Shown here: positions 1 through 64,000 of the stretch, one piece after another
Layout of the letters: each line of letters starts with the position of its first letter
Numbering within the stretch: position 1 is the first letter of the stretch
Origin: Candidatus Omnitrophota bacterium
GTDB lineage: Bacteria > Omnitrophota > Gorgyraeia > 2-01-FULL-45-10
Direction of reading: 5' to 3'
Length of the DNA: 64,000 nucleotides
Assembly (NCBI GenBank): GCA_026387175.1
Contig: JAPLME010000012.1
Span: 139,429-203,428 of the forward strand
Translations under genes and position numbers: made by a program
The notes under the pieces: generated by a model
Seen by the model: only the letters and a program-made list of their open reading frames with translations
What the model was told of the DNA's origin: nothing
Database searches by the model: none

Positions 1-1300
1 TTTCGGAAAAGGCCGCCGCGCAACTGAAGGCCGAAGCAGATACCATCATACTGAACCACGCAAAAGGTTTGTTGGCGGAATGGTTTGAAGTAAATCCCAC
101 AGCCACCTTAGATGAAATAAACGCCAAGGCGGATGAAATCATCGGTGAGTTTAGGCTTTCAGAAAATAAAAAAAGCATAGACGATTTTAAAACCAAGATT
201 GCCGCAGCCGTATTGAATCACGCCAGAACAATATTGGCTAAATGGATTAAAGAAAATCCCGCGGCTAACATAGCGGATATAAATAAAAAAGTAAGAGAAA
301 TTATCGACGATTATAAAATTTCGGGAAGAGAGAAAGACGTCGTACATTTTAGGGCCGAAGCTTCCAGGATAATATTGAGCCGGGCGGGAGAACTATTTAT
401 GAATTGGTTCAAAGCTAATCCCGCAGCCACCATAGATGAAATAAACGCTATGGTAAATGAAACTATTAAAACGTTCAAATTTCCGCAGGAGGATGTCTCT
501 TTGGGAAAAGGGCCCACGCAGCCAAAAGCCACAGCTATCGAAGCCGTATTAAATAACGCAAAAAAATTATTAATGAAGTGGTTCAGGGTAAAACGCAAAG
601 TCACCATAGCTGAAATAAACGCCATGGTAAATAAAATTATCGGTGAAGGCATGCTTTCGAAAGAAGACACGGTACAATTCAGGACTGGGTCCATTATGGA
701 CTGCGCAAAAGAATTATTTAAGAAATGGCTTAAAGAAAGCCCCGCAGCCGCTATAGTTGAGATAAACGCTGAGATAGATAAAATTATTGATAATTATAAA
801 TTTTCGAAAGAAGCCTCTATAAAATTTAAAGCCGAAGCTTCCAAAATTATATTAAGCCATGCGGAAGAACTATTGATGAATTGGTTCAAGGCTAATCCCG
901 CAGTCGCTATAGATGAGATAAACGCAATGTTAGAGGGTAGCATAGAGAGGTTCGGCTTCTCGGGAAAAACCGCAAGCCGCTTTAAAGCTGAATCCTTCAT
1001 AAGCTGCGCAAAAGAATTGTTAACGAAATGGCTTGAAGAAAATCCCAATGTTGCCATAAAAGAGATAAAAGCCGAGAAAAATAAAATTATCGGCAACCTT
1101 AAATTGTCGGAAGAAGCTGCCAAGCAATTTAGAGCCGAAGCTTCTAAAATTATATCAAATCACGCGGAAAAGTTATTAATGAGTTGGGTCAGGGCTAATC
1201 CCACAGTTGCTAAAGATGAAGCACACGCCAAGGTAATGGAAATTACCGGAAGACTGGGCATTTCTCCAAAGGAAGCCAGACGATTAACGGTCAAAATAAT
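1..1300 (+). repeat. Imperfect in-frame tandem coding repeats (~150-175 nt, at least 8 copies, continuing upstream of the window).
   Basis: Repeated nt blocks such as aattggttcaaagctaatcccgcagccaccatagatgaaataaacgc (around 409, 886 and diverged copies). Protein periodicity WFKANPAA.IDEINAM...FRAEAS.IIL.HAEELLM. Confidence 0.75.
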
Positions 1301-4300
1301 GAACGAGCTAAATGTTCAAAAGCAAAAAGGAGAAGCTCCTAAGACAGCGCCAATCGTGATGCACGCCGGCACTCCCGAAGGCCGATATGACGTAGCTACC
1401 GTGAAAGTCATTGATGGGAAGCTACAGGATTACAAAGGCATAGATAATGGCATGCAGGAGGCCCTGACAACGCTATTGAAAAGAATCACGAATAAGGACA
1501 TTGAAGCGAAAGTCGCCGAGCTTCTTGGCGATGAAGCCGCAAGAAAAGGACTATTAGAAGGTAAGGCCATAAGAATAGTTCAGGATAATGACCGGCTAAT
1601 GCACTTTACGGAAGGTCCGGATGTCATAACTATAGATATAGATGCACTAAGATATAGCGAACTTCTATTCATGGAATTCATTCACGAATTATTGCACGCA
1701 AAACTTGCCGCGATTCCGACCAGAGCAGGACCTATCGAGGAAGAGATAACTGTTACTACGCTCGAAATCGAGCTCTTCCTGATATTCCCGCAAGATATTC
1801 AGACTAAAATCCTCGAGACCCTCAAAGCAGATAATGACTTAGATGACCAGCAATTCTATAAGATCCTGGAAAAAGCCCAAGTTCAGGGCGCTGCTGCCAT
1901 AACAGGCGATATACGAGGATACGTAATAGGCCTTACTGCGATCAATCAATCGATGACCGCCGAAGAGATATGGGCGGCGTTGTGCGCAATGGATGGTTCG
2001 GAGCTTCCGGAGCTTAAAAAGTTTTCAACAAGGCAGGGCCAGACCATATTTGATCATGTCTACGGTCTAGTCACATTTGAAGAGGAATTGAATATAGCTG
2101 TAAATATGGCTGATACTGTTCAGGGAGAAGCCAGGGCCATGGAAGCTGTAATTTCGAAAAAGGATGCCCGCACCGATGCAACAGGTAAGCCTTCGGTTGA
2201 GCGCTTGGATCCGGCTAAAGTAGACGCATTCATTAGATATTATAATAATATCGTCAAGGGCCCGGATGGCGCTAGAAAGCTCTTCCTGTTAAGACTCGCT
2301 ATCGCGCTTCATGATATAGGCAAGGTAGAGGGTAGAGGCGAAGACAGAGCCGCGCATTATAGGCATGCCGCACCAGTTATAGAAAAGCTCTATAAGGATG
2401 GGATTATTACAGATGAAGAAGCGCGTTTTGTTCTAGCGCTCATTTATCTGCACGATACTTTTAACACGCTGCACTTCGGCGAGGTGCTACCAGCTCATAT
2501 AAAAGAATATCTCCAAGGGCCCAACGTCAACGTCTCTGAAGCGAAGTATTATGAGCTAGCACCGCTCCTTTATATATTCGATGTCGGCTCAGTCGAGAAA
2601 GGCTTGATATCGGATAGCCATCTCGCTAATGCGGTCTATCTCTCCAGCCCTGCCAATATAGCGAATCTTATGGATAATTGGGACGCTATACGTTTTTACG
2701 AAGGTTTCTGCGGAGAGGGAAATAAAGTCATAGATTTCTCCGCGCCTCGTGGCTCAACTATGTCGTTTAATCTGGATCCGGCGCTTAATTCACTTAGCTC
2801 GGTAGATAAAGCGCGTCTAAGCAGATTTTTAAGAGAGAAGGTGGCGTTTACCGGCCAGGCCATATTCATTTTCAGGTACATGAACGAATTGGCTAAGAAC
2901 GATCCTGATAAGCCGGGTGCGCTTGTGAAATTCTTACTTTTAATGGAGCGGGTATTGGCGGCCAACCCGAGTATAAATATTATACACTTTACACCGACCG
3001 GAGATCGGACTACAAAAGAATTTGCGGAACTATTATATAACCATGTAAAGAGCATGACACCGGCCCTTGCGGCGCCGGATCAGCTTACGCAAAATATCGC
3101 GGCACAGCTCGATCTGCCGATCACAGTAGAAGACGGAATGCTCGTCATAAATACTCAGTTAGCAATGGCTGCTAAGGCGGCTGCAATTGAAGCTCTTCCC
3201 CAGGCGATGTCGGTGGTAGAGGAGGAGAAACCGCTGGAAATCACGGATATAGGGACGACCGGCACTCATAACGATAAATATAGGGATCGGCATACTAAGA
3301 GTAGGATACTGGTCGATATTACTAACGGAAGATATATAAGGGTGACCTATAATAATGGAGAGCTGCAGATAGCGGGTGTCGATATAGGAAAGAATGCCTC
3401 TCCGATAGATCATGTCCTGCAAGACCGGCTCAGCGAGCTTAATAAGAGCAAAACATTCAAAGATTTCCTGGGCGCCAATAAAGATTTACTCGGAAACCTC
3501 TCTTTCTACCTGCTTGAGGCCGATGCCGCCGCAAAATATTCTAAATACCCGCATATCCTGACGGTTATCGGTGATCAGTATGATTTCGCATGGTCCGGAA
3601 CCCACGATGGCAGCGAACAGGCGGTTTATATAACAAGGGCATTCTTCACCGATATCGATATGAAGCTCATTATTGATGTCCTGAAGAATCAGATACTGCT
3701 GGCGAGTGTGCGATATGATGCATGGCAGAAGAGCAGGAAGCTGCCGTTCGGCGATATAAATTCGAAAAAAGTCCATGAGATCATGGCTCGCCTTCGCGAA
3801 ACATCAATAGTAAAGAAGGACCTGAAGGCCATCTATAGATATGATGTAGAAATAAGCAGGGTGTATTTTATAAATATACATACTTGCAACGAGATTATTA
3901 AACTTATGAAGAAGGTAAGAGACAGTATGCCGGCCTTCGCGCCCGCGGCCATGAACTACGAGACCGCGGCTAAATTCAAAGAGGCCATCATTAAGCATGA
4001 TTTCGACAGTGCTATACACGAATGGGGTATTCTGACCTATGACCTCAGAGAACTTGCTTTAAATAGCGATCAAATGTCGAAGGAGTTACTGGAAAAGAAG
4101 GAAGTAAAGCTTTTCCTTGCGCTGGCGGGAGGCATAAACAGCATCTTCAATAAGTATATGCTTAACCAGGGCATATCCAATCAAGAGGGCCTGGAAACAG
4201 GCAAGGTTGTCGGCAGGGTCAGGGTGGTGGCCGATATAGATAAAATAGAGAAAGAGTTCAAGAATGCCAAGGGCGACGAGATATGGGTTATACCGTATTT

Positions 4301-7300
4301 GCCTTTCCGCTCCGATATACCCGGCGTGGGCTGTATCATAAGCATCGCCGGAAACAGGCATGCTATCGATAGCGCCAAAGTCCAGGGCATACCTCTTGCG
4401 GTCGTTCCTAATGCAGTTGAGCTCTTGCGTGATTTTGAGCTTTCGACAGGCATGCTGCGTGTCGATTCTGACGGAGGCGCCCACTTCAGGAAAGCATTCC
4501 AAGGAGAAACAGGCGAGCCTGCGGTCAAGGAGAAGGTGCATATAACCGTTCCAAAAGCCAAAGTGGGAAAGAAGCTTATCTATAGACTTGATGAAGTGGA
4601 TCGTAACTTTGTCAGCTATGTGGGCTCTAAAACGGCTAACCTTGGAGAGATGATAAGCAATGGCGTGAATATACCGGAGGGTATCGCGCCCACAGTCGCT
4701 TTCTGGGACAAATTCAGTAAATATAACGGGCTCGATGAAAAGATAACCGCCCTGAGGCAGAAAATAGAGGTAAAGTCAGGAAAGATTGTAACGCCGCCTG
4801 ATAAAGTAAGAGAGACGTTGGCGGAAATAAAGAAAGTTATAATGAACGGTTCATTCCCCAAAGAGATCGAAGAAGTATTATTTACCGAAATAAATAAGAT
4901 GCGCGATAAATATGGCAGAGTAAGTTTCTATGTTCGTTCTTCGTTCAATTTCGAAGATCTGCCGGAGAATTCTATGGCGGGTCATTATGATTCTTATCCG
5001 TCAGATGAACAGATGGATACTAACTCGGATGAGGGCATACTTCGAGCGATTAAGTTAGTCTTTGCCTCGAAATGGAATGAGATAGCGTTTAATACGCGTG
5101 CATCGAACCGTGTTGACGATGGGGATGTTGAGCCTGCCCTTATTATTCAGGTGCCGGTGAAGGCGAAATATGCGGGTATCATGTATACTGCCGATCCCGT
5201 ATCTTCTAATTTTAACAAGATATCGATTATGGCAAGCCATGGACAGGGCGCCAGCGTGGTCGATAAGAAGGGAAGGCCAGCCGAGGTCAGCGTAGACAAA
5301 ACACTTACGGTAGATCAGGGCACATGGGTTGTTCAGGAGACATCACGCGTTCCCAGGGCGTACCGTTTTAAAGACGGCATTATCGAAGATACATATGTGA
5401 CCGCGGAAGAGCAGCGAGAGCATATACTTACCCCAAAACTTATTTCGATCCTGAAGAAAGCGAGTGAGCAGATAGAGGAGCTCTACGGTTTCTGGCCGCA
5501 GGATATAGAGTGGGTGCTTGACCAATCCGGCTGTTTATGGATAGTCCAGTCCAGGCCTATGCGTACGAATGTTTTACCTGCGGATAACATGATCAAAAAC
5601 GGTATGGACGCCAAAGTATATCAGGTGAATGAAGATGCCCTTATAGGCTTAAAAGAGTCGCTTCGTGAACCTGCGAACCCTGCCACCGCAGAGAAATTGA
5701 TAAATGCTCTCCACCTGGATATACCTACAAGAGAACTTATAAGTAAAATGCCGGTAAAGTACGGAGAGAGGATCGTTTCCGCGCGATATCTCGAGTTTAT
5801 GGCAGGTAACCACAAATTCGCGAATACCTTTACGCCCGAAATGATCAACGCGATTATAAAAAATATATCCGAAGATAGAAAGGCCATAATAGTCGATGCC
5901 GGGGCCATGCCTCAAATACTTGCCGCGCTAAGGAAGATAGCGCTTAATAGCGATAATACCGAAGTGAAAGAAGCGATAAAGGAATTCTTTATTAAGTATC
6001 TAGGAACGATGAATACCATAGCGGTGTCTCATACAATAAATATAGAAATAGCGAAAGCTCTTGTCGAATATCGGGAGTATGATCTGGCGCTAGCTAAGTT
6101 AAGGTCAGCGGAAAACTGTGAAGGGCAGCCGGATGTCGCCGATCTTACCATAAGAGTCCTGGCGGATATACCGACCAAAGAGTCCATAGAAAGGCTCGAA
6201 GGGTTCTTGTCAATCAATGGCGCTAACAGCTGGGTGGCAGAGTATGCCCGGAGAGTAATAAACAGATTGAAGATTTCTATAAGTGAGGCAGAAAGCACCG
6301 CCGCTCGAAAAGCGGCTGCAAGTGCGGCTTATGATGCCGCACTTGAGCAGAGAATGCTTCTTCTTCCGCCTGCGCCGGTTGCACTGCAGCTTCCCGCTCC
6401 GGAATTTATCATCGCCTTGCCGAAAGTAAATGAGGCGACTGATGCTAAAAATATGCAGATTATCAAAGATACTATTGAAGGAGCTCCGGCGCTTAAAGGA
6501 ATCGCGAAGATAGAGTTCGTCCCGAATGTTGATGCGTTTAACTCACGTATTGTGGGTGGCAATGTTAATGGTATCTTCCTTGATCTGAGCATGCTCGAAA
6601 ATGGCACTCTAAAAGAGCTACAGAGCGTATTGAATGAAGTTACAATTAGCGCCTCAGCCATCTTTGTAAGCCCAAGGACCAGAGAAGAGCTTGAGCGCAT
6701 ATTGAAAGATATCGCCGCCACACTCGATGAGATAGCCAAATTTGATATTGATGAAGCTGCCCGAGCTCAGCGTGGGGCCGATTATAAAGATCAGTTGCAA
6801 CATAGGCTTGCAGGCCAAATTAAGTCGTTAGGGACAGCCCTGGCAGTCAGAAAAGAAGCCGTAGCTCCTGTTTATAATTCCGCGCCTTTCGTTGATAAAG
6901 CTACGCTCGCGAACAAGACTTATGCGCTGGCTACAACCGAGAAGGTGGCGCTCTCCAATATGTTCGCCGCCGGCAATATGCAGAAGGCCGGAGATATGGG
7001 TGTGATTAACTGCTTTGTCTACGGTGAGATATTAAAAACCGAAGGTGAGGCGCGAGCATTCTTAATGGCGTCAGGCTATGAAGGCGATATTAACAATGTC
7101 AAGTTCGTGGATAAGCGTGGTCTCTCATACGAAGGCGTGAGAACCGCTATTATGACTAAAACGGGTGTGGAGTCGGTGAATATGGGTATAGCATACGCTA
7201 AAGATGAGCTGGGTGCGGTGGCTGCAGTCAAAGGCGAGAAGCTCCTCGAGATGAAGGAGATAGACATGGGCGGCGTGAAGGTTGTTGCCTCCATCAACTA

Positions 7301-7502
7301 CTATCAGACGCTCTTGCAGATGGTCACTACATCTACAGATCTACTGGATAAGATGATAGCTGACGGACAGCTGCCTCCGGGCGTCACCTATGACAGCGTT
7401 AAGCGCATATTCACATATCTGCCCAAAGCCCTGCCGATAGACTACGGCAGAGAGATCGAGACTTACAGGAATGCCGTAAATGCGATACGCACCGCGGCGT
7501 AA
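1..7502 (+). CDS. Giant secreted multidomain protein, 5'-truncated (>2477 aa). It has N-terminal tandem ~50-58 aa repeats, an HExxH module, an HD phosphohydrolase domain, and a PEP-utilising/PPDK-N-like ATP-grasp domain.
   Basis: The frame is open from nt 3, so the ORF runs off the 5' edge. Repeat signature W[FL]KxNPxxxIxEINA recurs about every 150-175 nt between 1 and ~1300. FIHELLH (HExxH) at 1683-1697. LHDIGK...YLHD (HD) around 2310. GSKTANLGEM, ALIIQVPV and PQDIEWVLDQSGCLWIVQSRP (4620-5555) match pyruvate phosphate dikinase/PEP synthase N-domain motifs. Confidence 0.8.
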   Translation, partial: SEKAAAQLKAEADTIILNHAKGLLAEWFEVNPTATLDEINAKADEIIGEFRLSENKKSIDDFKTKIAAAVLNHARTILAKWIKENPAANIADINKKVREIIDDYKISGREKDVVHFRAEASRIILSRAGELFMNWFKANPAATIDEINAMVNETIKTFKFPQEDVSLGKGPTQPKATAIEAVLNNAKKLLMKWFRVKRKVTIAEINAMVNKIIGEGMLSKEDTVQFRTGSIMDCAKELFKKWLKESPAAAIVEINAEIDKIIDNYKFSKEASIKFKAEASKIILSHAEELLMNWFKANPAVAIDEINAMLEGSIERFGFSGKTASRFKAESFISCAKELLTKWLEENPNVAIKEIKAEKNKIIGNLKLSEEAAKQFRAEASKIISNHAEKLLMSWVRANPTVAKDEAHAKVMEITGRLGISPKEARRLTVKIMNELNVQKQKGEAPKTAPIVMHAGTPEGRYDVATVKVIDGKLQDYKGIDNGMQEALTTLLKRITNKDIEAKVAELLGDEAARKGLLEGKAIRIVQDNDRLMHFTEGPDVITIDIDALRYSELLFMEFIHELLHAKLAAIPTRAGPIEEEITVTTLEIELFLIFPQDIQTKILETLKADNDLDDQQFYKILEKAQVQGAAAITGDIRGYVIGLTAINQSMTAEEIWAALCAMDGSELPELKKFSTRQGQTIFDHVYGLVTFEEELNIAVNMADTVQGEARAMEAVISKKDARTDATGKPSVERLDPAKVDAFIRYYNNIVKGPDGARKLFLLRLAIALHDIGKVEGRGEDRAAHYRHAAPVIEKLYKDGIITDEEARFVLALIYLHDTFNTLHFGEVLPAHIKEYLQGPNVNVSEAKYYELAPLLYIFDVGSVEKGLISDSHLANAVYLSSPANIANLMDNWDAIRFYEGFCGEGNKVIDFSAPRGSTMSFNLDPALNSLSSVDKARLSRFLREKVAFTGQAIFIFRYMNELAKNDPDKPGALVKFLLLMERVLAANPSINIIHFTPTGDRTTKEFAELLYNHVKSMTPALAAPDQLTQNIAAQLDLPITVEDGMLVINTQLAMAAKAAAIEALPQAMSVVEEEKPLEITDIGTTGTHNDKYRDRHTKSRILVDITNGRYIRVTYNNGELQIAGVDIGKNASPIDHVLQDRLSELNKSKTFKDFLGANKDLLGNLSFYLLEADAAAKYSKYPHILTVIGDQYDFAWSGTHDGSEQAVYITRAFFTDIDMKLIIDVLKNQILLASVRYDAWQKSRKLPFGDINSKKVHEIMARLRETSIVKKDLKAIYRYDVEISRVYFINIHTCNEIIKLMKKVRDSMPAFAPAAMNYETAAKFKEAIIKHDFDSAIHEWGILTYDLRELALNSDQMSKELLEKKEVKLFLALAGGINSIFNKYMLNQGISNQEGLETGKVVGRVRVVADIDKIEKEFKNAKGDEIWVIPYLPFRSDIPGVGCIISIAGNRHAIDSAKVQGIPLAVVPNAVELLRDFELSTGMLRVDSDGGAHFRKAFQGETGEPAVKEKVHITVPKAKVGKKLIYRLDEVDRNFVSYVGSKTANLGEMISNGVNIPEGIAPTVAFWDKFSKYNGLDEKITALRQKIEVKSGKIVTPPDKVRETLAEIKKVIMNGSFPKEIEEVLFTEINKMRDKYGRVSFYVRSSFNFEDLPENSMAGHYDSYPSDEQMDTNSDEGILRAIKLVFASKWNEIAFNTRASNRVDDGDVEPALIIQVPVKAKYAGIMYTADPVSSNFNKISIMASHGQGASVVDKKGRPAEVSVDKTLTVDQGTWVVQETSRVPRAYRFKDGIIEDTYVTAEEQREHILTPKLISILKKASEQIEELYGFWPQDIEWVLDQSGCLWIVQSRPMRTNVLPADNMIKNGMDAKVYQVNEDALIGLKESLREPANPATAEKLINALHLDIPTRELISKMPVKYGERIVSARYLEFMAGNHKFANTFTPEMINAIIKNISEDRKAIIVDAGAMPQILAALRKIALNSDNTEVKEAIKEFFIKYLGTMNTIAVSHTINIEIAKALVEYREYDLALAKLRSAENCEGQPDVADLTIRVLADIPTKESIERLEGFLSINGANSWVAEYARRVINRLKISISEAESTAARKAAASAAYDAALEQRMLLLPPAPVALQLPAPEFIIALPKVNEATDAKNMQIIKDTIEGAPALKGIAKIEFVPNVDAFNSRIVGGNVNGIFLDLSMLENGTLKELQSVLNEVTISASAIFVSPRTREELERILKDIAATLDEIAKFDIDEAARAQRGADYKDQLQHRLAGQIKSLGTALAVRKEAVAPVYNSAPFVDKATLANKTYALATTEKVALSNMFAAGNMQKAGDMGVINCFVYGEILKTEGEARAFLMASGYEGDINNVKFVDKRGLSYEGVRTAIMTKTGVESVNMGIAYAKDELGAVAAVKGEKLLEMKEIDMGGVKVVASINYYQTLLQMVTTSTDLLDKMIADGQLPPGVTYDSVKRIFTYLPKALPIDYGREIETYRNAVNAIRTAA

Positions 7503-7578
7503 TCCTTCTATATACAATCTAGCCAAAGGCAAACCTATGGTGACATAGGGGCGCAAAGCGATTGGGTCTAGATATCCT

Positions 7579-7625
7579 AGATAGCCAAGCTGCCTGGAAC
7601 AAAGGTAGCTTGGCTATCTATTTAA
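7579..7625 (+). terminator. Probable rho-independent terminator after the first giant gene.
   Basis: Stem atagccaagct / agcttggctat with a 15-nt loop, followed by ctattt. The T-tract is weak. Confidence 0.5.
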
Positions 7626-7660
7626 AGCTTCAAAAACCAGCCTAATAAAAAGGACTTTGT

Positions 7661-10600
7661 ATGAGTAGAGCAAAAAACTCAAACTTGTTTAAAGCCCTAT
7701 CTCTCATCTTAATAAGCACATTTCTATCTCTTGATATATCATATGCATATCCTCCCGAACATAATGCCAATGATTCCACGTTAGCTATTCCTTCTGTTTT
7801 GCAACAAACGCCTATAAATGAGCAAGCTGCACAATTACAACAGACTGTATTATCCCAAGGCAAGTTATTGGGCGCTGTTTGCAGTATAGGTAAATATCTT
7901 TTAGAAGATAAGCTCCCGATTAAGTATTTAAGGCAGGTTATCTCAGCGGAACTTGGCAAGGCCATTGAGGATATAGACTTGTCTCAAGTTACTGTTAAAG
8001 ATGGTGCTGCGTTCATCCCGTGCGTGATAAACAACAGAAAGCGCATCGTTCAGCTGGCTCTGAAAAATAGCCTTGCTGTAAAAAACTTAACGGGTGATGA
8101 ATGGGCCGCATCTGAGAGATATACAATAAAAATTGCTCCAGAGAAGAAGGAGCAATCGAATAGAACAATAGAGCCCCATTCACCAAAAAATATTGACGAA
8201 CAGAATATAGGATTATTTCAATCCACCCTGATAAAACGAATAGTGCAAGAGTTTGATTTAGGTGAGATTTTGAATATTGATTTCATAAACGGTGGTGGCG
8301 GAAGAATAAGCAGCCCCATTCCCAGAATCAAAACGGCAAAAGGCGTATTTTTGATAAAAAAACTGAAGAGAATGCGGGCGGATCAAAAAGGAGGCGAAGA
8401 AGACGCCTCCTTTATTATGGATTATGTGCATTATCTTATTCATCAAGGCATATCCATCCCCAGCGTTACTAAAAATGATTCAAACGGAAATGATCCCCGA
8501 GATTATTTTACAACATTTGATGTTACCACGCCCGGGGACAAAAATAAGAGATATGAATTTTATACCGTAGATAAATTTGTAGAAGGAAGATCTATCCTTC
8601 GTGAGGATTGTCCGCCGGAGACGCTTAAAGCGATCGGTAAAACGCTTGGGAAAATTCATAAAGTATCCGAAAATTTCCCCATCCGATTCAAGCTCGGCCC
8701 AGGACATTATAGTTTCTTATATTCAGTGAATGGAACGCTAGATCCTAAAGCGACTTGGTACGATAATTTGGACTCATACCTTAATCCTACAGAAAAGAAT
8801 ATCATAAGCGAAGCAATGAAAGAGATAAGAAATTATTGGAGTGAGCATGATATTAATAAAATTTCCAAACCCCAGACCATACCAAGCGATATGAATATGG
8901 CAAATATCATTTTTAACGAAAGCGGTACCGAAATACGCGCTATCTTTGATTGGGATAACGCGCGTCCCAATAGTTATAGGATAGAGGACTTTTTTGCTAC
9001 GTTATGTCATGGAGGAAGACCCCGAACCGCCAAATCATATGGCATTGCCGAAGACCTGCAGTATCTTTTACAAGGGTGGGAAGAGGGTTATGGCGGAAAA
9101 CTTGGAAAAAATGAGGAGGATTCGATTCCTCACCTCTTTGTTACAATCGTAATGGACCATATTCATGATTCTGCAGAAATATTAGCAAAGAAGGACCCGA
9201 ACGATAAATATACCGAGGATAATTTACATAACATTCTTGTGCCGGCATTGGCTAGTTTGATTAAAGGCATGATCGATAAAAAAAATACGCAGCAATATAC
9301 CCGCGAAGGCATTAAGTTGTGGTATGAACAATCAAGAAAAACTGAAAAACCGATAAAGGATTCGACATTTAATTTGACGTTGACAACTCTTTTTGGGGTT
9401 GAGTATAAGCCGGGGAGCGACGCAAGAGAAAATGCGGAATATGTCGTATCGGTGATGAATAAGTACCCCGATCGCATGGATGGGTTTATAAAAGATCTCT
9501 TCGAAGCCCTCGATAGAGGCGGACATTCGGCGACATGGTCCGGCAGATACGCGCCGCTTGCATTAGCCATGCATAATATATTGAAAGGTGGTAACGTTAA
9601 CCTCTATGATGTAGATGAGAGTTTTAATAAACTGAGCAAAGATATTCCTGAGATAGCATATCTGCTGAGTGCGTATCCTTTAACTGCCCGCGATCGCGCC
9701 GGACTTCCGCCATCCCCTGAATTCAAATTTAACGGAAATGTGCTCGCAAGCACACCTATAAAGATAATTGATTTCGGTAGCGCTCCGAAAGAGGACGGGC
9801 CTCCCGTTTTTACAACCTTGTTGAGCGTTCTGGAGCTTCTGCATCCCGGTAGATTTGATGCGGTTATAACTGATATTGTTTATCCTAAGTATCGTATTAC
9901 CGATACCGATGATATAGAGCCCGGTAGATATCAGTTTGTTGATGGAAAGGCTGATATAACGGTAAAGAAATACGGCGCTGACTGTAAGATTACGTGTTTC
10001 GATGCCTTAGCGGATGGTACCGATGGCAAATATAATGTCGTATCAGATTCATACAACTCATCTGAAAAGTATGATTTTGTGATTGCGAGCAACCTTGTAG
10101 CAGGATATATGGGCCCTAAATATCAAGGACAAACAGGGCGAGGAATAGAAGTTAACGGCAAGCGCCTGCTAAGAGAAGACGGCAATGATCAAAAGTACGA
10201 TCTTAATGACGACCAGGAAAGAATAATAAAGAATCTTCTTAAGAGTCTTAAGCCTAATGGAATACTGTTCTTTAACCCGAGCGGAACGGCCATCGACCGT
10301 AGCACAGATCACGTATTTCAGGTGATCCAAAATAAAGACGGTAGCTATGTCGTTTTTGATAACGTTATCCCATACACAACAAGCCCCGAATGCCTGATGA
10401 CGCCTTTCAATAATCTTGCCGATTATCTGCCTAAGGAAAAACGGCATTTGATAGAAGAAATCCTTCCTAAGGACAAAGCCTCATCAGACGAAATAAAAAA
10501 ATTGTTTACTCACGCCTTCTCGCTTGCTTACCATTATCAGAATAATGGCCATTCAATATGGGCCAATATGTCAAAGGCTTCTTGCGCGATCGGCATGGGG

Positions 10601-13600
10601 AGGGGGTTTATAAAGGTATTTAATACGATTATGGAGTATGTGCCGGACAAATATAGGAATCCAGTAATGGATCAGGTCAAAGATATCCTGCACAAGGAGC
10701 ACGTCTCGATCATTGACGACACCGTGAACCCTGAGCAGATATTGGATCATTACACCTCCCTTACCGATAAGAAATTAAAGGAAGAAGCAGTTTGTACTAG
10801 AGATCATATGGAGCGCGTGGGAGGAATAGTTTCAAGAATAGGTGTGAAGATAGGGCTTTCGCCGGATGACATGAAAATATTGATGGCCGCCGCATATGGT
10901 CACGACGCCGGAACAGACATGCTTTCGTCAGTATGGAAAAATATAAATGACGCGAAAGTTGATACTAATCTCGAAAAAACCCGTGCTAACATTAAAAGGA
11001 ATCCAGGTAAGGCAAATACTTTATTATCCCTTCCGGACTTTATTGTCTATGCGGAAAAGCTTATTACGGAAAGAAAGGGCGTACCGCTGACAGATGAAGA
11101 AAAGTATTTAATCGAACTCATGATCGAAGATGATTATAGGCATGGAGAAAATTCCGTAGAATTTCTGAGCAATTTTTACATAATACCCGAAGAAGTCGCG
11201 ATATTGATCAGAGAGCATAAAGACTATGAAAGCTTTTTGGAAAATATCGGTAATATTAAAGATTCTGATCGGATGGAGCGGCTGTTATCAATATTGATAA
11301 CAGCAGATGCCTTTGAGGCCATAAATGCCCGGACATCTAAAGCATTTAAAGAAACATTTGATGATATCAGGAAAAAAGGCCTCAATGAAGAGCCGTTAAA
11401 TGCGCTTTTAGCGCTCTTGGAAAAAAAAGACAAAGAATTATTAGATATTATTTTCGAAGCCAGAAAAACAGATAAATTAACCCCTGAAGACGAAGTATTT
11501 CTTAAGTTATCAGGTGAGAAAGAATTTAAAAAGATTTTCAGTTCCTACCCGACTATCAAAGAGGCGGAAGCTAACGGGTGGCTTGGGATAGCGATTCCGC
11601 GCTGGAAAGAGCTAAAGATAATGCAGCAATGGGGGCCGCATGACGATACGGTCGCTGCTCATACCCTGGGGGTATTAGAGGCTTTGAGTCAAAATGAAGC
11701 ATTAAGGAATCTTAAGAATCCTGAAGATGCTTTCACCATGGCATTTTTCCACGATTTCGGCAAAGATTTTTACAATCCTAATTATAAAAAGTCATCGGAT
11801 CAAAAACATTCAGATACTCATAATATAATAAGCGCAAAGCTTGTTTTGGATATACTTCCCGGGTTTGGTTTTAGCGAAGAGTATGCAAAGAAGATCGCAT
11901 GGTATGTGAAGTATCACCATGTTATGTGGCATCTGGCATATAAGGGAGGAATAGAGGCTAATATAACAGACGCTAACGGAAAGGAAACAACATCGTCTTT
12001 TCTTGATGAACTGACCGAAAGAGACATAGATATATTTACGATGTTTTTCTGCGCCGAAATGAAACAGGTGGGAACGTGGGATCTCGGATCGAATAGTGAA
12101 AGCATACTGAAGGTATCGGATCAATTAAAGAGGTTCGTGAATGAAACAAAAGATATTCAAGGAAAGGATCGTAAACAAAAAATAGCGCAATTTATGAAAG
12201 AGTTGATAAATGCAGCGAGTGAACGTAAGCCATGGGTAGAAAAATCAATTCGTTTTATATCTCCGAGCGTAATGGAATATCCTAACCCTGATCAAATTGA
12301 AGAAGTTTTTAGGAGTTTGGATGAAGAGATTGTCAATCATGGTATTTTTGGCATTATCCCTACATACAGATATAACTACATAAAATTATTAATGGATAAC
12401 ATGAGTCTTATAGATGAGTCAAAATATCTGTCCGCTGCATGCAAAAATGACTTACGCAAACTTTCCGCCGAAGATAGAAAAAGTTTCGCGATTGTCGCCA
12501 ATCGCGTATTGTTAGATATCTTAAATAGATCAAGTAACGGCGAGGAAGGATATTCCTTACCGGTTGTTTCCAATTTAGACTATATGCCAAATAGCCCGAC
12601 TATATTACTGGTTGCCCCTTTTGAAAAAAAAGAATTAAAGGCAGGATCGTTCCTTGCCCCGCCGCTCGGAATTTATAGGTTGGCAAATTATTTAAGATTA
12701 TTCGGGATAAAAGTCGATATATTTGACCCGAATCTTAATGGCGGCAAAGAGAAGGGCGCTGAAGAGCTTTGCGATTTTGTAAAAAAACAAACCACAAACG
12801 GAGGATATGATTTTATAGGATTCAGCATATATGCGCCGACATTGGAAAATGACTTAGAGCTTGCAGGAGAATTAAAGAAGATTTCCGCTAAATCTATTTT
12901 TATAGCCGGAGGCGAGGGTGCTTTTTATAATTCAGAAAAATTACTGACGCCCGATACGTCTTTTAATGCCATATATAAAGGATTTGGAGAAGCTTCTCTT
13001 CTTGACACTTTAATTTTATATATGCAAAACGGCAAAGGAAATCTCTATGATAAAGAAGGGGCTAGAGAGATAAAAAGCGCTATCGTAAAATTAAAGACCG
13101 GCGAAGTTATCGAAACGCCTCCGCAATCTATGGTAACAAAGGATGAGTACAGAGTTATGTCCTTATTTTTTGACAGTACGATCGTACCATATGAAGGCTA
13201 TTGGAGTTTTATGGAAGAATTATATGTTTGCGGATCCGCGGAAGTCAAGCCGATCATAGACGTAGACGCTATAAAAACGGTTAGATTAATAACCAGCAGC
13301 CATTGCCCCATGGGGTGTTCATTCTGTTCTTCCACGAATTTTCTTAATGACTCGATCGGCGAGAAAAGGCAACGGGTTCTTTCTTTGGCTCCCCAGGAAA
13401 TAATAGAAATTTTAAGGAATATAAAAAAATATCATCCGGAGACCAGAACCATATTCTTTAACGACGATGATTTTATGATCTACCCAAAGCGGGTTAAAGA
13501 ATTATGCGGTTTAATTAAGAAAGAGTTCGGAGGAAATGGATTCCGGTTTATTGCGCTTGGGAGGGTGGACAAGGTCGATAAAGAATTGCTTGAAAAAATG

Positions 13601-16600
13601 CAGGAGGCCGGATTTATTCAGATAAATTATGGCATCGAGAGCTTTTCAGACAAAGTCTTACTGGATATGAATAAAAATATTAAGAGCAGTAAGAATATTA
13701 CGGGGCTCGACATTACTTTAAATAGCGGGATAGTTCCTCTGATCAATCTCATATTATTTTACCCGACAGCTACAAAAGAAGATGTACTGTCTACTATGCG
13801 AACATCCGTTGAATTTGTCGCTAAAGGAGCCGAGTTGAGTTATTGGCCGTTTGTAGAAGCGTTCAAAGGGGCTTCTATAATGAAAAAAGTTAAAAATGGC
13901 AAAAATCCCGAAGGCGAGTATGAGTTATCGGAAAATGGAAAAGATATCTCGCCGGTTGATATAGAAGTTAGAAACCTTGCAAAAGAAGCCATTAGAAATA
14001 AAGAAACGGTAATCCAGGAGATAAAGACAAAATATGCCATAAAAGGAAAGATCCCGCATGTCGTAGATGTACTAGCCTTCTTTATCGCGTTTTATAGAGC
14101 TTCCGGTGAGCCTACGCAACGTATCGAACAAGTGATCAATGATAGGCTTGGCGCGCATGCGCAAAAGATTAAAACTATTGAAGTAGGGAAAACCTCATTA
14201 AATGTTATAGTTGCCGAAAGAATTAATACCGGTTTAATTGAGTTTCAGAAGCCGATAATTGTTACGACAGGAGAAGAAGGAGAAGCTGAAAGGCGTGCCG
14301 ATAAAGAGTTACGAGCAGGTCATGTAGGTGTGATTACGGTGGCCGGCGGCGAAGCTTCAAGGGCAGGGATTGGGTATCCTAAGGGGATGCATCCGATTAT
14401 GCCGGTTTCAGATAAAACGCTGTTTGAAACCCGCGCCGAAGAAATAAAAGTTGCCGAGGAATACTATGGTAAGACGATTCCCTGGTATATTATGATTTCA
14501 GAAAACACCGGTAAGGCCACCCAGAGTTACTTCGGAGAAAATAAATTTTTTGGTTTAAGGAAGGAAGATGTTATTTTTGTTCAGGCGGAAAGCGTACCGG
14601 CGTTCTTGGCGGGTACGCAACGAGTAGCCATGAAGGATGCCGAGCACATATTAACGATGCCGGGTGGACATGGCAACATATATAAGGCCATGCAGAACAA
14701 ACAGGCACGCACGGATGGAGGAAAGATAAGCGCGCTAGAAGATGCTAAGCAAAGAGGCATAGAAACGTTTGTATACTGTCAAATTGATAATGCGATGCCG
14801 GTTATGAATAGACGGGCTTTAGGGGTACATCTGAAAGAGAATTCGGATTTTACGATCGTCTCAGTGCGCAAAAGAGATCAAGAGGAAAACCTCGGCATTC
14901 CTGTTCTGGATACTTTAAACGGGAATAACTTTTTTGTTGAATACAATCAGCCCGGAGGCGAGGAGCTTAAGCATAAAAAGGGTTTTGATTATGGCGCGTG
15001 CGGTATATTTATTCTCGCGCGCAGTTTTATGGAGAAAATGGATCAGCCTCCATATCATCTGGTCCGCAACAAAAAATCTAAAATATATAAAGACGGTAAA
15101 ATTCAGCAAGGCCTTATCGACAAATATGAAAATTTTATGTTCGATGTTTTACCGTATGCAAAAAAATCAGTTAATATTTTATTTCCCAGAGAAGAATGTT
15201 TTGCTCCGTTTAAGAGCATGGAAGGGCCTGATTCTTATGAGGCCGCTGCCAAGACCGTATCAAATTACTGGAAAATAATAATTGGAAGGGCATTTCCTGA
15301 GCTTGAAATTCCTCAGACAACGATTATTGAATTACCCAGGCGTTCAGAATACATGAAACCGCGAGAACTTAGAAGAGCATTATTGGCTATAAATTTTCCA
15401 AATTTTTTGGAAGGAAACGCAAGCTTGCTTGTTTCGTCTGATTTCATGAAAGTGACTAAAAAGATATTGAATCTATCGGGAAATTCCCGCGCGCTGTCCG
15501 GCAGGCTGCTTACTGGTAAATTATCCCGATATGAAAGAGAAATATTAAAGAGGGCTATACTGGAAAAGTATAGAGAAGAGCAAAAAGTAGGGGCGATCGA
15601 AAAAATTCGGTATCCGCAGGATAGCAGTGATTGGGAATCGGCCGGTAATGCTTTGGCAAAAGCCCGGGAAAAATATGCAGAAACCGGCAAGCCGTTATTT
15701 TTAGAAGGAGTTACTTTAATTTACAGGCCTAGAGACAACAAATATGGACTATTTCGAGAAGCAATTGAAAAAATGAATAACTGGAATACAGCGGAAGAAA
15801 AACCTCTTGTTGCCACCGTCGCCGCAGGATCAGAGCATATAACACTCTATGATCTTGCTTGTATGCTTGACTGGGAGAGGAAATATAAAAATCAATTTAA
15901 TGATTCTACGAAACACGAAATTGATAAAAGAACCGAAGAGCTTCTTGGGGCAGGTGGGTTTGAGACAGGGGATCATGCCTGCGAGCAAGCCACATATGAA
16001 ATATTAACCAAGAAGGTTGATAAAATATTAAAAGATTTTAAAGCGGATAGAGCGCCTGTTTTTAAACCGTGCAATATCGCTATATCAATGCCACCATGCG
16101 GGCCGTTTGCCGTTCTTTTAAGCATGGAGCCTAAGACCGCGGAAGATTTAGCGATTGTCACTAAGATTCAGGATGCTATCAGGGATGAAACCGGAATTGA
16201 AAACACAGGAGCTGTTAAAGTCCATATAACATTGGGGTATATTGTTAATTCTATTTATAAGGATGAAAAGGTATTTGGAGAATTCATGCGGCATATTACC
16301 GAATTAGACGCGTATATAAGAGGGAAAGGCGCTTTACCGGAGCACGAATTTACCTCCCCTCAAATGGAACTAAGCTATCTCGACAATCTGGACAATTATA
16401 AACCTATCTCTACTTTTGGATGGATAGGCTCGAATATAAATTCTGCAACTTCGTCAGTAGCAGCGCCGGTCGCAATCCGTGCCGGCACTCCCGAAGGCCG
16501 ATATGACGTAGCCACCGCGAAAGTCATTAATGGAGAATTGCAGGATTACAAAGGTATAGATAATGGGATGCAGGCGGCCCTGTCAACGCTATTGGAAAGA

Positions 16601-18862
16601 ATCACGAATAAGGACATTGAAACGAAAGTCGCCGAGCTTCTTGGCGACGATGTCGCGAGAATAAAGCTATTAGAAGGCAAAACCATAAGAATCGTCCAGG
16701 ACAACGACCGGTTAATGCACTTTACGGAAGATCCTAATGTCATAACTATAGATATAGACGCACTAAAGTATAACGAACTTTTATTCATGGAATTCATCCA
16801 CGAATTATTACATGCGAAGCTTGCGGCAATGCCTACGAGAGCAGGACCTATCGAGGAAGAGATAACTGTTACTACACTGGAAGTCGAACTCTTCCTGACA
16901 TTCCCGCAAGATATCCAGAATAAGATCCTCGAAACACTCAAAGCAGATAATGACTTAGATGACCAGCAATTCTATAAAATCCTCGAAAAAGCTAAAACCA
17001 ATGCCGATATCAATAGCGTAAGAGACGATATTATAAATTATGTCCTTTCAAACCTCCCCGATCATGGTATAGGCATCCCCATTGCTGTATCATATGATAC
17101 CGGAGAATATCTGGCGCATGTGGCATTTCAGCAGGAATATAGCGACACAGCCACCTATGACGGCAAGGACAGGCAATTCCTACACAGAACTCCCGATGGC
17201 AAAATCAAGACAGGCCCTTGTACAGACTTTTTATTGACGAAGCGGAAACCGATAAATGAATATATCAAAGAGTTTAAGGCCGCTCACAGTGAATTAGAGA
17301 TTATTGCCGTACTGCCGCATGGCAATGCCATGACGAACGAAGGATTTGTAATATTCTCCGGAGGTAAGCTCTATCATACAATTAAGGAAATAGAACAACC
17401 GGATGCAAAAGGCAAAACCTACACCTGCTTTGTGTCGTGGAAGGATAAATGGGAAGGAAAAAAATATTCAGTCAAGGAATTGGAATTCAGAGGTAATGAA
17501 GTATTCGTGTCCGGGACGGCCTCGCCAATTACAGATAAGATCAACTATGCCGTATCGGGCCAACAACTTGTCAAAGGCTCAGAAGCTGTGCCTATAGCCA
17601 GTCTTTATGATAAATTAGTGGACCCAAAACAGATATTTATTTACCCACACTTTAAATACAAAGATTCCGAAGGCAATGACCGCGATCTATTCTTCGGTAT
17701 GGCCGCTATGTACAAGAATAAAGAATTGTTCGAAAAAGTTCTGAAACCTGAACCGGAATTCATCGAATTCAGTAGGGCAGAGCTTGTCGACCTGGGGATT
17801 AATGCAAATGACGTGATAAAAACGGCTATGGATGAGCTTGGCTACAAAGAAGAGGCCGATTACATACTTACACCGAGTATGATAAAAATACGGCTTAAAC
17901 TAAACCCTTATGCCCACAACCTGATAGGTGTAAACGATAAAGGGGATATAGTCACCATAACATGCACAGGCGATTCCAAAAAGCATAAAGGTATAACCAT
18001 AACGGATCTCCAGGATTTTGTAATTAAGAACGGCGTGAAGGACATGATAATGCTATCTAACGGCACGGACATACAGATCCTAGATGGAAACGGTAAAAGG
18101 CTTGTCGAATCCGCCAATAAAGCTCGCACTGAAATGCCGGCAGTAATAATAATTGCGAAGAAACGCTTGTCGGTATCCAAAACAGTGGAATTCTCATTGA
18201 ATAATGAAAATAATCTTAACCAATTCGAAGCAGATAGTGCGGTCGGAGATTTGATAATTCTCGCAAGGCGTGCTCAAAGAGAGAACCAAAAACTTATAAT
18301 CGGCCTTGAGACGGATTGGATACCCGGAATGAATGTGAAGGGCAGCCTGCAGAGAAATGCAATTGCCGCGCTAATGAAAGAAATAGATGGAATTGGCGAA
18401 ACCTTAAAATCTATGGGCTTGGATAATGTAGAGGTTATCCGCGGGAGTGGGAATGATTTAGCAAATACATTGCTGACTGAAGCCGATAAAACCCATACCA
18501 GTTTGCATAACATCGTTGTGATGGCATCGACAAACACTATAAATTCTAATAGCTTTACGGCGTTAAAGGATGCGAATGAGAATGATAGACCATTCCTTGC
18601 CGGTATAGACCCTACGGAACTGATGAAACTTTACGACGAATTTGGCGAGACTACCAGTAAACAGCTCTATATACGACTGATGCAGATGCTCTATATGACA
18701 TTGGAGCTTGCGTCAGGTAAGGAGCCGCCTCAGATTCCCTTAATCATGTCATATGATAAGAAGACGAGAACTGTTATATTCCTGCCAAAAGCAGAGCCTA
18801 GAGATTATGAAATGTTAAAGAACGTCTATGCGGCTGAGAAGATGGCGTTAGCAGCGGCATAG
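7661..18862 (+). CDS. Giant secreted multidomain protein (3733 aa). Contains a signal-peptide-like N-terminus, a PKL/APH-like kinase fold with a degenerate catalytic motif, two HD domains, a B12-binding + radical SAM domain, a UDP-sugar pyrophosphorylase-like nucleotidyltransferase, an HExxH module, and a C-terminal domain shared with the 21211 gene.
   Basis: No in-frame stop for 11.2 kb. RBS-poor but AT-rich upstream. SDMNMAN...FDWD (8885-8968). AYGHDAG (10901) and FFHDFGKDF (11750). SHCPMGCSFCSS gives CxxxCxxC at 13304-13327, preceded by a Rossmann-like B12-binding region (DFIGFSIYAP). VITVAGGEASRAG...MPGGHGNIY (14320-14700) UDPGP-like. FIHELLH at 16798-16812. Confidence 0.85.
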   Translation: MSRAKNSNLFKALSLILISTFLSLDISYAYPPEHNANDSTLAIPSVLQQTPINEQAAQLQQTVLSQGKLLGAVCSIGKYLLEDKLPIKYLRQVISAELGKAIEDIDLSQVTVKDGAAFIPCVINNRKRIVQLALKNSLAVKNLTGDEWAASERYTIKIAPEKKEQSNRTIEPHSPKNIDEQNIGLFQSTLIKRIVQEFDLGEILNIDFINGGGGRISSPIPRIKTAKGVFLIKKLKRMRADQKGGEEDASFIMDYVHYLIHQGISIPSVTKNDSNGNDPRDYFTTFDVTTPGDKNKRYEFYTVDKFVEGRSILREDCPPETLKAIGKTLGKIHKVSENFPIRFKLGPGHYSFLYSVNGTLDPKATWYDNLDSYLNPTEKNIISEAMKEIRNYWSEHDINKISKPQTIPSDMNMANIIFNESGTEIRAIFDWDNARPNSYRIEDFFATLCHGGRPRTAKSYGIAEDLQYLLQGWEEGYGGKLGKNEEDSIPHLFVTIVMDHIHDSAEILAKKDPNDKYTEDNLHNILVPALASLIKGMIDKKNTQQYTREGIKLWYEQSRKTEKPIKDSTFNLTLTTLFGVEYKPGSDARENAEYVVSVMNKYPDRMDGFIKDLFEALDRGGHSATWSGRYAPLALAMHNILKGGNVNLYDVDESFNKLSKDIPEIAYLLSAYPLTARDRAGLPPSPEFKFNGNVLASTPIKIIDFGSAPKEDGPPVFTTLLSVLELLHPGRFDAVITDIVYPKYRITDTDDIEPGRYQFVDGKADITVKKYGADCKITCFDALADGTDGKYNVVSDSYNSSEKYDFVIASNLVAGYMGPKYQGQTGRGIEVNGKRLLREDGNDQKYDLNDDQERIIKNLLKSLKPNGILFFNPSGTAIDRSTDHVFQVIQNKDGSYVVFDNVIPYTTSPECLMTPFNNLADYLPKEKRHLIEEILPKDKASSDEIKKLFTHAFSLAYHYQNNGHSIWANMSKASCAIGMGRGFIKVFNTIMEYVPDKYRNPVMDQVKDILHKEHVSIIDDTVNPEQILDHYTSLTDKKLKEEAVCTRDHMERVGGIVSRIGVKIGLSPDDMKILMAAAYGHDAGTDMLSSVWKNINDAKVDTNLEKTRANIKRNPGKANTLLSLPDFIVYAEKLITERKGVPLTDEEKYLIELMIEDDYRHGENSVEFLSNFYIIPEEVAILIREHKDYESFLENIGNIKDSDRMERLLSILITADAFEAINARTSKAFKETFDDIRKKGLNEEPLNALLALLEKKDKELLDIIFEARKTDKLTPEDEVFLKLSGEKEFKKIFSSYPTIKEAEANGWLGIAIPRWKELKIMQQWGPHDDTVAAHTLGVLEALSQNEALRNLKNPEDAFTMAFFHDFGKDFYNPNYKKSSDQKHSDTHNIISAKLVLDILPGFGFSEEYAKKIAWYVKYHHVMWHLAYKGGIEANITDANGKETTSSFLDELTERDIDIFTMFFCAEMKQVGTWDLGSNSESILKVSDQLKRFVNETKDIQGKDRKQKIAQFMKELINAASERKPWVEKSIRFISPSVMEYPNPDQIEEVFRSLDEEIVNHGIFGIIPTYRYNYIKLLMDNMSLIDESKYLSAACKNDLRKLSAEDRKSFAIVANRVLLDILNRSSNGEEGYSLPVVSNLDYMPNSPTILLVAPFEKKELKAGSFLAPPLGIYRLANYLRLFGIKVDIFDPNLNGGKEKGAEELCDFVKKQTTNGGYDFIGFSIYAPTLENDLELAGELKKISAKSIFIAGGEGAFYNSEKLLTPDTSFNAIYKGFGEASLLDTLILYMQNGKGNLYDKEGAREIKSAIVKLKTGEVIETPPQSMVTKDEYRVMSLFFDSTIVPYEGYWSFMEELYVCGSAEVKPIIDVDAIKTVRLITSSHCPMGCSFCSSTNFLNDSIGEKRQRVLSLAPQEIIEILRNIKKYHPETRTIFFNDDDFMIYPKRVKELCGLIKKEFGGNGFRFIALGRVDKVDKELLEKMQEAGFIQINYGIESFSDKVLLDMNKNIKSSKNITGLDITLNSGIVPLINLILFYPTATKEDVLSTMRTSVEFVAKGAELSYWPFVEAFKGASIMKKVKNGKNPEGEYELSENGKDISPVDIEVRNLAKEAIRNKETVIQEIKTKYAIKGKIPHVVDVLAFFIAFYRASGEPTQRIEQVINDRLGAHAQKIKTIEVGKTSLNVIVAERINTGLIEFQKPIIVTTGEEGEAERRADKELRAGHVGVITVAGGEASRAGIGYPKGMHPIMPVSDKTLFETRAEEIKVAEEYYGKTIPWYIMISENTGKATQSYFGENKFFGLRKEDVIFVQAESVPAFLAGTQRVAMKDAEHILTMPGGHGNIYKAMQNKQARTDGGKISALEDAKQRGIETFVYCQIDNAMPVMNRRALGVHLKENSDFTIVSVRKRDQEENLGIPVLDTLNGNNFFVEYNQPGGEELKHKKGFDYGACGIFILARSFMEKMDQPPYHLVRNKKSKIYKDGKIQQGLIDKYENFMFDVLPYAKKSVNILFPREECFAPFKSMEGPDSYEAAAKTVSNYWKIIIGRAFPELEIPQTTIIELPRRSEYMKPRELRRALLAINFPNFLEGNASLLVSSDFMKVTKKILNLSGNSRALSGRLLTGKLSRYEREILKRAILEKYREEQKVGAIEKIRYPQDSSDWESAGNALAKAREKYAETGKPLFLEGVTLIYRPRDNKYGLFREAIEKMNNWNTAEEKPLVATVAAGSEHITLYDLACMLDWERKYKNQFNDSTKHEIDKRTEELLGAGGFETGDHACEQATYEILTKKVDKILKDFKADRAPVFKPCNIAISMPPCGPFAVLLSMEPKTAEDLAIVTKIQDAIRDETGIENTGAVKVHITLGYIVNSIYKDEKVFGEFMRHITELDAYIRGKGALPEHEFTSPQMELSYLDNLDNYKPISTFGWIGSNINSATSSVAAPVAIRAGTPEGRYDVATAKVINGELQDYKGIDNGMQAALSTLLERITNKDIETKVAELLGDDVARIKLLEGKTIRIVQDNDRLMHFTEDPNVITIDIDALKYNELLFMEFIHELLHAKLAAMPTRAGPIEEEITVTTLEVELFLTFPQDIQNKILETLKADNDLDDQQFYKILEKAKTNADINSVRDDIINYVLSNLPDHGIGIPIAVSYDTGEYLAHVAFQQEYSDTATYDGKDRQFLHRTPDGKIKTGPCTDFLLTKRKPINEYIKEFKAAHSELEIIAVLPHGNAMTNEGFVIFSGGKLYHTIKEIEQPDAKGKTYTCFVSWKDKWEGKKYSVKELEFRGNEVFVSGTASPITDKINYAVSGQQLVKGSEAVPIASLYDKLVDPKQIFIYPHFKYKDSEGNDRDLFFGMAAMYKNKELFEKVLKPEPEFIEFSRAELVDLGINANDVIKTAMDELGYKEEADYILTPSMIKIRLKLNPYAHNLIGVNDKGDIVTITCTGDSKKHKGITITDLQDFVIKNGVKDMIMLSNGTDIQILDGNGKRLVESANKARTEMPAVIIIAKKRLSVSKTVEFSLNNENNLNQFEADSAVGDLIILARRAQRENQKLIIGLETDWIPGMNVKGSLQRNAIAALMKEIDGIGETLKSMGLDNVEVIRGSGNDLANTLLTEADKTHTSLHNIVVMASTNTINSNSFTALKDANENDRPFLAGIDPTELMKLYDEFGETTSKQLYIRLMQMLYMTLELASGKEPPQIPLIMSYDKKTRTVIFLPKAEPRDYEMLKNVYAAEKMALAAA

Positions 18863-19002
18863 TTAAGATGAAAAAAGGTAGCAGCATTTATATTGACCTA
18901 ACAGTATCTTGATGGTAAACTTAAACATATTCTTTTAAGAGAATAAAATATGACAAGACACAGGTTCAGGTTAAAACGAATAGATAATGAGCTTCATTTT
19001 AA

Positions 19003-19028
19003 AGCCAGCAAATAGCCTGGCTTTTTTA
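19003..19028 (+). terminator. Rho-independent terminator.
   Basis: AGCCAG-caaatagc-CTGGCT followed by TTTTTT. Confidence 0.7.
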
Positions 19029-19071
19029 TTTAAAGATTTAAAAAGCTATTCTTGAAACAAAGAGACTTCCG

Positions 19072-21195
19072 ATGGAAAGATTAAAGAAGATAGTTGCGAT
19101 TCTAATTATCATATGTTTCGGCTTAAATAATGTTTCTTATGCCTTTGAGATCAATGCATTTAAGCTGGCCGTGCCAAGCAGTTTTTCTAACTTTAAGGAC
19201 CAGGGATTCAAAGAAGCCGCGCAAATACAGATCGGTATGCGCATGGCTTTAAAAGACCTGGCATCACTTGACCTATCTTCTTTAAATGCACTAGGAAAGC
19301 GACAATTTGCTGAAAAAACTATTTTTACCCGAAAAATATCAGGCACCATGTATTTTGATGAGGCCCAAGCATGTAAGCCTAACGATCAAAAGCTTTATGC
19401 TGAATCAGGCAGCTATCTGGTTAAGGCACAAACAGCAAGCGGCATAACATATTACTGTTTTATCTCAAACAAGAGAAATGAGAAAGGTTATGATGTCTCG
19501 GTCGTGCCTGAAAAAGTGCTTGCCGAAGCGCTGCGAAATGATTATGCGGCGAAGGGCACTAAAAAGAAAAGCATGTTTAGGGGAGGCATATCTATAGTTA
19601 TTGCAGGCGCCCTGATGATAGGCGCCTATTCTTACTTCCATGGAGAATCAAATAAAGATGCGCTATCAGAAGTAATGAACGCTATAAATGAATGGCATAA
19701 ATACGAATACGCTGCTCCCGCTACTTACCAGGATAATCTGGTCAAAATAGCGCGCGAAAAAATAATAGAAAGATTGGTAAGTGCATTAGGTGAATATCGG
19801 CACAATAAGAGATTTGGCGATTATTTTGAGGACGACTCGGGGCTTCAGGAAGATAAGGAAACATTCGACTGCACTGTCCCCGAAATCGCGGCTAATGCTT
19901 TTGGCGAAATAGGTAAGCCAGCCGTTCCGAAACTCATAAAAGCACTAAATGAAAAGGTAGTGAAAAAATCAGATTTCAAGCGCCGTGAATATGTAGCAAA
20001 AGCATTAGGTATGACGGGTGATGCAGAAGTGGTAGAGCCGTTAATTCAAACCTTAAAACAATTGGCAGATAGCGGTTGTGGGGCCAGCGATTACAAGCAC
20101 AATAAGTCCGTATTTGACGGTTTAGTTAGAGTAGGTAAACCGGCCGTCCCGGCGCTTATAGAAGTTCTAAATGATAATACAAGGGATCCCAAAAAAACCT
20201 TAGAGACTCACCGCGGTCCGCTTTGCAGCTATGAATGCTTCAACCGTGCTAAATTTGCCGCCGAAGCGTTAGGTGTTATAGGCGATGGAAGAGCCGTAGA
20301 GCCTTTAATTCAAGCTCTAAAACGGTTATCAAACGTATACTGGGTGGATACGATTTCCGCAAATCATAACATAGTAATTGCTTTAGGAAGGTTAGGAGAT
20401 AAGCGGGCAATCGAGCCGCTCATGGTACACATGAAGAATAACGAATGGAACCCTAGCCGCGTTAAAATCGTAAAAAAGGCTATCGAAAGAATCGAAAAGA
20501 GGCAGGGGGGCACATCGGCTCCGGAGACGTCGTCTCAAGGGCTGGCAATGGCTGGTTCAGTGGTGTTAGGTTTAGTAGGGAAGCCTAGGGAAAAGTATGC
20601 AAAACCGGCAAACGAAGACATCCGTCTTATAGCATCGCGAATAAAAGAAGCGGGCATAGAAGTATTTATTCCTAAATCTCAATTCCTGGGTGACACGATA
20701 GCTAAATATAGGGGCGTTGTGGAATCTATAGGAGGCAAGCTTAGGGTATACCAGAATATCGAAGCCTTGCAAGGCATGGTGGAGTATCCCGCTAAGTCAA
20801 TAATAATGACCGCCGGTATTTCAGAAGGCGACATGGCATTGTTGCAAAGTTTAAAAGCAAGCATGGGGCAGCTTAGATTCATGAATTTTGCAAAGATGGA
20901 GGATTTAAGTACGATGTCAGTAGAAGAGGTTGATAATTATCAGGCTGATATTTTAAGCATTCTCCTTATAGCAAGAATAATTACGCCCGAAGATTTTCAA
21001 GATAAGGGCAGTCCCACCTATCGGATGCTTGCGCATCTATTGGAAGACTACATGCCTGAAGGCGTAGCAGTGGAAAATTATATACAGGATATAGTTACAA
21101 ATGCGGCTAGACTGGTTAAGACGATATTGAAGGCCTTACCAGTAGCAGCATACAAAGTTATGAGGCAATCTGTTGAAGTTCTCTGGGCAGCGTAA
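19072..21195 (+). CDS. Secreted/membrane HEAT-repeat (PBS-lyase-type) protein, 707 aa.
   Basis: N-terminal hydrophobic leader MERLKKIVAILIIICFGLNNVSYAFE. Repeated A.ALG.IGD..AVEPLIQALK motifs (19900-20420), typical of HEAT_2/PBS lyase repeats. Ends ...VLWAA. Confidence 0.7.
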   Translation: MERLKKIVAILIIICFGLNNVSYAFEINAFKLAVPSSFSNFKDQGFKEAAQIQIGMRMALKDLASLDLSSLNALGKRQFAEKTIFTRKISGTMYFDEAQACKPNDQKLYAESGSYLVKAQTASGITYYCFISNKRNEKGYDVSVVPEKVLAEALRNDYAAKGTKKKSMFRGGISIVIAGALMIGAYSYFHGESNKDALSEVMNAINEWHKYEYAAPATYQDNLVKIAREKIIERLVSALGEYRHNKRFGDYFEDDSGLQEDKETFDCTVPEIAANAFGEIGKPAVPKLIKALNEKVVKKSDFKRREYVAKALGMTGDAEVVEPLIQTLKQLADSGCGASDYKHNKSVFDGLVRVGKPAVPALIEVLNDNTRDPKKTLETHRGPLCSYECFNRAKFAAEALGVIGDGRAVEPLIQALKRLSNVYWVDTISANHNIVIALGRLGDKRAIEPLMVHMKNNEWNPSRVKIVKKAIERIEKRQGGTSAPETSSQGLAMAGSVVLGLVGKPREKYAKPANEDIRLIASRIKEAGIEVFIPKSQFLGDTIAKYRGVVESIGGKLRVYQNIEALQGMVEYPAKSIIMTAGISEGDMALLQSLKASMGQLRFMNFAKMEDLSTMSVEEVDNYQADILSILLIARIITPEDFQDKGSPTYRMLAHLLEDYMPEGVAVENYIQDIVTNAARLVKTILKALPVAAYKVMRQSVEVLWAA

Positions 21196-21210
21196 AGAAA
21201 GGATCCGATT

Positions 21211-24200
21211 ATGAATACAATAAAGAACCACAGATTTTTTAAAATAATATGTTTTGCTCTAGTCATTACGTTTATCTCACTCGACATATCATATGCTTAT
21301 CCCGCTGAACACACAGCGCAGAATTCCACACTTGCTACCCCATCGGTATTTCAAACGCAGCCTATTACTACACATGCTGAAGCATTTCAAAGGTCGATGC
21401 TTGCGGACGGCAATCTTTTAGGTACAGTTTGCAGTATAGGTAAGTTTCTATTGGAAGACGGCATCAAACTTCGTCATCTTGCCAGAGTATTAGGCGAGGA
21501 ACTGGGAGACGCCGCTAAGTATGTAGACCTGTCGCGAGTAAGCGTGACGATTATGTATGATGGCAGACTGGTAAAACTCGATCCATCATTATCGGTAGAT
21601 ACCCCCCAGAGCGCTGTCGTATTAATTCCATATAATAAAGACGGGAAGAATGGGATAATCGAGATTGCGTTAAAGAACAATCCGTTTATCGATAAGTTAG
21701 CCGGATATCAGTGGGTTGTGTCGGATAAGTACGTTATTAAGGACCTGCCTGCCGATTATAAAGAGCCTGCATTACGGCCCGCACCAGAAGTTAAAACGGA
21801 AGCGCCTGTTCAACCGACTATAAGCGGGCCTATAGCGCGGGTCGAGGCTCCGACTACTGAAGCAGAAAAGTCCAAAGGTATTCTGACGAGGGTATTCAGT
21901 ATAAGGGCAATTACGACGTTTACATTAGCCATTATTCTGCTATTTACACAGACTGCGCTTGCCGCATCAGGTGACAGCACAAACCTCTTTTCTTCCAGCA
22001 ACATGTTTCGACTAGTCACAGGAATAGCGGTCCTCATAACCGTTTACCATTTTGCTAAGAAACGGCTTATGTTGGCAAAGGCGCAAGCTATAATAAATGA
22101 AATTGGCACATTGGTATCCATGCGGACGGAATTTTCGAAAGTTTATGTTGTTGATAATCCAGGCCAGGCGCTATTTTCTATTGGGACCAAAAGCGGAGAA
22201 ATGCCGGATATGTGGAATTCCGCACTATTTATCAACGCATCCATAATAAGACAGATGAGATTTATATGGCTTTGGGATAATCATAACGATTTGATTAGGC
22301 AGATAATGTCGGTAGATTTATATCAGAGAGCTGTGTCTGTAAATGAGAGTGAAAGCATAGATAGTAGTTTAAAAACACAAGGATATGCGGGCAGAGACGA
22401 TCCAAATGCAAAAAACGCCTACTTTTCCGAAATAAATAAAAGAGCATATTCAAAAGTGGGCCCAAGAGGAGTTGCGTTGGAGGCTTGGTTTTACCAAATT
22501 TATTCAGATCCTTTATATGCCATAAAGCATGCAAACAGGGATTGGATTGCAAGCGAAGTTGGAATATATTTAGCCAAAAGATATTTATGGATGAACAATA
22601 GGCAGATCAAAGAAGTTATTAAAGAGATATTTAAAATAAACGAATATTTTTTCAATCCGAAAAAATCAAAAAGCATAACGTTTAAATCTATCAATCCATT
22701 CGCCGCCATATTCGGCATTGCAGCATTAAACTCGACATTCTCTGTAGTAAAAGATTTCATCTTCGCGATAACCAAAGATAATGTGATAGACGCCGCGATG
22801 ATAGGCACGACGCTTGTGCTATCCATCTCTGTGTGGCGGTCAGATTTTCCTGTCAGCTGGCATTTGTTCTGGGCGAGATTCACCAAAATTAGTAACGCGC
22901 ATATAAATGCGTTAATTAAAATGGACAGGATGGCTGTCCCCGATCTTATAAAAAATGTATTAGGGTCTAAAAATCGCGGTACCCGTTGGCTTGCACTGTA
23001 CATCCTTGGCGAGATCGGTCCTGTAACGCCTGAAGTTATACCCGCCTTTGTAAAAGCATTAGGAGATAGTGATAGCGGCATTCGCGCTCTTGCCGCAGAC
23101 TTAATTATTGAAGCAGACGATATCCGTCTTTCATTCATGCGCGATTATCTAAAGATGGTTAGATACGCGAAAGATGAAGGCGATAGATATTATGAAGTTC
23201 TAAACCGGGAAGAGATAAACTATATTGTCGAATGCCTTAATAATAACATGGCTATAAAAGGCCAATATATCTCCCATGTTCTCAGCAATGGTTCGTTGGC
23301 GAAATTGATTATAAATATGAACGCGCCGGTAGTTCCTACTGCGAAAGGGACAGAGCAAAAGTTGGGTGCAGCCGAACTAAAATCCAAATGGTCTGAAAAA
23401 ATGAAGAGCGCGGACGAGATAGGGATAAAAGTTAACATAGGCCAGCTTGACGAAATAACTGCCACTAAAAAAGAAATTAACGGAATAGAATATTTTGAAT
23501 CGAATACACATAATATGAAAGTTAGCGGTGATAATCGGTGGCATAGAGAAGATGCTGTAGTATGTTCTTTCGATGCAGCAGAATTTAATTTCACAAAACT
23601 ATATGAAGATGTAAAACCGCGGCATTTAATAGACGAAATTAAATTGGAGAATGATGATTGGTATATCGGTATGGATTACATGCCGATATTGAAATATCAT
23701 ATGATCATCGCCCCGAAGCAGGCGCGCCAACAGCTGGCGACGCCGAAAGACATGGCCGATATGCAGCAGTTTTTGGCGCAAATGGGAGATGAAAAGGCCA
23801 CGCTTCTGCATAATAGCTTATTGGCCGGAGCGGGCATAAATAGCTTACATTATCATTTATTCTTTTATGATTTTCCGATTTTTAAAGAAGGATTCCCGAT
23901 TTATAGAGGGACAGAGAAATTTAACACAAAAACATTTACAGGAAAAAATTGCGCCCAAGAAGCAGGGGCATATTTAGAGGAGTTACAAGGCGCTAATCAG
24001 CCGTATAATTTGGTAATGAGATATGAAAAGATCATTATTATACCGCGCCCTCGCGATATAGAATTTGGATATGGAGCCGATGCGTTAGCAGGCGTTGTTT
24101 TCTATGGCAATGATCGATCGCTGGAAGCGGCAACCTGGTATAAGCCGGAACTGATGCAGGTTTCTAATGCCGCCCAGCTATTCGAAATAGTAGAATCCTC

Positions 24201-25068
24201 TCTGAACAGTAGAATGGCGCAGTTTATTAAGGCCGGGAATAACCTTATTAATTTGGCCAACACAAGAATGGCCTTGGAAGGCCGTCCCAGTATCGGTAAT
24301 CTCGATCAAAGAATGACTACGGCCGGAATAATACAGAAGGTTGAGTGGGCTATTGAAAGTTTGGATAAGGAAGGCATTGCGCCGGAAATTAAATCCGCCG
24401 TCGAATCACTGAAGAAAAATCTCACCCAATTCGAAGCAGATAGCACGGTCGGGTCACTGATCGTTCTAGCCAGAAGAGCAAAAAGAGAGGATCAGAAGCT
24501 TATAATAGGCCTTGAGACAGACTGGATACCCGGCATGAACATAAAGGACAGTTGTCAAAAACAGGCAATATTCGCGCTTATGAAAGAGATAGACTCTATA
24601 GGTGATGCGTTAAAGTCCATGAGACTCGATAACGTAGAGATCATCCGCGGGAGCGGCAAAGAGCTGGCCGACACATTGCTGGATAAGGCAGGGAAGACGC
24701 GCACCAATCTGCATAACGTAGTAGTCATGGCCTCCAGCGACACTATAAACTCCGAGAACTTCGCTAAATTAAGGAACGTTGACGATAACGACAGGCCGTT
24801 CTTAGCCGGTATTGACCCTAAAGATCTCATTAAGTTTTACTCCGAATATGGCGAAAGCACCAGCAATCAGCTCTATGTGAAACTGACGCAACTGCTTTAT
24901 ATGACGCTTGAACTTGCGTCGGGGAAAGAACCTATGTATACGCCAATAATCGATTCTTATGACAGGAAGATGAGAATTGTTATATTCATGCCAAGAGCAG
25001 AGGCAAAAGATTATGAGGCGCTTAAGAACACTTATGCAGCTGAAAAGACTGCATTAATGGCAGCCTAA
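21211..25068 (+). CDS. Large secreted multidomain protein (1285 aa). Its N-terminal leader domain and C-terminal 210-aa domain are homologous to those of the 3733-aa protein. It also has internal TM segments and HEAT repeats.
   Basis: RBS aaagga 8 nt upstream. N-terminus ...SLDISYAYPAEH... is ~55% identical to 7661-8000. C-terminus 24418-25068 is ~75% aa / ~80% nt identical to 18215-18862. HEAT-like VPDLIKNVLGS...IGPVTPEVIPAFVKALGDSDSGIRALAA (22925-23110). Confidence 0.8.
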   Translation: MNTIKNHRFFKIICFALVITFISLDISYAYPAEHTAQNSTLATPSVFQTQPITTHAEAFQRSMLADGNLLGTVCSIGKFLLEDGIKLRHLARVLGEELGDAAKYVDLSRVSVTIMYDGRLVKLDPSLSVDTPQSAVVLIPYNKDGKNGIIEIALKNNPFIDKLAGYQWVVSDKYVIKDLPADYKEPALRPAPEVKTEAPVQPTISGPIARVEAPTTEAEKSKGILTRVFSIRAITTFTLAIILLFTQTALAASGDSTNLFSSSNMFRLVTGIAVLITVYHFAKKRLMLAKAQAIINEIGTLVSMRTEFSKVYVVDNPGQALFSIGTKSGEMPDMWNSALFINASIIRQMRFIWLWDNHNDLIRQIMSVDLYQRAVSVNESESIDSSLKTQGYAGRDDPNAKNAYFSEINKRAYSKVGPRGVALEAWFYQIYSDPLYAIKHANRDWIASEVGIYLAKRYLWMNNRQIKEVIKEIFKINEYFFNPKKSKSITFKSINPFAAIFGIAALNSTFSVVKDFIFAITKDNVIDAAMIGTTLVLSISVWRSDFPVSWHLFWARFTKISNAHINALIKMDRMAVPDLIKNVLGSKNRGTRWLALYILGEIGPVTPEVIPAFVKALGDSDSGIRALAADLIIEADDIRLSFMRDYLKMVRYAKDEGDRYYEVLNREEINYIVECLNNNMAIKGQYISHVLSNGSLAKLIINMNAPVVPTAKGTEQKLGAAELKSKWSEKMKSADEIGIKVNIGQLDEITATKKEINGIEYFESNTHNMKVSGDNRWHREDAVVCSFDAAEFNFTKLYEDVKPRHLIDEIKLENDDWYIGMDYMPILKYHMIIAPKQARQQLATPKDMADMQQFLAQMGDEKATLLHNSLLAGAGINSLHYHLFFYDFPIFKEGFPIYRGTEKFNTKTFTGKNCAQEAGAYLEELQGANQPYNLVMRYEKIIIIPRPRDIEFGYGADALAGVVFYGNDRSLEAATWYKPELMQVSNAAQLFEIVESSLNSRMAQFIKAGNNLINLANTRMALEGRPSIGNLDQRMTTAGIIQKVEWAIESLDKEGIAPEIKSAVESLKKNLTQFEADSTVGSLIVLARRAKREDQKLIIGLETDWIPGMNIKDSCQKQAIFALMKEIDSIGDALKSMRLDNVEIIRGSGKELADTLLDKAGKTRTNLHNVVVMASSDTINSENFAKLRNVDDNDRPFLAGIDPKDLIKFYSEYGESTSNQLYVKLTQLLYMTLELASGKEPMYTPIIDSYDRKMRIVIFMPRAEAKDYEALKNTYAAEKTALMAA

Positions 25069-25098
25069 TTAAGATATAAAAAAGTTAGTATAGAGCTA

Positions 25099-25127
25099 TT
25101 GACTTGTGTGTCTACATATGATATTAT
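25099..25127 (+). promoter_or_regulatory. Sigma70-like promoter for the 25201 giant gene.
   Basis: TTGACT (25099-25104), 17 nt spacer, then TATTAT (25122-25127), in an AT-rich intergenic region about 75 nt upstream of the start. Confidence 0.5.
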
Positions 25128-25200
25128 TATGCATAGTCTATTAGAAAGCCAGTTAAAAATTGAATACAAAATCACATAACATTATAACGGAGGATGGGAT

Positions 25201-28200
25201 ATGAGATTCTGGAAGAAGACAATTTCGATTTTATTGATCCACGCATTTTTGTTATCGAGCCTGCCGGCGGGAGCATTGCAGCCGGCTTTCGCCGCTGCGC
25301 TCGATAATACCCCAACTGCAACTAAAGAAATAACCACCAATCCGGAAAATATAATAATATCCAGAGATTACGGCATTGTAAAATCCAAATTCACAGGCAA
25401 GAGCGATAAACTCATAATCCACATCCAGGACGCTCACTGTAACTATGAAGCCCAGTCCAATATAGCGAAAATTATAGAAAGTCTCGTTAAGAATGACTCC
25501 TTAAGTTTCGTATCCGTCGAAGGAGCCGACGGCCTTATAGACACCTCATGGTTTAAGGCATTCCCGGACGCCGAAGTGAGAAAGGAAGTCGCCAATTATT
25601 TCATGAAGAAGGGCGAGATCACCGGGCCAGAATTTCTTTCGATCACTACAGACTACCCGATAAAGCTTTTTGGCGCGGAGACGCGTGAATATTATATCCA
25701 GAACCTCAATGCTTTCACCGCTAGTTATCCTTCAAAAGAAGAGACTGAGAAATATCTAAACGGCATAAAAGCTGTCCTGAATAAGCTCCAGAGCTTTATC
25801 TACAATGACGATTTAAAGGCCATGGATGCCAAGTCACGGGAACATGAATCTAAGAAGATCCAATTCAATGAATATGTGCGTTTCCTGCAGTCTGAGGCCG
25901 AGAAGCATAAGATCAATTTAAGGCAGTATGAAAATCTTTTTAAACTGATCAATGTCCTTACATATGAGAAGAAGATAGATTTCAGCGTGACTGATAAAGA
26001 GAGAAGCGCCGTTATAGATGAATTTAGCAAAGTTCTGCCAAAAGACATTCTGACGGAGCTTGTCAATAAATCGATATCTTTCAAAGTCGGCAAGATAGCT
26101 TCATCGGAATATTATGAATATCTAAGAAACCTCGCCGCGAAGAACGGTATAGAGCTTTTGAAGAATTATCCCAACCTCAGCAACTACATAATATATAACT
26201 CAGTATATTCGAAGATCGACAATGAGAAACTCTTCAATGATATAAAGGAAGTCGAGAGCGTGATAAAGGAGAAATTATTCGAAAATGAAGACCAGAGGAC
26301 CCTCGAGAAACTCTCACGTCACATAGACACTCTCCTCGGCCTCATTAATATAAAACTTCTTAACGGAGAATTTGACTACTATAAGACACATAAGGAAGAG
26401 TTTACGCCTGAAAGCTTTACGGATTTCATGAAGGCTAAGTCTATACAATTCGGCTTGGCTTATGAGACGGAACCTCCAGCCGCCACGGTCGCGGACAGCA
26501 TAACGAAGCTTGAGGATTTCTACGCTATTGCCATAAAGCGCGATAAGGCGCTTGTGGATAACACTCTGGAAGGGATGAAGAAGGCCGACCAGAAGATAGC
26601 TGTCCTCGTTACAGGCGGATTCCATTCCGAAGGCATGGCTAAGCTTCTGGAGAAACAGGGCATCTCTTACGTGGTCGTTTGCCCGAACATAACAAAGGAT
26701 GTTCCCACTCCATATATTCAGATTCTTACCAATCAACGAACCTCTTTTGAAGATATACTGTCTACTCCGCAAGAGCCTGTGAAACAGAACATGCTTGCGC
26801 CTGCGCTCCTATCGTGGACGATGGGATTGAAGCCGGAGGAATTCAATAGGCTATTTAAAAACTTTGCCGGCCTGAAAGATAGGGTGGGGGATGTTCAAGA
26901 TGCGTGGGTAAAAGAACACTTATTGCTATGGCTTCACAAGGCACTTCAGTATATGGGCCAGCATCGTATGGCACATGATAAGAATGTGCTGAAAGATGCT
27001 TATAGGATGGCTATTGAGCGTACGGCTCAGGCTGCAGGGCGTAGTATTGCGGAAGCAAAGGATACGGCAGAAGCTATTATCTCTTCCGAGGTATTTATCG
27101 CGGCATTCGACGCGGCATATTCTACTCTGACTGTGCCTGCTGTAGTAGACATAGCGCATAAGGCTGCCGGTTCCGATACGTCTGAGGAAGGAGAGGATAT
27201 CCCTGAGGACGAGAATATTCGGGAAAAGACCCATGGCGCCACCCTTACTAATGCGGTAATTAACCGTTCCATGGAGGCCCCCGGGACGCAATTTCTGACG
27301 ATATTTGACGCCAATAATCCTTCAGCTATGTTAAATGCACAAAAGATCAATACCAAATTTGCCGACATAGTTTATGATCTCGAGTCCGTTATTAAGGGGC
27401 TCGAGGATTCCGATATCAAGAATATAGTGCGCACTATCGAAGAGATAGGGTTCAATACCACCGAATTTGAAAAAGCTTTCACTAAAGAAAACCTTTTGGG
27501 AGTCCTAAAGTCTGGATCGGGATTTAAAATAAATCTTGTCCAGCCCAAAGAGGAGATAACGGGCTTGAAAGTTCCGGGAATAGCTATGCTACGAATGGGC
27601 TCGAACTATGGGCATTACAGTGTGAATAATAATTCCATCTACTGCGCGTGGGGTGCGGTCAATGCGTTACTCGAAGAAAATACCGGGCTGTCACGGCGTC
27701 TGATAGTGGCGCTTGCTCTGCATGAGCTTACGGAATACGCGGTTCTAAAGAAGATGTTTCCCGGAAAATCTGTAGCCGATGACGTTAATAGCGCTGAACG
27801 GATAGTGCACGAAGCCGCTCAACGTCTTGAAAAACTCGTCGTCGGCCTTGGCAGTACGGACAAAGTAAGTAAACTTGATGATAAACTTGCCCAGATCACA
27901 ACCGAATATTATAATGAATTTTCCCAGAGGCTCCTTGATATAGTGGTTAAGAATGCTAAATTGAACTCTGCAGACAAAGGGTACCTGTGGAGTATGTGGA
28001 AACAGCATATCGTGCGTTATACTTCATCCGGCGGCAGGAAGCAACTAAGGATCATAACGGATCGAAAATTGCTTGATAGCCCGAAATTCGATCCGCTTGT
28101 AGATGGCAACTTCCTGCTTGCGTCGATGCTTTCTGACAAAGAGAGAGAGACGATCCTGGGCGCTTTCGAATATTCAGATCTTAAAAATGACGAAGCGAAC

Positions 28201-31200
28201 GCCGAAGCGGCAAGACAGGTGGTTGTAACCGCTAACTCAATGGACGGCGGCCTCGGTGAAAGTACTGGACGCATGAAGTTCCTTCAAATGATGGCTGTGG
28301 AAAACGGTCTGTCTCCGAAGGTAGAAATGGGTGCGAAAGGGACGGACTTTGGATATTTTATGACTTATAAAGGCCATAAAGTGTTTGTAAGTATAGCAGA
28401 GGCGAAGCTTCTACAGTTATATCTGGCCGCTACGGCAACAGATATTGCCGGTAATAAAAAATTCGGCGGCATAAATTTCCAGCCGCTTGTGAATAAGGAC
28501 TCAAAAAAATCGTATAAAAACCTATTAAATAAGGTTTGTATATTTGACAGTCTTGACCCTAATGTGGAGCTTAAGCGGAGCTACAAGGATCTGCTTGAGG
28601 CCGCCGGGGTGAAAGTGTTCGATGATATGCTCGAGCAGGCCGATCTTCCCTGGATAGACATGGCGACTCATAATATAACATTGGGCTTAGATGAAGAGAG
28701 GCGCCAACCGGGCGGACACGGCCAGTGGGGTTTTTACTTTCTGTACGACGCCTATTCCTCGAAACCTCCCGATGACGGGAAGACGCATGTCAGGGTTTTT
28801 TATAATGGAGATAACCTCAATAGCAGGATCAATGAAAATATTGCCGGGGCCATGGTGAGAAATAGGTGGCCGATCGTGAAACTGACGACTATAGCGACCG
28901 GAATAGATAAGAAGGGCGGCAAGGACGGCGTCAGAATAAAGAAGGTAGGAGACAAGACTGTCTACATACCTGACCAAATGGAAGAGGCGGAGGCCAAAAG
29001 AGCCGGCCAGCTCGAAGAGTTCTATGGTGCCGGACTGGAAGGTGGCCTCGGGGAAAATAATAAACAGCCTTTCAATACTAATATGTTCTACATGAACATT
29101 ACATTGATTCATAGCGTAATGCGGGAACTGATGGAACAGGGATTGATCTCGGAAGAAAAATTCTATGACATCATCTCGCCTATATTGATACCTAGGGAGA
29201 AAGAGGATCCGGTGACTAAAGCTAAAGGTGCGTATGCCCCTATTGATGGAGCGATAGGCGTCGCTATGCACCATTTTAATGAATTTTTCCTGTTGAATAC
29301 CGATCCAAAGGTAAAAGCAGTGCTTGATAAATACGGAATCAAAAGGATGCTCTATTTTGTTAATGTTCCGCGGACGGAGTTCTTTACACCGGTAAAAAAA
29401 TGCTATGATATGTGGCTTCAGGCCTATAGCGACTATTATACTAAGATCGATACCGGAAGCTGGTCGCTGAAAGATTCCGAAGGAGCTGTAACGCCACCTG
29501 GCTTTGTTCTTATAGAACCACCGTTTGAGGAAAAAGATACGAAGAGTTATTGGAATGAAATGCAGAATGTTATCGATTCGTTCGGGCATGCCAGCACCAT
29601 ACAATTGAAATCATTAACCATCGTAGGTAAAATAATTGCGAAAGACGCCAAATTCATCGGCACCGTAGTTATAGAAAACAAAAATTCTCAGATTGTAGAT
29701 CTAAATCAACTGAGGGCTACTAATCCAGAGCTTGAAGCGCTCTATAGTGGGGACAAAGCTATCCTTAAAGATGTGCGAATCGTTATAAATAAGGATCTTT
29801 CGGTGACCGTAGAACCCATTAGCAAAGATGCCCGAATCACTGTAAATGAAGATTTCTCAGTGACCATCGAACCCAGCAGCACGAATGGGGACGTCGGCGC
29901 GATACGCGGTAACGGCGAAGGTGTCTCGGCGGAAGAACATGGCACGAGGACTCTCGGAAATGCTAATTATGACAGAGTCAAGGCCGCCCAGGAATATAGC
30001 CTGAACGGAATAATTGCGCGAAGATTTGATTCCGATAATGGAAACGGCAGCGTTGTTTACACCCTTTCTACCGAAAGAGATTATCGTCCATTCATGGGGG
30101 ATAAGAAAGTAGCAGGAATAAATATCGCTGATTTTAATAAAGACGGCGAACAGGCCAAACTTGAGCTGATCAAGAGGAGCCTCGTCGGAGAAAATATCAC
30201 ATTTTATATTATCAAAGGCTTAAAGGATAAGCTATTACAAAGCGGCATAGTTCCGGATCTGATGTTCCATCCGGGCGTGACGAGACGCGCCATATATATG
30301 GATGAAGGCGATTTCAGGTATCTGCTCTCTTTGGAAAACGGCGTCGATATCATAGCAGAGGCTGTGAAGCACGAAAAGGCTCACATGAAAGATTCTTCAG
30401 CAACAGAAGCAGCGGTTGAGAAAATAGCCCCGATCTATAACGTGAGGTTGGCGTTTACTTTAAGGGATGTGGCCCAGAATAGGGCTAAGATGGAGATTGA
30501 AAACAGACAATTCGAAGTCGGTAAGGAGTATGAACCGGGCAAAGTTTATCAGAAGCCTCTTCCAAAGTTCGCGAAGTTTGGGACGAGCGGCGTCAGGTGG
30601 CTGACATGGGATATATTTGAACAATTCAGACAGGCCGCGGAAAAAGTTAAAGCAGGCAAGGCTGATATCACCGCGCAAGACAGAGAGTTTGCAAGGAAGT
30701 ACGATGTCCTTGTGTCGAACGGTTACACGCAGGCGGACTTTACTATGCCTAACATCGGACTCGTAACGAAATCGATAGCTCTTTACAATTTAAAGAAAGC
30801 TCAAGGATTGTATGAGACCGTTTCCGGGACGACCGATGATTTCAGGAAGAAACTCGAGGAGAAGGGCTTGCTCCTATTCTACGATAACCGCCCGGGGAAT
30901 TTTGAATATGTAAAAGAGATGGCGCGGATACTTGTCTCATACGGTATAAAGGTAACATTAAATAAATTCGAAAATAAATTTACTCCGGTACTCATAGCAT
31001 CCATGAGCTTACTCATAAAGAGAGAAGGGTATGCGGGCGGATTATATTTAACAGCCAGCCATAACGGCGATGAGTGGAACGGTATTAAATTTAACGCGGA
31101 AGACGGCGCGCCGTCAATGCCTAAAGTTACTGACGCTATAGGCGCGATACTTGCGGAGGAGATCGGCCGCGAAAAGCCGGGATACGATAGAGCCAAAAAA

Positions 31201-34200
31201 GATGTGGAAGGCCTTATGGCCGACGGCAAAATAGCGGCCATGGACGCCACGCGATATTATGTTGATGCCGTCCTGAACTATATGGGGCCGGAGAGAGTAG
31301 AGGCCGTAAAACAGGCGATCAGGGAGAAGAGAGTTACATTCATATACAGCGCGTTTTATGGAAGTTCCGGCCTTGCCATGAAGATGCTCTGTGAGCGTCT
31401 CGGAATGTCGGAAGAGACTATAGAAAAAAATATAATTGAGATCGAAAAACCAGGTGAGGGCGTTTACGTCGCAAGTTACGAACCTACGCTGGAGAAGCTC
31501 GAAGTTCTTAAAGCGAAAGTTGATAAAGTGGTAGCTGATATAAAGGATCAGGGTGGAACTCCGATAGTAATAGGAGGTTCAGCCGATAATGACGCTGACA
31601 GATTCCAGGTTAACGAGAATGGAGAAGAGTATATACCCGGGAGGCTTACGGCTATACTTGGTCACTACCTTGTTACTTCGAGAAACTTGCGCGGTAAAGA
31701 TGTGCTGTGGGGCAGAAGCTTCGTATCCAGTCACTACCCGGACGAAGTAGCGATGCTTTTCGGGCAGAAGACGCAAGTAGAGCCCACAGGATTCAAATTT
31801 TCCCCGTCCGTTTTGGCTAAAGGCGGCGTAATATTTTACGAAGAAAGCTATGGCCAGTCATTCTGGGACTGGACACTCGATAAGGACGGTGTCTTACCGG
31901 CAATATTAGCGCTTGAACTTGTAGCGACTACAGGCAAGAGCCTCGCGGAATATGAAAAAGGTATTAAGAATGAACTGAAGGCGGCAGGATTACTGTCAGA
32001 ATTTCATTTCGAACGGGATGACAAGCGTTTACCCGGAGATGTTAAAGACAATGCCGTAAAATTATTTAAAGAATTCTTTAACGGTATTGTGGTAAACCAG
32101 ACCACCTTCGCCGGAAAGAAGATAACCGAAAAATATGATTCTGCTAAATTCGGCGGGATGAAATTTGTTATGGAGGACGGCAGTTGGATCGCTCTGCGCT
32201 CATCCGGGACTGAGCCGGTCATACGTGTCTATATGGAAGCTAAGGATGCTGCGGCAGTCAACGTATTGCGTCAGGCGGCCCTTGTATTGATGGCGCTTAA
32301 TGCAGAGAGATCCAAAACAGAGACTGCAGGTGCTGTAGAGGGCGGAAAGAAACTGCACACGCCTCTCGACGCAAAAGGCGATAAGGCGCTCGCGGCCGGC
32401 TTCCTGAAAGCAGGATATAATAAGGAAGGCAAGACCGCCAACATCGGGTATGGTGTCGAAGAAGGGGCGGTAATCGATGGATCGTTCGCCACAGAGGGCG
32501 AAGGCATCCAGGGTTATTATGTCGATAAAGGAAAGCAATTTCTAGCTACCATTAAGGATATGAGAGATTTCTTTGCCAGACGCGCGCAAATATTAGGTAA
32601 GAATATAAAATATGTAATAAAACCGGGTATTGGCGGCCAGCACACGCCGTTCCAGGGTATCGCTGAAGTCTTTCAGGTGATCGATACGGAAACCGGAATG
32701 GTCGTAGGCGAATACGAGCTGGGTAAGAATTACGAAGAAGCGCTTGGTAAAGTGTTGGCAGGGCTTGGTGCCGACTGGGACCAGATTGCGGTGATCCCGA
32801 GCTCGAAATCAGGCTCCACCGATGAGACGATGATGATATTCAGCGAAATCTTCTACACGCTCCTTAAGAAGATAGCCGAGAAGCAGGGCCTTAACGGCGA
32901 ACAGTTCTCCGACACCTTCTTTAATACATTGCATGATATAAATTTCGAGAATGGCGTCGAACGGAAGGGCGCGGATCTCTTTAAGGGATTCAGTTTGACG
33001 CTCCTTACGAATAATCTGAAAGCCGTTCCGGGATTCAAGACAGACTATGAACAGGTGAGAAATGTGTTCCGTGTTGTATTGGGAAACATGTTCTTTGAGA
33101 CTACCGATAGGCCCTCACAGAGCCGTCTCGCGGCCTTTATTAAAAACTCGGGCCTCGATAAGGAGCTGGGTGAAAAATACGCGCCCGGATTCGGCGCGAT
33201 GTTCGACAATGTCGGCGGACGCTGGACAGCGGACCTTCATATGATGACCTTCCTGGCATATCATAATATGACCGATGAAGAGATAATGGCGTATTGGCAG
33301 AGCCGGTATAACGGCATAAATGAAGTCCGTAACGGTACGCATCTGGCTAATAGTCTCGCGAAGAAGATACTCGACGAAGGGATCACCGATATAGCTCTGG
33401 TCGTTCCGAACGAGCTATTCTGGTTCGGTAAGTCCATAGAGCAGAACTTTAACGAATCTATCTGGCAGGAAGGTTTCGCTAATCTGGTCGCCGTTAAAGC
33501 GAGTAATTGGGAATACCAAAAAGCTAACTATTCCGGTAAATCGAAACGGCTTGTCGTGGATATTACCGGAGCAGAACTCGATATGAAAGGCTGCGATCTC
33601 TTTAAAGTGCCCGCGCTTTATAGCGGTACAGCGGCAGCCAAGACAAAAGAAAATTTGGCTATAGAGCTCGGAAGGCTGTCTACAACATTCTATGGCACCA
33701 CATACACCGTCGGGACGAGGCTCATAGATAGAGCGTTGGCGCGCGAAGGATATACGTGGGCCGATGTCGATATCAATAATCTGAATAATCCGGCAACGAG
33801 GATCATACAGCGCAATCTCTATTTGCGGCAGCCGTATGTAGAACTCGGCAAAGGGCTATTAGAACAGAAGATGGGTCTTTTTCAAGAGGCAGGCCCTAAA
33901 GCTATACAGGCAGAAGTTGCTAACATACAGGATGACGCCAAGCGCGGCAAACTTATCTCTAATATTGAAGAGTTAGGGCTTCCTGATAATGTAACTGATA
34001 TGCGGACACTGGCCAAGACTATATTTAAGGCTGTCAAATTTGCCGAGAAGGAGAATCGTAAGTTCGTGCCGTTCATATATCTGGAAGGCGAGAAGTTCTA
34101 TGAATTACGGGAGGCTCTTGTAAAACTCGGCATCGAATGGGTTATGCAGGGTACCGGCGACCAGCATATCAGTTATCAGCAGGTCCTGGCGCAGCCGCAA

Positions 34201-35151
34201 AAGTATCTGCCGTTCATAATTTCATTCGTTCCTGAGAAGATGCTCCCGGGCAGGCCCGCGATCGGATTCGCCAAAGGCTACCTGAATAATGTAAGCTCGA
34301 ATATGGTGAGGGACCTTTTCGCGGAGGCATCCTATAGGGCATTGACAGAGCCGAGAACGGACGAGGCAGGACAAAGCGTCCAGGGCGCGATGGGCATCTT
34401 CCTTCGCTTACAGGATTCGCAAGAGAACAGGACTATGCTTAAAGAGTCGTTCAAAGAGGCGATCACAGGCCCGCGCGTAGTAGAAATGACGATAACACCT
34501 AGGGCAGCAGCGAATAAGCCGGAGGCCGCACGTGAGGAGTATATTTACGATACCTATGTTAAAAATGACGCGGCAGCGCTTCACCAGACTCTCGTCGGAC
34601 TTGGGGTCAATACTGAGTTGACGAAAAACAAACAGGTGCTGATACTCTACGATACGGCGATAGATCCGACGGTGGATACAACTCATGTAGCGCACGCGGG
34701 TGAGGTTGCCGTAAAAAAATACATGAATGAGGCGATAATAGAAGTTCGCGGCACAGGTAAGGCTCTTTACGAAGCGGCCAAAGCGCAAGCTGGAAATTTG
34801 AAAGGGCCATACGCGATTGTTACGATAGCCGGGGACGTGACTTTGAGGGAGATAGGCACGGAAGGCTTGAAGGACCTCGGCAAGGTAATCAATGTGCAGA
34901 ATCCTGATAACAGGTATATCCCGGTCATTGGATTGTATGATCTTGCGCTCAGGATCGCATATGATCTCGGTGATGAAAAGATACTCGAATGTTTAAACAG
35001 GATCGCTACAAAGGATCCTAATTTTACGCCGTTTACCTTAGAAGATCTAAGGAAAGGTATGATAACAATACTGCCGAAGATCAGGCCTGTCGATATGGCC
35101 GAGGCTGTTGAAGCCTATAAGGCTGCGCAGGCAGCTCTTAAGTCGCTGTAA
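25201..35151 (+). CDS. Giant secreted multidomain protein (3316 aa) embedding a UTP-glucose-1-P uridylyltransferase-like domain, an alpha-D-phosphohexomutase (PGM/PMM) domain and a phosphoglucose isomerase domain.
   Basis: RBS ggagga. Signal-like N-terminus MRFWKKTISILLIHAFLLSSLPAGALQPAFAAA. TANSMDGGLGESTGRMKF (28221-28280) UGPase-like. FGTSGVRW (30578), TASHNGDEWNGIKF (31051-31095) and RSSGTEPVIRVY (32197-32235) are PGM signatures. KPGIGGQ (32622) and SSKSGSTDET (32800-32830) are PGI signatures. Confidence 0.85.
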   Translation: MRFWKKTISILLIHAFLLSSLPAGALQPAFAAALDNTPTATKEITTNPENIIISRDYGIVKSKFTGKSDKLIIHIQDAHCNYEAQSNIAKIIESLVKNDSLSFVSVEGADGLIDTSWFKAFPDAEVRKEVANYFMKKGEITGPEFLSITTDYPIKLFGAETREYYIQNLNAFTASYPSKEETEKYLNGIKAVLNKLQSFIYNDDLKAMDAKSREHESKKIQFNEYVRFLQSEAEKHKINLRQYENLFKLINVLTYEKKIDFSVTDKERSAVIDEFSKVLPKDILTELVNKSISFKVGKIASSEYYEYLRNLAAKNGIELLKNYPNLSNYIIYNSVYSKIDNEKLFNDIKEVESVIKEKLFENEDQRTLEKLSRHIDTLLGLINIKLLNGEFDYYKTHKEEFTPESFTDFMKAKSIQFGLAYETEPPAATVADSITKLEDFYAIAIKRDKALVDNTLEGMKKADQKIAVLVTGGFHSEGMAKLLEKQGISYVVVCPNITKDVPTPYIQILTNQRTSFEDILSTPQEPVKQNMLAPALLSWTMGLKPEEFNRLFKNFAGLKDRVGDVQDAWVKEHLLLWLHKALQYMGQHRMAHDKNVLKDAYRMAIERTAQAAGRSIAEAKDTAEAIISSEVFIAAFDAAYSTLTVPAVVDIAHKAAGSDTSEEGEDIPEDENIREKTHGATLTNAVINRSMEAPGTQFLTIFDANNPSAMLNAQKINTKFADIVYDLESVIKGLEDSDIKNIVRTIEEIGFNTTEFEKAFTKENLLGVLKSGSGFKINLVQPKEEITGLKVPGIAMLRMGSNYGHYSVNNNSIYCAWGAVNALLEENTGLSRRLIVALALHELTEYAVLKKMFPGKSVADDVNSAERIVHEAAQRLEKLVVGLGSTDKVSKLDDKLAQITTEYYNEFSQRLLDIVVKNAKLNSADKGYLWSMWKQHIVRYTSSGGRKQLRIITDRKLLDSPKFDPLVDGNFLLASMLSDKERETILGAFEYSDLKNDEANAEAARQVVVTANSMDGGLGESTGRMKFLQMMAVENGLSPKVEMGAKGTDFGYFMTYKGHKVFVSIAEAKLLQLYLAATATDIAGNKKFGGINFQPLVNKDSKKSYKNLLNKVCIFDSLDPNVELKRSYKDLLEAAGVKVFDDMLEQADLPWIDMATHNITLGLDEERRQPGGHGQWGFYFLYDAYSSKPPDDGKTHVRVFYNGDNLNSRINENIAGAMVRNRWPIVKLTTIATGIDKKGGKDGVRIKKVGDKTVYIPDQMEEAEAKRAGQLEEFYGAGLEGGLGENNKQPFNTNMFYMNITLIHSVMRELMEQGLISEEKFYDIISPILIPREKEDPVTKAKGAYAPIDGAIGVAMHHFNEFFLLNTDPKVKAVLDKYGIKRMLYFVNVPRTEFFTPVKKCYDMWLQAYSDYYTKIDTGSWSLKDSEGAVTPPGFVLIEPPFEEKDTKSYWNEMQNVIDSFGHASTIQLKSLTIVGKIIAKDAKFIGTVVIENKNSQIVDLNQLRATNPELEALYSGDKAILKDVRIVINKDLSVTVEPISKDARITVNEDFSVTIEPSSTNGDVGAIRGNGEGVSAEEHGTRTLGNANYDRVKAAQEYSLNGIIARRFDSDNGNGSVVYTLSTERDYRPFMGDKKVAGINIADFNKDGEQAKLELIKRSLVGENITFYIIKGLKDKLLQSGIVPDLMFHPGVTRRAIYMDEGDFRYLLSLENGVDIIAEAVKHEKAHMKDSSATEAAVEKIAPIYNVRLAFTLRDVAQNRAKMEIENRQFEVGKEYEPGKVYQKPLPKFAKFGTSGVRWLTWDIFEQFRQAAEKVKAGKADITAQDREFARKYDVLVSNGYTQADFTMPNIGLVTKSIALYNLKKAQGLYETVSGTTDDFRKKLEEKGLLLFYDNRPGNFEYVKEMARILVSYGIKVTLNKFENKFTPVLIASMSLLIKREGYAGGLYLTASHNGDEWNGIKFNAEDGAPSMPKVTDAIGAILAEEIGREKPGYDRAKKDVEGLMADGKIAAMDATRYYVDAVLNYMGPERVEAVKQAIREKRVTFIYSAFYGSSGLAMKMLCERLGMSEETIEKNIIEIEKPGEGVYVASYEPTLEKLEVLKAKVDKVVADIKDQGGTPIVIGGSADNDADRFQVNENGEEYIPGRLTAILGHYLVTSRNLRGKDVLWGRSFVSSHYPDEVAMLFGQKTQVEPTGFKFSPSVLAKGGVIFYEESYGQSFWDWTLDKDGVLPAILALELVATTGKSLAEYEKGIKNELKAAGLLSEFHFERDDKRLPGDVKDNAVKLFKEFFNGIVVNQTTFAGKKITEKYDSAKFGGMKFVMEDGSWIALRSSGTEPVIRVYMEAKDAAAVNVLRQAALVLMALNAERSKTETAGAVEGGKKLHTPLDAKGDKALAAGFLKAGYNKEGKTANIGYGVEEGAVIDGSFATEGEGIQGYYVDKGKQFLATIKDMRDFFARRAQILGKNIKYVIKPGIGGQHTPFQGIAEVFQVIDTETGMVVGEYELGKNYEEALGKVLAGLGADWDQIAVIPSSKSGSTDETMMIFSEIFYTLLKKIAEKQGLNGEQFSDTFFNTLHDINFENGVERKGADLFKGFSLTLLTNNLKAVPGFKTDYEQVRNVFRVVLGNMFFETTDRPSQSRLAAFIKNSGLDKELGEKYAPGFGAMFDNVGGRWTADLHMMTFLAYHNMTDEEIMAYWQSRYNGINEVRNGTHLANSLAKKILDEGITDIALVVPNELFWFGKSIEQNFNESIWQEGFANLVAVKASNWEYQKANYSGKSKRLVVDITGAELDMKGCDLFKVPALYSGTAAAKTKENLAIELGRLSTTFYGTTYTVGTRLIDRALAREGYTWADVDINNLNNPATRIIQRNLYLRQPYVELGKGLLEQKMGLFQEAGPKAIQAEVANIQDDAKRGKLISNIEELGLPDNVTDMRTLAKTIFKAVKFAEKENRKFVPFIYLEGEKFYELREALVKLGIEWVMQGTGDQHISYQQVLAQPQKYLPFIISFVPEKMLPGRPAIGFAKGYLNNVSSNMVRDLFAEASYRALTEPRTDEAGQSVQGAMGIFLRLQDSQENRTMLKESFKEAITGPRVVEMTITPRAAANKPEAAREEYIYDTYVKNDAAALHQTLVGLGVNTELTKNKQVLILYDTAIDPTVDTTHVAHAGEVAVKKYMNEAIIEVRGTGKALYEAAKAQAGNLKGPYAIVTIAGDVTLREIGTEGLKDLGKVINVQNPDNRYIPVIGLYDLALRIAYDLGDEKILECLNRIATKDPNFTPFTLEDLRKGMITILPKIRPVDMAEAVEAYKAAQAALKSL

Positions 35152-35172
35152 CACTGTAGACCATATATTAAG

Positions 35173-35210
35173 AAGAGGCGTAGGGAAAGCCCTACGCCTC
35201 TTTTCTATTT
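35173..35210 (+). terminator. Rho-independent terminator of the giant gene.
   Basis: gaggcgtaggg-aaag-ccctacgcctc followed by ttttctattt. Confidence 0.75.
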
Positions 35211-35213
35211 GGA

Positions 35214-35440
35214 GAGCGAAGGCGAAAATATCATGGCGGCTATGACGGCAGCAGGGATTTTTTAGGGGTGACGCTCTTTCCAGCCTTTTTTCGAATAAGA
35301 GGCGGTACGTAGTGGGGCTTATCACGATCGACTAGTGTTACGTGCAAGAGTCGGACACAGCCTCGCATAGGAAAAAAGGCGAAAGAGCGGCAGGACCCCT
35401 AAAAAATTTGTGGTATCGGTATGTGAGGACCCGAAGAATA
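35214..35440. ncRNA. Structured intergenic element A (candidate ncRNA or MITE-like repeat), closed by a long-range stem.
   Basis: GGCGAAAATAT (35216-35226) is the exact reverse complement of ATATTTTCGCC (35427-35437). Nested inner helix ATTTTTTAGGGG (35250-35261) / CCCCTAAAAAAT (35395-35406). Homologous element at 62086-62375. Confidence 0.4.
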
Positions 35441-35460
35441 TTTTCGCCGGGGCTGAGATA

Positions 35461-35488
35461 TTGCCTATTTGCCGTTATATGATATACT
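35461..35488 (+). promoter_or_regulatory. Sigma70-like promoter upstream of the conserved leader.
   Basis: TTGCCT, 16 nt spacer, TATACT. This places the TSS about 10 nt before the palindromic leader. Confidence 0.45.
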
Positions 35489-35503
35489 TATATACAAATA
35501 TAA

Positions 35504-35560
35504 GGCCGATGTCAGAGACATCGGCACTTAGCTATCACTATGGCAGAATAAACTAGGAGA
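35504..35560 (+). promoter_or_regulatory. Conserved palindromic leader element, copy 1.
   Basis: GCCGATGTC-AGAG-ACATCGGC perfect dyad (35505-35525), then ACTTAGC...ATGGCAGAATAAACTAGGAG. Near-identical copies at 47588 and 59813. Confidence 0.6.
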
Positions 35561-35564
35561 TAAA

Positions 35565-36245
35565 ATGCCAAAGATGCCTAAAAGAAGAAATTATTTCATA
35601 AATAGAAAGTTCCAGCTAAGATACACCCTATCGATAGTCGCTATACTTGCCGTAGTGATGATCGCCAGCGGTGTAGGTATCTATTTCGGCATGTGGGGTT
35701 CGATCATAGAGAATTTCTCCCAATTTAAAGTCTCGCAAAATCTCGAGACTGCCAAACGCATAACTGATTATGAAGACGTTCGATACAGGAAAGGCGACTA
35801 TCGTCTTGAAAAGATATTCAGGGAGGCGGAACTGTTGAGCGCCCAGCAACAGGACGCTCTTAAGAACGCTCTGAAGGCGGTTAACCACTCTCTCTTCCCG
35901 AAGATAGCAGTGCTCGCCGTCATAATATTCATCGCCGGCATATTTATTTCCCATAAGATAGCCGGCCCGATGTACAGGATAGAAAAATCGGCCGAGTCTA
36001 TACGTGACGGAGACCTTTCCGTCAGCTTCAGGGTGCGAAAAGGCGACGAGATGAAAGAGGCCTCCACCGCGCTTGAGGAGATGGTGGACTCCCTGCAGGC
36101 AGATTTCGTCAAGATAAAGACAGCCGGTAAGGCGCTCGACGAGAGAATAGGGTTCATCGAGCCTCAGATAAAAGGAGAGGACGCGCGGCGGCTGAAAGAC
36201 ATAGTCAAGGTGATAGATGAGGTACTCTCCAAATATAAGACATGA
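35565..36245 (+). CDS. Small membrane protein: two TM segments plus a HAMP domain and no output domain.
   Basis: RBS aggag. TM1 LSIVAILAVVMIASGVGIYFG and TM2 IAVLAVIIFIAGIFI. HAMP-like IAGPMYRIEKSAESIRDGDLSVSFRVRKGDEMKEASTALEEMVDSL. The stop overlaps the next start (ATGA). Confidence 0.7.
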   Translation: MPKMPKRRNYFINRKFQLRYTLSIVAILAVVMIASGVGIYFGMWGSIIENFSQFKVSQNLETAKRITDYEDVRYRKGDYRLEKIFREAELLSAQQQDALKNALKAVNHSLFPKIAVLAVIIFIAGIFISHKIAGPMYRIEKSAESIRDGDLSVSFRVRKGDEMKEASTALEEMVDSLQADFVKIKTAGKALDERIGFIEPQIKGEDARRLKDIVKVIDEVLSKYKT

Positions 36246-37522
36246 AGAAAACATTTATCTCCGTCTTAGTGCTTTCGCTTTGGCTCCCGCTGACCATTAT
36301 GCCAATAAATGAAGCGGCCACACACGATGAAGAGTTCCTGGATAAACTCCAATATGACAGCATTCTCTATTTCGCCGAACAGGCGAACCCCAAGAACGGA
36401 CTCGTAAAAGACAGTTCCCGTCCCGGAGCTCCCTGCAGCGTCGCGGCCGTCGGTTTCAGCCTGGCCGCCATGTGTATAGGGGAATCTAGGGGATGGATTG
36501 ACGGCGACAAGGCCTATGAGCGGGTCATCAGGACGCTCAGGACTTTCAGGGACGACGTGCCGAACGAACACGGCTTTTTCTACCATTTCCTCGATATGCG
36601 CACGGGATCCAGGACCTGGAGCTCGGAATTATCATCTATAGATACCGCCCTTTTTCTGGCCGGCGCGTTATTCGCTGGTGAATATTTTAAAGGTACCGAG
36701 GCCGAAGAGATAGCGCATCAACTTTATGAGCGGGTGGACTGGCCCTGGATGATGAACGGTAAGTCCGTCATGTGTATGGGTTGGAAGCCGGAATCGGGTT
36801 TTTTGTGGTATTATTGGGATTCCTATAATGAAGGCATGCTATTATACGCTCTCGCCATAGGTTCTCCGACCCACCCTATCCCGAAAGAAGCATGGAGGGC
36901 CTGGAGGAGAGAGGCGGATTCGTATAAAGACTATGATATCGTATATTGTATTACGGGCAGCCTCTTCACGTACCAGTATCCGCATGCCTGGATCGATTTT
37001 CGCGACCTGTATGACGGCAAGATTAACTATTTTGAGAACTCTGTAAATGCTACGAAGGCAAATCGAGAGTTCTGTATCGATAATGCCTCAGAACATAAGA
37101 CTTATGGAGAGAATTCCTGGGGCCTTACCGCTTCTCTTGGTCCGGATGGTTACAGAGGATACGGCGCGAAACCCGGTGAAGGGTTAAATGACGGCACCAT
37201 AGCTCCATGTGGAATGGCCGGCTCGATCGTATTCGACTCTCAGGCGTCTTTGAGCGGGCTGAAATATCTATATGATAATTATAGAAACTTTTTATATGGG
37301 AGATACGGTTTTAAAGACGCTTTTAACCTGGATAAGGGCTGGTGGGCCGAGGAAAATTTGGGCATAGATGTGGGGATCACCCTTGTGATGGTCGAAAATT
37401 TCCGCTCAGAGCTTATCTGGAAGAAATTTATGAAATTAGACGCTATAAAAAGATGGATCGACCTGTGTATGACGAAGGAGACACCTGTAAATTCACAGAG
37501 CCAGATACCCGTTGACAAATAG
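36242..37522 (+). CDS. Secreted (alpha/alpha)6 glycoside hydrolase-like protein of the GH144/DUF3131 (beta-1,2-glucanase-like) type.
   Basis: Signal peptide MKKTFISVLVLSLWLPLTIM. Paralogous to the C-terminal half of 43451 (shared GFFYHFLDM, YQYPHAWIDFRDL, FENS.NAT.ANR.FCIDNA). Family assignment is from memory of similar proteins and is unverified. Confidence 0.55.
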   Translation: MKKTFISVLVLSLWLPLTIMPINEAATHDEEFLDKLQYDSILYFAEQANPKNGLVKDSSRPGAPCSVAAVGFSLAAMCIGESRGWIDGDKAYERVIRTLRTFRDDVPNEHGFFYHFLDMRTGSRTWSSELSSIDTALFLAGALFAGEYFKGTEAEEIAHQLYERVDWPWMMNGKSVMCMGWKPESGFLWYYWDSYNEGMLLYALAIGSPTHPIPKEAWRAWRREADSYKDYDIVYCITGSLFTYQYPHAWIDFRDLYDGKINYFENSVNATKANREFCIDNASEHKTYGENSWGLTASLGPDGYRGYGAKPGEGLNDGTIAPCGMAGSIVFDSQASLSGLKYLYDNYRNFLYGRYGFKDAFNLDKGWWAEENLGIDVGITLVMVENFRSELIWKKFMKLDAIKRWIDLCMTKETPVNSQSQIPVDK

Positions 37523-37590
37523 TCTCTGTATGATAATATAACCCTAATATCGGGATTATCGCTGTACAGCGGAAAACCAGGAGAGATGAC

Positions 37591-39165
37591 ATGCGAAGAG
37601 CGAGGGCTTCATATGTGTTTGCGGTTATTGCGATAATTTCATTTCTTTTCAGCTTTGCCATAATCGGATCCGCTTTAGCCGAAGACGCTCTCGTGCGGGA
37701 TACTTCCGCGCAGGATGATCCGCAGGATACCCTTACACCTAATACTCCGCAGGATGCTCCTGCGCCCGGTACCCGACAGCATTATCCCGCACCTTATGAT
37801 CCGCAGGATCCTCCCGCGCCTACCGCTCCGCAGGATCCTCCTGCACCCGCCGTTCCACAAGATCCGCCGGCGCCGGCTGCCAAAGAAGAGATCAACGTAG
37901 TCCAGCCCGTCGAAAAGAAGATAGATGTGCCTACAGTCGAGACGCCCGAAGAGATATATCAATTAAAGAGGATAGACCCTAATAAGATAGGCGCTGAGGC
38001 GTCATATACCACATTCGGAGGGTTCCGGCCGGTCGATTACATTATGAAGAGCCCTGCTTTGGGAGTGGGACAAAGGGTTGAAATATATCAGGAACCGAAG
38101 CCAATCGACGCATATATAACAATGTTTAAGGAGATGCAGCATACCTATAGCGACTTTAACAGCTACTGGATAGGCAATCACTCCGAGTTTCAGCCGGTTG
38201 ATTTTAGAAGCATAGTGCAGCCGCTCTTCGTAAGGGCTTACGGAACGGAATTTACGCTAAGCGATCCGAAGGAGTCCGCGCAGGATATCAAAGGGCAGAT
38301 AAGGTATACTATAGATTACCGCGATGTCTATAGAGAGTACTATCCTAAATTTATCGATCTTAAAGTCTCGAGATGGTTCCAGAACGATATAATGTTCATA
38401 ACCACTGCGAAGATACAGCCGCTTAACTGGCTGTATACGTCCAACGTCGGTTACAGGTATTCAAACGTAGATTACAAAATGATCGATCCCAGGTTTAACT
38501 TCCATCAGGCTACGGAGATGAGGAGCACGTATTATATTAATCAGGCGCTTGCGCCGAACCCGAGGTTTGAGGTCTTTGTGCAGGGAGAGTATTTTAAATC
38601 CAATCATTTCGATTGCGACTGGGCAAACTCCCCGGACCACTACTTCGGCGCCACCGAACTAAGGTTTAAATCAAAGGATATGAAGACCAGTTACACCGGG
38701 CGCTTCAGCTATTCGCTCGATATATATTCTCCTTTCAGCAACACATATGAAAAGTATGAGATATGGGCAAGGATCGGCCGCGACTTCAACGACCGTCTTA
38801 ACGCCTACGCTATGTTAAAATACATATACGGTCATACCCGCTCCGAAGATAATGGCAATTTTCTCGTTCCGCCCGGATGGACAGGGAGCGCTCCGCTGCC
38901 GTTTCCATTCGATGTCACCGCGATTGCGATCATCTCGGAGAACAGGGCCCAGTATAGGGTCTATGACAAATTGTGGGTTCAGGGCGGGCTCGATCTCTCC
39001 ACTGGTGTTAATATGTCAGATTTTGATAACATCGGGTTGCTTGCCGGCCTCGAATATTACGCTCCCGGCATAATAAGAGTCGATGTCGGTTGGAGAGGGA
39101 ACCAGTTTTACAATATAGACGATTTCCTCACAACCGTATATTTCAAGTGCTACCTCTTCATGTAA
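37591..39165 (+). CDS. Secreted protein with N-terminal proline-rich PQDPPAP repeats. The C-terminal ~400 aa may be an outer-membrane beta-barrel-like region.
   Basis: RBS aggaga. Signal MRRARASYVFAVIAIISFLFSFAIIGSALA. Repeats PQDAPAP / PQDPPAP x5 (37711-37880). Alternating hydrophobic pattern with an aromatic-rich C-terminus. Confidence 0.6.
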   Translation: MRRARASYVFAVIAIISFLFSFAIIGSALAEDALVRDTSAQDDPQDTLTPNTPQDAPAPGTRQHYPAPYDPQDPPAPTAPQDPPAPAVPQDPPAPAAKEEINVVQPVEKKIDVPTVETPEEIYQLKRIDPNKIGAEASYTTFGGFRPVDYIMKSPALGVGQRVEIYQEPKPIDAYITMFKEMQHTYSDFNSYWIGNHSEFQPVDFRSIVQPLFVRAYGTEFTLSDPKESAQDIKGQIRYTIDYRDVYREYYPKFIDLKVSRWFQNDIMFITTAKIQPLNWLYTSNVGYRYSNVDYKMIDPRFNFHQATEMRSTYYINQALAPNPRFEVFVQGEYFKSNHFDCDWANSPDHYFGATELRFKSKDMKTSYTGRFSYSLDIYSPFSNTYEKYEIWARIGRDFNDRLNAYAMLKYIYGHTRSEDNGNFLVPPGWTGSAPLPFPFDVTAIAIISENRAQYRVYDKLWVQGGLDLSTGVNMSDFDNIGLLAGLEYYAPGIIRVDVGWRGNQFYNIDDFLTTVYFKCYLFM

Positions 39166-39192
39166 TACTTAAAATATATAGGGGGACAAAAA

Positions 39193-40512
39193 ATGAGGCC
39201 TAATAAGCTTATAACTATATTGTTATTTCCGATCCTTTCTTTTTCGTTATGTCTCGCCGGGTGCGCTCCCGACCATGCCAAGGCCGACAGCGGAAAAACT
39301 CCCGAAGGTAAATCGCCTGTCGAAATAAAAGTCGCTTTCTGGGGATCTCCCGACGAAGTCAATATAACCACAGAGATAATAAGCCAGTGGCAGAAGGCGC
39401 ACCCCGATATAATGGTGAGGCTTGAGCATACTCCTTACAGGGGATATGTCGATAAGCTTCTGACGCGCATAGCGGGCCGCGCCGAGCCCGATATCATCTG
39501 CACCGAAGTGGACCTCTTTGTGACATTCCAGTCGAAGAATGTCCTCCTCGATCTCACGCCTTATATCGGCGGCGATCCGGAGTTCGACCTGAAAGATTTT
39601 TACCCCCAAATAATAAGCCGTTTTACGGTGAAGGATAAGCTCTATGCCGTGCCCCGGGATACGGCGCCTTTCGCGTGCGTATATTACAATAAGAAATTAT
39701 TCGATGAAGTTAAAGTGCCATATCCAACAGATGATTGGGATATGAATGACATGCTCGATAAGGCGAAGAAGCTTACCAAGGTCGATAGTGACGGCCGGGT
39801 CATTCAATATGGTTTTTATGCATGGGCATGGATGAACTTCGTATACTCTTTCGATGGCAGCCTGGTGGACGATGTAAAGAACCCGACAGTTTGCACGTTA
39901 AATTCCAAGGAATCGGTAGAGGGCCTCCAGTTTTATTCCGACCTTATTAATAAATACAACGTACAGCCTTCGACCACCGCTATGACGAACCTGGCCATGG
40001 GCGTGCAGGGGATGTTTATGACGGGACGGCTGGCGATGTTCGCCTCAGGTATATGGGAGACGCCGGGGCTGCGCAAGATACAGGACTTCGAGTGGGATGT
40101 CGCCATGTTCCCTAAGGGGCCCACCGGTAAACGCGGTTTCGGCACAGGCGGGTCAGGATATTGCATATTAAAGGGCTCAAAGCATCCTAAGGAGGCATTC
40201 GAGGTGATAAAAGCCCTGGCCGGGAGAAACGCCCAGATGAAGCTTGCCGAGACGGGCCTCGCGCAGCCCGCGATAATGTCGATCGCGATGAGCAACCTTT
40301 GGGCAAACGACGGCAAGGTCCCGTATAATAAGAAGATGTTGGATGGGGCCATGAAATATGTAGTATATGATCCCTTTACCCCCGTATGGCGGGAGGCCAA
40401 GGAGATGTATATAATACCGGAATTAGATCTTCTGTTCGGAGGAAAGAAGACGGCCCAGGAGGCGGTCGCGGCTTTCATAAACAAGGTGAACGCTCTTATA
40501 AAGAGGCAGTAG
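39193..40512 (+). CDS. ABC transporter extracellular solute-binding lipoprotein (carbohydrate family).
   Basis: RBS aggggga. Lipobox LAGC. Typical SBP_bac_1 composition (WGSPDE, YYNKKLFDE, W-rich). Confidence 0.75.
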   Translation: MRPNKLITILLFPILSFSLCLAGCAPDHAKADSGKTPEGKSPVEIKVAFWGSPDEVNITTEIISQWQKAHPDIMVRLEHTPYRGYVDKLLTRIAGRAEPDIICTEVDLFVTFQSKNVLLDLTPYIGGDPEFDLKDFYPQIISRFTVKDKLYAVPRDTAPFACVYYNKKLFDEVKVPYPTDDWDMNDMLDKAKKLTKVDSDGRVIQYGFYAWAWMNFVYSFDGSLVDDVKNPTVCTLNSKESVEGLQFYSDLINKYNVQPSTTAMTNLAMGVQGMFMTGRLAMFASGIWETPGLRKIQDFEWDVAMFPKGPTGKRGFGTGGSGYCILKGSKHPKEAFEVIKALAGRNAQMKLAETGLAQPAIMSIAMSNLWANDGKVPYNKKMLDGAMKYVVYDPFTPVWREAKEMYIIPELDLLFGGKKTAQEAVAAFINKVNALIKRQ

Positions 40513-40534
40513 CGTAAAAGCGGTGACGAAGTAG

Positions 40535-41206
40535 ATGCGAATATTAGTGGTGGAAGACGAGAAGAAGATAGCCGACTTTATAAGACGCGGCCTTAAAGAA
40601 GAAGGTTATGCCGTAGATACCGCTTATGACGGCGAAGAAGGCCTGTTTCTAGCCAAGACCAATGATTATGACTTGATCCTCCTTGACCTGATGCTCCCCA
40701 AGCTCGACGGGCTCACTCTCTGTAAAAAACTTAAAGAGGCCAAGGTAAAATCCCGCGTCATAATGCTTACCGCGAAGGAGACCGTAAAGGATAAAGTCCT
40801 CGGGCTCGATTCGGGAGCCGACGATTATCTCACCAAGCCTTTCGCTTTCGAGGAGCTCCTGGCCAGGATCCGCGCGATCCTCAGGAAGAAAGAGACCCAG
40901 GCCCCTACGAAGCTTAAGATCGCCGATCTCGAGCTTGATCTCCTCACCCATAAGGTGATAAGAGGATCTAAAGAGATCGAACTTACCGCCAAAGAATATT
41001 CCCTGCTTGAATACCTGATGCGCAATGAAGGGTCCATCGTCACGCGTACGATGATATCCGAGCACGTCTGGGATATAGATTTCGATACTTTCACAAACGT
41101 TATAGATGTTTACATTAATTATCTCCGCAACAAGATCGATTCAGGATTTAAGAAGAAGCTTATCCATACGGTCCGCGGCAGGGGATATATATTAAAAGAA
41201 GAATAG
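40535..41206 (+). CDS. OmpR/PhoB-family response regulator.
   Basis: MRILVVEDE...DLILLDLMLP.LDG...LTAK (REC) and a winged-helix C-terminus VIRGSKEIELTAKEYSLLEYL...TVRGRGY. Confidence 0.9.
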   Translation: MRILVVEDEKKIADFIRRGLKEEGYAVDTAYDGEEGLFLAKTNDYDLILLDLMLPKLDGLTLCKKLKEAKVKSRVIMLTAKETVKDKVLGLDSGADDYLTKPFAFEELLARIRAILRKKETQAPTKLKIADLELDLLTHKVIRGSKEIELTAKEYSLLEYLMRNEGSIVTRTMISEHVWDIDFDTFTNVIDVYINYLRNKIDSGFKKKLIHTVRGRGYILKEE

Positions 41207-41215
41207 AGCCGACGC

Positions 41216-42682
41216 ATGTTTTATAGGTCGATACGCTTCAAAATGACGATCGTTTACATGGCGGTGCTGGCTCTCACGCTTTCCGCTTTCAGCGCCATCC
41301 TGTATCACTATGTCAGCCGGAGCCTGTATGAGAATATGGATACGCTATTGCGCTCCAAGGCGGAAGGCATAGTCCACGCCATAGGAACGTATTGGGAGGC
41401 CGAGAGGCTGGGCCCGAACCGTTTCGGCGCCAGAGTAGATGATAGCCAGGGTAATATTAATTTTGCCACAATAGCCCAGCGCTGGGTCCAGGAACGCTCG
41501 AAAGACCCCAAACTCCTCGATATTATCGTGCAGATTTACGATCCGAACGGTACGGTTGTGGCCTCCTCGAAGAGCACCCAGGGCATAGCCAGCATTTCAG
41601 AAGAAAGCCTTATATATGTGCTATACGGGAATAGCATGTTCGATACGCTCACGCCTTCGTTCCCGACAAAAAAGATAGTGAAATTCAGGGTCTTCGTGAC
41701 CCCTGCCGTTAAAAATGCCCAGGTCGAGTATGTCGTTCAGGTTGCGAGCCCCCTTACCTCTATACAGACAACTCTCGATACGATGAAGTTCGCGCTCTTC
41801 ATACTTTTTCCATTGACGGTCTTTCTGACAGGCATAATAGGGGCCCTTCTGGCCAAGATGACGCTGCGGCCGGTCGATAGCATGATAAAGACGATCCATG
41901 GCATCACGGCCGAGAATATGAAATTAAAGCTGAAGGTGCCCGGGACACGCGATGAGATAGATAAGCTTGCCGATACGTTCAATGATATGCTTGAGCGCCT
42001 TGACCATGCCTTCGCTTCCCAGAAGAGGCTATCCGAGGACCTCTCTCACGATCTCAAGACCCCGCTTACTATCATGAAAGGCGAGTTCGAGGTCTCCCTG
42101 AAGAAGCTGCGCCGGCAGGAGGAATATGAAGCGGTGTTACGCTCGAGCCTCGAGGAAGTAAATAAGATAATCAGGCTTGCCGATAACATGCTTATGCTGG
42201 CGAGCTTTGAGGCGCAGAATATAATACCTGATAGAAAAGCGCTTGATCTCAATCTTCTGGTACAGAGCGCTCTTAACAGTATAAAGAAGCTTGCTGACGA
42301 GAAACGCATAGAGATCAGCTTATCGCATGATGAGGGCATAACCTTAAAAGGCGATGAACGGCAGCTGAAGCAGCTCTTTCTCAACCTGCTCGATAACGCC
42401 ATAAAGTATACGCCGGAGGGCGGTAAGGTGACTATAAGCGTGCGCCAGGAAAAAGAAGGCGTAAGAATAAAGATACAGGATACAGGGCGCGGTATTGCCG
42501 CTGACCAGATAGATAGGATATTCGACCGCTTCTATCGAGCGGATAAATCCAGGGCCGGACAGGGGTTCGGACTGGGACTCAGCATAGTTAAATCGGTAGT
42601 GGACGCGCATGGAGGCAAGATAGGGGTTGAAAGCTCTCCCGGCCTGGGCACCGCTTTTATTGTGTTTTTTCCCGCCGCCTAA
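41216..42682 (+). CDS. Sensor histidine kinase (two TM, HAMP, HisKA, HATPase_c).
   Basis: LSHDLKTPLT H-box. N/G boxes LLDNAIKYTPEGG and DTGRGI...GLGLSIVK. Adjacent to the response regulator. Confidence 0.9.
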   Translation: MFYRSIRFKMTIVYMAVLALTLSAFSAILYHYVSRSLYENMDTLLRSKAEGIVHAIGTYWEAERLGPNRFGARVDDSQGNINFATIAQRWVQERSKDPKLLDIIVQIYDPNGTVVASSKSTQGIASISEESLIYVLYGNSMFDTLTPSFPTKKIVKFRVFVTPAVKNAQVEYVVQVASPLTSIQTTLDTMKFALFILFPLTVFLTGIIGALLAKMTLRPVDSMIKTIHGITAENMKLKLKVPGTRDEIDKLADTFNDMLERLDHAFASQKRLSEDLSHDLKTPLTIMKGEFEVSLKKLRRQEEYEAVLRSSLEEVNKIIRLADNMLMLASFEAQNIIPDRKALDLNLLVQSALNSIKKLADEKRIEISLSHDEGITLKGDERQLKQLFLNLLDNAIKYTPEGGKVTISVRQEKEGVRIKIQDTGRGIAADQIDRIFDRFYRADKSRAGQGFGLGLSIVKSVVDAHGGKIGVESSPGLGTAFIVFFPAA

Positions 42683-42766
42683 GATTAATTTTTTTTAATT
42701 TGCCATTAACCTGATTTTAATCGACCATATAGTATATTTAATGTAGAAAAACGAAAGGAGGAGGTC

Positions 42767-43378
42767 ATGGCAAAGAAATTGGTTTTTGCCGCAATGTTAG
42801 TGGCCGCGGCGGTAGCTTTAGCGGCCGGCGTTTCCAGCGCAGCCGATGCGGTGGCTGGCGGAAGCGAGTTTATGATCGCTGATTTTAATACCGGAGAAAA
42901 GCCTAATAATATAGGCGGGGACTTTGGAGCGTGGAGCAAGGATCCCACAGATTTCTCTCAGGGGTGCAGCGAGTCGTTTGACACTGTAAACAGGCACGGC
43001 ACTACGGGTTTCGCGATGAAGCTGGACTATTCGGTCGATTCGAAGAATCCCGCGTATAACGGGTTCTGGATGTTCCTGCAGAACTTCGATGCTTCGAAGT
43101 ACGATAATATCGCTCTATGGATAAAGGGTGACGGTAAGATCGGCTATACCACTGTATTTAAGGTAGAGCTGAAGAACGCCTCCAAGCAGGTAGGGCGTTA
43201 TTACGTTACCAACATCACCGACGCCTGGCAGGATATCGTTATTCCGCTTAAGGACTTCAAAGGGATAACGGATCTGTCAAACCTGTCGGAGTTTGTTATC
43301 GTATTCGAAGACAGGATAGCTTCGAATAAGAAAGGTGTCGTCTATATAGATGACATTAGATTCACGAAGAACAAGTAA
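42767..43378 (+). CDS. Secreted stand-alone CBM11/CIA30-like beta-sandwich carbohydrate-binding module protein.
   Basis: RBS aaaggaggagg. Signal peptide. Ends with the VVYIDDIRF motif that recurs in four other proteins of this locus. Confidence 0.6.
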   Translation: MAKKLVFAAMLVAAAVALAAGVSSAADAVAGGSEFMIADFNTGEKPNNIGGDFGAWSKDPTDFSQGCSESFDTVNRHGTTGFAMKLDYSVDSKNPAYNGFWMFLQNFDASKYDNIALWIKGDGKIGYTTVFKVELKNASKQVGRYYVTNITDAWQDIVIPLKDFKGITDLSNLSEFVIVFEDRIASNKKGVVYIDDIRFTKNK

Positions 43379-43394
43379 CAGTTATTAAAAATTC

Positions 43395-43421
43395 GATGGG
43401 CGCGGATAACTTCCGCGCCCA
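43395..43421 (+). terminator. GC hairpin (possible terminator or attenuator; no T-tract).
   Basis: atgggcgcgga-taact-tccgcgcccat. Confidence 0.35.
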
Positions 43422-43450
43422 TCCTTATATCATGTATAAGGAAGCTCTTC

Positions 43451-45742
43451 ATGAGACTCATTCCGGCATTAAAAAAGATAGTTGCCGTTACCTCTCTCCA
43501 GATAATCTGCGGTATAATTCTAAATAGCGTAGCGATAGCCCAGGGGCTTCCGCAGAAACCCACCAAGTTCATTAAGCCAATAATTTTAGCCGACTACAAC
43601 GGCGGCTCCCTGTATACGAATCTCGGCGGACTTTCCGGAGGGGATGATAATAAGCCCGGCACGGTCTTTGCGGCCATGATCCAGGATGAAGGCTATGTGA
43701 GAGGTAATACCGGAAGCGCGGTGATGCTCGATTATGACGTTGAAAGGCTGGGCGAATATACTTTTTACTGGATAAAGCTGGGCAAAGAGATCCCGGGCAA
43801 GACCGGCTCTACGGAATCTCTCAACCTTACGGAATATAATTATTTATCATTCTGGATAAAAGGCGTGCCGGAAGTCAGCGACATTAAGATAGAACTGCAT
43901 CAGGACGTAAATGGAGACGGGATATTTACATACGGCCAGGATATAACCAGTTATGTTTATGCGAATGCCTACATTAACGGCGGAATAATATCGAGGGAGT
44001 GGAACAAGGTGGTCATACCCCTTAAGGTGTTCAATAAAATAACCGATTGGTCGAAAATGCTGGAACTTGTTTTCGTATTTGAAAATAAAGCGGGTGATAA
44101 GAAAGGCGTGGTATATATTGACGACATCCTTTTTGGCAGTCGCCCGGAGGGTGACACGTTTTCCCGTAAGCCTGAGGACATCAAAGAGATAAAGCCCCCC
44201 GACGAGGCATCGTTTAAAGTCAACGGCAAAAGCGCAAAGAATTGTATCACCTTTAACGGCGTCAATGAGCTTGAAATAAGCGCCGAGAGTTTTTATCAAA
44301 ACCCTTTTTTAGAGAGTGTCAGGTTTGAATATTCCGTGGACAAGGGGCATACCTGGAGGACCATAGGCATAGACTACGATATAAGCGGCAATGTTCACAA
44401 GACGGATTGGCAGCCGGATAACTCCAGAGAGCTCTATAGCTATCAGCTGAGAGCTGTCGCCACCGATATAATGGGAAACGAGAAGGCCACGGGAGCGCTT
44501 ATCGACTGCGGCGTCCAGCCGATTACCGATGACGAATTTTTAAATTTGATAGAGAAGAAAGCCTTTGAATTTTTTAAAGAACATCAGGACCCGGATACAG
44601 GGCTCTTTGCCGATACATCCGGCGGAGGCGACGCCAGTATAGCCTCTACCGGAATAGGGCTTGCCGCGCTATGTATAGGAGCGGAAAGAGGATGGCTGGA
44701 CAAAGATGAGGCCAGGAAGAGAGTTTTGACGGCGCTTAATACCTTTCTGCCCAAATCGCCGGAGGAGGAAGCCCTCGCGGAAGGCAGATTCGGGTTCTTC
44801 TATCATTTTTTAAATATGCATACGGCAAAGCGCGCCGGAAAGAGCGAGATATCGACGGTCGATACGGCGATACTGATTTGCGGCGCCATCGCCTCCGGCG
44901 AATATTTTGGCGGTGAAATTAAACAGAAGGCCGAGGAGATATATAAAAGGGTCGAGTGGGGGAAGTTCTTATGCCAGGAGAAGGGGCCGTGGTTCAATAA
45001 TTTTTCTATGGGTTGGTCTCCTGAGCGGGGGTTCCTGGATTCATATTGGGACTTTTATACGGATGAGGCCATACTTGTCAGCCTGCTCGCCATAGGCTCT
45101 CCGACATTCCCTACCGGTCCGGAAGTATTCTATGCATGGACCAGGCATTCGGCAGCCTATGAGACAGGCAAGCCGTTCATATTCACATGGCACGGAGCTC
45201 TCTTCTCTTATCAGTACGCTCATCTCTGGTTTGATCTGCGAAATATGGCCGATAAACAGGGGATCGACTGGTTTGAAAATTCCACGAATGCCACCCTGGC
45301 TAACAGGCAGTTTTGCATTGACAATGCCGATAATTTTAAAGGGTATGGCCCGAACAGCTGGGGCATAACATCTATGGCCAGGCCGGGCGGTTACGTAATG
45401 CATTTCGGCATTCCCCCTACAGGAAGCGGCGAACCGCAATATGACGGCACCGTATCTCCGACCGGCCCTGCCGGATCCATAGTTTTTACTCCTTATTTAT
45501 CGACATCCGCGTTAAAATATATGTATATGACGCATCCCAGGCTCTGGGGGCAGTACGGCCTTAAAGACTCTTTCAATTTCGATATGAATTGGTATGCCCC
45601 TACCTATTATGGAATAGGGGTGGGGATGATACTATTGCCCATAGAGAATTTTCGCACGGGATTTATCTGGAATAATTTTATGAAGAATAAGTATGTTCAG
45701 GATGCGCTGGTGAAAGCGGGATTTACCAAGAAGAAAGGGTGA
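43451..45742 (+). CDS. Secreted two-domain protein: an N-terminal CBM11/CIA30-like module plus a C-terminal GH144/DUF3131-like (alpha/alpha)6 hydrolase domain.
   Basis: RBS aaggaag. N-terminal half ...VVYIDDILF. C-terminal half paralogous to 36242 (GFFYHFLNM, YQYAHLWFDLRNM). Confidence 0.6.
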   Translation: MRLIPALKKIVAVTSLQIICGIILNSVAIAQGLPQKPTKFIKPIILADYNGGSLYTNLGGLSGGDDNKPGTVFAAMIQDEGYVRGNTGSAVMLDYDVERLGEYTFYWIKLGKEIPGKTGSTESLNLTEYNYLSFWIKGVPEVSDIKIELHQDVNGDGIFTYGQDITSYVYANAYINGGIISREWNKVVIPLKVFNKITDWSKMLELVFVFENKAGDKKGVVYIDDILFGSRPEGDTFSRKPEDIKEIKPPDEASFKVNGKSAKNCITFNGVNELEISAESFYQNPFLESVRFEYSVDKGHTWRTIGIDYDISGNVHKTDWQPDNSRELYSYQLRAVATDIMGNEKATGALIDCGVQPITDDEFLNLIEKKAFEFFKEHQDPDTGLFADTSGGGDASIASTGIGLAALCIGAERGWLDKDEARKRVLTALNTFLPKSPEEEALAEGRFGFFYHFLNMHTAKRAGKSEISTVDTAILICGAIASGEYFGGEIKQKAEEIYKRVEWGKFLCQEKGPWFNNFSMGWSPERGFLDSYWDFYTDEAILVSLLAIGSPTFPTGPEVFYAWTRHSAAYETGKPFIFTWHGALFSYQYAHLWFDLRNMADKQGIDWFENSTNATLANRQFCIDNADNFKGYGPNSWGITSMARPGGYVMHFGIPPTGSGEPQYDGTVSPTGPAGSIVFTPYLSTSALKYMYMTHPRLWGQYGLKDSFNFDMNWYAPTYYGIGVGMILLPIENFRTGFIWNNFMKNKYVQDALVKAGFTKKKG

Positions 45743-45747
45743 CCTTT

Positions 45748-47571
45748 ATGAGTAACTCGAAATCGATTACAATAGCGGTGCTTGCGTTTGTTTTAACTGC
45801 CGCTCTGGCGTTTTCCGCCGCGTATTCGCAGGAAGAACCCAAGGAAGACCTGACGGCTACAGACGCGCAGAAAAAAGTTATACCGCCCTGCAAGTGCAAC
45901 GGCATTATCCAGGACATAATCTCATCCAAGGATGAGGCGGCCCTGCGAAACCTTATCGAGGACGCTTTCTCCGAACATTGCTCTTACGAAAATTATGAAA
46001 AGTTCGTGGCCGACGCCAGGACGGCGCTTGCCGGGGGCGCTGAGGTCAATAACAAAGACTACCTTAACTATGCCATCGCGCTGGCAAGGATCGACCAGCT
46101 TTCGGCCCTTTCTAAAGATAATGATATCGAGGCCGGGCGCTTGTATATGTCGGTGAGCGATAAATATTTTAACGAGGCCATCGAGTGCCTGGATACCGTA
46201 GGAACCTCTACCAGATCGAAGGGTCTCGCTATCGATAATAATCTGTTGAAATTCCTCGTGTTTAAGGAAAAGTTCCAGCCCCAGAAGTCGGATGCGGTCT
46301 TTGACCTCATCGCCTCGCAGATCGCGAAATACAGCGATGACGCGAAAGCCAATAAGAATGAACTTGAAAATATTTTTGAAAAGCTGAAGAGGCTCGGTCT
46401 TTCGAAATATGCCATAAAATTAAAGATCCTTTACGCCTCAAAAGTCGATCCCGAAACAGCAAGGGAAGTGCTGGATGAGCTAAGGATATCGGCTGACCAG
46501 TATTTTGAGCAAAACGATATGAAGGCGGCTGCCAATCTGTACGAGCAATATATGGCCTCGGCCCCGGCCTATTATAATAAGGAGGAGATGGGAGCCAGGA
46601 TAATGGAGGTAGGGGAAAAATATTTCACGGCCGGAAAATATAGAGAGGCGAAGAAATATTACAGTCTTTATATGGAGAAATATTCCGACCTGCCGCCCGC
46701 CGATTATTGCAGCTACAAGCTCGCGCTCTCCTCGTATTATATGAAGGACCACATAAAGACCATATCGCAGCTGGAAGGTTTCCTCGAGAAGTATAAAACG
46801 AGCGCATGGTTCGATAAGGCCTTTGAAATGCTCGCGAGAGTCTATTATGAGAATTTGCCCCGCGATAAGGCAATAGAGAGCATCCAGTCCATCATCGATA
46901 AATATTACAGGAAGGATACCGGCGATTATGCCAGAGTGCTAATGGCGATGCTTTACTATGGGGCCAAAAATTACGACTCTGCCGGGGATGCGCTGAAGAA
47001 GGTAGAACCCTCCAGCAGTTATTCCTATACCGCGCGGATGATTACGGATGATATCAAAGAGATAAGGAAGAATAAGACCGCTCCCGCGTTCGGGACCGAC
47101 GCTACCGAGACTTATAAAGTATGGGACCCTTACCAGAGCATCGACGTTAAGATAGTGCCGACGGTGGCCGGTTCTTCAGGGGAAAAAGGAGCTATCGCGA
47201 TCACAATGACAGAAGGCGGCCAACAGCAGATAGAAGTGAATAAAGGCGCCAAGATACAATTTGCCCTTCAGGGGCTGGTGGACGAGGACAGGTTTAATGA
47301 ATATACGATTGATAAGGACGACCAGTCGCGCCTTCCGAAGATGATAAAGGAAGAGACCGAAAAAGACCTGCTGAGCTTGAGATGGTCCGTCGATGGCGGC
47401 AATTTTGCCGATGATAAAGAGACGGACGTTAAAGTCTGGCAGGCGCCGAAGGATCCAGGCACTTATAAAATGACCGTCAAGGTCGATGACTTCGGCCTTG
47501 TGCGCGTTCCGAATAAAGGCGTGAAGAAAGATTTGGCCAAGGATACGGTTCTTAATATAGTTGTCAAATAA
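45748..47571 (+). CDS. Secreted TPR-like repeat protein.
   Basis: Signal MSNSKSITIAVLAFVLTAALAFSAAYSQE. Helical repeat composition rich in Y/A/K/E/L. The ATG at 45748 is preferred over the track's upstream GTG. Confidence 0.55.
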   Translation: MSNSKSITIAVLAFVLTAALAFSAAYSQEEPKEDLTATDAQKKVIPPCKCNGIIQDIISSKDEAALRNLIEDAFSEHCSYENYEKFVADARTALAGGAEVNNKDYLNYAIALARIDQLSALSKDNDIEAGRLYMSVSDKYFNEAIECLDTVGTSTRSKGLAIDNNLLKFLVFKEKFQPQKSDAVFDLIASQIAKYSDDAKANKNELENIFEKLKRLGLSKYAIKLKILYASKVDPETAREVLDELRISADQYFEQNDMKAAANLYEQYMASAPAYYNKEEMGARIMEVGEKYFTAGKYREAKKYYSLYMEKYSDLPPADYCSYKLALSSYYMKDHIKTISQLEGFLEKYKTSAWFDKAFEMLARVYYENLPRDKAIESIQSIIDKYYRKDTGDYARVLMAMLYYGAKNYDSAGDALKKVEPSSSYSYTARMITDDIKEIRKNKTAPAFGTDATETYKVWDPYQSIDVKIVPTVAGSSGEKGAIAITMTEGGQQQIEVNKGAKIQFALQGLVDEDRFNEYTIDKDDQSRLPKMIKEETEKDLLSLRWSVDGGNFADDKETDVKVWQAPKDPGTYKMTVKVDDFGLVRVPNKGVKKDLAKDTVLNIVVK

Positions 47572-47587
47572 GAGTTTAAAAAATACA

Positions 47588-47650
47588 GGCCGATATCAGG
47601 GATATCGGCACTTAGCATACAATATGGCTGAATAAACTAGGAGCGATCTT
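47588..47650 (+). promoter_or_regulatory. Conserved palindromic leader element, copy 2.
   Basis: GCCGATATC-AGGG-ATATCGGC (47589-47609) with compensatory G>A/C>T changes relative to copy 1, then ACTTAGC...ATGGCTGAATAAACTAGGAG. ATG at 47652. Confidence 0.6.
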
Positions 47651-47651
47651 T

Positions 47652-50600
47652 ATGGGGCAGGGCAATAAAACTTTGTTCAAAAACGTTATTCGTGTCGGTT
47701 GTCTTACTGCATATACCCTGATTACGCTATCGGCCGGATTTATTTTACCGCTTGCCGGTGCCGAGGAGCGTCTTGCCGCGGTAAACGATCCGACCGGTTT
47801 TAGTATACTGGAGGCCGAAGAGAACGGGATGTTTAATATCGGCCCCGCGATAGGAGGCGTCGATACCGAGGCCGACGCGTCGCTCAAGAAAAATGTATTT
47901 AAATTCGACTATACGATATTCCCCGGGGCCATCGTTGGCCTTTGGACGAAGACTTATCCCGCTAAGTTCAGGGCAGACATAGTTGACGCGGTCAAGGCCG
48001 GCGTAAAAGTGCAGAATCCCGTTCAACTCGATGAGGTTACGGTTAAGCTTGAGATAAAGGGCGATAGGGGGGTGCAAAGCGCGCCGGTACATCTGGAAGA
48101 ATCGGGATGGAGCTATATAAATGAGCAGGTGGATTGGGAGAGGATAGGAAAGCTTACTGAAGTCGTTTTTGTAGTCAGTCCGAAAGACAGCAAGAAACGC
48201 CTCGAAGGAATAATTTATTTCGATCTTAATTTTTACAAATTGACGTTCCTGCAGAAGTACGTTATAGCGATAAAAGCCGGGCTGGTCCTTTTAGCGGGAC
48301 TTATACTGGCGCTTATAGCGGCGATTGCCGGTATGCTCTTTGGTAAAAAGCCCGCTCCGGAGGAGAAGAAACCGGCCCTATCCGGCATTGGCAGGGATAT
48401 TCTCTACGGCATAGTTGTGGTAATGACTTTAGGCGCCGCGATGAAGATATATTATCTTGGGATGGCCAACCCTCTGAATGCGGGTTTTAGTTACGCGTTC
48501 CTCGCGGTAGGATTAATAGGCGTCCTTATCGCCGAAGTTTTGAAATTTGTCCTGGCCGGCAGACACCTTACGGCAGCTGAGGTTTTCCAAAATGTCCTGG
48601 TTTCGGGTCTTCTGGCGGCTTCATCGAGCAGGTTTGAGCTTTTACAGGCGCCGGCATCGTGGGTCCAGCTCTTGATGTTAAGTAATCTTATATCGGCGCT
48701 TGCCTTCATAATTTACCATTTTGCCAATGCCAGGTCGATAGTCTCTTCCGGCAGGCACTTAAAAGTGATTAGTGGTTCGCTGATAGCCGGAACGCCGTAT
48801 CTTTTCAACTGGCTGCTTCTTCTGGGAAGCGTCGGCATGCTCAGGATAATAGGTAACGGCGCAACCTTTGGGCTCATCGCGACATGGCCGGCCATATCCG
48901 AACTGACAGGCAGGCTGCTTGTCATGTTCGTCTTTAATGAAATTGTCACCAACAGCATTTCCATCGCGACTAAAAATAAGGTTGTTAAGACTCTAAGGGC
49001 CCATCTGATAATGTTGTTGGTCTCTTTAGGAGTTGTTATAGCTCCGGTGATAGCGAATTTCGGTTCCGGTGCGTTGATCGCAAAACTGCCTATGGTTCTG
49101 AGAGCCTTTGCCGCTATCCTGACGACGGCTCTTTCCTACGGCGGCCTGTGGGGCGAGGTTTATCTGATAACGGGCGCTCTGCTCGACGCCGGCAAACATA
49201 TAGCTCCTTCAGCCGATATCATCTCTAAACATGTCAGCACAGGTATAAAAAAAGGTATGGCATATAGCGCTATATTGATGGGGATGATGTATGCGCTCAG
49301 CATCATATTGAACGCGCCGATGTCGCAGAAGGTGATGACAAGCGCGCCTATAATAATCGGGATCTTCGCAGGCGCGGCTCTCTTCCCGCTGGTTAAGACC
49401 ATAATCGAGAGCTTTGACGGCAGTATACGGTTCTTTGAAAGAGTTAAATATAGCTACGAGGATCTGACTTTATGCGCCAGGGGCGCTGTCGCAGGTTTCG
49501 GGTTCGCCTATATGGCCACTAATAACCTGTTCGCGCATAATATGCCCGACAGGATCCTATTCGGCCTTTTGGTAGGCCTATTGGCGTCCGGCGGTGTCAG
49601 CATCCTGAGGGATGGATGGTATGCGCTAAGAGGCCGCGGGAAGATACAGTCCTGGAGGCTCTATTTTGTCGATTCGCTTCTGGGAATTTTCGTGGGAAGC
49701 GCCGCGGCATTCTATATGGATTCTCTGCAGGTTCCGGTGGTTGTCGAAAAGTTCAGGCTATATCTCAGCTCGAATCTTCCGCCGGCCGATTATATAACTT
49801 ACCCTCTGGTCAACAAATGGGGCCGCATAGATCTCGGAAGCTATACCGGCGGAGTTAAGCTGCTTTACACCGAGTCGGTAGCCGGAGTCATCAACTGGTC
49901 GATCGCCGCATGGCTATTCGCTATAAACAAAGTATTTTTACAGGCATTTTTTGAGAAGGACAAGACCCCCATTAAGTTCTTTTTCTCGAAGGCCGGGTTC
50001 GCCCAGCTGATCGAACATATGATATATGTATTGCGATGGGGTCTATGGATGTCGCCCATCATATTCACGTTCCTGCGTATGATGCCGGACCCGACCTGGT
50101 ATAACCAGGACGGTGCTATCCATACGGTCTTTGCCGTTTTTAATAATATGACGATGACTCCGGAGGCGTTCAGGGCATGGAGCCTGCAGGTCTTCGTATG
50201 GATACTGGCCCTCGACTGGTTCCGCATTCTTATATGGATGGACCATATGGGACTGCGCGTAGCCACTCTCGTTAACTTAAGCTTCATCGGAATGGACAGG
50301 CTCGATGAGAGGATAGGGCGCTTTATCGGCCCGGCGTCGGCCCAGCGGTATATTCCGGAAGGCGTGAAACGTTTCGCGACATGGGCGCCGCTACTCATTC
50401 CTTTTTATCTTCCCAGAGGAAAAGAATGGGACTATGCCTGGAACACCTCGGTGGCGATGCAGAACGCCTCCGAAGGCAAGGGAATACTTTTTGCAATACA
50501 GCGCCTTGCGTTGCCGCAGATGATCATCCTGATATGTTCGGCCATACTTGCATGCACTGTCATTTCCTTCGTTGTGCGCGCGTTAAGCCGGAGATCGCGC

Positions 50601-53600
50601 AAGCGCCGCATCACCTCTTATGAGCTCGTCAACAGAGAATACAAGGTTGTGATCAGGGAGTCCGGCGATATATACAGCGAGGTCACCGGCAGAGAGAGCG
50701 ATGTCAGCAGGCGTTCTTATGACACGATAGACCCGTGCGGCAGGATATTGTATGTGGTAGATGCTTCCGAAAGATCCGCCGCCAATAAACGCGCATGGCC
50801 GGTAGTGGGTAACTTCCCGGCCGGCAAGTTCGAAGCGTCCAACATCGAGAAATGCGGCGATGCTTTCAGAATAATTAATACCAGTAACGGCGTCAAGACG
50901 ACTGTGGAGATCAGCCTGCCCGACCAGGATTCCACGGCGGAGGTGTGGAAGGTAACGGTCGAAAATATGACCGATAAGCCGCGCCAGTTAAAGGTCGTCC
51001 CGTATCTGGAGTGGGTATTGAACGGCGGCATTCATGACAGGTTCCATACGCAGTATGCGAGGCTCTACCCGGAGATGGAATATATCAGCAGGGCAAATGC
51101 CGTGCTGTCATGGCAGAAGGCCACCAAATCGATGGGCATACTGGCCTCGGAGATGCCTACGGAAGGGTTTACGGCTTCGCGCGTCGATTTCATCGGCCGC
51201 GCCAGAAGCATCTGGAACCCGCGCATAATGGATAACCTGGACTTTATGCCGAGCCGCGACACTTCCGGCTATCCGACGTTCGATCCCATCGGAAGCCTTA
51301 TCGTAAATGCCGCAGTGGGGCCAAGGGCTTTCGCGACGATGCGGTTTATGATAGGTTATTCGAAGGATCGGGATAAAGCTCTGGAGCTTATTAAGAAACA
51401 CCTGAACACCCAGAGCGGAGACGCTCTCCCTGCTCCGGAAAAGAAGAAGAGGGCGCTCTTGATCGGCCACGGCGAGATACCGCCCGGGACTCCGCAGCCG
51501 TATTCTACATTTTCCGGAAATGGAAACTCGCTGATCGTCCATACGCCGTATACGCCCAGGCCCATCGACCATGCCATGTCGAATGCCATACATTCCGTGA
51601 TGGTGACCAACCGCGGCCTTCACACATCCTGCAACGGCAATTCACAGCAGAACCGTCTTACGCCGGATTGGGCCGATACGGTTACAAGGGAGATCCCTTC
51701 GGAGGCGATCTATCTTTTCGACCAGGACCATAATGAATGGTACTCGCCGACATATCATCCTTTGAACGACGGAAGCGCCAAATATGAATCTGAGTTCAGC
51801 GTAGACGGAAGCGCGATATTCCGCATGTCCAAAGGGACCATCTCGACGGAGCTGACCATATTTGTGCCGCCGGAAGATACGACGGGAGTCTATCTATTGA
51901 CCGTAAAAAATAACGCGGACAGCTCCAGGCGCATAAGAGTATCCCCTTATTTCCAGATGGTGATGGGTTTCATGCCTGAAAAGTCCGGCCCCCTGGGAGG
52001 GCGTTACGATAAAGCGTTAGACGCTTTATTCTATGAGAACCCCCGCAACATATTCCGTTCAGGGCGGGCGTTCGTTTCGATGTCCATCCCGAGCCAGGGC
52101 TTCGAGGTGAAGCGGGGAAGGTACTTCGGTTCCAGGTGCGCCGTCGCGCATCCGTTCATGGTGGAGAACGGCATGCCGGACGCCGCTCAACTTACCGATG
52201 AGGCCCAGATAGCTGGGCTTCTCGGGACCATCGAGGTCCCCGCGCACGGAGAGCAAACGGTCGCGATCATCCTCGGACAAGCCGACGACAAGAAGGCCTG
52301 CGCCGCGATAATCCGGAAATATAAAGACATCGAAAAGGTCAGGAAATCTCTTGAAGATACCCGCAAATGGTGGCTCAGCCTGATGGCAACGGTTAAGGTT
52401 GAGACCAATAGCCCTGAGTTCGATCGGTATCAGAACTGGCTCAAATATCAGGCGCTGGCCGAACGTATATGGGCAAGAAAAGGTTTCTATCAGACCAGCG
52501 GCGCGTATGGTTTCCGCGATCAGCTCCAGGATACCGTTAACTTGATCTGGATCGATCCGGCCCTTGCGCGCAAACAGATAATCCTGCATGCGTCCCAGCA
52601 GTTCATCCAGGGAGACGTTTTCCACTGGTTCTTCACATTGACGGACGGCCGTACGGCGTTCTCCTGCCGCTCGCATGCCTCCGATAACCCGGTATGGCTG
52701 TCGTGGGGAGTAGCCGAATACATCAGGACCACGGGAGACCATTCGATATTGGATGAGATGACCTCTTATGTGGAGTCGGAGTTTCCTTTCGCGAAACTTC
52801 CTAAGAATAAACAAGGGTGGGGGCATCTGTATCACAGGACGACGAGATCCGATACGGTTTACAGGCACTGCATGAGGTCGATAGATCTTATCCTGAACGA
52901 CCGGACAGGTAAAAGCGGATTGCCGCTTATCCAGGTCGGAGACTGGAACGACGGTCTCGATGAGATAGGATCGGAAGGCAGGGGCGAGAGCGTATGGCTG
53001 GGATTCTTCCTGTACTATATCCTTAATGAGATGGTGGATATTATAGAAGCCAAAGACGGCCCCGCGCGCAAGAACCATTATGTAAAGAAGATGGATGCGC
53101 TTAAGAACGCTCTGGAAAAGACCTGGAGAGAAGACAGATATCTGCGTGCCATCCACGATGACGGCACGGAGATAGGCATTAAAGGAAGCGGAGTATGGGA
53201 GATAGATGCGCTGACGGCATCGTGGGCGGTAATAAGCGGTATCAATTTCGAGCGGGGACTTGCAATATTTAATACCGCTCTCAAGATACTCGAAAAAGAT
53301 AACGCTATATTGCTGGGATGGCCGGCCCTGCGCGAAGATACTAAGCCGTATCTGGGCAGGAGCAGCAAATATCCCGAAGGCGTACGCGAGAACGGTATGT
53401 ACTGCCACGGCGTTCAATGGCTTGTAAGGGCCGCGCGCATTCTTGCGGAGGAGTTCGAAAAACAGGGGAATCACGCCAAAGCCGATGAGTACAGGGCAAC
53501 CGCATACAGGTTATGGCTCAAGATATCGCCGATCGCCCATATGAAGCCGGGAGAGATCGAGATCTACGGAGGCCAGCCCAATAAACAGGCGGCGGATGTC

Positions 53601-53804
53601 TTGACAAACTTTGAGCCCGGACGAATGATATGGCACGGGTATACCGGCGCCGCCGGATGGATGCTGCGTCAGGCCATGGAAGGCGTAGTGGGAGCGTCTC
53701 TGGCAAAGAATGAGATGATCCTGCCGAAAGACCTGGATCGTCCGAGAGGCGGTTTAAAAATAAAGAGCGTGCAGAGGGACGTGAGCAAGAGCCCTTTTAA
53801 GTAA
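47652..53804 (+). CDS. Giant membrane protein (2050 aa): N-terminal CBM-like module, about 20 TM helices, and a C-terminal GH94-family glycoside phosphorylase domain (cellobiose / beta-1,2-oligoglucan phosphorylase-like).
   Basis: Strong RBS. Hydrophobic helices from aa ~200-980. C-terminal region has GH94 hallmarks including the catalytic GDWNDGLD (near 52930) and NGMYCHGVQW. Confidence 0.7.
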   Translation: MGQGNKTLFKNVIRVGCLTAYTLITLSAGFILPLAGAEERLAAVNDPTGFSILEAEENGMFNIGPAIGGVDTEADASLKKNVFKFDYTIFPGAIVGLWTKTYPAKFRADIVDAVKAGVKVQNPVQLDEVTVKLEIKGDRGVQSAPVHLEESGWSYINEQVDWERIGKLTEVVFVVSPKDSKKRLEGIIYFDLNFYKLTFLQKYVIAIKAGLVLLAGLILALIAAIAGMLFGKKPAPEEKKPALSGIGRDILYGIVVVMTLGAAMKIYYLGMANPLNAGFSYAFLAVGLIGVLIAEVLKFVLAGRHLTAAEVFQNVLVSGLLAASSSRFELLQAPASWVQLLMLSNLISALAFIIYHFANARSIVSSGRHLKVISGSLIAGTPYLFNWLLLLGSVGMLRIIGNGATFGLIATWPAISELTGRLLVMFVFNEIVTNSISIATKNKVVKTLRAHLIMLLVSLGVVIAPVIANFGSGALIAKLPMVLRAFAAILTTALSYGGLWGEVYLITGALLDAGKHIAPSADIISKHVSTGIKKGMAYSAILMGMMYALSIILNAPMSQKVMTSAPIIIGIFAGAALFPLVKTIIESFDGSIRFFERVKYSYEDLTLCARGAVAGFGFAYMATNNLFAHNMPDRILFGLLVGLLASGGVSILRDGWYALRGRGKIQSWRLYFVDSLLGIFVGSAAAFYMDSLQVPVVVEKFRLYLSSNLPPADYITYPLVNKWGRIDLGSYTGGVKLLYTESVAGVINWSIAAWLFAINKVFLQAFFEKDKTPIKFFFSKAGFAQLIEHMIYVLRWGLWMSPIIFTFLRMMPDPTWYNQDGAIHTVFAVFNNMTMTPEAFRAWSLQVFVWILALDWFRILIWMDHMGLRVATLVNLSFIGMDRLDERIGRFIGPASAQRYIPEGVKRFATWAPLLIPFYLPRGKEWDYAWNTSVAMQNASEGKGILFAIQRLALPQMIILICSAILACTVISFVVRALSRRSRKRRITSYELVNREYKVVIRESGDIYSEVTGRESDVSRRSYDTIDPCGRILYVVDASERSAANKRAWPVVGNFPAGKFEASNIEKCGDAFRIINTSNGVKTTVEISLPDQDSTAEVWKVTVENMTDKPRQLKVVPYLEWVLNGGIHDRFHTQYARLYPEMEYISRANAVLSWQKATKSMGILASEMPTEGFTASRVDFIGRARSIWNPRIMDNLDFMPSRDTSGYPTFDPIGSLIVNAAVGPRAFATMRFMIGYSKDRDKALELIKKHLNTQSGDALPAPEKKKRALLIGHGEIPPGTPQPYSTFSGNGNSLIVHTPYTPRPIDHAMSNAIHSVMVTNRGLHTSCNGNSQQNRLTPDWADTVTREIPSEAIYLFDQDHNEWYSPTYHPLNDGSAKYESEFSVDGSAIFRMSKGTISTELTIFVPPEDTTGVYLLTVKNNADSSRRIRVSPYFQMVMGFMPEKSGPLGGRYDKALDALFYENPRNIFRSGRAFVSMSIPSQGFEVKRGRYFGSRCAVAHPFMVENGMPDAAQLTDEAQIAGLLGTIEVPAHGEQTVAIILGQADDKKACAAIIRKYKDIEKVRKSLEDTRKWWLSLMATVKVETNSPEFDRYQNWLKYQALAERIWARKGFYQTSGAYGFRDQLQDTVNLIWIDPALARKQIILHASQQFIQGDVFHWFFTLTDGRTAFSCRSHASDNPVWLSWGVAEYIRTTGDHSILDEMTSYVESEFPFAKLPKNKQGWGHLYHRTTRSDTVYRHCMRSIDLILNDRTGKSGLPLIQVGDWNDGLDEIGSEGRGESVWLGFFLYYILNEMVDIIEAKDGPARKNHYVKKMDALKNALEKTWREDRYLRAIHDDGTEIGIKGSGVWEIDALTASWAVISGINFERGLAIFNTALKILEKDNAILLGWPALREDTKPYLGRSSKYPEGVRENGMYCHGVQWLVRAARILAEEFEKQGNHAKADEYRATAYRLWLKISPIAHMKPGEIEIYGGQPNKQAADVLTNFEPGRMIWHGYTGAAGWMLRQAMEGVVGASLAKNEMILPKDLDRPRGGLKIKSVQRDVSKSPFK

Positions 53805-53813
53805 GGAGCTTTT

Positions 53814-55880
53814 TTGAAAAAGAGCCTTAGAGTCGCATTATCGGTCCTCGTCATCTCATCTATTCTTGCGATGGGCGGCCTGCCGGCGTTATACTGCTCG
53901 GCGGATAAACGCCCCATACCTAAGGAATTCCCATCGGAAACTATCGCGGATTTTAACGGGGCGGGCCCTATAAATAATTTGGGCGGAGAATCGGGGACAT
54001 GGGAAAAGAACCCGGAAGATAATGCCCAGTCTATAGCCCTCTCTTTCGATAATGTGGTAAAACACGGCGCCGCCGGCGTATCGCTTAAACTGGAATATAA
54101 CGTCAACTCTCCTAAAGATACCGCTAACGGCTTCTGGACGCAGCTCAATGATTTTGACGCCTCATCGTATGATCATTTTGAATTCTGGGTCAAAGGCGAT
54201 GGGGAAAAGGGCTTTACGACGGTCTTCAAGATAGAATTTAAAAAGATCCAGAAAGATTCGGAGGGCCGCGACGAAACGATAAAAGCAAGCTATATCGTGA
54301 AAGGCGTTACCGACAGATGGCAGAAGGTCTCGATACCGCTGAACGTCATGAACGGAATCCGGAACTGGCGCGAGCTGAAGGAGTTCGTCGTATCTTTTGA
54401 GAAGAGGCGCGTCGATAATCCCGCGGGAACCTTATATTTTGATGACCTGGCTTTCGTGAAGACAGGCGAGCCCGGGCCCAAGATCACCGATATAGTCCCT
54501 CATAAGAAAAAGAAGACCGACAAAGAGGGCAACAGCGAAGACTTTGCCAGATTCCTCATAGCCAGGCTGTACGGATTTCCGAAAGAGACCTTTGTTAAAA
54601 AAGAATTCCCGAAAGATGACCGCGATTTTCTCCTGACGATAGCCAAAGATACCTGGAAGTACTTCGATAAGATCGTCGATAAGGAGTACGGCCTTCCGCT
54701 CGATAATATAAAATTCAGCGAAAGAGCCACAGTTTCCTCGGATACCCGTGTCGGGGACTATACCAATGTCACCAATGTCGGCGTGTATCTTATGTGTGTC
54801 ATATCGGCATATGATTTCGGGTTTATTTCCAAAGAAGAGGCGATAAGGCGCCTCGAAGCCACCATAGATTCTGTGGAAAAATTGGAAAAGTATAACGGAT
54901 TTCCTTACAATTATTACGATGTCACGATATTCCAGAGAACAAGCAACTTTATCTCTTTTGTCGACAGCGGCTGGCTCGCCGCCGGCATTATCGTCGCAAG
55001 GAACGCGTTTCCCGAAGAGCTGAGCCAAAAATGCGGTAAACTGCTGGATGAAATGAACTTCGCATTCTTTTATGACCCCGTTGAGGGCCATATGTATCAC
55101 GGTTTCTACACTAATATAAACTACTACTCGGAATATCAATACGGCGCTTTTTACACCGAGCCCAGAGCGATAAGCTATATTGCCATAGGCAAAGGAGATG
55201 TACCTAAAGAGCACTGGTTTCGCATGCCAAGGACTTTCCCTGAGGAATGGCCATGGCAGACTCAAAGCCCCCTGAACAGAAAAGAGAAGACGTATCTCGG
55301 ATATAAAGTATGGGGCGGTTACTATGAATATGAAGGCATGAAATTTGTGCCGAGCTGGGGCGGGAGCATGTTCGAGGCTCTGATGCCCACGGTCATCATA
55401 GATGAGAAGGGGCTTTCGCCGAAGAGCCTGGGATTGAATGACGAAAGGCATGCCAAGATACAGGTGAAATACGCATTAGAAAAGCTGGGTTACCCGATTT
55501 TCGGCATGTCCCCGGCTTGCGTTCCGGGCGACGGGTATTCCGAATATGGCGTAAAAGTTCTCGGCATAAAAGGATATAAGCCCGGAGTCATTACGCCCCA
55601 TGCGACGTTTCTGGCTCTTGAATTCGTGCCTGAGGAATCGATTAAAAATTTAAGAACCATGGCAGTTAAATACAATGCGTATGGCGAGTATGGCTTTTAT
55701 GATGCCATAAATATAGCTACAGGTAAAGTCGCGATGGAGTACCTTTGCCTGGACCAGGCGATGAGTTTTATTGCACTTAATAACTACCTGAATGACGGCG
55801 CGATAAGAAAAAGGTTCCATAACGACCCGATAGCTAAAAACGCCGAAGAATTGATAAAAGTTGAAGATTTCTTTGAATAA
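53814..55880 (+). CDS. Secreted protein with an N-terminal CBM11/CIA30-like module and a C-terminal putative six-hairpin glycosidase-like domain.
   Basis: TTG start with RBS aaggag. Signal MKKSLRVALSVLVISSILAMG. CBM region ends TLYFDDLAFV. The C-terminal domain family is unverified. Confidence 0.55.
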   Translation: MKKSLRVALSVLVISSILAMGGLPALYCSADKRPIPKEFPSETIADFNGAGPINNLGGESGTWEKNPEDNAQSIALSFDNVVKHGAAGVSLKLEYNVNSPKDTANGFWTQLNDFDASSYDHFEFWVKGDGEKGFTTVFKIEFKKIQKDSEGRDETIKASYIVKGVTDRWQKVSIPLNVMNGIRNWRELKEFVVSFEKRRVDNPAGTLYFDDLAFVKTGEPGPKITDIVPHKKKKTDKEGNSEDFARFLIARLYGFPKETFVKKEFPKDDRDFLLTIAKDTWKYFDKIVDKEYGLPLDNIKFSERATVSSDTRVGDYTNVTNVGVYLMCVISAYDFGFISKEEAIRRLEATIDSVEKLEKYNGFPYNYYDVTIFQRTSNFISFVDSGWLAAGIIVARNAFPEELSQKCGKLLDEMNFAFFYDPVEGHMYHGFYTNINYYSEYQYGAFYTEPRAISYIAIGKGDVPKEHWFRMPRTFPEEWPWQTQSPLNRKEKTYLGYKVWGGYYEYEGMKFVPSWGGSMFEALMPTVIIDEKGLSPKSLGLNDERHAKIQVKYALEKLGYPIFGMSPACVPGDGYSEYGVKVLGIKGYKPGVITPHATFLALEFVPEESIKNLRTMAVKYNAYGEYGFYDAINIATGKVAMEYLCLDQAMSFIALNNYLNDGAIRKRFHNDPIAKNAEELIKVEDFFE

Positions 55881-55960
55881 TTATGATATAATATAGCTAG
55901 TTCCGGTGTTTTTTATTGACCGGTTATTATAAACATTATAAAAGAAAGAAGGAGAATTCT

Positions 55961-56905
55961 TTGGCAAGGATAAGAGGCTCCGAAAAAGAAGCAGTAGCGG
56001 GTTACCTCTTTCTACTCCCGAACTTATTGGGATTTATGGTATTTACGCTTGTGCCGGTCGCGCTTTCTCTCGCACTTAGTTTTATCGACTGGGACATGTT
56101 ATCCGCGCCAAAGTTCGTAGGGTTGCAGAATTTTATAAATCTTCTCGGTTTCCACATGGAAACCGGGCATATCACCGCTAACGATCCTCTTTTTTGGAAA
56201 TGTGTTGGCAACACCCTCTTTTTAATGATGATAATCCCGATCGAGATAATGGCGTCGCTCGCTCTGGCGCTGGTTATGAACCAGAAGGTGAGATTAATTA
56301 ATATATTCAGAGCGGTATACTTTTTGCCTACCATAACCAACGGTGTGGCGGTGTGCCTTCTCTGGGCGTGGCTGTACAATTCGGAATTCGGGCTCTTCAA
56401 TACTCTGCTTCTTAAGGCAGGCGGAATACTCTCTATACCCATTCATAGGGTGGAATGGCTTACTTCAACGGTATGGGCAAAGCCGTCACTTATGTTTATG
56501 GGCCTTTGGATAATGCTCGGCGGATATAATATGATACTTTTTATGGCAGCCCTCCAGGGCGTGCCAAGGGAGCTTTATGAAGCCGCCGAGATGGATGGCG
56601 CGGGCAGCTGGCATAAATTTTGGAACGTGACATGGCCCATGATAAGCCCCACCACATTCTTTGTCTTTGTAATGGCGGTTATAGGAGGGTTCCAGGGCGG
56701 TTTCATGCAGGCTTATATCATGACAGGCGGCGGCCCTGACCGGTCGACCACTACGCTCGAGTATCTGATATATAATCATCTTTACAGCTGGCAGCACGTC
56801 GGATATGCGGCGAGCATCGCCTGGTTCGTATTCATAGTGGTATTTATCGCTACGATATTTAACTGGAGATTCGGCGGCAAACTGGTTCAATATTCGCACT
56901 ATTGA
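55961..56905 (+). CDS. Carbohydrate ABC transporter permease (MalF/UgpA-like).
   Basis: AAGGAG RBS 6 nt before the TTG at 55961; the track's upstream 55916 start lacks an RBS. Six TM segments. YLFLLPNLLGFMVF N-terminal motif. Confidence 0.75.
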   Translation: MARIRGSEKEAVAGYLFLLPNLLGFMVFTLVPVALSLALSFIDWDMLSAPKFVGLQNFINLLGFHMETGHITANDPLFWKCVGNTLFLMMIIPIEIMASLALALVMNQKVRLINIFRAVYFLPTITNGVAVCLLWAWLYNSEFGLFNTLLLKAGGILSIPIHRVEWLTSTVWAKPSLMFMGLWIMLGGYNMILFMAALQGVPRELYEAAEMDGAGSWHKFWNVTWPMISPTTFFVFVMAVIGGFQGGFMQAYIMTGGGPDRSTTTLEYLIYNHLYSWQHVGYAASIAWFVFIVVFIATIFNWRFGGKLVQYSHY

Positions 56906-56957
56906 TTTCAAAAAGGCTTAAGGGATGCTATACAGCTCAGACGAAATAGGGAAGGTA

Positions 56958-57809
56958 ATGGATAAAAGAGTATCAGGCTTTTTAAAGAAGGCCTGCATAT
57001 ACGCTTTTCTGATAATTGGCGGCGCGACGATGATCATCCCTTTTATATGGATGCTCTCGACATCTCTCAAGTCTTACTCGTCCGTATTTATATTTAATAT
57101 CAAAGACATACAATGGTTTCCGCAGCCTGTATATTGGAAAAATTATATAGATGTCTGGAAGGTCGTGCCTTTTGCGAGGTTCTACGCGAACAGCGTATTC
57201 GTAGTGGTCCTGGTGACATTAGGGCAGGTAGTGACGAGCGCAGGCGCGGCATACGCGTTCTCTCGCTTGAGGTTCCCCGGCCGCGATAAGATATTCTTCG
57301 CTTACCTTGCCACTATGATGATACCCGGTTCCGTAACGATGATACCGGTATTCGCGCTTATGCGCACGTTTGGCTGGATCGATACGTATAAGGCTCTTAT
57401 AATTCCGGCCATATTCTCCGCGTACGGCACTTTTTTACTCAGGCAGTTCTTCATGACGATACCGAGGGACCTCGAAGATGCCGCAAAGATAGACGGCTGC
57501 AGCCTCTGGGGCATATTCTGGCGCGTCATAATGCCGCTTTCGCATACCGCGATAGCGACGCTTACGATATTTGTATCACTCGGCAACTGGGTAAGTTTTA
57601 TGTGGCCGCTCCTGGTCACGAACTCGATAGAGAAGAGGACCTTGCCCGTGGGTTTGGCGTATTTTCAGGAGCTTTATCAGTATGCCCAGCCCGACTGGGG
57701 ACTTTTGATGGCAGGCTCCCTGATAACGATGGTGCCGGTCATAATCGTCTTCTTATTTAACCAGAGATTCTTTGTGGAAGGAATAAAGCTGACGGGAATG
57801 AAAGGGTAA
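56958..57809 (+). CDS. Carbohydrate ABC transporter permease (MalG/UgpE-like).
   Basis: EAA-loop DLEDAAKIDGCSLWGIFWRVIMPL. The start could be 56925 or 56958 (RBS agggaagg before 56958). Confidence 0.75.
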   Translation: MDKRVSGFLKKACIYAFLIIGGATMIIPFIWMLSTSLKSYSSVFIFNIKDIQWFPQPVYWKNYIDVWKVVPFARFYANSVFVVVLVTLGQVVTSAGAAYAFSRLRFPGRDKIFFAYLATMMIPGSVTMIPVFALMRTFGWIDTYKALIIPAIFSAYGTFLLRQFFMTIPRDLEDAAKIDGCSLWGIFWRVIMPLSHTAIATLTIFVSLGNWVSFMWPLLVTNSIEKRTLPVGLAYFQELYQYAQPDWGLLMAGSLITMVPVIIVFLFNQRFFVEGIKLTGMKG

Positions 57810-58589
57810 GTGGCTATTACAGTAAAAGAGATGAATAGAGCAGCCGGTACGAGTAAAAAGATCCATACGAGAGATCTTCAGTCCGCGCTTAATGACGAGA
57901 TCGCGAAAACATTCCTGAGGACCTCGGAGAAATCCTATATCCGGAAGAAGACGACGCTGCGTCTTGCCTGGTCCGTCGCTATTGTGGCTTCGATACTCGC
58001 CGTAGTCGCTTTTATCACGAAGATCAATTTTGACGTAAGGGTCAGGATACTGGGCGAGATGCCTTCGGTGAGCGTAGAGCGGGGCCAGATAAACTTCGAC
58101 AATATGAAGGATAAAGGGGTATTCCTGATAAAGGGCATATCTTCCAACAATGATATTGTAAAATCGACTTTTTTCGACGGAGATGCCAAGATAGGCTCGA
58201 GAACGGCCGATGACCATATACTTTTGTCTAACGCCAAAGGCAGCGGCTGGGGGAACTTCACGATAGATCTTAAAGAGCCCATAGGCCTTAATAAGCTGGA
58301 TCTAAAATTTGTGGCAAGAGGTTCCTCGGGCGGGGAGTACCTTGGCATAGTTATAGTGGATTCTGACAACAAGACGTACAGGATGGAGCGGGGCCTCTCC
58401 ACTAAACTCACAAACGAATGGCAGCTTTACAAGGTGGATTTCCGGCCCATTAAAAAGGCGGTAGATCTGGCCAATATCACCACTATAAAATTTGAATTCG
58501 GAAGCCTGACGGTCGGCAACAGTTCCGGCGCGGCGATATTTCTTAAGGATATATACGTGGCGAAAGCGAGGAGATCAAGATGGCTGTGA
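57810..58589 (+). CDS. Membrane-anchored CBM11/CIA30-like module protein.
   Basis: N-terminal TM LAWSVAIVASILAVVAFI. The C-terminus (...IFLKDIYVAK) is homologous to the other CBM modules. The GTG at 57810 directly abuts the permease stop; an alternative ATG lies at 57831. Confidence 0.55.
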   Translation: MAITVKEMNRAAGTSKKIHTRDLQSALNDEIAKTFLRTSEKSYIRKKTTLRLAWSVAIVASILAVVAFITKINFDVRVRILGEMPSVSVERGQINFDNMKDKGVFLIKGISSNNDIVKSTFFDGDAKIGSRTADDHILLSNAKGSGWGNFTIDLKEPIGLNKLDLKFVARGSSGGEYLGIVIVDSDNKTYRMERGLSTKLTNEWQLYKVDFRPIKKAVDLANITTIKFEFGSLTVGNSSGAAIFLKDIYVAKARRSRWL

Positions 58590-59809
58590 AATCCGAAGGT
58601 ATGTTCACGTACCATATACTGCAGGACAGAGAGCGCAAAAATCTGGCCATACTGGAGCTGATCCGCAAACGCAGCCCTATTTCAAAGGCTGAGATATCGA
58701 GGACTCTGGGCTACAACATAGTTACGATCACGAACTATCTTGACTATTACATTAATAAGAAGATGGTGCTCGAGGTCGGTCTTGATATATCTTCGGGCGG
58801 AAGGCGGCCGGAGCTTTTGGAGCTTAACGCGAAAACAAGGTACGTTGTCGGTGTGGATATCAGTCCTGACACTATATCGGCCATTGTGACGGACCTCAAT
58901 ATAAAAATGATTTCCTCCGCCAGGGCCCCCAGACCGCCGGTCAATATGGAAGCGCTGGTACCGAGCGCTATCAATGTCATAGACGAGGCAATTGTAAAAT
59001 CCGGCATCGAGCATGAGGCCATAAAGACGATAGGCATAGGGATTTCCGGCATCGTCGATTACTATTCAGGCACTATTCGGGATACCGACCCCGCCAGAGG
59101 CAGGACCAAAGTAGATTTTATCAAGTTCATAAAAGCCATTGAACAGAGATTTAGCTCTTCGGTCTTTATCGGTAATGACGCTTCCTGCGCCGCTTTCGGG
59201 GAGAAGGCCCTGAATCCGGGGGCCGATGTAGATAATCTGGTGTACGCCTACTCGGATGTAGGGTGCGGGATAATTGTACACGGGGATGTCTATATAGGTT
59301 CCAGCGGATGCTCGGGAGAGACGCAGATACTGTTTGAGTCGCGCAGGGCGGGAGAGAAGATGCCCCTGGAGAGGCGTACCTTTATGAAGCCGCAAGGAGT
59401 AGACCTCGGTGTCGTGTCCGAGGCCAGAAAATTGGCGGCGAAAGGAACGGCAGCGGAGATATTGGCGCTGGCCGGTGGAAACGCCGCCGCAATAACCAAA
59501 GATAATGTAATAGACGCCGCGAAGAGGAATGACGAAGTTGCCCTGGAGCTTATCCGCTTCGCAGCCAAGAACCTTAGCATAAGAATAGCGTATTTCATCA
59601 ATTTCCTGAATCCGGCCGTAGTTATCATCGGCGGCGGGATGGAAAAGGCGGGAGATATATTCCTGGATCCATTAAAGGCATCCGTAAGAAGATTCGCGTT
59701 CGAAGAGCCAATGAACATCGTGAAGATCGTGCCGAGCCTATTGGGCGAGAACGCTGTTGTTATGGGCGCCTCGGCGCTTGCCGCCAGGGAAGTATTTATA
59801 CAAGCTTAA
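58580..59809 (+). CDS. ROK-family transcriptional regulator (NagC/Mlc/XylR-like).
   Basis: N-terminal wHTH (ILELIRKRSPISKAEISRTLGYNIVTITNYL). ROK sugar-kinase-like core with G-rich motifs and a Cys cluster (VGCG...GCSGE). 10-nt overlap with the upstream gene. Confidence 0.75.
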   Translation: MAVKSEGMFTYHILQDRERKNLAILELIRKRSPISKAEISRTLGYNIVTITNYLDYYINKKMVLEVGLDISSGGRRPELLELNAKTRYVVGVDISPDTISAIVTDLNIKMISSARAPRPPVNMEALVPSAINVIDEAIVKSGIEHEAIKTIGIGISGIVDYYSGTIRDTDPARGRTKVDFIKFIKAIEQRFSSSVFIGNDASCAAFGEKALNPGADVDNLVYAYSDVGCGIIVHGDVYIGSSGCSGETQILFESRRAGEKMPLERRTFMKPQGVDLGVVSEARKLAAKGTAAEILALAGGNAAAITKDNVIDAAKRNDEVALELIRFAAKNLSIRIAYFINFLNPAVVIIGGGMEKAGDIFLDPLKASVRRFAFEEPMNIVKIVPSLLGENAVVMGASALAAREVFIQA

Positions 59810-59812
59810 AGG

Positions 59813-59870
59813 GGCCGATGTCAGAGACATCGGCACCTAGCCTGCAATGCGGCTGAATAAACTTGGAGGA
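59813..59870 (+). promoter_or_regulatory. Conserved palindromic leader element, copy 3.
   Basis: GCCGATGTC-AGAG-ACATCGGC (59814-59834), then ACCTAGC...GCGGCTGAATAAACTTGGAGGA. The true ATG is at 59877. Confidence 0.6.
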
Positions 59871-59876
59871 TTTACA

Positions 59877-60842
59877 ATGTTTGCTTTAAAGTTAAGAATG
59901 ATGCTTGCTACCGCGCTTTTATTCGCGATAATATACGCCGTTATAGCCATGATAGGCACCAGTATGGGGATCTCCAACTTTTATTTCTACCTGGTCCTTT
60001 CTTTCGTGATGATGTTCATTCAATACATGATAGGTCCGAAGATCGTCGAATGGTCTATGAGGGTGAAGTATATAAAAGAGAACGAATATCCGAAGCTTCA
60101 TCAGATGGTGAAAGAGCTTGCCATGAAGGCCAAAATACCCAACCCTAGGATAGGGATCGCGCAGATCTCCGTCCCGAACGCATTCGCATTCGGCCGCTCC
60201 ATGAAGGACGGCAGGATATGTGTTACCGAAGGGATAATGAACCTTTTGGAAGAGAATGAACTGAGGGCCGTGCTGGGTCATGAGATGAGCCATATAAAGA
60301 ACAGAGACGTGCTCACCATTACGCTCCTTTCGGTCATACCGATGATACTTTACAGGATAGCCTGGCAGTTGATGTTCTATAACAGGCGCGACAGCAGAGA
60401 TTCCGGGCCTAACATGGCGTTAGTCGGCCTGGCGGCATTCATATTCTATTTTATAACAAACCTTTTAGTGCTGTATGCCTCCAGGATAAGAGAATATTTC
60501 GCGGATAAAGGCTCTATCGATCTGGGCAGCCGCCCGGCAGATCTTGCTTCGGCCCTGTATAAGCTTGTCTACGGGTCCGCCAGAATGCCGAAAGAGGCCA
60601 TAAAAGACGTGGAAGGCATGAAGGCGTTCTTCGCGACCGATCCGTCGAGGGCGATGAAAGAGCTTAAGGACCTCCGCGACCTTGATCTCGATAAAAACGG
60701 GACAATAGACTCTTCGGAACTTCTGGCTCTCGAGGCTAAGACCGTGCGCCTGGGTTTTGGCGATAAACTGATGGAGATCTTGAGCACCCACCCGAATATG
60801 CTGAAGCGCATAAAGCGCCTGAGCGAGTGGAGAGCATCGTAA
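59877..60842 (+). CDS. htpX: M48-family zinc metalloprotease HtpX.
   Basis: HEMSHIKNRD (HExxH) plus four TM segments. Start placed after the leader and its ggagga RBS; the track's 59847 start lies inside the conserved leader. Confidence 0.8.
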   Translation: MFALKLRMMLATALLFAIIYAVIAMIGTSMGISNFYFYLVLSFVMMFIQYMIGPKIVEWSMRVKYIKENEYPKLHQMVKELAMKAKIPNPRIGIAQISVPNAFAFGRSMKDGRICVTEGIMNLLEENELRAVLGHEMSHIKNRDVLTITLLSVIPMILYRIAWQLMFYNRRDSRDSGPNMALVGLAAFIFYFITNLLVLYASRIREYFADKGSIDLGSRPADLASALYKLVYGSARMPKEAIKDVEGMKAFFATDPSRAMKELKDLRDLDLDKNGTIDSSELLALEAKTVRLGFGDKLMEILSTHPNMLKRIKRLSEWRAS

Positions 60843-60843
60843 A

Positions 60844-61863
60844 TTGAAATTCAATTTCGACGCCACCGGCATCGGCAGCGTACCTTTTAAAGAGCCTTCC
60901 TCCGCGTTATCTCTTATATTCGAGAATTTTAAAAGCATCCCTTTCTGGCCGCAGCTTCCTAAAAGATCGTTCCTGGAGAGCATGTATGCTCAGTATTCGG
61001 AAGGTCTCCCGGGTCTCGTGATCGATGACGCGCGGAAGACCATTCATATCGATACAGCCAGGGCAGCCCAGGAGATAGAGCCCGCCTACGCTAAATACCT
61101 TGAAGGCGATATCGAGTATTTCAAGATATCGAAAGATCATGCCGAGGGGTTATATGCTTTTCTGGCCGAGTTCGGCGCGCGGGCCAAAGATATAAGATGC
61201 GTAAAAGGGCATATCACCGGCCCGATTAGTTTCGCGCTGACCGTAACGAATGAAAATAAACAGTCTATAATGTACGACAGGGATACCTTCGAAGTCCTGA
61301 CTAAAGTCCTGTGCATGAAGGTAAGGTGGCAGATAAGAGAGCTCAAGAAGCTTTTCCCGTCGGTAATGATATTCGTCGACGAGCCGTACCTGGTCTCGAT
61401 AGGTTCAAGTTTCGTTAACATAAATATAGAGGATGCATTCTCGAAGCTCGATGAAGTGATCGCCTCGATAAAGGAAGAGGGCGCGCTGGCCGGGCTCCAC
61501 TGCTGCGGCAATACGGACTGGCCGCTTCTCTTGAAGAGGGATCTCGATATCCTGAATTTTGACGCTTACGCTTTCACGAAAGAGCTTTTGCTCTACGGCG
61601 CCGAGCTTAAGGCCTTTCTGGCGCGGGGCTCCACCATTGCCTGGGGTATAGCGCCAAGTTCAGAGGCGATATACAATGAAAGCGCGGAATCACTTATCAA
61701 GAAACTTTCCGAAGGCCTGAAGGCGCTTGTCGGTAAAGGTATCCCTGTAGAAAAGATATCCTCGATAGTCACTCCTAGCTGCGGCGTGGGCACCCTCAAT
61801 AATGCCGCCGCGCGTAAAGTCTTCGAAACCCTTCGGCTAGTCTCCGCAACCCTACAAAAATAG
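60844..61863 (+). CDS. Cobalamin-independent methionine synthase-like / UroD-superfamily methyltransferase (TIM barrel).
   Basis: Short (339 aa) protein with VDEPYLVS, HCCGNTDW and TPSCGVGT, resembling the MetE C-terminal His/Cys/Cys zinc ligands. TTG start. Confidence 0.45.
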   Translation: MKFNFDATGIGSVPFKEPSSALSLIFENFKSIPFWPQLPKRSFLESMYAQYSEGLPGLVIDDARKTIHIDTARAAQEIEPAYAKYLEGDIEYFKISKDHAEGLYAFLAEFGARAKDIRCVKGHITGPISFALTVTNENKQSIMYDRDTFEVLTKVLCMKVRWQIRELKKLFPSVMIFVDEPYLVSIGSSFVNINIEDAFSKLDEVIASIKEEGALAGLHCCGNTDWPLLLKRDLDILNFDAYAFTKELLLYGAELKAFLARGSTIAWGIAPSSEAIYNESAESLIKKLSEGLKALVGKGIPVEKISSIVTPSCGVGTLNNAAARKVFETLRLVSATLQK

Positions 61864-62085
61864 ATTTTTTGGTCTTCATCACCCGTCCCTTGCGGGGTGG
61901 GTATCTCGCGGGGACGCGAAATTTCCCCTGCGAGGAAATTTCGCTCTGAAAAGATCGCTCGCTCTTTTTGGCATACAGGTATACAAGGGCCAAAAATCCG
62001 TGCCCGCTCGCGACTTTCGACGCCCCGCTCAACACCCACCCCGCAAGGGCCTGCTGAGTAGGCCGAAAAATTTACTGGGGAAGCG

Positions 62086-62375
62086 AAAGCGAAAATATCT
62101 TGGTGGATGAGGTCCCAGGAGAGATCTTCAGGCAGCGGAACTTCTGAGGGAAGCCTGGAGCGACTTTCGTAAAATCTTGATACCTATAGGCGATATACTA
62201 GGACAATGAAACTGCGCGACAGTTTTTTACGTATAGGCAGGTTCATTGGCCATCAAGATTTTACAACAGCGAATTTACATGCCTAATGTAAATTCGCGAC
62301 AAGCGGAAGGCTTACCGCAGAAGTTGCGATGCTGCAGGAAGAATAAAAGGGCAGGACCCGGAAGATATTTTCGCC
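62086..62375. ncRNA. Structured intergenic element B (homologue of element A).
   Basis: GCGAAAATATCTT (62088-62100) is the reverse complement of AAGATATTTTCGC (62360-62372). Shares gcaggaccc and gcgaa[a/g]gcgaaaatatc blocks with element A. Internal helices such as GTAAAATCTTGAT / ATCAAGATTTTAC. Confidence 0.4.
62268..62296. promoter_or_regulatory. Palindromic candidate operator (BirA-box-like) upstream of bioY.
   Basis: CGAATTTACA-tgcctaa-TGTAAATTCG perfect 10-nt arms. BirA operators are TGTAAAC-type dyads in many bacteria. Confidence 0.3.
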
Positions 62376-62453
62376 GTAGCGAAGAGTTTTGAGATTGACA
62401 CGACGGGAGTTTTATAGTAACCTTAATAATCACAAACTTACGAGGGAGAATAT

Positions 62454-63038
62454 ATGAGCTACGCACATTCTTTAGACTATAATAAAGATATAATCAATAA
62501 TAAGAAGCTGACCGCCGCCATAGGCGTCGTATTCTTTATCCTAGCGACCGCCCTCGGGGCATATATAAGGATCCCCGTCCATGGAAGCCCGATCCCGATA
62601 ACTCTGCAGACATTCTTCGTTTTGTTGGCGGGCGCGGTGCTCGGTAAAAAACTCGGTTTATACAGCCAGGCTGGTTACATACTCGCCGGCATATCGGGTT
62701 TGCCGATGTTCCAGGGGGCCTCTTTAGGGGTCTCTTATCTCCTCGGCCCTACGGGCGGATACCTTATAGGCTTTATGATATGCGCTTTTATTATAGGACT
62801 TATCATAGATTCCGCGAGATCGAACATTGTGTCCATAATCGCGGTATTTGCCTTAGGAAGTTTAATTATATACGCTTCGGGGATATTATGGCTTGTCTGT
62901 ATGTATAAAATGAACCTGACAAGCGCTATTATGGCCGGAGCCCTGCCGTTCATTCCCGGAGATATGGCCAAGATAGCCATTGCCTCCGCGATATATTCAA
63001 AGATCTCCAGGCGCTCCAGACAGATATTTTCCGCTTAG
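62454..63038 (+). CDS. bioY: BioY biotin transporter (ECF S-component).
   Basis: PITLQTFFVLLAGAVLG...YLLGPTGGYLIGF matches the BioY core. Five or six TM segments. Confidence 0.8.
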   Translation: MSYAHSLDYNKDIINNKKLTAAIGVVFFILATALGAYIRIPVHGSPIPITLQTFFVLLAGAVLGKKLGLYSQAGYILAGISGLPMFQGASLGVSYLLGPTGGYLIGFMICAFIIGLIIDSARSNIVSIIAVFALGSLIIYASGILWLVCMYKMNLTSAIMAGALPFIPGDMAKIAIASAIYSKISRRSRQIFSA

Positions 63039-63048
63039 AAGAAAAACC

Positions 63049-64000
63049 ATGGACAGAATCTTTACAAAACCGCTAATCGCAGTATCGATACTTATTCTTA
63101 TCTGCGGCTATCTCTTCTTCCCGCAGCTGGGCAAGCTTGCGCTGACAGATCCCGATGAGACTTTTTACGCCGAAACCGCCAAAGAGATGCTGGCCAATGG
63201 GGAATGGGTAACCCCGCATCTCTATGGAAAACCGCAGTTTGAGAAACCGATACTGTTCTATTGGCTGGTCGAGGCCTCCTTCAAAGCGTTCGGAGTAAAT
63301 GAGTTTGCGGCGCGGTTCCCTTCAGCTGTTTTAGGAACGATAGGCGTTATCGCTATATTTTTTCTGGGAGGTATTCTCTTTAACCGCCGCGCGGGGTTCC
63401 TTTCCGCGCTCATACTTGCCACAAACGTCGAATACATCATCTTATCCAGGGCCTGCATTACGGATATGACGCTCTTCGTATTCATGGAGCTTGCGGCGCT
63501 CTTCTTTTTGTACGGTTATATTAAAGAGAAGGGATATTTTTACCTGTTATCGTCGGCATCGATAGCTCTGGCGACGCTTACGAAAGGACCTGTCTATTTT
63601 GTTCTATTCGCCGTGGCGATCCTCGCGTTCCTGGTTTTCGTTAAGGATCTTAAGGCTCTTAAGAAAATGCCTTTATGGCAGGCGGCGCTTGTTTTTCTCG
63701 CGGTGAGCATGCCATGGTATATTGCGATATACAGGCTGCACGGCAAGGCATTTATAGACGGTTTCTTCGGGCTGCATAATGTCACACGATTTCTTGTTTC
63801 CGAGCATAAGACGGGCTCTCAGATCTATTATAATATTCCCATTATACTGGGAGGTATGTTTCCGTGGAGCATATTCTTGCCGGCGGGTTTCTGGCATATA
63901 TGCAAGAAGATCAAAGAGAGGAGCGCCGCGTCCATTTTTCTCGTAGTATCATTTTTCGTGATCTTCGGGTTCTTTACGGTCTCCAGCACAAAGCTTCCGA
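63049..64000 (+). CDS. GT-C fold glycosyltransferase (ArnT/PMT-like, GT83/GT39 family), 3'-truncated by the window end.
   Basis: ORF open from ATG 63049 to the window end; it is not in the supplied track because no stop is reached. DPDETFYAETAKEM (the DE motif of ArnT/PMT family) after the first TM. Multiple TM helices. Confidence 0.65.
   Translation, partial: MDRIFTKPLIAVSILILICGYLFFPQLGKLALTDPDETFYAETAKEMLANGEWVTPHLYGKPQFEKPILFYWLVEASFKAFGVNEFAARFPSAVLGTIGVIAIFFLGGILFNRRAGFLSALILATNVEYIILSRACITDMTLFVFMELAALFFLYGYIKEKGYFYLLSSASIALATLTKGPVYFVLFAVAILAFLVFVKDLKALKKMPLWQAALVFLAVSMPWYIAIYRLHGKAFIDGFFGLHNVTRFLVSEHKTGSQIYYNIPIILGGMFPWSIFLPAGFWHICKKIKERSAASIFLVVSFFVIFGFFTVSSTKLP

Follow-up and report, generated by a model that had tools for sequence, protein, structure and literature searches.

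The Omnitrophota are known for members that live as episymbionts or predators and have mosaic proteins of giant size (West-Roberts 2023; Seymour 2023; Nielsen & Lui 2026). The Archaeovorins are giant proteins of this phylum whose type, from Velamenicoccus archaeovorus, has 39,678 aa (West-Roberts et al. 2023, bioRxiv 10.1101/2023.11.21.568195), and a catalogue of long proteins that includes Class 1 'multi-enzyme metabolic clusters' starts at 10,000 aa, with 9-13% being signal-peptide-only and 80% singletons (Nielsen & Lui 2026, bioRxiv 10.64898/2026.06.07.730766). The five-gene array described here comes from a MAG of an uncultured Candidatus Omnitrophica bacterium and encodes mid-sized, signal-peptide-only versions of the known Omnitrophota mosaic multi-enzyme proteins. 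A preliminary description of this DNA had seen in them a polymorphic giant-protein family with cassette exchange. As a kind they are not new, the same repertoire (Radical_SAM, PPDK_N, PGM/PMM, HD and HEAT repeats) being already catalogued in long proteins of the phylum. The shared pair of new end domains framing swappable enzyme cargo, in turn, appears to be undescribed.

A conserved cluster of mosaic genes

Five ORFs follow each other on the plus strand within the 64-kb window (the whole stretch of DNA that was analysed), as had been proposed (Table 1). From position 16948 to 35068, covering p3, p4, p5 and the last ~1.9 kb of p2, the window is 100% identical over 13.5-18.1 kb to three independent Logan assemblies, and in this tested region no assembly chimera was found; the size of p1 and of most of p2 is backed by other MAGs, whose orthologues are about as long. 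Orthologues of p1 lie upstream of p2/p4-type genes in loci L002, L003 and L012, and those of p5 lie downstream of such genes in L003, L005, L010, L013 and L016. The suggested search of related MAGs thus recovered the order p1-type, p2/p4-type, p5-type, which shows that the array is a conserved Omnitrophota cluster composed of a p1-type gene, then at least one p2/p4-type gene and then a p5-type gene, with the p3 HEAT protein inserted here.

Table 1. Features of the array, with positions in the 64-kb window
Feature	Position	Strand	Evidence
p1, p1-type mosaic protein	3/69..7502	+	open to base 3, 5' end cut by window edge; >=2499 aa
p1 internal degenerate repeats, helical units of ~53 aa	240..1245	+	self-blastn pairs, 66-81% identity
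HExxH module, p1 copy, aa 449-642; HELLH at aa 561, EEE 17 residues downstream	1347..1928	+	similarity to p2 copy
PPDK_N-type ATP-grasp nucleotide-binding domain, p1 aa 1538-1856	4614..5570	+	Pfam 2.7e-56
p1 C-terminal domain, distant homologue of p2/p4 C-domain, ends ...YLPKALPIDYGREIETYRNAVNAIRTAA	6990..7499	+	hhalign, HMM
p2, p2/p4-type mosaic protein	7661..18862	+	3733 aa
p2 signal peptide (~aa 1-29, cut between SYA and YP) and conserved N-domain, aa 1-166	7661..8158	+	N-domain HMM 7e-67
APH-type phosphotransferase (kinase), p2 aa 288-461	8522..9043	+	Pfam PF01636, 9.8e-6, 25.9 bits vs cut-off 23.2
Second HD match, p2 aa 1048-1087	10802..10921	+	Pfam 6.3e-5, 23.7 bits vs cut-off 22
HD domain, p2 aa 1332-1426, H...HD motif FHDFGK	11654..11938	+	Pfam 8.8e-11; motif read directly
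B12-binding and radical SAM, p2 aa 1666-2047, CPMGCSFC at aa 1882	12656..13801	+	Pfam 1.8e-7 and 7.6e-19
UDP-sugar pyrophosphorylase (UDPGP), p2 aa 2219-2584	14315..15412	+	Pfam 1.2e-19
HExxH module, p2 copy, aa 2935-3129	16463..17047	+	BLASTP/blastn match to p1 copy
p2 conserved C-terminal domain, aa 3516-3733	18206..18859	+	HMM 3e-126
Terminator-like hairpin then T-run, p2-p3 gap	19001..19024	+	consensus scan; total count no higher than in shuffles
p3, HEAT-repeat protein with signal, separate small family, ends VLWAA	19072..21195	+	707 aa; Pfam HEAT_PBS 8e-21
p4, p2/p4-type mosaic protein	21211..25068	+	1285 aa; NCBI 'HEAT repeat domain-containing protein', Candidatus Omnitrophica
p4 signal peptide and N-domain, aa 1-186	21211..21768	+	HMM 2.9e-66
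Weak GDPGP1 / ATP_transf (HIT-type nucleotidyl-transferase) match, p4 aa 920-975	23968..24135	+	Pfam 6e-4, below cut-off
p4 conserved C-terminal domain, aa 1061-1285	24391..25065	+	HMM 1.8e-124
p5, p5-type mosaic protein	25201..35151	+	3316 aa
p5 signal peptide and conserved p5-type N-terminal region, aa 1-650	25201..27150	+	45-77% identity to p5-type orthologues
Second UDPGP (NTP-transferase), p5 aa 1143-1443	28627..29529	+	Pfam 6.2e-8, 32.2 bits vs cut-off 22
Phosphoglucomutase/phosphomannomutase domains I-IV, p5 aa 1876-2358; TASHNG, DNDADR, EES, RSSGTEP	30826..32274	+	Pfam, motifs
Last 46 aa of p5, weak match to C-domain end (...ILPKIRPVDMAEAVEAYKAAQAALKSL)	35011..35148	+	hhalign E 4.5e-4, probability 33%; HMM match

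Conserved ends of the p2/p4 family

Residues 1-204 of p2 and 1-243 of p4 are 34% identical in BLASTP, and because of the extent of this alignment the leader common to both, correctly recognised before, measures ~170-190 aa and not the ~110 aa given then. The N-domain of the family comprises ~150 aa and is preceded by a Sec-type signal, with [SA]-[WY]-A before the cut and Y-P after it. A site of the form [SATVCP]-x-[ASGTC] was present at about residue 29 in 66 of 79 family N-termini; within these, 62 have W or Y at -2, 50 have Y at +1 and 57 have P at +2, whereas the small amino acids at -3 and -1 are in part a consequence of the search pattern. The signal has an n-region with a net charge of +3, an uncharged run of 11-16 residues and acidic residues after the helix. 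The signal or anchor segment ascribed to all five proteins was found in p2-p5, which have one N-terminal hydrophobic segment each and otherwise no clear TM segment except at about aa 224-252 of p4; the start of p1 lies beyond the window.

At the opposite end, p2 (3518-3733) and p4 (1070-1285) are 70% identical in BLASTP, in agreement with the common C-terminal domain reported previously; across the family this domain has ~220 aa. The domain occupies the extreme C-terminus in the complete matches among the best 150 and is 57-78% identical across family members with unrelated cargo. AF2 models of the p4 domains gave a pLDDT of 84.9 for the N-domain, and a pLDDT of 94.2 and a pTM of 0.90 for the C-domain, which is modelled as an alpha/beta structure ending in a helix. 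No close fold relative of either model was found in the PDB, and the confident models identify both domains as real folded units. The end of p1 aligned with the p2/p4 C-domain in hhalign (probability 91.5%, E 8.6e-7, 160 columns) and its last 43 aa were matched by the C-domain HMM, while homology to the C-terminal domain of p3 was not detectable.

The endings AIRTAA (p1), MALAAA (p2), VLWAA (p3) and TALMAA (p4) had been read correctly. Of 158 family proteins, 97 end in AA, 32 in SA, 7 in SV and 5 in SL, which gives the pattern [AS][AVL]; it closes 26 of the 33 large mosaic ORFs and ~4 of 97 unrelated ones (3.7% expected by chance). The endings had been likened to a sorting or degradation tag; an ssrA-type LAA degron was rejected, as they form the tip of the conserved terminal helix of a folded domain and vary within the family.

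With the C-domain profile, at least 595 cluster representatives were obtained (E<=1e-3), 185 of them with E<=1e-30. Of 158 C-domain proteins examined, 97 (729-5572 aa) also carry the N-leader, and the family is present at 25 loci in 19 assemblies, nearly all labelled Omnitrophota. The internal domains between these shared ends vary, with 56 different Pfam families among 24 members. These data show that p2/p4-type proteins are built of a Sec-type signal, the N-domain, variable cargo and a C-domain ending in the [AS][AVL] helix.

Cargo domains and their exchange

Pfam matches were counted as supported when above the curated cut-off, a set comprising PPDK_N in p1; two HD, Radical_SAM, UDPGP and APH in p2; HEAT_PBS in p3; and PGM_PMM I, III and IV plus UDPGP in p5. 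The B12-binding match of p2 (31.4 bits) is just under its cut-off of 32.1. PDB matches were obtained for PPDK_N of p1 (PEP synthase / rifampin phosphotransferase ATP-grasp, 5e-30), UDPGP of p2 (AGX1 / eukaryote-type UDP-GlcNAc pyrophosphorylase, 6e-32) and PGM of p5 (5e-24). Thus, HD, radical SAM, PPDK-N, NTP-transferase and PGM domains were confirmed, while the PGI domain also claimed was not matched by Pfam, PDB or NCBIfam in any part of the array, chopped segments at E<=5 included. Enzyme cargo, attributed earlier to every protein, is found in p1, p2 and p5; Pfam revealed no enzyme domain in p3, and in p4 the only enzyme-type match is the weak GDPGP1/ATP_transf-like one, the precomputed PF26217 GDPGP1_N match also being marked weak. 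The HEAT repeats said to be shared by p3 and p4 hold for p3, but those of p4 reach 23.1 bits versus a cut-off of 27.7, and no similarity between the two proteins was detectable by BLAST. Judged by its sequence, p3 is a member of a separate HEAT family, whose proteins P0160 and P0161 have the N- and C-ends in common with it. In sum, the array and most of its domains are real, and PGI, shared HEAT repeats and the degradation tag are not upheld.

Cargo in the window with an identifiable substrate class concerns sugar-phosphates or sugar-nucleotides (APH-type kinase, PGM, two UDP-sugar pyrophosphorylases and the weak GDPGP1-like match); the remainder is HD, B12-radical SAM and PPDK_N. Enzyme-like domains of this sort could be non-catalytic, binding ligands or glycans or giving structure to a surface coat, or the family could be largely neutral, fast-evolving 'domain junkyard' DNA that these genomes tolerate. 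In line with this, the larger part of each protein belongs to no recognisable family (aa 1-650 of p5 had no Pfam match at E<=5), and all NCBIfam matches of the array are partial, domain-level and far under the equivalog cut-off: those of p2 to B12-rSAM methyltransferase families are domain-level only, and those of the p1 PPDK_N, which lacks the phospho-histidine and substrate domains, reach only the first ~335 of the ~800 positions of full-length models. However, the radical SAM cysteines and the phosphoserine, metal and phosphate loops of PGM, read in the sequence, are intact, and the long intact ORFs (100% in three assemblies) together with the synteny across MAGs indicate selection, which argues against neutral DNA. 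We therefore regard this reading, non-catalytic or neutral, as very improbable. The cargo is shown to consist of HEAT/ARM scaffolds and cytoplasmic-type enzyme domains with intact catalytic motifs.

The HExxH module of p1 (449-642) and p2 (2935-3129), described before as common to both, is 80.5% identical in amino acids (BLASTP) and 87.4% in nucleotides over 532 nt; no Pfam match was found for it in chopped segments up to E<=5. Its LLFMEFIHELLHA is kept in the L002 and L003 orthologues, where the module is located at different positions. Residues 908-1586 of p5 are 39% identical to part of the p1-type protein of L003, and the two ends of p2 have discordant closest relatives, P0014 and P0012 for the N-domain and P0006 and P0007 for the C-domain. 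These results show that the proteins diversified by copying and relocation of whole modules between paralogues and by reassortment of end domains, and they support, with the cargo counts given above, the earlier view of a polymorphic family with conserved ends and a swappable interior.

Our best guess from the sequences is that these are exported modular envelope or host-interaction proteins. The signal would be cut after the conserved [SA]-[WY]-A, and the proteins would therefore be exported across the inner membrane; the term 'secreted' used earlier overstates a prediction made solely from the Sec-like signal. The C-domain, and perhaps the N-domain, may provide all members with one module for docking to, assembly with or hand-over to a single partner in the envelope, so that the proteins would be components of the cell-surface or host-contact apparatus in a nanobacterium that lives as an episymbiont or predator, as smaller, signal-peptide-only relatives of Archaeovorin-type giants. 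This explanation as a whole, conserved mosaic cluster, export, docking end and host-contact apparatus, has in our judgement an even chance of being right. The lifestyle, already guessed before, fits the organism, given that p3 and p4 are deposited under Candidatus Omnitrophica and the phylum is known for such members.

The cofactors required by the radical SAM/B12, kinase, pyrophosphorylase and ATP-grasp domains are cytoplasmic, and cargo that depends on ATP, UTP, SAM, Fe-S and B12 is at odds with working outside the cytoplasm. The Sec route of unfolded chains is also hard to square with Fe-S or cobalamin loading, and no twin-arginine motif is present in the signals. The N-terminus could accordingly be an uncleaved anchor that tethers cytoplasmic metabolons to the inner membrane, in which HEAT scaffolds, PGM, kinase, NDP-sugar pyrophosphorylase, HD and radical SAM channel sugar-phosphate/sugar-nucleotide (glycogen or envelope glycan) metabolism. 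The substrate class of the cargo with its preserved motifs would agree with such complexes, as would the glycogen/starch synthases that, with housekeeping genes, are the commonest neighbours and flank family members in 3 loci, and West-Roberts et al. caution that extracellular predictions for glycolytic domains may err. Nevertheless, the positive charge of the n-region, the acidic residues past the helix, the shortness of the uncharged run and the conserved A-x-A-like site point to N-in/C-out insertion with cleavage and not to a C-in anchor; core pathways are not expected to swap cargo between close orthologues, and conservation of both end domains is left unexplained. We consider tethered metabolons rather unlikely.

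Signal peptide and cofactor needs would be reconciled if the proteins were effectors, exported and then moved into the host or prey cytoplasm, where the enzymes meet their cofactors and divert the host's sugar-phosphate and nucleotide pools to the symbiont, the N- and C-domains being the delivery chassis. Proteins that interact with hosts typically change cargo quickly and exchange modules, host dependence is inferred for Omnitrophota, the giant protein of V. archaeovorus is up-regulated in attached cells, and conserved ends suit recognition by a single machine. This wholly inferential idea seems unlikely to us, since 3000-5000 aa is unusually large for translocated effectors, no known delivery signal or fold was detected, and translocation machinery is not linked to the loci. 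The 67 flanking ORFs of related loci include no gene for secretion or pili and no other recurrent partner, an observation that also speaks against the envelope reading.

Comparison with known systems

The array has in common with Archaeovorins the phylum, a mosaic in which HEAT repeats accompany Radical_SAM, PPDK_N, PGM/PMM and other cytoplasmic-type enzymes predicted outside the membrane, divergent domains and nearby carbohydrate-uptake genes. In contrast, its proteins are 10-100 times shorter (0.7-3.7 kaa vs >30 kaa), have a single N-terminal signal instead of a TM-helix array and contain no SecA_DEAD, C39 or S8 domains, and the bracket of N- and C-domain that defines the p2/p4 family is unmentioned in the Archaeovorin papers. 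With the signal-peptide-only Class 1 clusters they share HEAT scaffolding, HD and the sugar-metabolism content of 'Module 2' (PGM, radical SAM, ROK, starch synthase), although every array protein is below 10,000 aa and, unlike the mostly sequence-unique long proteins of that catalogue, those of p2/p4 type form a coherent family of ~600 representatives tied by end domains.

Polymorphic toxins and effectors (Rhs, CDI, MafB) likewise combine a conserved trafficking part with exchangeable cassettes, clustered paralogues and cassette copying; however, the variable part of the array proteins is central with both ends conserved, metabolic enzymes or HEAT repeats take the place of toxins as cargo, and small immunity genes are missing between the ORFs. 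Finally, the Ala-rich AL-x-AA ends recall the ssrA/ClpXP degron (...YALAA-COOH), but x in their terminal x-A-A varies (Q, S, A, M, H, T, E, V), Leu occupies -4, a third of the p2/p4 family has SA, SV or SL instead, and the ending belongs to a structured helix in proteins predicted to be exported.

Organisation and recurrence of the gene array

The five neighbouring genes p1 to p5, which encode long mosaic enzyme proteins, belong to a conserved cluster whose products of the p2 and p4 type carry a signal, an N-terminal domain (N-domain, ~150 aa) and a C-terminal domain (C-domain, ~220 aa) as a bracket around a variable, motif-intact middle, the cargo, and which has been diversified by module copying. 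As noted in the preliminary description, ORF calls gave five consecutive long ORFs on one strand, which are separated by gaps of 15-209 nt. A hydropathy scan detected one N-terminal hydrophobic segment in each of p2 to p5, in agreement with the signal- or anchor-like segments described before, and no further convincing transmembrane segment in these four proteins except for a stretch at about aa 224-252 of p4.

An origin of the long ORFs as assembly chimeras was ruled out for positions 16948-35068 of the window (the final ~1.9 kb of p2 plus p3, p4 and p5), because three Logan contigs, assembled independently from different runs, were 100% identical to the window there, over 13.5-18.1 kb; support for p1 and the greater part of p2 comes from similar-sized orthologues in other metagenome-assembled genomes (MAGs). 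A single broken giant gene was excluded as well, since every one of the ORFs has a signal peptide and a conserved terminus of its own, both of which are kept in other MAGs.

Features of the window and their positions
Feature	Position	Strand	Remark
p1	3/69..7502	+	at least 2499 aa, open at window edge
Direct repeats in p1	240-1245		N-terminal part
HExxH module, aligned DNA of the p1 copy	1345-1876		
p2	7661..18862	+	3733 aa
HExxH module, aligned DNA of the p2 copy	16461-16992		
Promoter-like hexamers	18893-18949, 25099-25127		
Terminator-like hairpin, then T-run	19001-19024		between p2 and p3
p3	19072..21195	+	707 aa
p4	21211..25068	+	1285 aa
p5	25201..35151	+	3316 aa
Stretch of p5 shared with a p1-type protein	27922-29958		~680 aa
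Tandem repeat in p5	29767-29875		
Glucan-type locus	35565-61863	+	downstream of array
PF10091 'glycoamylase' (GH144-like) proteins, three	36242-37522, 43451-45742, 53814-55880		
Sugar-binding protein	39193-40512		
Response regulator and histidine kinase	40535-42682		
CBM11-like protein	42767-43378		
Large GH94 protein	47652-53804		2050 aa
ABC permeases, two	55916-57809		
ROK protein	58580-59809		
M48 peptidase	59847-60842		

The hairpin and the promoter-like hexamers suggest that the array may comprise more than one transcription unit; overall counts in the promoter and terminator scans were not above those of shuffles. Several degenerate direct repeats (66-81% nt identity) occur in p1; their units of ~160 nt or 53 aa seem to code for helical segments. 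The tandem repeat of p5 has a period of 57 nt (1.9 copies, 76% matches).

The order of p1-type, p2/p4-type and p5-type genes, classes that are named after the genes of the window, recurs in related MAGs. At the loci L002, L003, L005, L007, L010, L012, L016 and L023 of other genomes, a p2/p4-type gene has a p1-type gene upstream, a p5-type gene downstream, or both. The upstream ORFs are large and end in ...IRTAA, IRSAA, IRSA or VL[TV]KA, the downstream ones are ~3000 aa long and end in ...QSV or WSV, and they resemble p1 or p5 mainly at their ends. Between p5 and its orthologues, identity is 45-77% over the first 520-650 aa and about 30% in the centre; over the last 800 aa, p5 and the L003 protein share 74%. 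In profile-profile comparisons, the C-terminus of p1-type proteins was homologous to the C-domain of p2/p4 (probability 91.5%, E 8.6e-7, 160 columns), and the last 46 residues of p5 matched it weakly (E 4.5e-4). Homology to the C-domain was not found in the C-terminal region of the HEAT-repeat protein p3, whose small family (P0160, P0161) has its own conserved ends with the terminus QVLW[AS]A.

The locus downstream of the array resembles one for the use or sensing of beta-1,2-glucan and fits the carbohydrate-import genes reported near giant genes of Omnitrophota. The first ~1000 aa of its 2050-aa protein contain about a dozen hydrophobic segments, and GH94 supersandwich and catalytic domains lie at aa 1302-2014, a part that resembles cyclic beta-1,2-glucan synthases in their C-terminal half; the N-terminal 1300 aa did not yield a detectable glycosyltransferase domain.

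Enzyme cargo and exchange of modules

Pfam and PDB matches and intact motifs confirmed the HD, radical SAM, PPDK-N-like, NTP-transferase and PGM domains named in the preliminary description. Pfam found PPDK_N in p1 (2.7e-56), HD, B12-binding, Radical_SAM and UDPGP in p2, HEAT_PBS in p3 and PGM/PMM in p5, where domains I, III and IV of the four (I-IV) scored above the cut-off. Further matches came from scanning the proteins in chopped segments: p2 gained an APH-type kinase and another HD, p5 another UDPGP, and p4 a weak ATP_transf/DUF4922 signal, which corresponds to a precomputed GDPGP1_N match. Sequence searches of the PDB retrieved PGM (5e-24), eukaryote-type UDP-GlcNAc pyrophosphorylase (6e-32) and the ATP-grasp domain of PEP-synthase / rifampin-phosphotransferase (5e-30). 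The PGI domain proposed earlier was not recovered: neither PGI (PF00342) nor SIS gave a Pfam, PDB or NCBIfam match in p1 to p5, whole or chopped, at permissive thresholds, and the sole SIS-related signal came from non-significant Foldseek matches of the C-domain model (E 0.03-0.1).

In p2, the B12-binding domain (aa 1666-1764; 31.4 bits, just under the cut-off of 32.1) precedes a radical SAM core (aa 1877-2047; 68.9 bits) with CPMGCSFC at aa 1882 as its CxxxCxxC motif, which is the arrangement of class B (B12-binding) radical SAM proteins; NCBIfam families of B12-rSAM methyltransferases matched p2 at the domain level only. Alpha-D-phosphohexomutases (PGM/PMM) are recognised by a phosphoserine loop T/S-A-S-H-N, a DxDxDR metal loop, a sugar loop and an RxSGTEP phosphate loop, and p5 has both the four domains and the signature loops, read directly as TASHNG, DNDADR, YEESYG (with EES) and RSSGTEP. 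These catalytic signatures, as well as FHDFGK, are intact. All NCBIfam matches of p1 to p5 were partial and far below equivalog cut-offs and, therefore, represent isolated domains rather than complete canonical enzymes. Those cargo domains with an identifiable substrate class are predicted to concern sugar-phosphate or sugar-nucleotide chemistry (a kinase, a mutase, two NDP-sugar pyrophosphorylases and a weak GDP-hexose phosphorylase-like domain); the other cargo consists of HD, B12-rSAM and an ATP-grasp domain.

The sharing of modules that had been described was found again by BLASTP, with 80.5% identity between p1 449-642 and p2 2935-3129 for the internal HExxH module (87.4% in the DNA), 34% between p2 1-204 and p4 1-243 for the N-terminal leader, and 70% between p2 3518-3733 and p4 1070-1285 for the C-terminal domain. 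None of these three modules had a Pfam match, even at E<=5. The HExxH module contains LLFMEFIHELLHA and, 17 residues downstream, EEE; zincin metallopeptidases combine HExxH with a third ligand in a zincin fold. HELLH and the EEE are kept in 4/4 copies, but the entire module is highly conserved. Since the module is also kept in p1-type orthologues of two other MAGs, at the differing positions aa 626-842 and aa 1757-1970, it is mobile, native to p1-type proteins and recently copied into p2. Furthermore, p5 908-1586 is 39% identical to part of the p1-type protein of L003 (positions 445-2574 of that locus) and, therefore, modules are common to different protein types and across genomes.

A common N- and C-terminus with unrelated centres was found in 14 close homologues of p2/p4 (730-2229 aa), which begin with 'M.KIKKS.LFR.ISL.LI.TFISLDISYAYPPEHN..NSTLA.PS' and end with '...R.hhhLPKAEP.DYE.LK..YAAEK.AL.AA'. 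A profile built from the C-terminal 225 aa retrieved, out of 1.84 billion cluster representatives, 595 proteins at E<=1e-3 and 185 at E<=1e-30, counts that are lower bounds because very long ORFs seem under-represented in the collections. Where a hit among the best 150 was complete, the C-domain formed its extreme C-terminus; the domain is 57-78% identical in the family, with unrelated cargo. The N-leader is also present in 97 of the 158 C-domain proteins examined, and the lengths of these 97 form a continuous range of 729-5572 aa. When GTDB species genomes were scanned with a pattern, 25 loci in 19 assemblies were obtained, nearly all labelled Omnitrophota, with up to four family copies in one genome. 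Of the genomes with L005, L010, L017, L018, L019, L024 and L022, several were submitted under the name 'uncultured Planctomycetia' and one under Candidatus Makaraimicrobium thalassicum; either the family may reach beyond Omnitrophota, or those MAG labels may be imprecise.

Across 24 members, 56 different Pfam families were counted, among them HEAT (10), radical SAM (4) and UDPGP (2), with single cases that include NDK, guanylate kinase, epimerase, mannitol dehydrogenase, Polysacc_synt_2, TPR and ILEI. The N-domain of p2 is nearest to those of the homologues P0014 and P0012 and its C-domain to those of P0006 and P0007, the C-domain of P0012 being among the most distant, which agrees with a probable reassortment of ends. 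Together with the module copied between p1 and p2, these results bear out the idea of a polymorphic family with cassette exchange.

Terminal domains and the question of export

A [SATVCP]-x-[ASGTC] site was present near residue 29 in 66 of the 79 N-termini, with W/Y at -2 in 62 of the 66, Y at +1 in 50 and P at +2 in 57, the putative cleavage motif of the family being [SA]-[WY]-A|Y-P. The small residues at -3/-1 were partly imposed by the search pattern and, therefore, the independent evidence lies in the aromatic, Y and P positions, the n-region net charge of +3 and the uncharged run of 11-16 residues. Sec (SPase I) signals have a positive n-region, an h-region of 7-15 residues, small residues at -3/-1 and no Pro at +1. 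By this heuristic, the N-termini carry textbook Sec / signal peptidase I features and are predicted to be cleaved; no Tat motif was found in them.

AlphaFold2 modelled the C-terminal 310 aa of p4 very confidently (pLDDT 94.2, pTM 0.90): long helices lead into a three-layer alpha/beta domain, after which come a small sheet and a terminal helix. In the model of the N-terminal 200 aa (pLDDT 84.9), the signal helix and a disordered linker precede a three-helix unit and a six-stranded sheet. The terminal helix reaches the last residue and '-AA' is, therefore, its tip. In 158 family proteins, the last two residues were AA (97), SA (32), SV (7), SL (5) or RA (3), and an [AS][AVL] ending was found in 26/33 large mosaic ORFs versus about 4/97 unrelated ORFs (chance expectation 3.7%). 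Thus, the -AA ending, which had been likened to a sorting or degradation tag, is real and linked to the family, but it is not of the ssrA-type LAA. An ssrA-like ClpXP degron, which is a C-terminal L-A-A-COOH on a cytoplasmic substrate, was ruled out by the endings AL-x-AA, SA, SV and SL, the variable position -3, the location at a helix tip and the predicted export. We speculate that a PDZ-type tail-specific protease, or another partner, might bind the tip as its ligand.

We propose that the signal would be cleaved and the protein exported, that the strongly conserved C-domain might be a common docking or assembly element, and that the proteins would act in the envelope or a host-contact apparatus. 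The main difficulty, which has been noted in the literature, is the export of such cargo, since the cofactors it needs are cytoplasmic. In the 67 flanking ORFs of 25 loci, no recurring secretion, pilus or partner genes were found; the commonest neighbours were glycogen/starch synthases (GT5 plus GT1; 3 loci, among L001, L004, L017 and others examined), and DNA polymerase I adjoins C-domain family members in 2 loci. Because of the cofactor requirement, the lack of a Tat motif and these flanking genes, a membrane-tethered cytoplasmic metabolon stays in consideration, as a rather unlikely alternative. Proteins delivered as effectors would resolve the paradox between signal and cofactors, but nothing supports this reading directly and we hold it to be improbable. 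It is likewise doubtful, and quite improbable, that signal, N-domain and C-domain form a dedicated carrier chassis, which would export interchangeable enzymes of cytoplasmic type (sugar-nucleotide enzymes, kinases, radical SAM enzymes) to a common envelope partner or into host cells with the [AS][AVL]-COOH tip acting in recognition; if true, this chassis would constitute a previously unrecognised modular 'metabolic effector' delivery family of Omnitrophota.

Relation to known systems

Substrates of RTX-type type I secretion have a C-terminal secretion signal, Ca-binding GGxGxD repeats and no N-terminal signal peptide. This candidate was rejected, for the RTX-type signal only, on the lack of a HemolysinCabind/RTX Pfam match and the presence of an N-terminal Sec-like signal. 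Polymorphic toxin systems have a variable C-terminal toxin and a cognate immunity gene, whereas here the C-terminus is the most conserved part and the intergenic gaps leave no room for small genes.

Among NCBI proteins, p3 and p4 have identical counterparts in a Candidatus Omnitrophica MAG, on a 251-kb contig. The closest likeness is to the 'Archaeovorins' and multi-enzyme long proteins of Omnitrophota: p1 to p5 are encoded in an Omnitrophota genome, the related loci lie almost all in Omnitrophota MAGs, and distinct enzyme domains are tiled along one chain (APH, two HD, B12, rSAM and UDPGP in p2; UDPGP and PGM I-IV in p5; PPDK_N in p1) with HEAT-type scaffolds. HEAT repeats, glycosyltransferases, Radical_SAM, PPDK_N and NUDIX are abundant in Archaeovorins and PGM, PGI and other glycolytic domains occasional, and their extracellular placing is predicted and doubted by the authors themselves (West-Roberts et al. 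2023). A catalogue of 916 proteins >=10 kaa includes a class of 'multi-enzyme metabolic clusters' with a sugar-metabolism module of PGM, radical SAM, ROK and starch synthase, gives about 9-13% of its proteins as signal-peptide-only and offers four functional hypotheses (Nielsen & Lui 2026), and giant ORFs have been tied to host-dependent lifestyles (Seymour et al. 2023). Since three Omnitrophota studies describe such proteins, the kind of protein is already known; the first observation was mostly right, and its interpretation fits the published work and is, therefore, less new. Conserved terminal domains are not mentioned in the searched parts of those studies, and proteins <10 kaa are outside their scope.

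The differences lie in size and topology. Archaeovorins exceed 30,000 aa (West-Roberts et al. 2023) and the catalogue starts at 10,000 aa (Nielsen & Lui 2026), whereas the proteins here have 707-3733 aa and the largest family representative seen 5572 aa. Archaeovorins have numerous TM helices and mostly a divergent SecA_DEAD, while p2 to p5 have an N-terminal hydrophobic segment and, except for the stretch in p4, no further convincing one, and SecA, C39 and S8 gave no Pfam match in p1 to p5. What appears to be new is the family-level architecture, with two uncharacterised, confidently modelled end domains, a sharply conserved putative cleavage site, a conserved C-terminal tip, the syntenic p1 / p2-p4 / p5 cluster and a recent module copy between paralogues. 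The family also shows, as a clean case from nature, how domain cassettes are exchanged between end modules that stay fixed. In Omnitrophota, it is a puzzle why enzyme domains that depend on ATP, UTP, SAM and Fe-S are placed behind export signals, and the known examples, of 10-150 kaa, cannot realistically be expressed or purified. Here, the same paradox is found in tractable sizes, with complete members from about 730 aa, and the small size, modelled ends and sharp putative site therefore make topology, processing, partner binding and activity directly testable.

What the first reader, a model, noticed from the sequence alone, without database searches (positions are those of the whole stretch)
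12590..15330. B12-binding radical SAM domain and UDP-sugar pyrophosphorylase-like domain embedded in a 3733-aa secreted-type protein that also carries HD and kinase-like domains
SHCPMGCSFCSS gives the canonical CxxxCxxC 4Fe-4S/SAM motif (13304-13327). It is preceded by a Rossmann-like region typical of class B (cobalamin-binding) radical SAM enzymes and followed ~300 aa later by a UDPGP-like nucleotidyltransferase (GGEASRAG...MPGGHGNIY). Upstream in the same protein are a protein-kinase-like/APH fold whose catalytic HxD is replaced by PSD (a pseudokinase?) and two HD phosphohydrolase motifs. Radical SAM chemistry requires a reducing, Fe-S-competent compartment. That conflicts with the Sec-type N-terminus, so the actual topology or destination of this protein is an open question.
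Basis: partly seen in the sequence, partly recalled or inferred. Interest (0 to 1): 0.8.

Follow-up and report, generated by a model that had tools for sequence, protein, structure and literature searches.

The report
Radical SAM cargo in exported Omnitrophota protein
A 3,733-residue protein of an uncultured Omnitrophota bacterium really does carry an intact cobalamin-type radical SAM enzyme and a UDP-sugar-forming enzyme behind a classical export signal. It belongs to a large family, not covered by Pfam or NCBIfam, in which varied "cytoplasmic" enzymes sit between one conserved N-terminal and one conserved C-terminal module, so where these enzymes work is an open and testable question.

Summary
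ORF 7661-18862 (+) is identical to GenBank MCX5678999.1, Candidatus Omnitrophica. It contains a B12-binding domain, a Radical_SAM core (CxxxCxxC at nt 13304-13327), an AGX1/UAP1-like UDPGP domain, two HD domains and an APH-type kinase domain.

The radical SAM domain keeps every residue conserved among its homologues. It has no SPASM/twitch cysteines. The "pseudokinase" reading is not supported.

New findings:
- Residues 1539-2924 (linker, B12-rSAM, UDPGP, a 2xHxTL domain) form one collinear cassette, 63% identical to part of a second protein.
- The protein belongs to a family of at least 600 sequence clusters. Variable nucleotide-, NAD-, PLP- or SAM-dependent enzyme cargo is bracketed by a conserved N-cap and a roughly 230-residue C-cap.
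- The N-cap has an 11-residue basic n-region, a 13-residue h-region, then D-I-S-[WY]-A|Y-P-P-E. The C-cap always ends A-L-x-[AS]-A-COOH.
- All five tandem large genes at 3-35151 carry the C-cap.

Radical SAM and sugar-metabolism domains in signal- or TM-bearing Omnitrophota giant proteins, and the resulting localisation paradox, are already described in two preprints. So this is a new variant of a known kind. Where the enzymes act remains unresolved.

The parts
7661..18862 (+). Whole gene, 3,733 aa; identical to MCX5678999.1 (Candidatus Omnitrophica/Omnitrophota MAG)
   Evidence: AAGGA 8 nt upstream of the ATG
7661..7747 (+). Signal-peptide-like segment (aa 1-29): basic n-region MSRAKNSNLFK, 13-aa h-region ALSLILISTFLSL, c-region DISYA, then YPPE
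   Evidence: It is the only hydrophobic window above KD 1.6 in the protein. The layout is fixed across the family: the h-region is 13 aa in 55 of 56 members.
7661..8155 (+). N-cap (aa 1-165): signal, conserved low-confidence linker (DISYAYPPE..STLAxPS), and a small two-helix plus beta-sheet domain
8228..9220 (+). APH-type (aminoglycoside/sugar/choline kinase-like) kinase domain, aa ~190-520
   Evidence: 39% identical to P0049 aa 686-991, which hits Pfam APH at E 1e-11. NCBIfam PRK11768 E 2e-4. Motifs SDMNMAN and FDWDNA are conserved.
10766..11530 (+). First HD(-GYP-like) phosphohydrolase region, aa 1036-1290 (H1049..GHD at 1080)
   Evidence: Homologous to repeated segments of P0005, P0062 and P0164. 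The profile hits HD-GYP structures 4mcw (E 1e-6) and 5z7c (E 4e-4).
11654..11938 (+). Second HD domain (Pfam PF01966), aa 1332-1426 (HDFGK at 1364)
   Evidence: the same domain occurs in P0110, P0060 and P0049
12275..16432 (+). Conserved cassette aa 1539-2924: linker, B12-binding, radical SAM, UDPGP, 2xHxTL domain
   Evidence: One collinear BLASTP alignment, 63% identity over 1,391 aa, to P0038 aa 672-2053 (same as locus L013, another Omnitrophica MAG)
12656..12952 (+). Cobalamin (B12)-binding Rossmann-like domain, aa 1666-1764
   Evidence: PF02310 at 31.4 bits, cutoff 32.1. NCBIfam Sden_1168 alignment spans aa 1644-2042. FLAPPLG, AGG and G.GE are conserved in 25 homologues.
13289..13801 (+). 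Radical SAM core, aa 1877-2047
   Evidence: PF04055 E 7.6e-19; PDB 9ccb_A E 1e-4; family-conserved motifs are retained
13304..13327 (+). CxxxCxxC [4Fe-4S]/SAM motif (C1882, C1886, C1889)
   Evidence: conserved in at least 80% of the aligned homologues
14315..15412 (+). UDPGP-family nucleotidyltransferase, closest to eukaryote-type UDP-GlcNAc pyrophosphorylase (AGX1/UAP1), aa 2219-2584
   Evidence: PF01704 E 1.2e-19. PDB 1jv1 E 2.7e-33. GGQGTRLG becomes GGEASRAG. YPKGM and FxPxK are kept.
15578..16465 (+). Conserved ~290-aa domain with two H-[IV]-T-L motifs (aa 2726, 2855); tentatively 2H-phosphoesterase-like
   Evidence: 59% identical to P0038. Only motif-level similarity to the AKAP7/2H region of P0049 (hhalign probability 11%) and to PDB 2fsq (E 0.8). 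The assignment is not established.
16463..17047 (+). HExxH module (HELLH at aa 3047), shared with the upstream gene
   Evidence: 80% aa and 87% nt identity to window 1345-1928. Also present in L005 and L006. No PDB or Pfam match.
17048..18160 (+). Region with a weak NAGPA (phosphodiester glycosidase) similarity, aa 3130-3500
   Evidence: PF09992 E 0.0026, below cutoff; homologous segments in P0119, P0164, P0169 and P0110
18167..18859 (+). C-cap (aa 3503-3733): flavodoxin-like alpha/beta domain ending ...ALAAA-COOH
6753..7499 (+). C-cap of the upstream gene (ORF running off the window start to 7502; PPDK_N cargo)
19072..21195 (+). Family member, 707 aa: divergent N-cap, HEAT repeats, divergent C-cap
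21211..25068 (+). Family member, 1,285 aa: N-cap, HEAT repeats, C-cap (C-cap 70% identical to that of the 3,733-aa protein)
25201..35151 (+). 3,316-aa protein with a different signal-like N-terminus, PGM/PMM domains I-IV and a divergent C-cap

Best explanation
SHOWN. ORF 7661-18862 is a genuine single gene for a modular multi-enzyme protein of an Omnitrophota bacterium. The flagged stretch is an intact class-B (cobalamin-binding) radical SAM domain, followed by a UDP-N-acetylhexosamine-pyrophosphorylase-like (AGX1/UAP1-type) domain and a conserved 290-aa domain. Together with the linker upstream, these form one roughly 1,390-aa cassette that also occurs as a unit in a second protein.

The protein belongs to a large Omnitrophota family with three parts:
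- An N-cap: a classical Sec/signal-peptidase-I-type signal of fixed layout plus a roughly 110-aa domain.
- Variable cargo: enzymes that need ATP/UTP, NAD, PLP or SAM, plus HEAT scaffolds.
- A roughly 230-aa alpha/beta C-cap that always ends the chain with A-L-x-[AS]-A-COOH.

INFERRED. The kinase, UAP-like and B12-rSAM domains act as a sugar salvage and tailoring line. A free (N-acetyl)hexose is phosphorylated at C1 and converted with UTP to a UDP-sugar. The sugar is then methylated or otherwise rearranged by cobalamin-dependent radical chemistry. The HD and HxTL domains handle phosphoester by-products.

The caps, not the enzymes, define the family, so they are most likely the sorting and/or assembly devices. 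The signal would send the unfolded chain through Sec. The C-cap would then anchor or assemble it in the envelope or coat, possibly together with the neighbouring capped proteins encoded in tandem.

On this reading the enzymes work outside the producer's cytoplasm, in an anoxic setting. Nucleotides, SAM, cobalamin, Fe-S and reductant would have to come from an attached or lysed host. This last step is the weakest link.
For: Domain identity:
- Pfam and NCBIfam hits.
- The AGX1 alignment keeps the catalytic Arg, the PK motif and the FxPxK motif.
- All residues conserved in 25 rSAM homologues are present here.

Cassette:
- 63% identity over 1,391 collinear residues with P0038/L013.
- P0038 has no segment homologous to this protein's APH kinase. 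Its cargo ahead of the cassette has only a weak mevalonate-kinase (GHMP family) similarity (NCBIfam E 0.0014).

Sugar context:
- More distant rSAM relatives are fused to GT2, or to NDP-sugar epimerase/DegT domains (P0027-P0029).
- Stand-alone relatives sit next to a methyltransferase, beta-helix proteins and a GT2.

Family:
- The caps are shared while the middles differ.
- 25 loci in about 20 Omnitrophota MAGs carry caps only at the termini, often in tandem genes.
- 606 clusters match the C-cap profile, terminal in all of the best 150.
- 88 representatives carry both caps and span 707-5,572 aa.
- Cargo census.

Export signal:
- The n-region carries net +2 or +3 charge in most members.
- The h-region is exactly 13 uncharged residues in 55 of 56 members.
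- Small residues sit at -3 and -1 (S/A, A).
- The following 20 residues are net negative.
- RR occurs in only 2 of 56 members.
- There is no other TM-like segment.

Against: - No known route loads [4Fe-4S], cobalamin, SAM or a low-potential reductant outside a cytoplasm.
- Every cargo type seen needs cytoplasmic cofactors. That argues for a cytoplasmic workplace.
- No signal-peptide or topology predictor could be run, and cleavage is unproven.
- The G-loop of the UAP-like domain is altered (GGEASRAG).
- Substrates are unknown. The rSAM scores far below every curated equivalog cutoff, so 'methyltransferase' is only the commonest class-B activity.
- No conserved secretion or sorting gene was found next to the arrays.
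Confidence: 0.5

Rival explanations
1. Cytoplasmic-face tether. The N-terminal hydrophobic segment is not a cleaved export signal. It is a membrane or assembly anchor, or export is blocked by folding. The whole enzymatic body stays in the producer's cytoplasm as a membrane-tethered nucleotide-sugar 'metabolon' that feeds envelope glycan synthesis. The topology paradox then disappears.
For: - All cargo domains are cofactor- or nucleotide-dependent cytoplasmic enzyme types: radical SAM, NDK, guanylate kinase, DegT, NAD-epimerases, PGM, PPDK_N.
- Both preprints concede that extracellular predictions for such domains may be wrong, or that a cytoplasmic-face reading fits.
- Some long C-cap proteins lack the N-cap.
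Against: - A 13-residue h-region is too short to span a bilayer and is typical of cleaved signals.
- The charge distribution (basic before, acidic after) predicts N-in/C-out.
- The -3/-1 small-residue rule is kept in nearly all members.
- There is no second TM segment to bring the chain back.
- Ordinary secreted proteins of the same window (glucanases, solute-binding lipoprotein) have comparable N-termini.
Confidence: 0.3
2. Dead enzymes used as structure. The enzyme-like domains are catalytically inactive relics, reused as binding or scaffold modules of a surface coat or adhesin.
For: - The UAP-like G-loop is altered.
- The kinase lacks the His of HxD.
- HEAT scaffolds are the commonest cargo.
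- Adhesion roles have been proposed for giant Omnitrophota proteins.
Against: - The three cluster cysteines and all family-conserved rSAM/B12 residues are retained.
- The catalytic Arg/Lys motifs of the UAP domain are retained.
- The HD dyads are retained.
- The cassette is 63% identical over 1,391 residues between two proteins, about the same as the C-caps (68%) and well above the N-caps (37%).
Confidence: 0.08
3. Tat-type export of the folded, cofactor-loaded protein.
For: This would reconcile cofactors with export. The n-region ends in x-[LF]-F-[KR], which loosely resembles the end of the Tat consensus.
Against: A twin arginine is present in only 2 of 56 N-caps. At 3,733 aa, the protein would far exceed known Tat substrates (from general knowledge).
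Confidence: 0.03
4. Assembly or annotation artefact: several genes fused by frameshift or chimeric assembly.
For: The source is a metagenome-assembled genome. The gene has lower GC than the downstream locus.
Against: - The reading frame is uninterrupted, with family caps at both ends.
- The same cassette order occurs in an independent MAG.
- 88 representatives carry both caps.
Confidence: 0.02

Closest known systems
Omnitrophota giant multi-enzyme proteins ('Archaeovorins', West-Roberts et al. 2023 bioRxiv 10.1101/2023.11.21.568195; 'multi-enzyme metabolic clusters', 2026 bioRxiv 10.64898/2026.06.07.730766)
   Same: Same phylum. The same repertoire is strung on one polypeptide or in neighbouring genes: HEAT_2, Radical_SAM, PPDK_N, PGM/PMM, HAD, HD. 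They share a signal peptide or TM at the N-terminus, and the same unresolved conflict between predicted extracellular location and cytoplasmic-type enzymes.
   Different: This protein is 3.7 kaa, against at least 10-147 kaa. It has a single N-terminal hydrophobic segment rather than tens of TM helices, and no SecA_DEAD domain. It is defined by conserved N- and C-terminal caps that those papers do not describe, in the passages I read. It occurs as tandem arrays of separate genes.
Class B (cobalamin-dependent) radical SAM enzymes, e.g. PhpK, HpnR/HpnJ, BchE, ApyD
   Same: N-terminal B12-binding Rossmann domain followed by a CxxxCxxC radical SAM core. No SPASM extension. These are the best NCBIfam hits.
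   Different: It scores 40-63 bits against equivalog cutoffs of 360-750, so it belongs to none of the curated subfamilies. It is embedded in a multidomain chain with a signal peptide. Its nearest stand-alone relatives (31-33% identity) are uncharacterised.
Eukaryote-type UDP-N-acetylglucosamine pyrophosphorylase AGX1/UAP1 (PDB 1jv1)
   Same: The alignment runs over about 310 residues, E 2.7e-33. The catalytic Arg of the G-loop, the PKG motif, the PxGxG sugar loop and the FxPxK Lys are conserved.
   Different: The G-loop is GGEASRAG instead of GGQGTRLG. It is one domain of a 3,733-aa protein. Its substrate is untested. GenBank names the whole protein UTP--glucose-1-phosphate uridylyltransferase.
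Fused or paired anomeric sugar kinase + NDP-sugar pyrophosphorylase salvage enzymes (e.g. Bacteroides FKP; AmgK/MurU; NahK). Recalled from general knowledge, not tested here
   Same: An APH-type kinase and a UDP-sugar pyrophosphorylase sit in one chain.
   Different: No orthology was shown. Here the two are separated by about 1,700 residues carrying HD and radical SAM domains.
Two-signal secreted cargo families (T9SS substrates with an N-terminal signal plus a conserved C-terminal domain; autotransporters). Analogy from general knowledge
   Same: Sec-type signal, then variable functional middle, then a conserved domain fixed at the extreme C-terminus.
   Different: The C-cap is predicted to be an alpha/beta flavodoxin-like fold, not a beta-sandwich CTD or a beta-barrel. 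There is an additional conserved N-terminal domain. No T9SS or other partner gene was seen nearby.

Membership tests
Radical SAM superfamily, class B (cobalamin-dependent) | CxxxCxxC cluster motif inside a radical SAM (partial TIM-barrel) core | tested here: met
   PF04055 E 7.6e-19 at aa 1877-2047. Motif at aa 1882-1889. Conserved in at least 80% of the aligned homologues.
Radical SAM superfamily, class B (cobalamin-dependent) | N-terminal cobalamin-binding Rossmann-like domain preceding the core | tested here: met
   PF02310 at 31.4 bits, just under the 32.1 cutoff. NCBIfam B12-rSAM models align across aa 1644-2042. All 24 homologues carry PF02310 plus PF04055. FLAPPLG, AGG and G.GE are conserved.
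Radical SAM superfamily, class B (cobalamin-dependent) | Membership of a curated functional subfamily (PhpK, HpnR, BchE and others) | tested here: not met
   All scores are 14-63 bits against cutoffs of 251-750
Radical SAM superfamily, class B (cobalamin-dependent) | Binds [4Fe-4S] and cobalamin; reductively cleaves SAM | not testable with these tools
   Needs anaerobic biochemistry
SPASM/twitch radical SAM enzymes | C-terminal auxiliary-cluster cysteines | tested here: not met
   No Cys between aa 1950 and 2220
UDPGP family (PF01704), UAP1/AGX1 type | Profile match above the curated cutoff | tested here: met
   70.8 bits against a cutoff of 22; PDB 1jv1 E 2.7e-33
UDPGP family (PF01704), UAP1/AGX1 type | Nucleotide-binding G-loop (GGxGTRLG) and catalytic Lys motifs | tested here: inconclusive
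   The loop is GGEASRAG: the Gly-Gly and Arg are kept, Thr is replaced by Ser, and Gly by Ala. YPKG and FAPFK align with the AGX1 PKG and FSPLK motifs. Activity was not tested.
HD phosphohydrolases | H...HD...D metal-binding motifs with a profile match | tested here: met
   PF01966 E 8.8e-11 at aa 1332-1426. The profile of the first region hits HD-GYP 4mcw at E 1e-6.
APH / protein-kinase-like fold | Profile match and catalytic Asp plus Mg-binding Asp | tested here: inconclusive
   There is no direct Pfam hit. NCBIfam PRK11768 gives E 2e-4. The 39%-identical homologue P0049 hits PF01636 at E 1e-11. D of S-D-M-N and D-W-D are invariant.
Sec / signal peptidase I signal peptides | Basic n-region, 7-15-residue h-region, small residues at -3/-1 | tested here: met
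   Rule-based only: an 11-aa n-region (+2/+3), a 13-aa h-region, then D-I-S-[WY]-A|Y-P, across 56 members. No SignalP or DeepTMHMM run and no cleavage data.
Tat signal peptides | Twin-arginine motif | tested here: not met
   RR in 2 of 56 N-caps; none in this protein
Archaeovorin-type giant proteins of Omnitrophota | Length of at least 10-30 kaa, numerous TM helices, SecA_DEAD domain | tested here: not met
   3,733 aa, one hydrophobic segment, no SecA Pfam hit
Archaeovorin-type giant proteins of Omnitrophota | Omnitrophota origin; mixed HEAT, Radical_SAM, PPDK_N and PGM sugar-metabolism domains behind a signal or TM | tested here: met

The most novel reading that the evidence does not exclude
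The N-cap/C-cap pair is a dedicated sorting and assembly system of Omnitrophota. It carries cofactor-dependent 'cytoplasmic' enzymes, including cobalamin-dependent radical SAM enzymes, across the cell membrane into a surface coat or into attached prey. Radical SAM and nucleotide-sugar chemistry would then be carried out outside the producer's cytoplasm, using the host's metabolites.
Probability: 0.2. Interest if true: 0.9.

Novelty: new variant of a known kind. Interest (0 to 1): 0.6.

Why it matters
Radical SAM enzymes are regarded as strictly cytoplasmic. Here they recur in roughly a fifth of the scanned members (5 of 21 and 4 of 25) of a family of at least 600 sequence clusters whose N-termini obey the textbook rules for Sec export.

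Previous work saw the same conflict only in 10-150 kaa proteins, which are almost impossible to handle experimentally. The capped family offers 0.7-5 kaa proteins with a uniform signal and a uniform C-terminal domain. Simple reporter fusions, N-terminal proteomics and expression of a 1,390-aa cassette could therefore settle where these enzymes act.

Either outcome is useful. One possibility is a new sorting route for cofactor enzymes in host-dependent nanobacteria. The other is a well-documented class of signal-like N-termini that current rules misread, which matters for every topology-based claim about Omnitrophota giant proteins.

Tried and rejected
- The word-indexed homologue search with the N-cap alignment returned nothing, although members exist. 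That search was wasted.
I repeated it with 5 closer sequences.
- The exact-protein contig look-up for MCX5678999.1 found no record, so DNA upstream of the window could not be read.
- The afdb50 fold library was unavailable.
- PDB sequence and profile searches gave no significant match for the kinase region, the 2xHxTL domain, the HExxH module or the first cargo domain of P0038. I therefore give '2H phosphoesterase', 'zincin' and 'GHMP kinase' only as tentative readings.
- Clustering the flanking ORFs of 25 loci for a conserved partner gene found only an antisense shadow ORF across the C-cap.
- I considered and rejected four readings: a prepilin or lipoprotein signal (no G|F-T-L-x-E, no lipobox Cys, from the sequence); a Tat signal; an autotransporter barrel (the model is alpha/beta); and a functional link to the downstream beta-1,2-glucan locus (no recurrent non-family neighbour in the other loci).

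Full report
**1. The observation.** The window is one coding strand of large genes. The finding lies inside ORF 7661..18862 (+), 3,733 aa, with AAGGA 8 nt before the ATG. No ORF of at least 150 aa lies opposite. Pfam gives:
- Radical_SAM, aa 1877-2047, E 7.6e-19.
- B12-binding, aa 1666-1764, 31.4 bits, just under the 32.1 cutoff.
- UDPGP, aa 2219-2584, E 1.2e-19.
- HD, aa 1332-1426, E 8.8e-11.

The best NCBIfam hits are all cobalamin-dependent radical SAM families (PhpK, ApyD, Sden_1168, HpnJ, BchE), and each falls far below its equivalog cutoff. CPMGCSFC is at aa 1882-1889, which is nt 13304-13327, exactly as reported. With 27 Cys in 3,733 residues, about 0.001 such motifs are expected by chance. 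The protein is identical to GenBank MCX5678999.1, named 'UTP--glucose-1-phosphate uridylyltransferase' from a Candidatus Omnitrophica MAG, on a 251-kb contig.

**2. State of the domains.** I aligned the B12-rSAM part with 25 homologues. It keeps every residue that at least 80% of them share: FLAPPLG, AGG, G.GE, the cluster motif CP.GC.FC.ST, F.DD.F and G.E.FS. After Cys1949 there is no cysteine up to aa 2220, so there is no SPASM or twitch extension.

The UDPGP domain is closest to eukaryote-type UDP-GlcNAc pyrophosphorylase (AGX1, 1jv1, E 2.7e-33). The G-loop reads GGEASRAG instead of GGQGTRLG, but the Arg, the PKG motif and the FxPxK lysine motif align.

A second HD region (aa 1036-1290) is confirmed by a profile hit to HD-GYP structures (4mcw, E 1e-6).

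The kinase-like region has no Pfam hit of its own. Its 39%-identical homologue in P0049 scores as Pfam APH (E 1e-11). The catalytic Asp (S-D-M-N) and the D-W-D are invariant between the two. So 'pseudokinase' is not supported.

Further segments are:
- A domain with two H-[IV]-T-L motifs. The 2H-phosphoesterase reading is only tentative.
- An HExxH module.
- A weak NAGPA-like region.

**3. A conserved cassette.** Residues 1539-2924 (linker, B12-rSAM, UDPGP, HxTL domain) align collinearly with P0038 aa 672-2053, at 63% identity over 1,391 residues. P0038 is a 2,387-aa protein of another Omnitrophica MAG (locus L013). Outside that block the cargo differs. P0038 has no segment homologous to the APH kinase, HD, HExxH or NAGPA regions. 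Ahead of the cassette it has a domain with only a weak mevalonate-kinase (GHMP family) similarity (NCBIfam E 0.0014; my reading of GHMP-like motifs is by eye).

Other modules of the 3,733-aa protein turn up singly in other family members: kinase plus HD in P0049, HD in P0110 and P0060, UDPGP in P0045, and the HExxH module in the upstream gene and in L005/L006. The HExxH module is 87% identical at DNA level to window 1345-1876. The architecture is therefore a mosaic of exchangeable cassettes, and the radical SAM and UDP-sugar domains travel together.

**4. Hints on chemistry.** More distant relatives of the rSAM domain are fused to GT2 glycosyltransferases, or to NDP-sugar epimerase/dehydratase and DegT aminotransferase domains (P0027-P0029). 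Stand-alone relatives (31-33% identity) sit beside a class-I methyltransferase, beta-helix proteins and a GT2.

With an anomeric-kinase-type fold and a UAP-like domain in the same chain, the most economical reading is sugar salvage to a UDP-sugar plus cobalamin-dependent radical tailoring. This is inference. No substrate is known.

**5. The family (new here).** The whole-protein search returned only four other proteins of 2,450-5,191 aa. They match at the first ~160 and last ~220 residues; one of them also shares HD-like repeats. Inside the window, the 1,285-aa and 707-aa proteins share both ends. All five tandem genes from the window start to 35151 end with the same C-terminal module.
- A profile of the C-cap finds 606 clusters (50% identity) at E<=1e-3 and 382 at E<=1e-10. 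In all of the best 150 it is a single copy at the extreme C-terminus.
- 88 representatives carry both caps and span 707-5,572 aa.
- A scan of one genome per species found 25 loci in about 20 MAGs. Nearly all are labelled Omnitrophota; a few are labelled Planctomycetia or Makaraimicrobium.
- In those loci, an ORF ending in a C-cap is often followed within 5-250 nt by one starting with an N-cap.
- Neither cap matches Pfam or NCBIfam.

**6. Cargo census.** Of 21 and of 25 members scanned, Radical_SAM occurs in 5 and 4, and HEAT repeats in 5 and 9. Other cargo includes NDK, guanylate kinase, APH, UDPGP, DegT, Polysacc_synt_2, NAD-epimerase, mannitol dehydrogenase, GT2, HAD, aldo-keto reductase, PPDK_N and PGM/PMM. 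Almost all of these need nucleotides, NAD, PLP or SAM.

**7. The caps.** The N-cap has a remarkably fixed layout:
- The n-region is 11 residues in 40 of 56 members, with net charge +2 or +3 in most.
- The h-region is exactly 13 uncharged residues in 55 of 56.
- Next comes D-[IV]-[SA]-[WY]-A-Y-P-[P]-[ED].
- The following 20 residues are net negative.
- RR occurs in only 2 of 56.

This is the textbook form of a cleaved Sec/SPase-I signal (small residues at -3 and -1). The h-region is too short for a membrane span, and it is not a Tat signal. No other hydrophobic segment exists in the protein.

**8. Comparison with the literature.** West-Roberts et al. (bioRxiv 10.1101/2023.11.21.568195) describe Omnitrophota 'Archaeovorins' of at least 30 kaa carrying HEAT_2, Radical_SAM, PPDK_N, PGM/PMM and HAD domains. 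Most of those domains are predicted to be extracellular, and the authors warn that the localisation may be wrong.

A 2026 preprint (10.64898/2026.06.07.730766) catalogues 916 long proteins. 94% have a TM helix or a signal peptide. One 'sugar-metabolism' module includes PGM and radical SAM. The preprint discusses the same conflict explicitly.

Seymour et al. (PMC10066038) summarise the proposal that the giant protein of V. archaeovorus forms an extracellular coat used on prey.

The finding is therefore a smaller, single-signal relative of a known phenomenon. It lacks the multiple TM helices and the SecA_DEAD domain of the giants. The cap architecture is not mentioned in the passages I read.

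**9. Interpretation.** Three things are shown: the domain identities, the intact motifs, and the cassette and family structure. Two things are inferred: a nucleotide-sugar salvage and tailoring function, and caps that act as sorting or assembly devices.

Localisation is unresolved. The sequence rules say the protein is exported. The cofactor needs say it works in a cytoplasm.
- Export followed by action in a coat or on prey: 0.5 (this number also covers the domain and family claims).
- A cytoplasmic-face tether: 0.3.
- Inactive structural domains, Tat export and an assembly artefact are unlikely (0.08, 0.03 and 0.02), for the reasons listed under the rivals.

**10. Verdict.** This is a new variant of a known kind, with interest 0.6. 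The value lies less in this one radical SAM domain than in the capped family, which makes the localisation question experimentally tractable.

Noticed in passing
window 35496-35559 and 47579-47643: A 65-nt direct repeat (84.6% identity) lies just upstream of two gene starts: 35565 (HAMP protein) and 47652 (GH94 protein). It may be a shared regulatory element.
   Followed up: no
window 1345-1876 vs 16461-16992: 532 nt are 87% identical between the upstream gene and the 3,733-aa gene. This is the HExxH (HELLH) module, and it suggests recent duplication or gene conversion between neighbouring genes.
   Followed up: partly
window 18205-18881 vs 24410-25088: The C-cap coding regions of the 3,733-aa and 1,285-aa genes are 71% identical at DNA level, and the similarity runs about 20 nt past both stop codons. 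Their N-caps are only 34% identical at protein level.
   Followed up: no
window 7582-7620: A perfect 12-bp inverted repeat (GATAGCCAAGCT ... AGCTTGGCTATC) lies in the 158-nt gap between the upstream gene's stop and the ATG at 7661. It looks like a terminator or attenuator hairpin.
   Followed up: no
window 36242-59809: A beta-1,2-glucan-type locus lies downstream:
- Three PF10091 'glucoamylase' proteins (36242-37522, 43451-45742, 53814-55880).
- A CBM11-like protein (42767-43378).
- A solute-binding lipoprotein (39193-40512) and two ABC permeases (55916-57809).
- A two-component system (40535-42682).
- A ROK protein (58580-59809).
- A 2,050-aa GH94 protein with about 13 hydrophobic segments (47652-53804).

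   Followed up: partly
window 1-36000 vs 36000-64000: The array of large genes has a lower GC content (0.38-0.48) than the rest of the window (0.46-0.54).
   Followed up: no
window 240-1219: There are internal DNA repeats (67-79% identity) within the upstream PPDK_N-containing gene.
   Followed up: no
C-terminus of family members, e.g. window 18845-18859: The free C-terminus A-L-x-[AS]-A-COOH is nearly invariant. From general knowledge, it recalls the ssrA tag end (YALAA) and the non-polar tails read by PDZ-type tail-specific proteases. This was not tested.
   Followed up: no
[not shown]
   Followed up: partly
P0006, P0007, P0009, P0010 (database proteins): The same linker plus B12-rSAM unit (46-49% identity) also occurs in multidomain proteins that have signal-like N-termini but lack both caps. 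Two relatives are labelled Bathyarchaeia (P0007) and Nanoarchaeia (P0011), which probably reflects mis-binning.
   Followed up: partly
L009, L014, L015, L017-L022, L024 (opposite strand of the C-cap): A 'conserved' antisense ORF of about 267 aa recurs in 10 loci. It is a shadow of the conserved C-cap coding sequence, not a gene.
   Followed up: yes
window 25201-35151: The 3,316-aa PGM/PMM protein has a divergent C-cap but a different signal-like N-terminus (MRFWKKTISILLIHAFLLSSLPAGA). The C-cap is therefore not tied to one N-terminal type.
   Followed up: partly

Follow-up and report, generated by a model that had tools for sequence, protein, structure and literature searches.

Omnitrophota are ultra-small bacteria, thought to live as symbionts or predators, for which giant proteins are characteristic. 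MARTX and LapA proteins are giants with conserved terminal regions, a variable centre (effector-laden in MARTX) and a C-terminal element that is made last, and LapA-type adhesins carry an N-terminal retention module with a protease site nearby. The cargo of type IX secretion in Bacteroidota has an N-terminal Sec-type leader and a conserved folded domain at its extreme C-terminus, with many paralogues per genome, variable and sometimes giant passengers and restriction to a single phylum; its C-terminal domain is described as an Ig-like beta-sandwich of 70-100 aa (PMC11285876). Long and giant proteins of Omnitrophota are the subject of bioRxiv 10.64898/2026.06.07.730766, 10.1101/2023.11.21.568195 and PMC10066038, of which the passages searched deal with far larger proteins, at least 10,000 aa in one survey and encoded by giant ORFs >20 kb in another. 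The "multi-enzyme metabolic cluster" long proteins in those passages resemble the family described here in phylum, in the tiling of one chain by numerous unrelated Pfam enzymes, in the kinds of enzyme (sugar metabolism, kinases, radical SAM, HEAT), in the signal peptide and/or transmembrane helices that most possess and in their clustered genes. Our family members measure 0.6-5.6 kaa, the length class surveyed in 10.64898/2026.06.07.730766 being multi-thousand to over 100,000 aa. Shared N- and C-terminal modules are not described in the passages searched of the Omnitrophota papers.

We analysed a window of 64,000 nucleotides, the whole stretch of Omnitrophota DNA under study, in which five giant ORFs lie in tandem (Table 1). 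BLASTP aligned the C-terminal 216 residues of the 3733-aa protein (residues 3518-3733) with those of the 1285-aa protein (1070-1285) without a gap at 70% identity (151/216, E 1e-91), corresponding to nt 18212-18859 and 24418-25065; the original prediction had thus placed two homologous C-terminal domains correctly, its estimate of about 75% identity being slightly high. The DNA of the two copies is also 70% identical, with differences mainly at third codon positions. The N-termini share 34% identity over 243 aa (E 6e-37), rising to 51% without gaps over the first 113 residues, where both proteins possess the leader and the sequence LDISYAYP, in agreement with the N-terminal homology that had been proposed from the hydrophobic leader and an SYAYP motif. 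The claim that four proteins end in AA also held for the five tandem ORFs (RTAA, LAAA, LWAA and LMAA, the remaining one ending in KSL). Alanine makes up 8.7% of residues across the window proteins, and terminal AA is therefore expected at <1% of protein ends. The next genes 3′ of the flagged ones are more giant ORFs.

Table 1. Giant ORFs of the window and their component features
Feature	Position (nt)	Strand	Description
Giant ORF 1	3..7502	+	>2499 aa, open at the window's left edge; PPDK_N domain; ends ...YLPKALPIDYGREIETYRNAVNAIRTAA
ORF 1, divergent C-domain homologue	7044..7499	+	about the last 150 aa; hhalign, profile-profile
3733-aa protein	7661..18862	+	leader, N-domain, HD, B12-binding + radical SAM, UDPGP, weak NAGPA match, C-domain
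Leader, 3733-aa protein	7682..7747	+	basic n-region, then hydrophobic helix (residues 8-29) ending S-Y-A
STLAxPSxLQQ linear motif	7772..7810	+	conserved; stretch predicted disordered
Folded N-domain	7820..8140	+	residues 54-160; two helices and a five-stranded sheet, pLDDT about 90
C-domain, 3733-aa protein	18200..18862 (original prediction: 18215-18862)	+	alpha/beta, 220 aa, ends ...AEKMALAAA
707-aa protein	19072..21195	+	leader (…NNVSYA/FE), KLAVPSS motif, HEAT_PBS repeats; ends ...LKALPVAAYKVMRQSVEVLWAA
1285-aa protein	21211..25068	+	leader, N-domain, transmembrane hairpin, HEAT, HIT-like region, C-domain
N-terminal module, 1285-aa protein	21211..21765	+	leader, STLAxPS motif, N-domain
Transmembrane hairpin, 1285-aa protein	21892..22053	+	residues 228-281
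Helical segment 5′ of C-domain, 1285-aa protein	24175..24417	+	conserved, QLFEIVESSLN...AGNNL...
C-domain, 1285-aa protein	24418..25068	+	alpha/beta, ends ...AEKTALMAA
3316-aa protein	25201..35151	+	leader (…PAFA/AA), PGM/PMM domains I-IV; ends ...ILPKIRPVDMAEAVEAYKAAQAALKSL
3316-aa protein, probable divergent C-terminal tail	35005..35148	+	hhalign

Within the 3733-aa protein the radical SAM CxxxCxxC is intact (nt 13304-13327), and the HIT-like nucleotidyl-transferase/phosphorylase region of the 1285-aa protein is represented by weak ATP_transf and GDPGP1_N matches. The conserved helical segment upstream of the 1285-aa C-domain occurs in many family members and is absent from the 3733-aa protein. 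Profile comparison revealed divergent homologues of the C-domain in neighbouring giant ORFs. The tail of ORF 1 matched A1 in hhalign (E 5e-6 over the tail), and its homologue scored a probability of 94.6% (E 6.7e-8, 141 columns) in the profile-profile comparison of A1 with A4. The 3316-aa ORF probably possesses another (hhalign E 3.4e-4 against A1 and 8.3e-4 against A4 with its own row taken out), and the C-terminus of the 707-aa protein displayed no detectable homology to the C-domain.

Searching with a profile of the C-domain, counted as clusters at 50% identity, revealed 679 clusters at E <= 1e-3 and 528 at E <= 1e-10, and every named match came from Omnitrophota. In all 150 matches listed, from proteins of 129-5572 aa, the match ended within 12 residues of the last residue, in most of them exactly there. 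The N-domain was detected in 92 of the 115 C-domain members of at least 600 aa (80%), its median starting position being residue 1. In about 442 kb of sequence, made up of 27 loci and the window, N-domain matches were strong (E <= 3e-9) only in ORFs with a C-domain or in fragments truncated by a frameshift or contig end, and weak leader-only matches appeared in a few neighbouring giants. The middles, of about 400 to 5000 aa, are mutually unrelated (42 Pfam families matched across 30 members) and hold HEAT arrays, transmembrane hairpins and cytoplasm-type enzymes, including radical SAM/B12, HD, UDPGP, NDK, kinases and phosphatases. The constant ends and variable, enzyme-laden middles noticed in two proteins of the window therefore recur in related genomes and throughout the family, and the flagged regions are best read as the constant termini of a single Omnitrophota family with a two-ended chassis. 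The family is multicopy per genome; in one MAG the 88-94% nt identity among three paralogues begins at the domain boundary, and contig breaks fall inside the domain.

The AF2 model of the C-domain is a confident alpha/beta structure (pLDDT 94, pTM 0.90), a three-layer, flavodoxin/Rossmann-like domain of about 220 aa in which a beta-hairpin and a final helix close the fold at a constant spacing from the C-terminus. Pfam, NCBIfam and PDB-sequence searches gave no match and fold searches none that was significant, so that the domain is not a known enzymatic one. It shares its general fold class with the HAD, receiver and vWA (MIDAS) three-layer domains, together with acidic residues right after strand b1 and a Ser/Thr after another strand. 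Membership of the HAD phosphatase superfamily was rejected, motif I, DxDx[T/V] (with a nucleophilic Asp where strand 1 ends), being absent. Conserved polar residues follow strands b1, b3 and b4 (E37-T38-D39, S110/T113 and D137), and with G173-K174 they suggest a putative pocket that might bind a metal ion or a phosphate group. The tail keeps a strict register, with P at -25 in 91% of members, L at -4 in 87%, A or S at -2 in 95% and A at -1 in 91%, giving the end A-L-x-[A/S]-A in most members. Residues 203-219 form a helix (pLDDT above 90), which is a predicted state that leaves fraying or regulated exposure possible; the terminal AA lies on its hydrophobic face (positions -18, -15, -11, -4, -1), and packing alone could therefore account for its conservation. 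An amphipathic helix comes after the LP at -26/-25, whereas a sortase-type motif would precede a transmembrane helix and basic tail. LPXTG, PEP-CTERM and related sortase/exosortase signals were discarded, there being no C-terminal hydrophobic segment and no NCBIfam match.

In the N-terminal module a Sec-like leader is followed by the disordered STLAxPSxxQQ motif and then by a folded domain of about 110 aa. The leader is predicted to be a Sec-type signal peptide or signal anchor; every giant ORF that starts inside the window opens with a basic n-region leading into a hydrophobic helix and a small-x-Ala site. F21 and the -1 residue, A29, hardly vary within the family, and one of the two N-domain alignments also has an invariant D25; in the motif, L41 is invariant and Q48 invariant or nearly so. 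A mean net charge of +1.6 before and -1.8 after the leader indicates an N-in/C-out orientation, whereas the charges around the transmembrane hairpins place their flanking regions in the cytoplasm, and the topology is therefore contradictory. In the 1285-aa protein, K/R residues occur on both outer flanks of the hairpin and none in its loop, and its first helix ends TALA/AS, resembling an internal signal peptide.

Recurrence of the same ends in hundreds of proteins with differing middles makes them look like a common sorting or docking handle. We therefore tentatively favour, with rather less than even confidence, a phylum-specific two-ended chassis whose C-domain would act as that handle. Both end modules would be inherited as a pair, with the intervening stretch as a hot spot for the insertion or exchange of HEAT arrays, transmembrane hairpins and cytoplasm-type enzymes. 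The C-domain may then be a partner- or ligand-binding handle through which a single cellular machine recognises, docks or sorts this whole set of chains, which are otherwise unrelated; since the domain is made last, only finished chains would carry it. Such logic would be like that of the N-terminal Sec signal and C-terminal cargo domain of type IX secretion, with an unrelated fold, and by this analogy the originally proposed role of the C-domain as a secretion, anchoring or processing signal is plausible. The likeness to type IX cargo is one of architecture only, since our C-domain is a 220-aa alpha/beta fold and the family differs in its extra conserved folded N-domain, its cytoplasm-type enzyme passengers and the lack of detected machinery. 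Against the handle, no partner or transport machine for the family was found in the window and fetched loci; no gene is conserved beside family members across 27 loci, where several members stand alone among housekeeping genes, and at one further locus only housekeeping genes surround the member. The signature suggests cassette insertion between constant ends as the way in which such proteins diversify. It has no counterpart in Pfam or NCBIfam, marks out hundreds of family members and allows the clients of one putative pathway to be enumerated in any genome, and the two small, confidently folding domains provide expressible baits for partners.

It is paradoxical that radical SAM enzymes and others dependent on nucleotides carry a Sec-type leader. 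The conserved polar residues and the 220-aa alpha/beta size count against a handle, as they are more typical of a module that binds a ligand or catalyses a reaction than of a passive signal. A rival reading is a cytoplasmic cap, in which the cell's own metabolic enzymes are tethered to the inner membrane and the C-domain has a regulatory or catalytic, ligand-binding role (metal, phosphate or nucleotide-sugar being candidate ligands) rather than one in targeting; we consider this somewhat unlikely. That the end modules mark clients of a so far undescribed, Omnitrophota-specific sorting or export route, with the enzymes working outside the producer's cytoplasm, on the surface or in a host or prey, is more doubtful. 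The need of the middle enzymes for ATP, UTP, SAM and an Fe-S cluster argues against export. If true, kinases, NDK, nucleotidyl-transferases and even radical SAM would be displaced from the producer's cytoplasm to the cell surface or the interior of an attached host or prey cell. A type I secretion substrate or polymorphic toxin/effector, with the C-terminus as uncleaved signal and exchangeable effectors in the middle, would explain the constant ends, variable middle and giant size, which the family shares with MARTX/LapA along with a C-terminus made last, a placement that would restrict handling to complete chains; the disordered motif beside the N-terminal domain also resembles a LapA-type retention module with its protease site. 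Yet this reading, part of the original prediction, is highly improbable. The family has a Sec-like leader and a folded, conserved 220-aa alpha/beta domain instead of a loose 50-aa signal. Neither RTX nor HemolysinCabind was matched by the five proteins of the window or stands among the families listed for 30 members. The co-occurring ABC/MFP genes that the prediction had suggested looking for, and TolC genes, were absent from the window and the fetched loci, which come from partial genomes. Polymorphic toxins vary at the C-terminal tip, whereas conservation here is highest over the last 216 aa, and across 27 loci there was no conserved small, immunity-like gene downstream.

Plain paralogy would make the ends the ancestral core of an expanding family into which domains were inserted mid-protein, with no shared role in targeting or docking. 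It fits the small members (about 630-750 aa), which are little beyond the two ends and linkers, the repeated 72-aa linker modules that bracket large inserts, the third-position differences between the window copies and the module-level homology of paralogues. Nevertheless, we regard it as quite unlikely to be the whole account: it explains the origin of the family and not what the ends do, and purifying selection on the ends, the terminal register and invariant residues over 679 clusters persist while middles change, which implies that the ends themselves serve a function. ClpX and Tsp recognise non-polar residues at the C-terminus, LAA among them, and A-L-x-[A/S]-A might mimic an ssrA-type tag, turnover of these costly chains by Clp, FtsH or a tail-specific protease being set by exposure of the last helix. 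The fixed register of the terminal motif, its non-polar LAA-type end, as in ssrA-like degrons, and a tmRNA of a related Omnitrophota MAG, predicted to encode a tag ending ...GALAV, are consistent with such a degron, which is nonetheless very unlikely. In the model the end sits in a packed helix (pLDDT 93-96) with the small residues on its buried face, the likeness to the tag spans just 3-4 residues, and a 220-aa domain is more than a degron requires.

The remainder of the window contains a beta-1,2-glucan utilisation cluster, a sugar importer and a two-component system. A histidine kinase encoded at 41216-42682, a protein unrelated to the family, likewise ends in AA.

The first 35 kb of the window carries, on the + strand, five giant ORFs, all co-oriented, with cytoplasm-type enzymes dispersed along them according to Pfam (table below); the CxxxCxxC motif of the radical SAM domain in the 3733-aa protein is intact. 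The original prediction that the 3733-aa and 1285-aa proteins share both ends was confirmed: their C-termini align without gaps over 216 residues at 70% identity (E 1e-91), the DNA of the same region being 70% identical with differences mainly at third codon positions, and their N-termini, both with a hydrophobic leader and the sequence LDISYAYP, align at 51% identity in the first 113 residues and at 34% across 243 (E 6e-37). Four of the five giants also end in AA, as had been noted. The pattern of constant ends around variable middles recurs in related genomes, in hundreds of clusters, with 42 Pfam families matched in the middles of 30 members. Together these proteins define an Omnitrophota chassis, in which an N-terminal membrane-targeting module and a C-terminal alpha/beta domain (the C-domain) are co-inherited around a cargo-tolerant middle.

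Features of the window, with Pfam assignments for the giant ORFs
Feature	Position	Strand	Content
Giant ORF 1	off left end of window, stops at 7502	+	>2499 aa; PPDK_N
3733-aa protein	7661-18862	+	HD, B12-binding and radical SAM, UDPGP; weak NAGPA match
707-aa protein	19072-21195	+	HEAT_PBS
1285-aa protein	21211-25068	+	HEAT; weak HIT-like ATP_transf match; also weak GDPGP1_N match
3316-aa protein	25201-35151	+	phosphoglucomutase domains I-IV
Beta-1,2-glucan style cluster, downstream of giants	35565-58589		2050-aa multi-transmembrane GH94 protein; three PF10091 'Glycoamylase' proteins; CBM11-like protein; solute-binding protein and two permeases; ROK; HAMP protein; two-component system (response regulator/histidine kinase pair)
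Also in remainder of window			M48 peptidase, BioY

A profile search of the C-domain against 1.84 billion cluster representatives retrieved 679 clusters at E <= 1e-3, of which 528 stayed at <= 1e-10 and 225 at <= 1e-30. Among the matches listed, in proteins of 129 to 5572 aa, 150 of 150 reached the protein end or came within 12 residues of it, most of them stopping at the exact last residue. The tail keeps a constant register: 91% of members have P at -25, the same share have Ala at -1, and 95% have Ala or Ser at -2, with Tyr (-18 and -11) and Leu (-15 and -4) in between; the most frequent carboxyl ending is ALQAA. When one genome of each species was scanned, all 25 loci recovered belonged to MAGs of Omnitrophota, a few of which bear the label 'uncultured Planctomycetia', and those database relatives that are named are likewise Omnitrophota. 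Several of these MAGs hold more than one copy of the C-domain, within which contig breaks are frequent. In MAG CAIMPC01, the last ~400 nt of three contigs (L007, L010 and L011) encode paralogues that are 88-94% identical in nucleotide sequence from the C-domain boundary onward, with unrelated upstream sequences and contigs ending at the C-domain. The onset of identity at the domain boundary points to concerted evolution or recombination of this module, with assembly breaks as a result. In public records, orthologous giant genes at two loci (L001:7348-10966 and L002:35-10489) are broken into two or three ORFs by frameshifts or assembly errors, and the upstream ORFs of the split gene in L002 are missing from the gene table, so that public annotation under-calls members of the family.

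Nearly all full-length C-domain proteins begin with the N-terminal module. A local HMM detected it in 92 of the 115 members that are 600 aa or longer, the median match starting at residue 1, and most of those without it look N-terminally truncated. Across 27 loci and the window (~442 kb), strong matches to the module (E <= 3e-9) fell only in C-domain ORFs or their fragments, with weak, leader-only matches in a few other giants. One of these, L001:20829-20966 onward, begins a 2561-aa protein on the same contig as a split giant gene, whose leader resembles the module weakly (E 2e-7) and in which glutamate dehydrogenase, ATP-grasp_5 and succinyl-CoA ligase domains are fused; thus enzymes of central metabolism too are built into such giants. 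In its n/h/c layout the leader matches a Sec signal peptide: position -3 holds a small residue, Ala at -1 and F21 are nearly invariant, and D25 is invariant in one alignment. In an AlphaFold2 model of the module (pLDDT 81), residues 8-29 form a helix and residues 30-53 are of low confidence; conservation nevertheless peaks in the latter stretch, at L41 and Q48 of the motif STLAxPSxxQQ. A PDB fold search with the small N-domain that follows gave weak kinase N-lobe-like matches over ~60 residues and nothing else.

In the AlphaFold2 model of the C-domain, built from an alignment of 22 homologues (pLDDT 94, pTM 0.90), a long helix at the N-terminal side leads into an alpha/beta core of parallel strands; a beta-hairpin and a terminal helix follow, the latter stopping one residue short of the protein end. 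Invariant or nearly invariant positions include E37-T38-D39-W40-x-P42 immediately past strand 1, Q51, N104, S110/T113 past strand 3, D137-P138 past strand 4 and G173-K174; these conserved polar residues suggest recognition via a defined pocket, possibly of a metal ion or phosphate group. Neither the C-domain nor the N-terminal module gave an above-threshold match in Pfam or NCBIfam, whether searched as single sequences or across alignments, and PDB sequence searches gave no match. RTT107_BRCT_6 appeared for the family ends below threshold in 8 of 22 members (E ~0.03-0.07) and was discounted, the members not being mutually independent. Foldseek against the PDB returned at most generic alpha/beta matches for the C-domain (best E 2.9e-3, TM <=0.33). 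A protein homologue index that seemingly holds no long proteins yielded fragments of at most 370 aa alone with the C-domain and 0 matches with the N-domain profile. Since the Foldseek, Pfam, NCBIfam and PDB sequence searches came up empty or generic, the C-domain is an undescribed domain family; that it might be a common known enzyme domain did not hold.

Its strictly terminal position, the constant register of its tail, the number of paralogues whose cargo is unrelated and its pairing with a Sec-type leader lead us to propose, tentatively, that the C-domain would be a handle through which one shared machine could recognise, dock or sort finished chains. Type IX cargo domains follow the same logic, but their fold is unrelated. 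If the enzymes instead stay inside the cell, the C-domain would more likely be a regulatory or catalytic cap, which we regard as rather unlikely. The need of these enzymes for ATP, UTP, SAM, B12 and an Fe-S cluster speaks for the cytoplasm, as does a transmembrane hairpin found directly after the N-domain in many members, whose K/R residues on both outer flanks and K/R-free loop put the flanks in the cytoplasm, whereas the leader predicts export, with a mean net charge of +1.6 before its helix and -1.8 after. A 2026 preprint met the same conflict in far larger Omnitrophota proteins and chose the outside location on topology prediction alone (bioRxiv 10.64898/2026.06.07.730766).

The terminal AA could also be read as a degron, but in the last helix it faces the buried side, where packing is the simpler explanation, and a degron seems improbable. 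A related Omnitrophota MAG carries a tmRNA gene (L018:16382-16765) with a predicted tag ending in GSLVGALAV, which resembles the family carboxyl end A-L-x-[A/S]-A. The original prediction had likened the architecture to type I secretion substrates or polymorphic toxins; both memberships fail on defining features, and we consider either identity highly improbable. The window holds no secretion genes, and all-against-all ORF clustering of 27 loci and the window found no conserved neighbour gene such as a transporter or protease. A sortase-like reading of LPKAEP was ruled out by the lack of a transmembrane helix or basic tail after the motif, and an encapsulin- or microcompartment-type targeting peptide by a tail predicted to be integral to the folded domain; PKS/NRPS-like head-to-tail docking is unlikely, as the N-terminal module starts with a membrane helix.

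HEAT repeats occur in the middles of a third of the 30 members; other families matched there include HD, radical SAM, metallophosphatase, APH kinase, NDK, guanylate kinase, UDPGP, glycogen-type phosphorylase, trehalose synthase, mannitol dehydrogenase, DUF218, ARMT1 and NAGPA domains. At window 21892-22053 and equivalent spots in many members, helix 1 of the hairpin often resembles an internal signal peptide, with basic residues, a hydrophobic stretch and then an AXA-like site (TALA|AS, VASA|AD, VRA|AD), which could be a trace of gene fusion. A crude hydropathy scan found no additional hydrophobic segment in 14 of 66 members, the 3733-aa protein included. A ~72-aa linker module (LFxLVQSKVPxSM…Y.LS.EE..IL.LA..GPGQG) recurs in family proteins P0039 (L006:5714-10663; residues 373-445 and 1271-1341), P0127, P0077 and P0087, and is absent from the 3733-aa and 1285-aa proteins. 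In several members it stands on either side of a large insert, as if cassettes entered between the repeated copies. At another locus (L031), a 4899-aa member lies between recG and rsmD-coaD, flanked by a 165-nt direct repeat (L031:9179-9343 and 24944-25108, 92% identical) that duplicates the first ~53 rsmD codons, leaving a 74-aa fragment upstream and full rsmD downstream. The 15.6-kb giant gene looks like an insertion with partial target duplication.

Giant multi-enzyme Omnitrophota proteins with signal peptides, transmembrane helices and clustering are already described in earlier papers (bioRxiv 10.64898/2026.06.07.730766; 10.1101/2023.11.21.568195; PMC10066038), the searched passages of which do not mention shared terminal modules. 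Neither of these modules is in Pfam or NCBIfam.

Among the other window giants, the C-terminus of ORF 1 is, judged by profile similarity across the tail (E 5e-6), a divergent C-domain homologue, and profile-profile comparison of the C-domain with C-termini of similar neighbours at other loci gave a probability of 94.6% (E 6.7e-8, 141 columns). The 3316-aa protein gave weak but repeated C-terminal matches (E 3e-4 to 8e-4), and the C-terminus of the 707-aa protein has no measurable homology to the C-domain, only an 'LP…AA' look and a KLAVPSS motif. Neighbouring giants across loci commonly end in h-h-[Y/L]-LP-x3-P-x-[D/N]-Y…[S/T/A]-A. What remains of the window is taken up by a beta-1,2-glucan utilisation cluster of ordinary make-up; because PGM, UDPGP and a GDPGP1-like domain occur in the giants, a link between the two through glucose-phosphate or nucleotide-sugar metabolism is possible.
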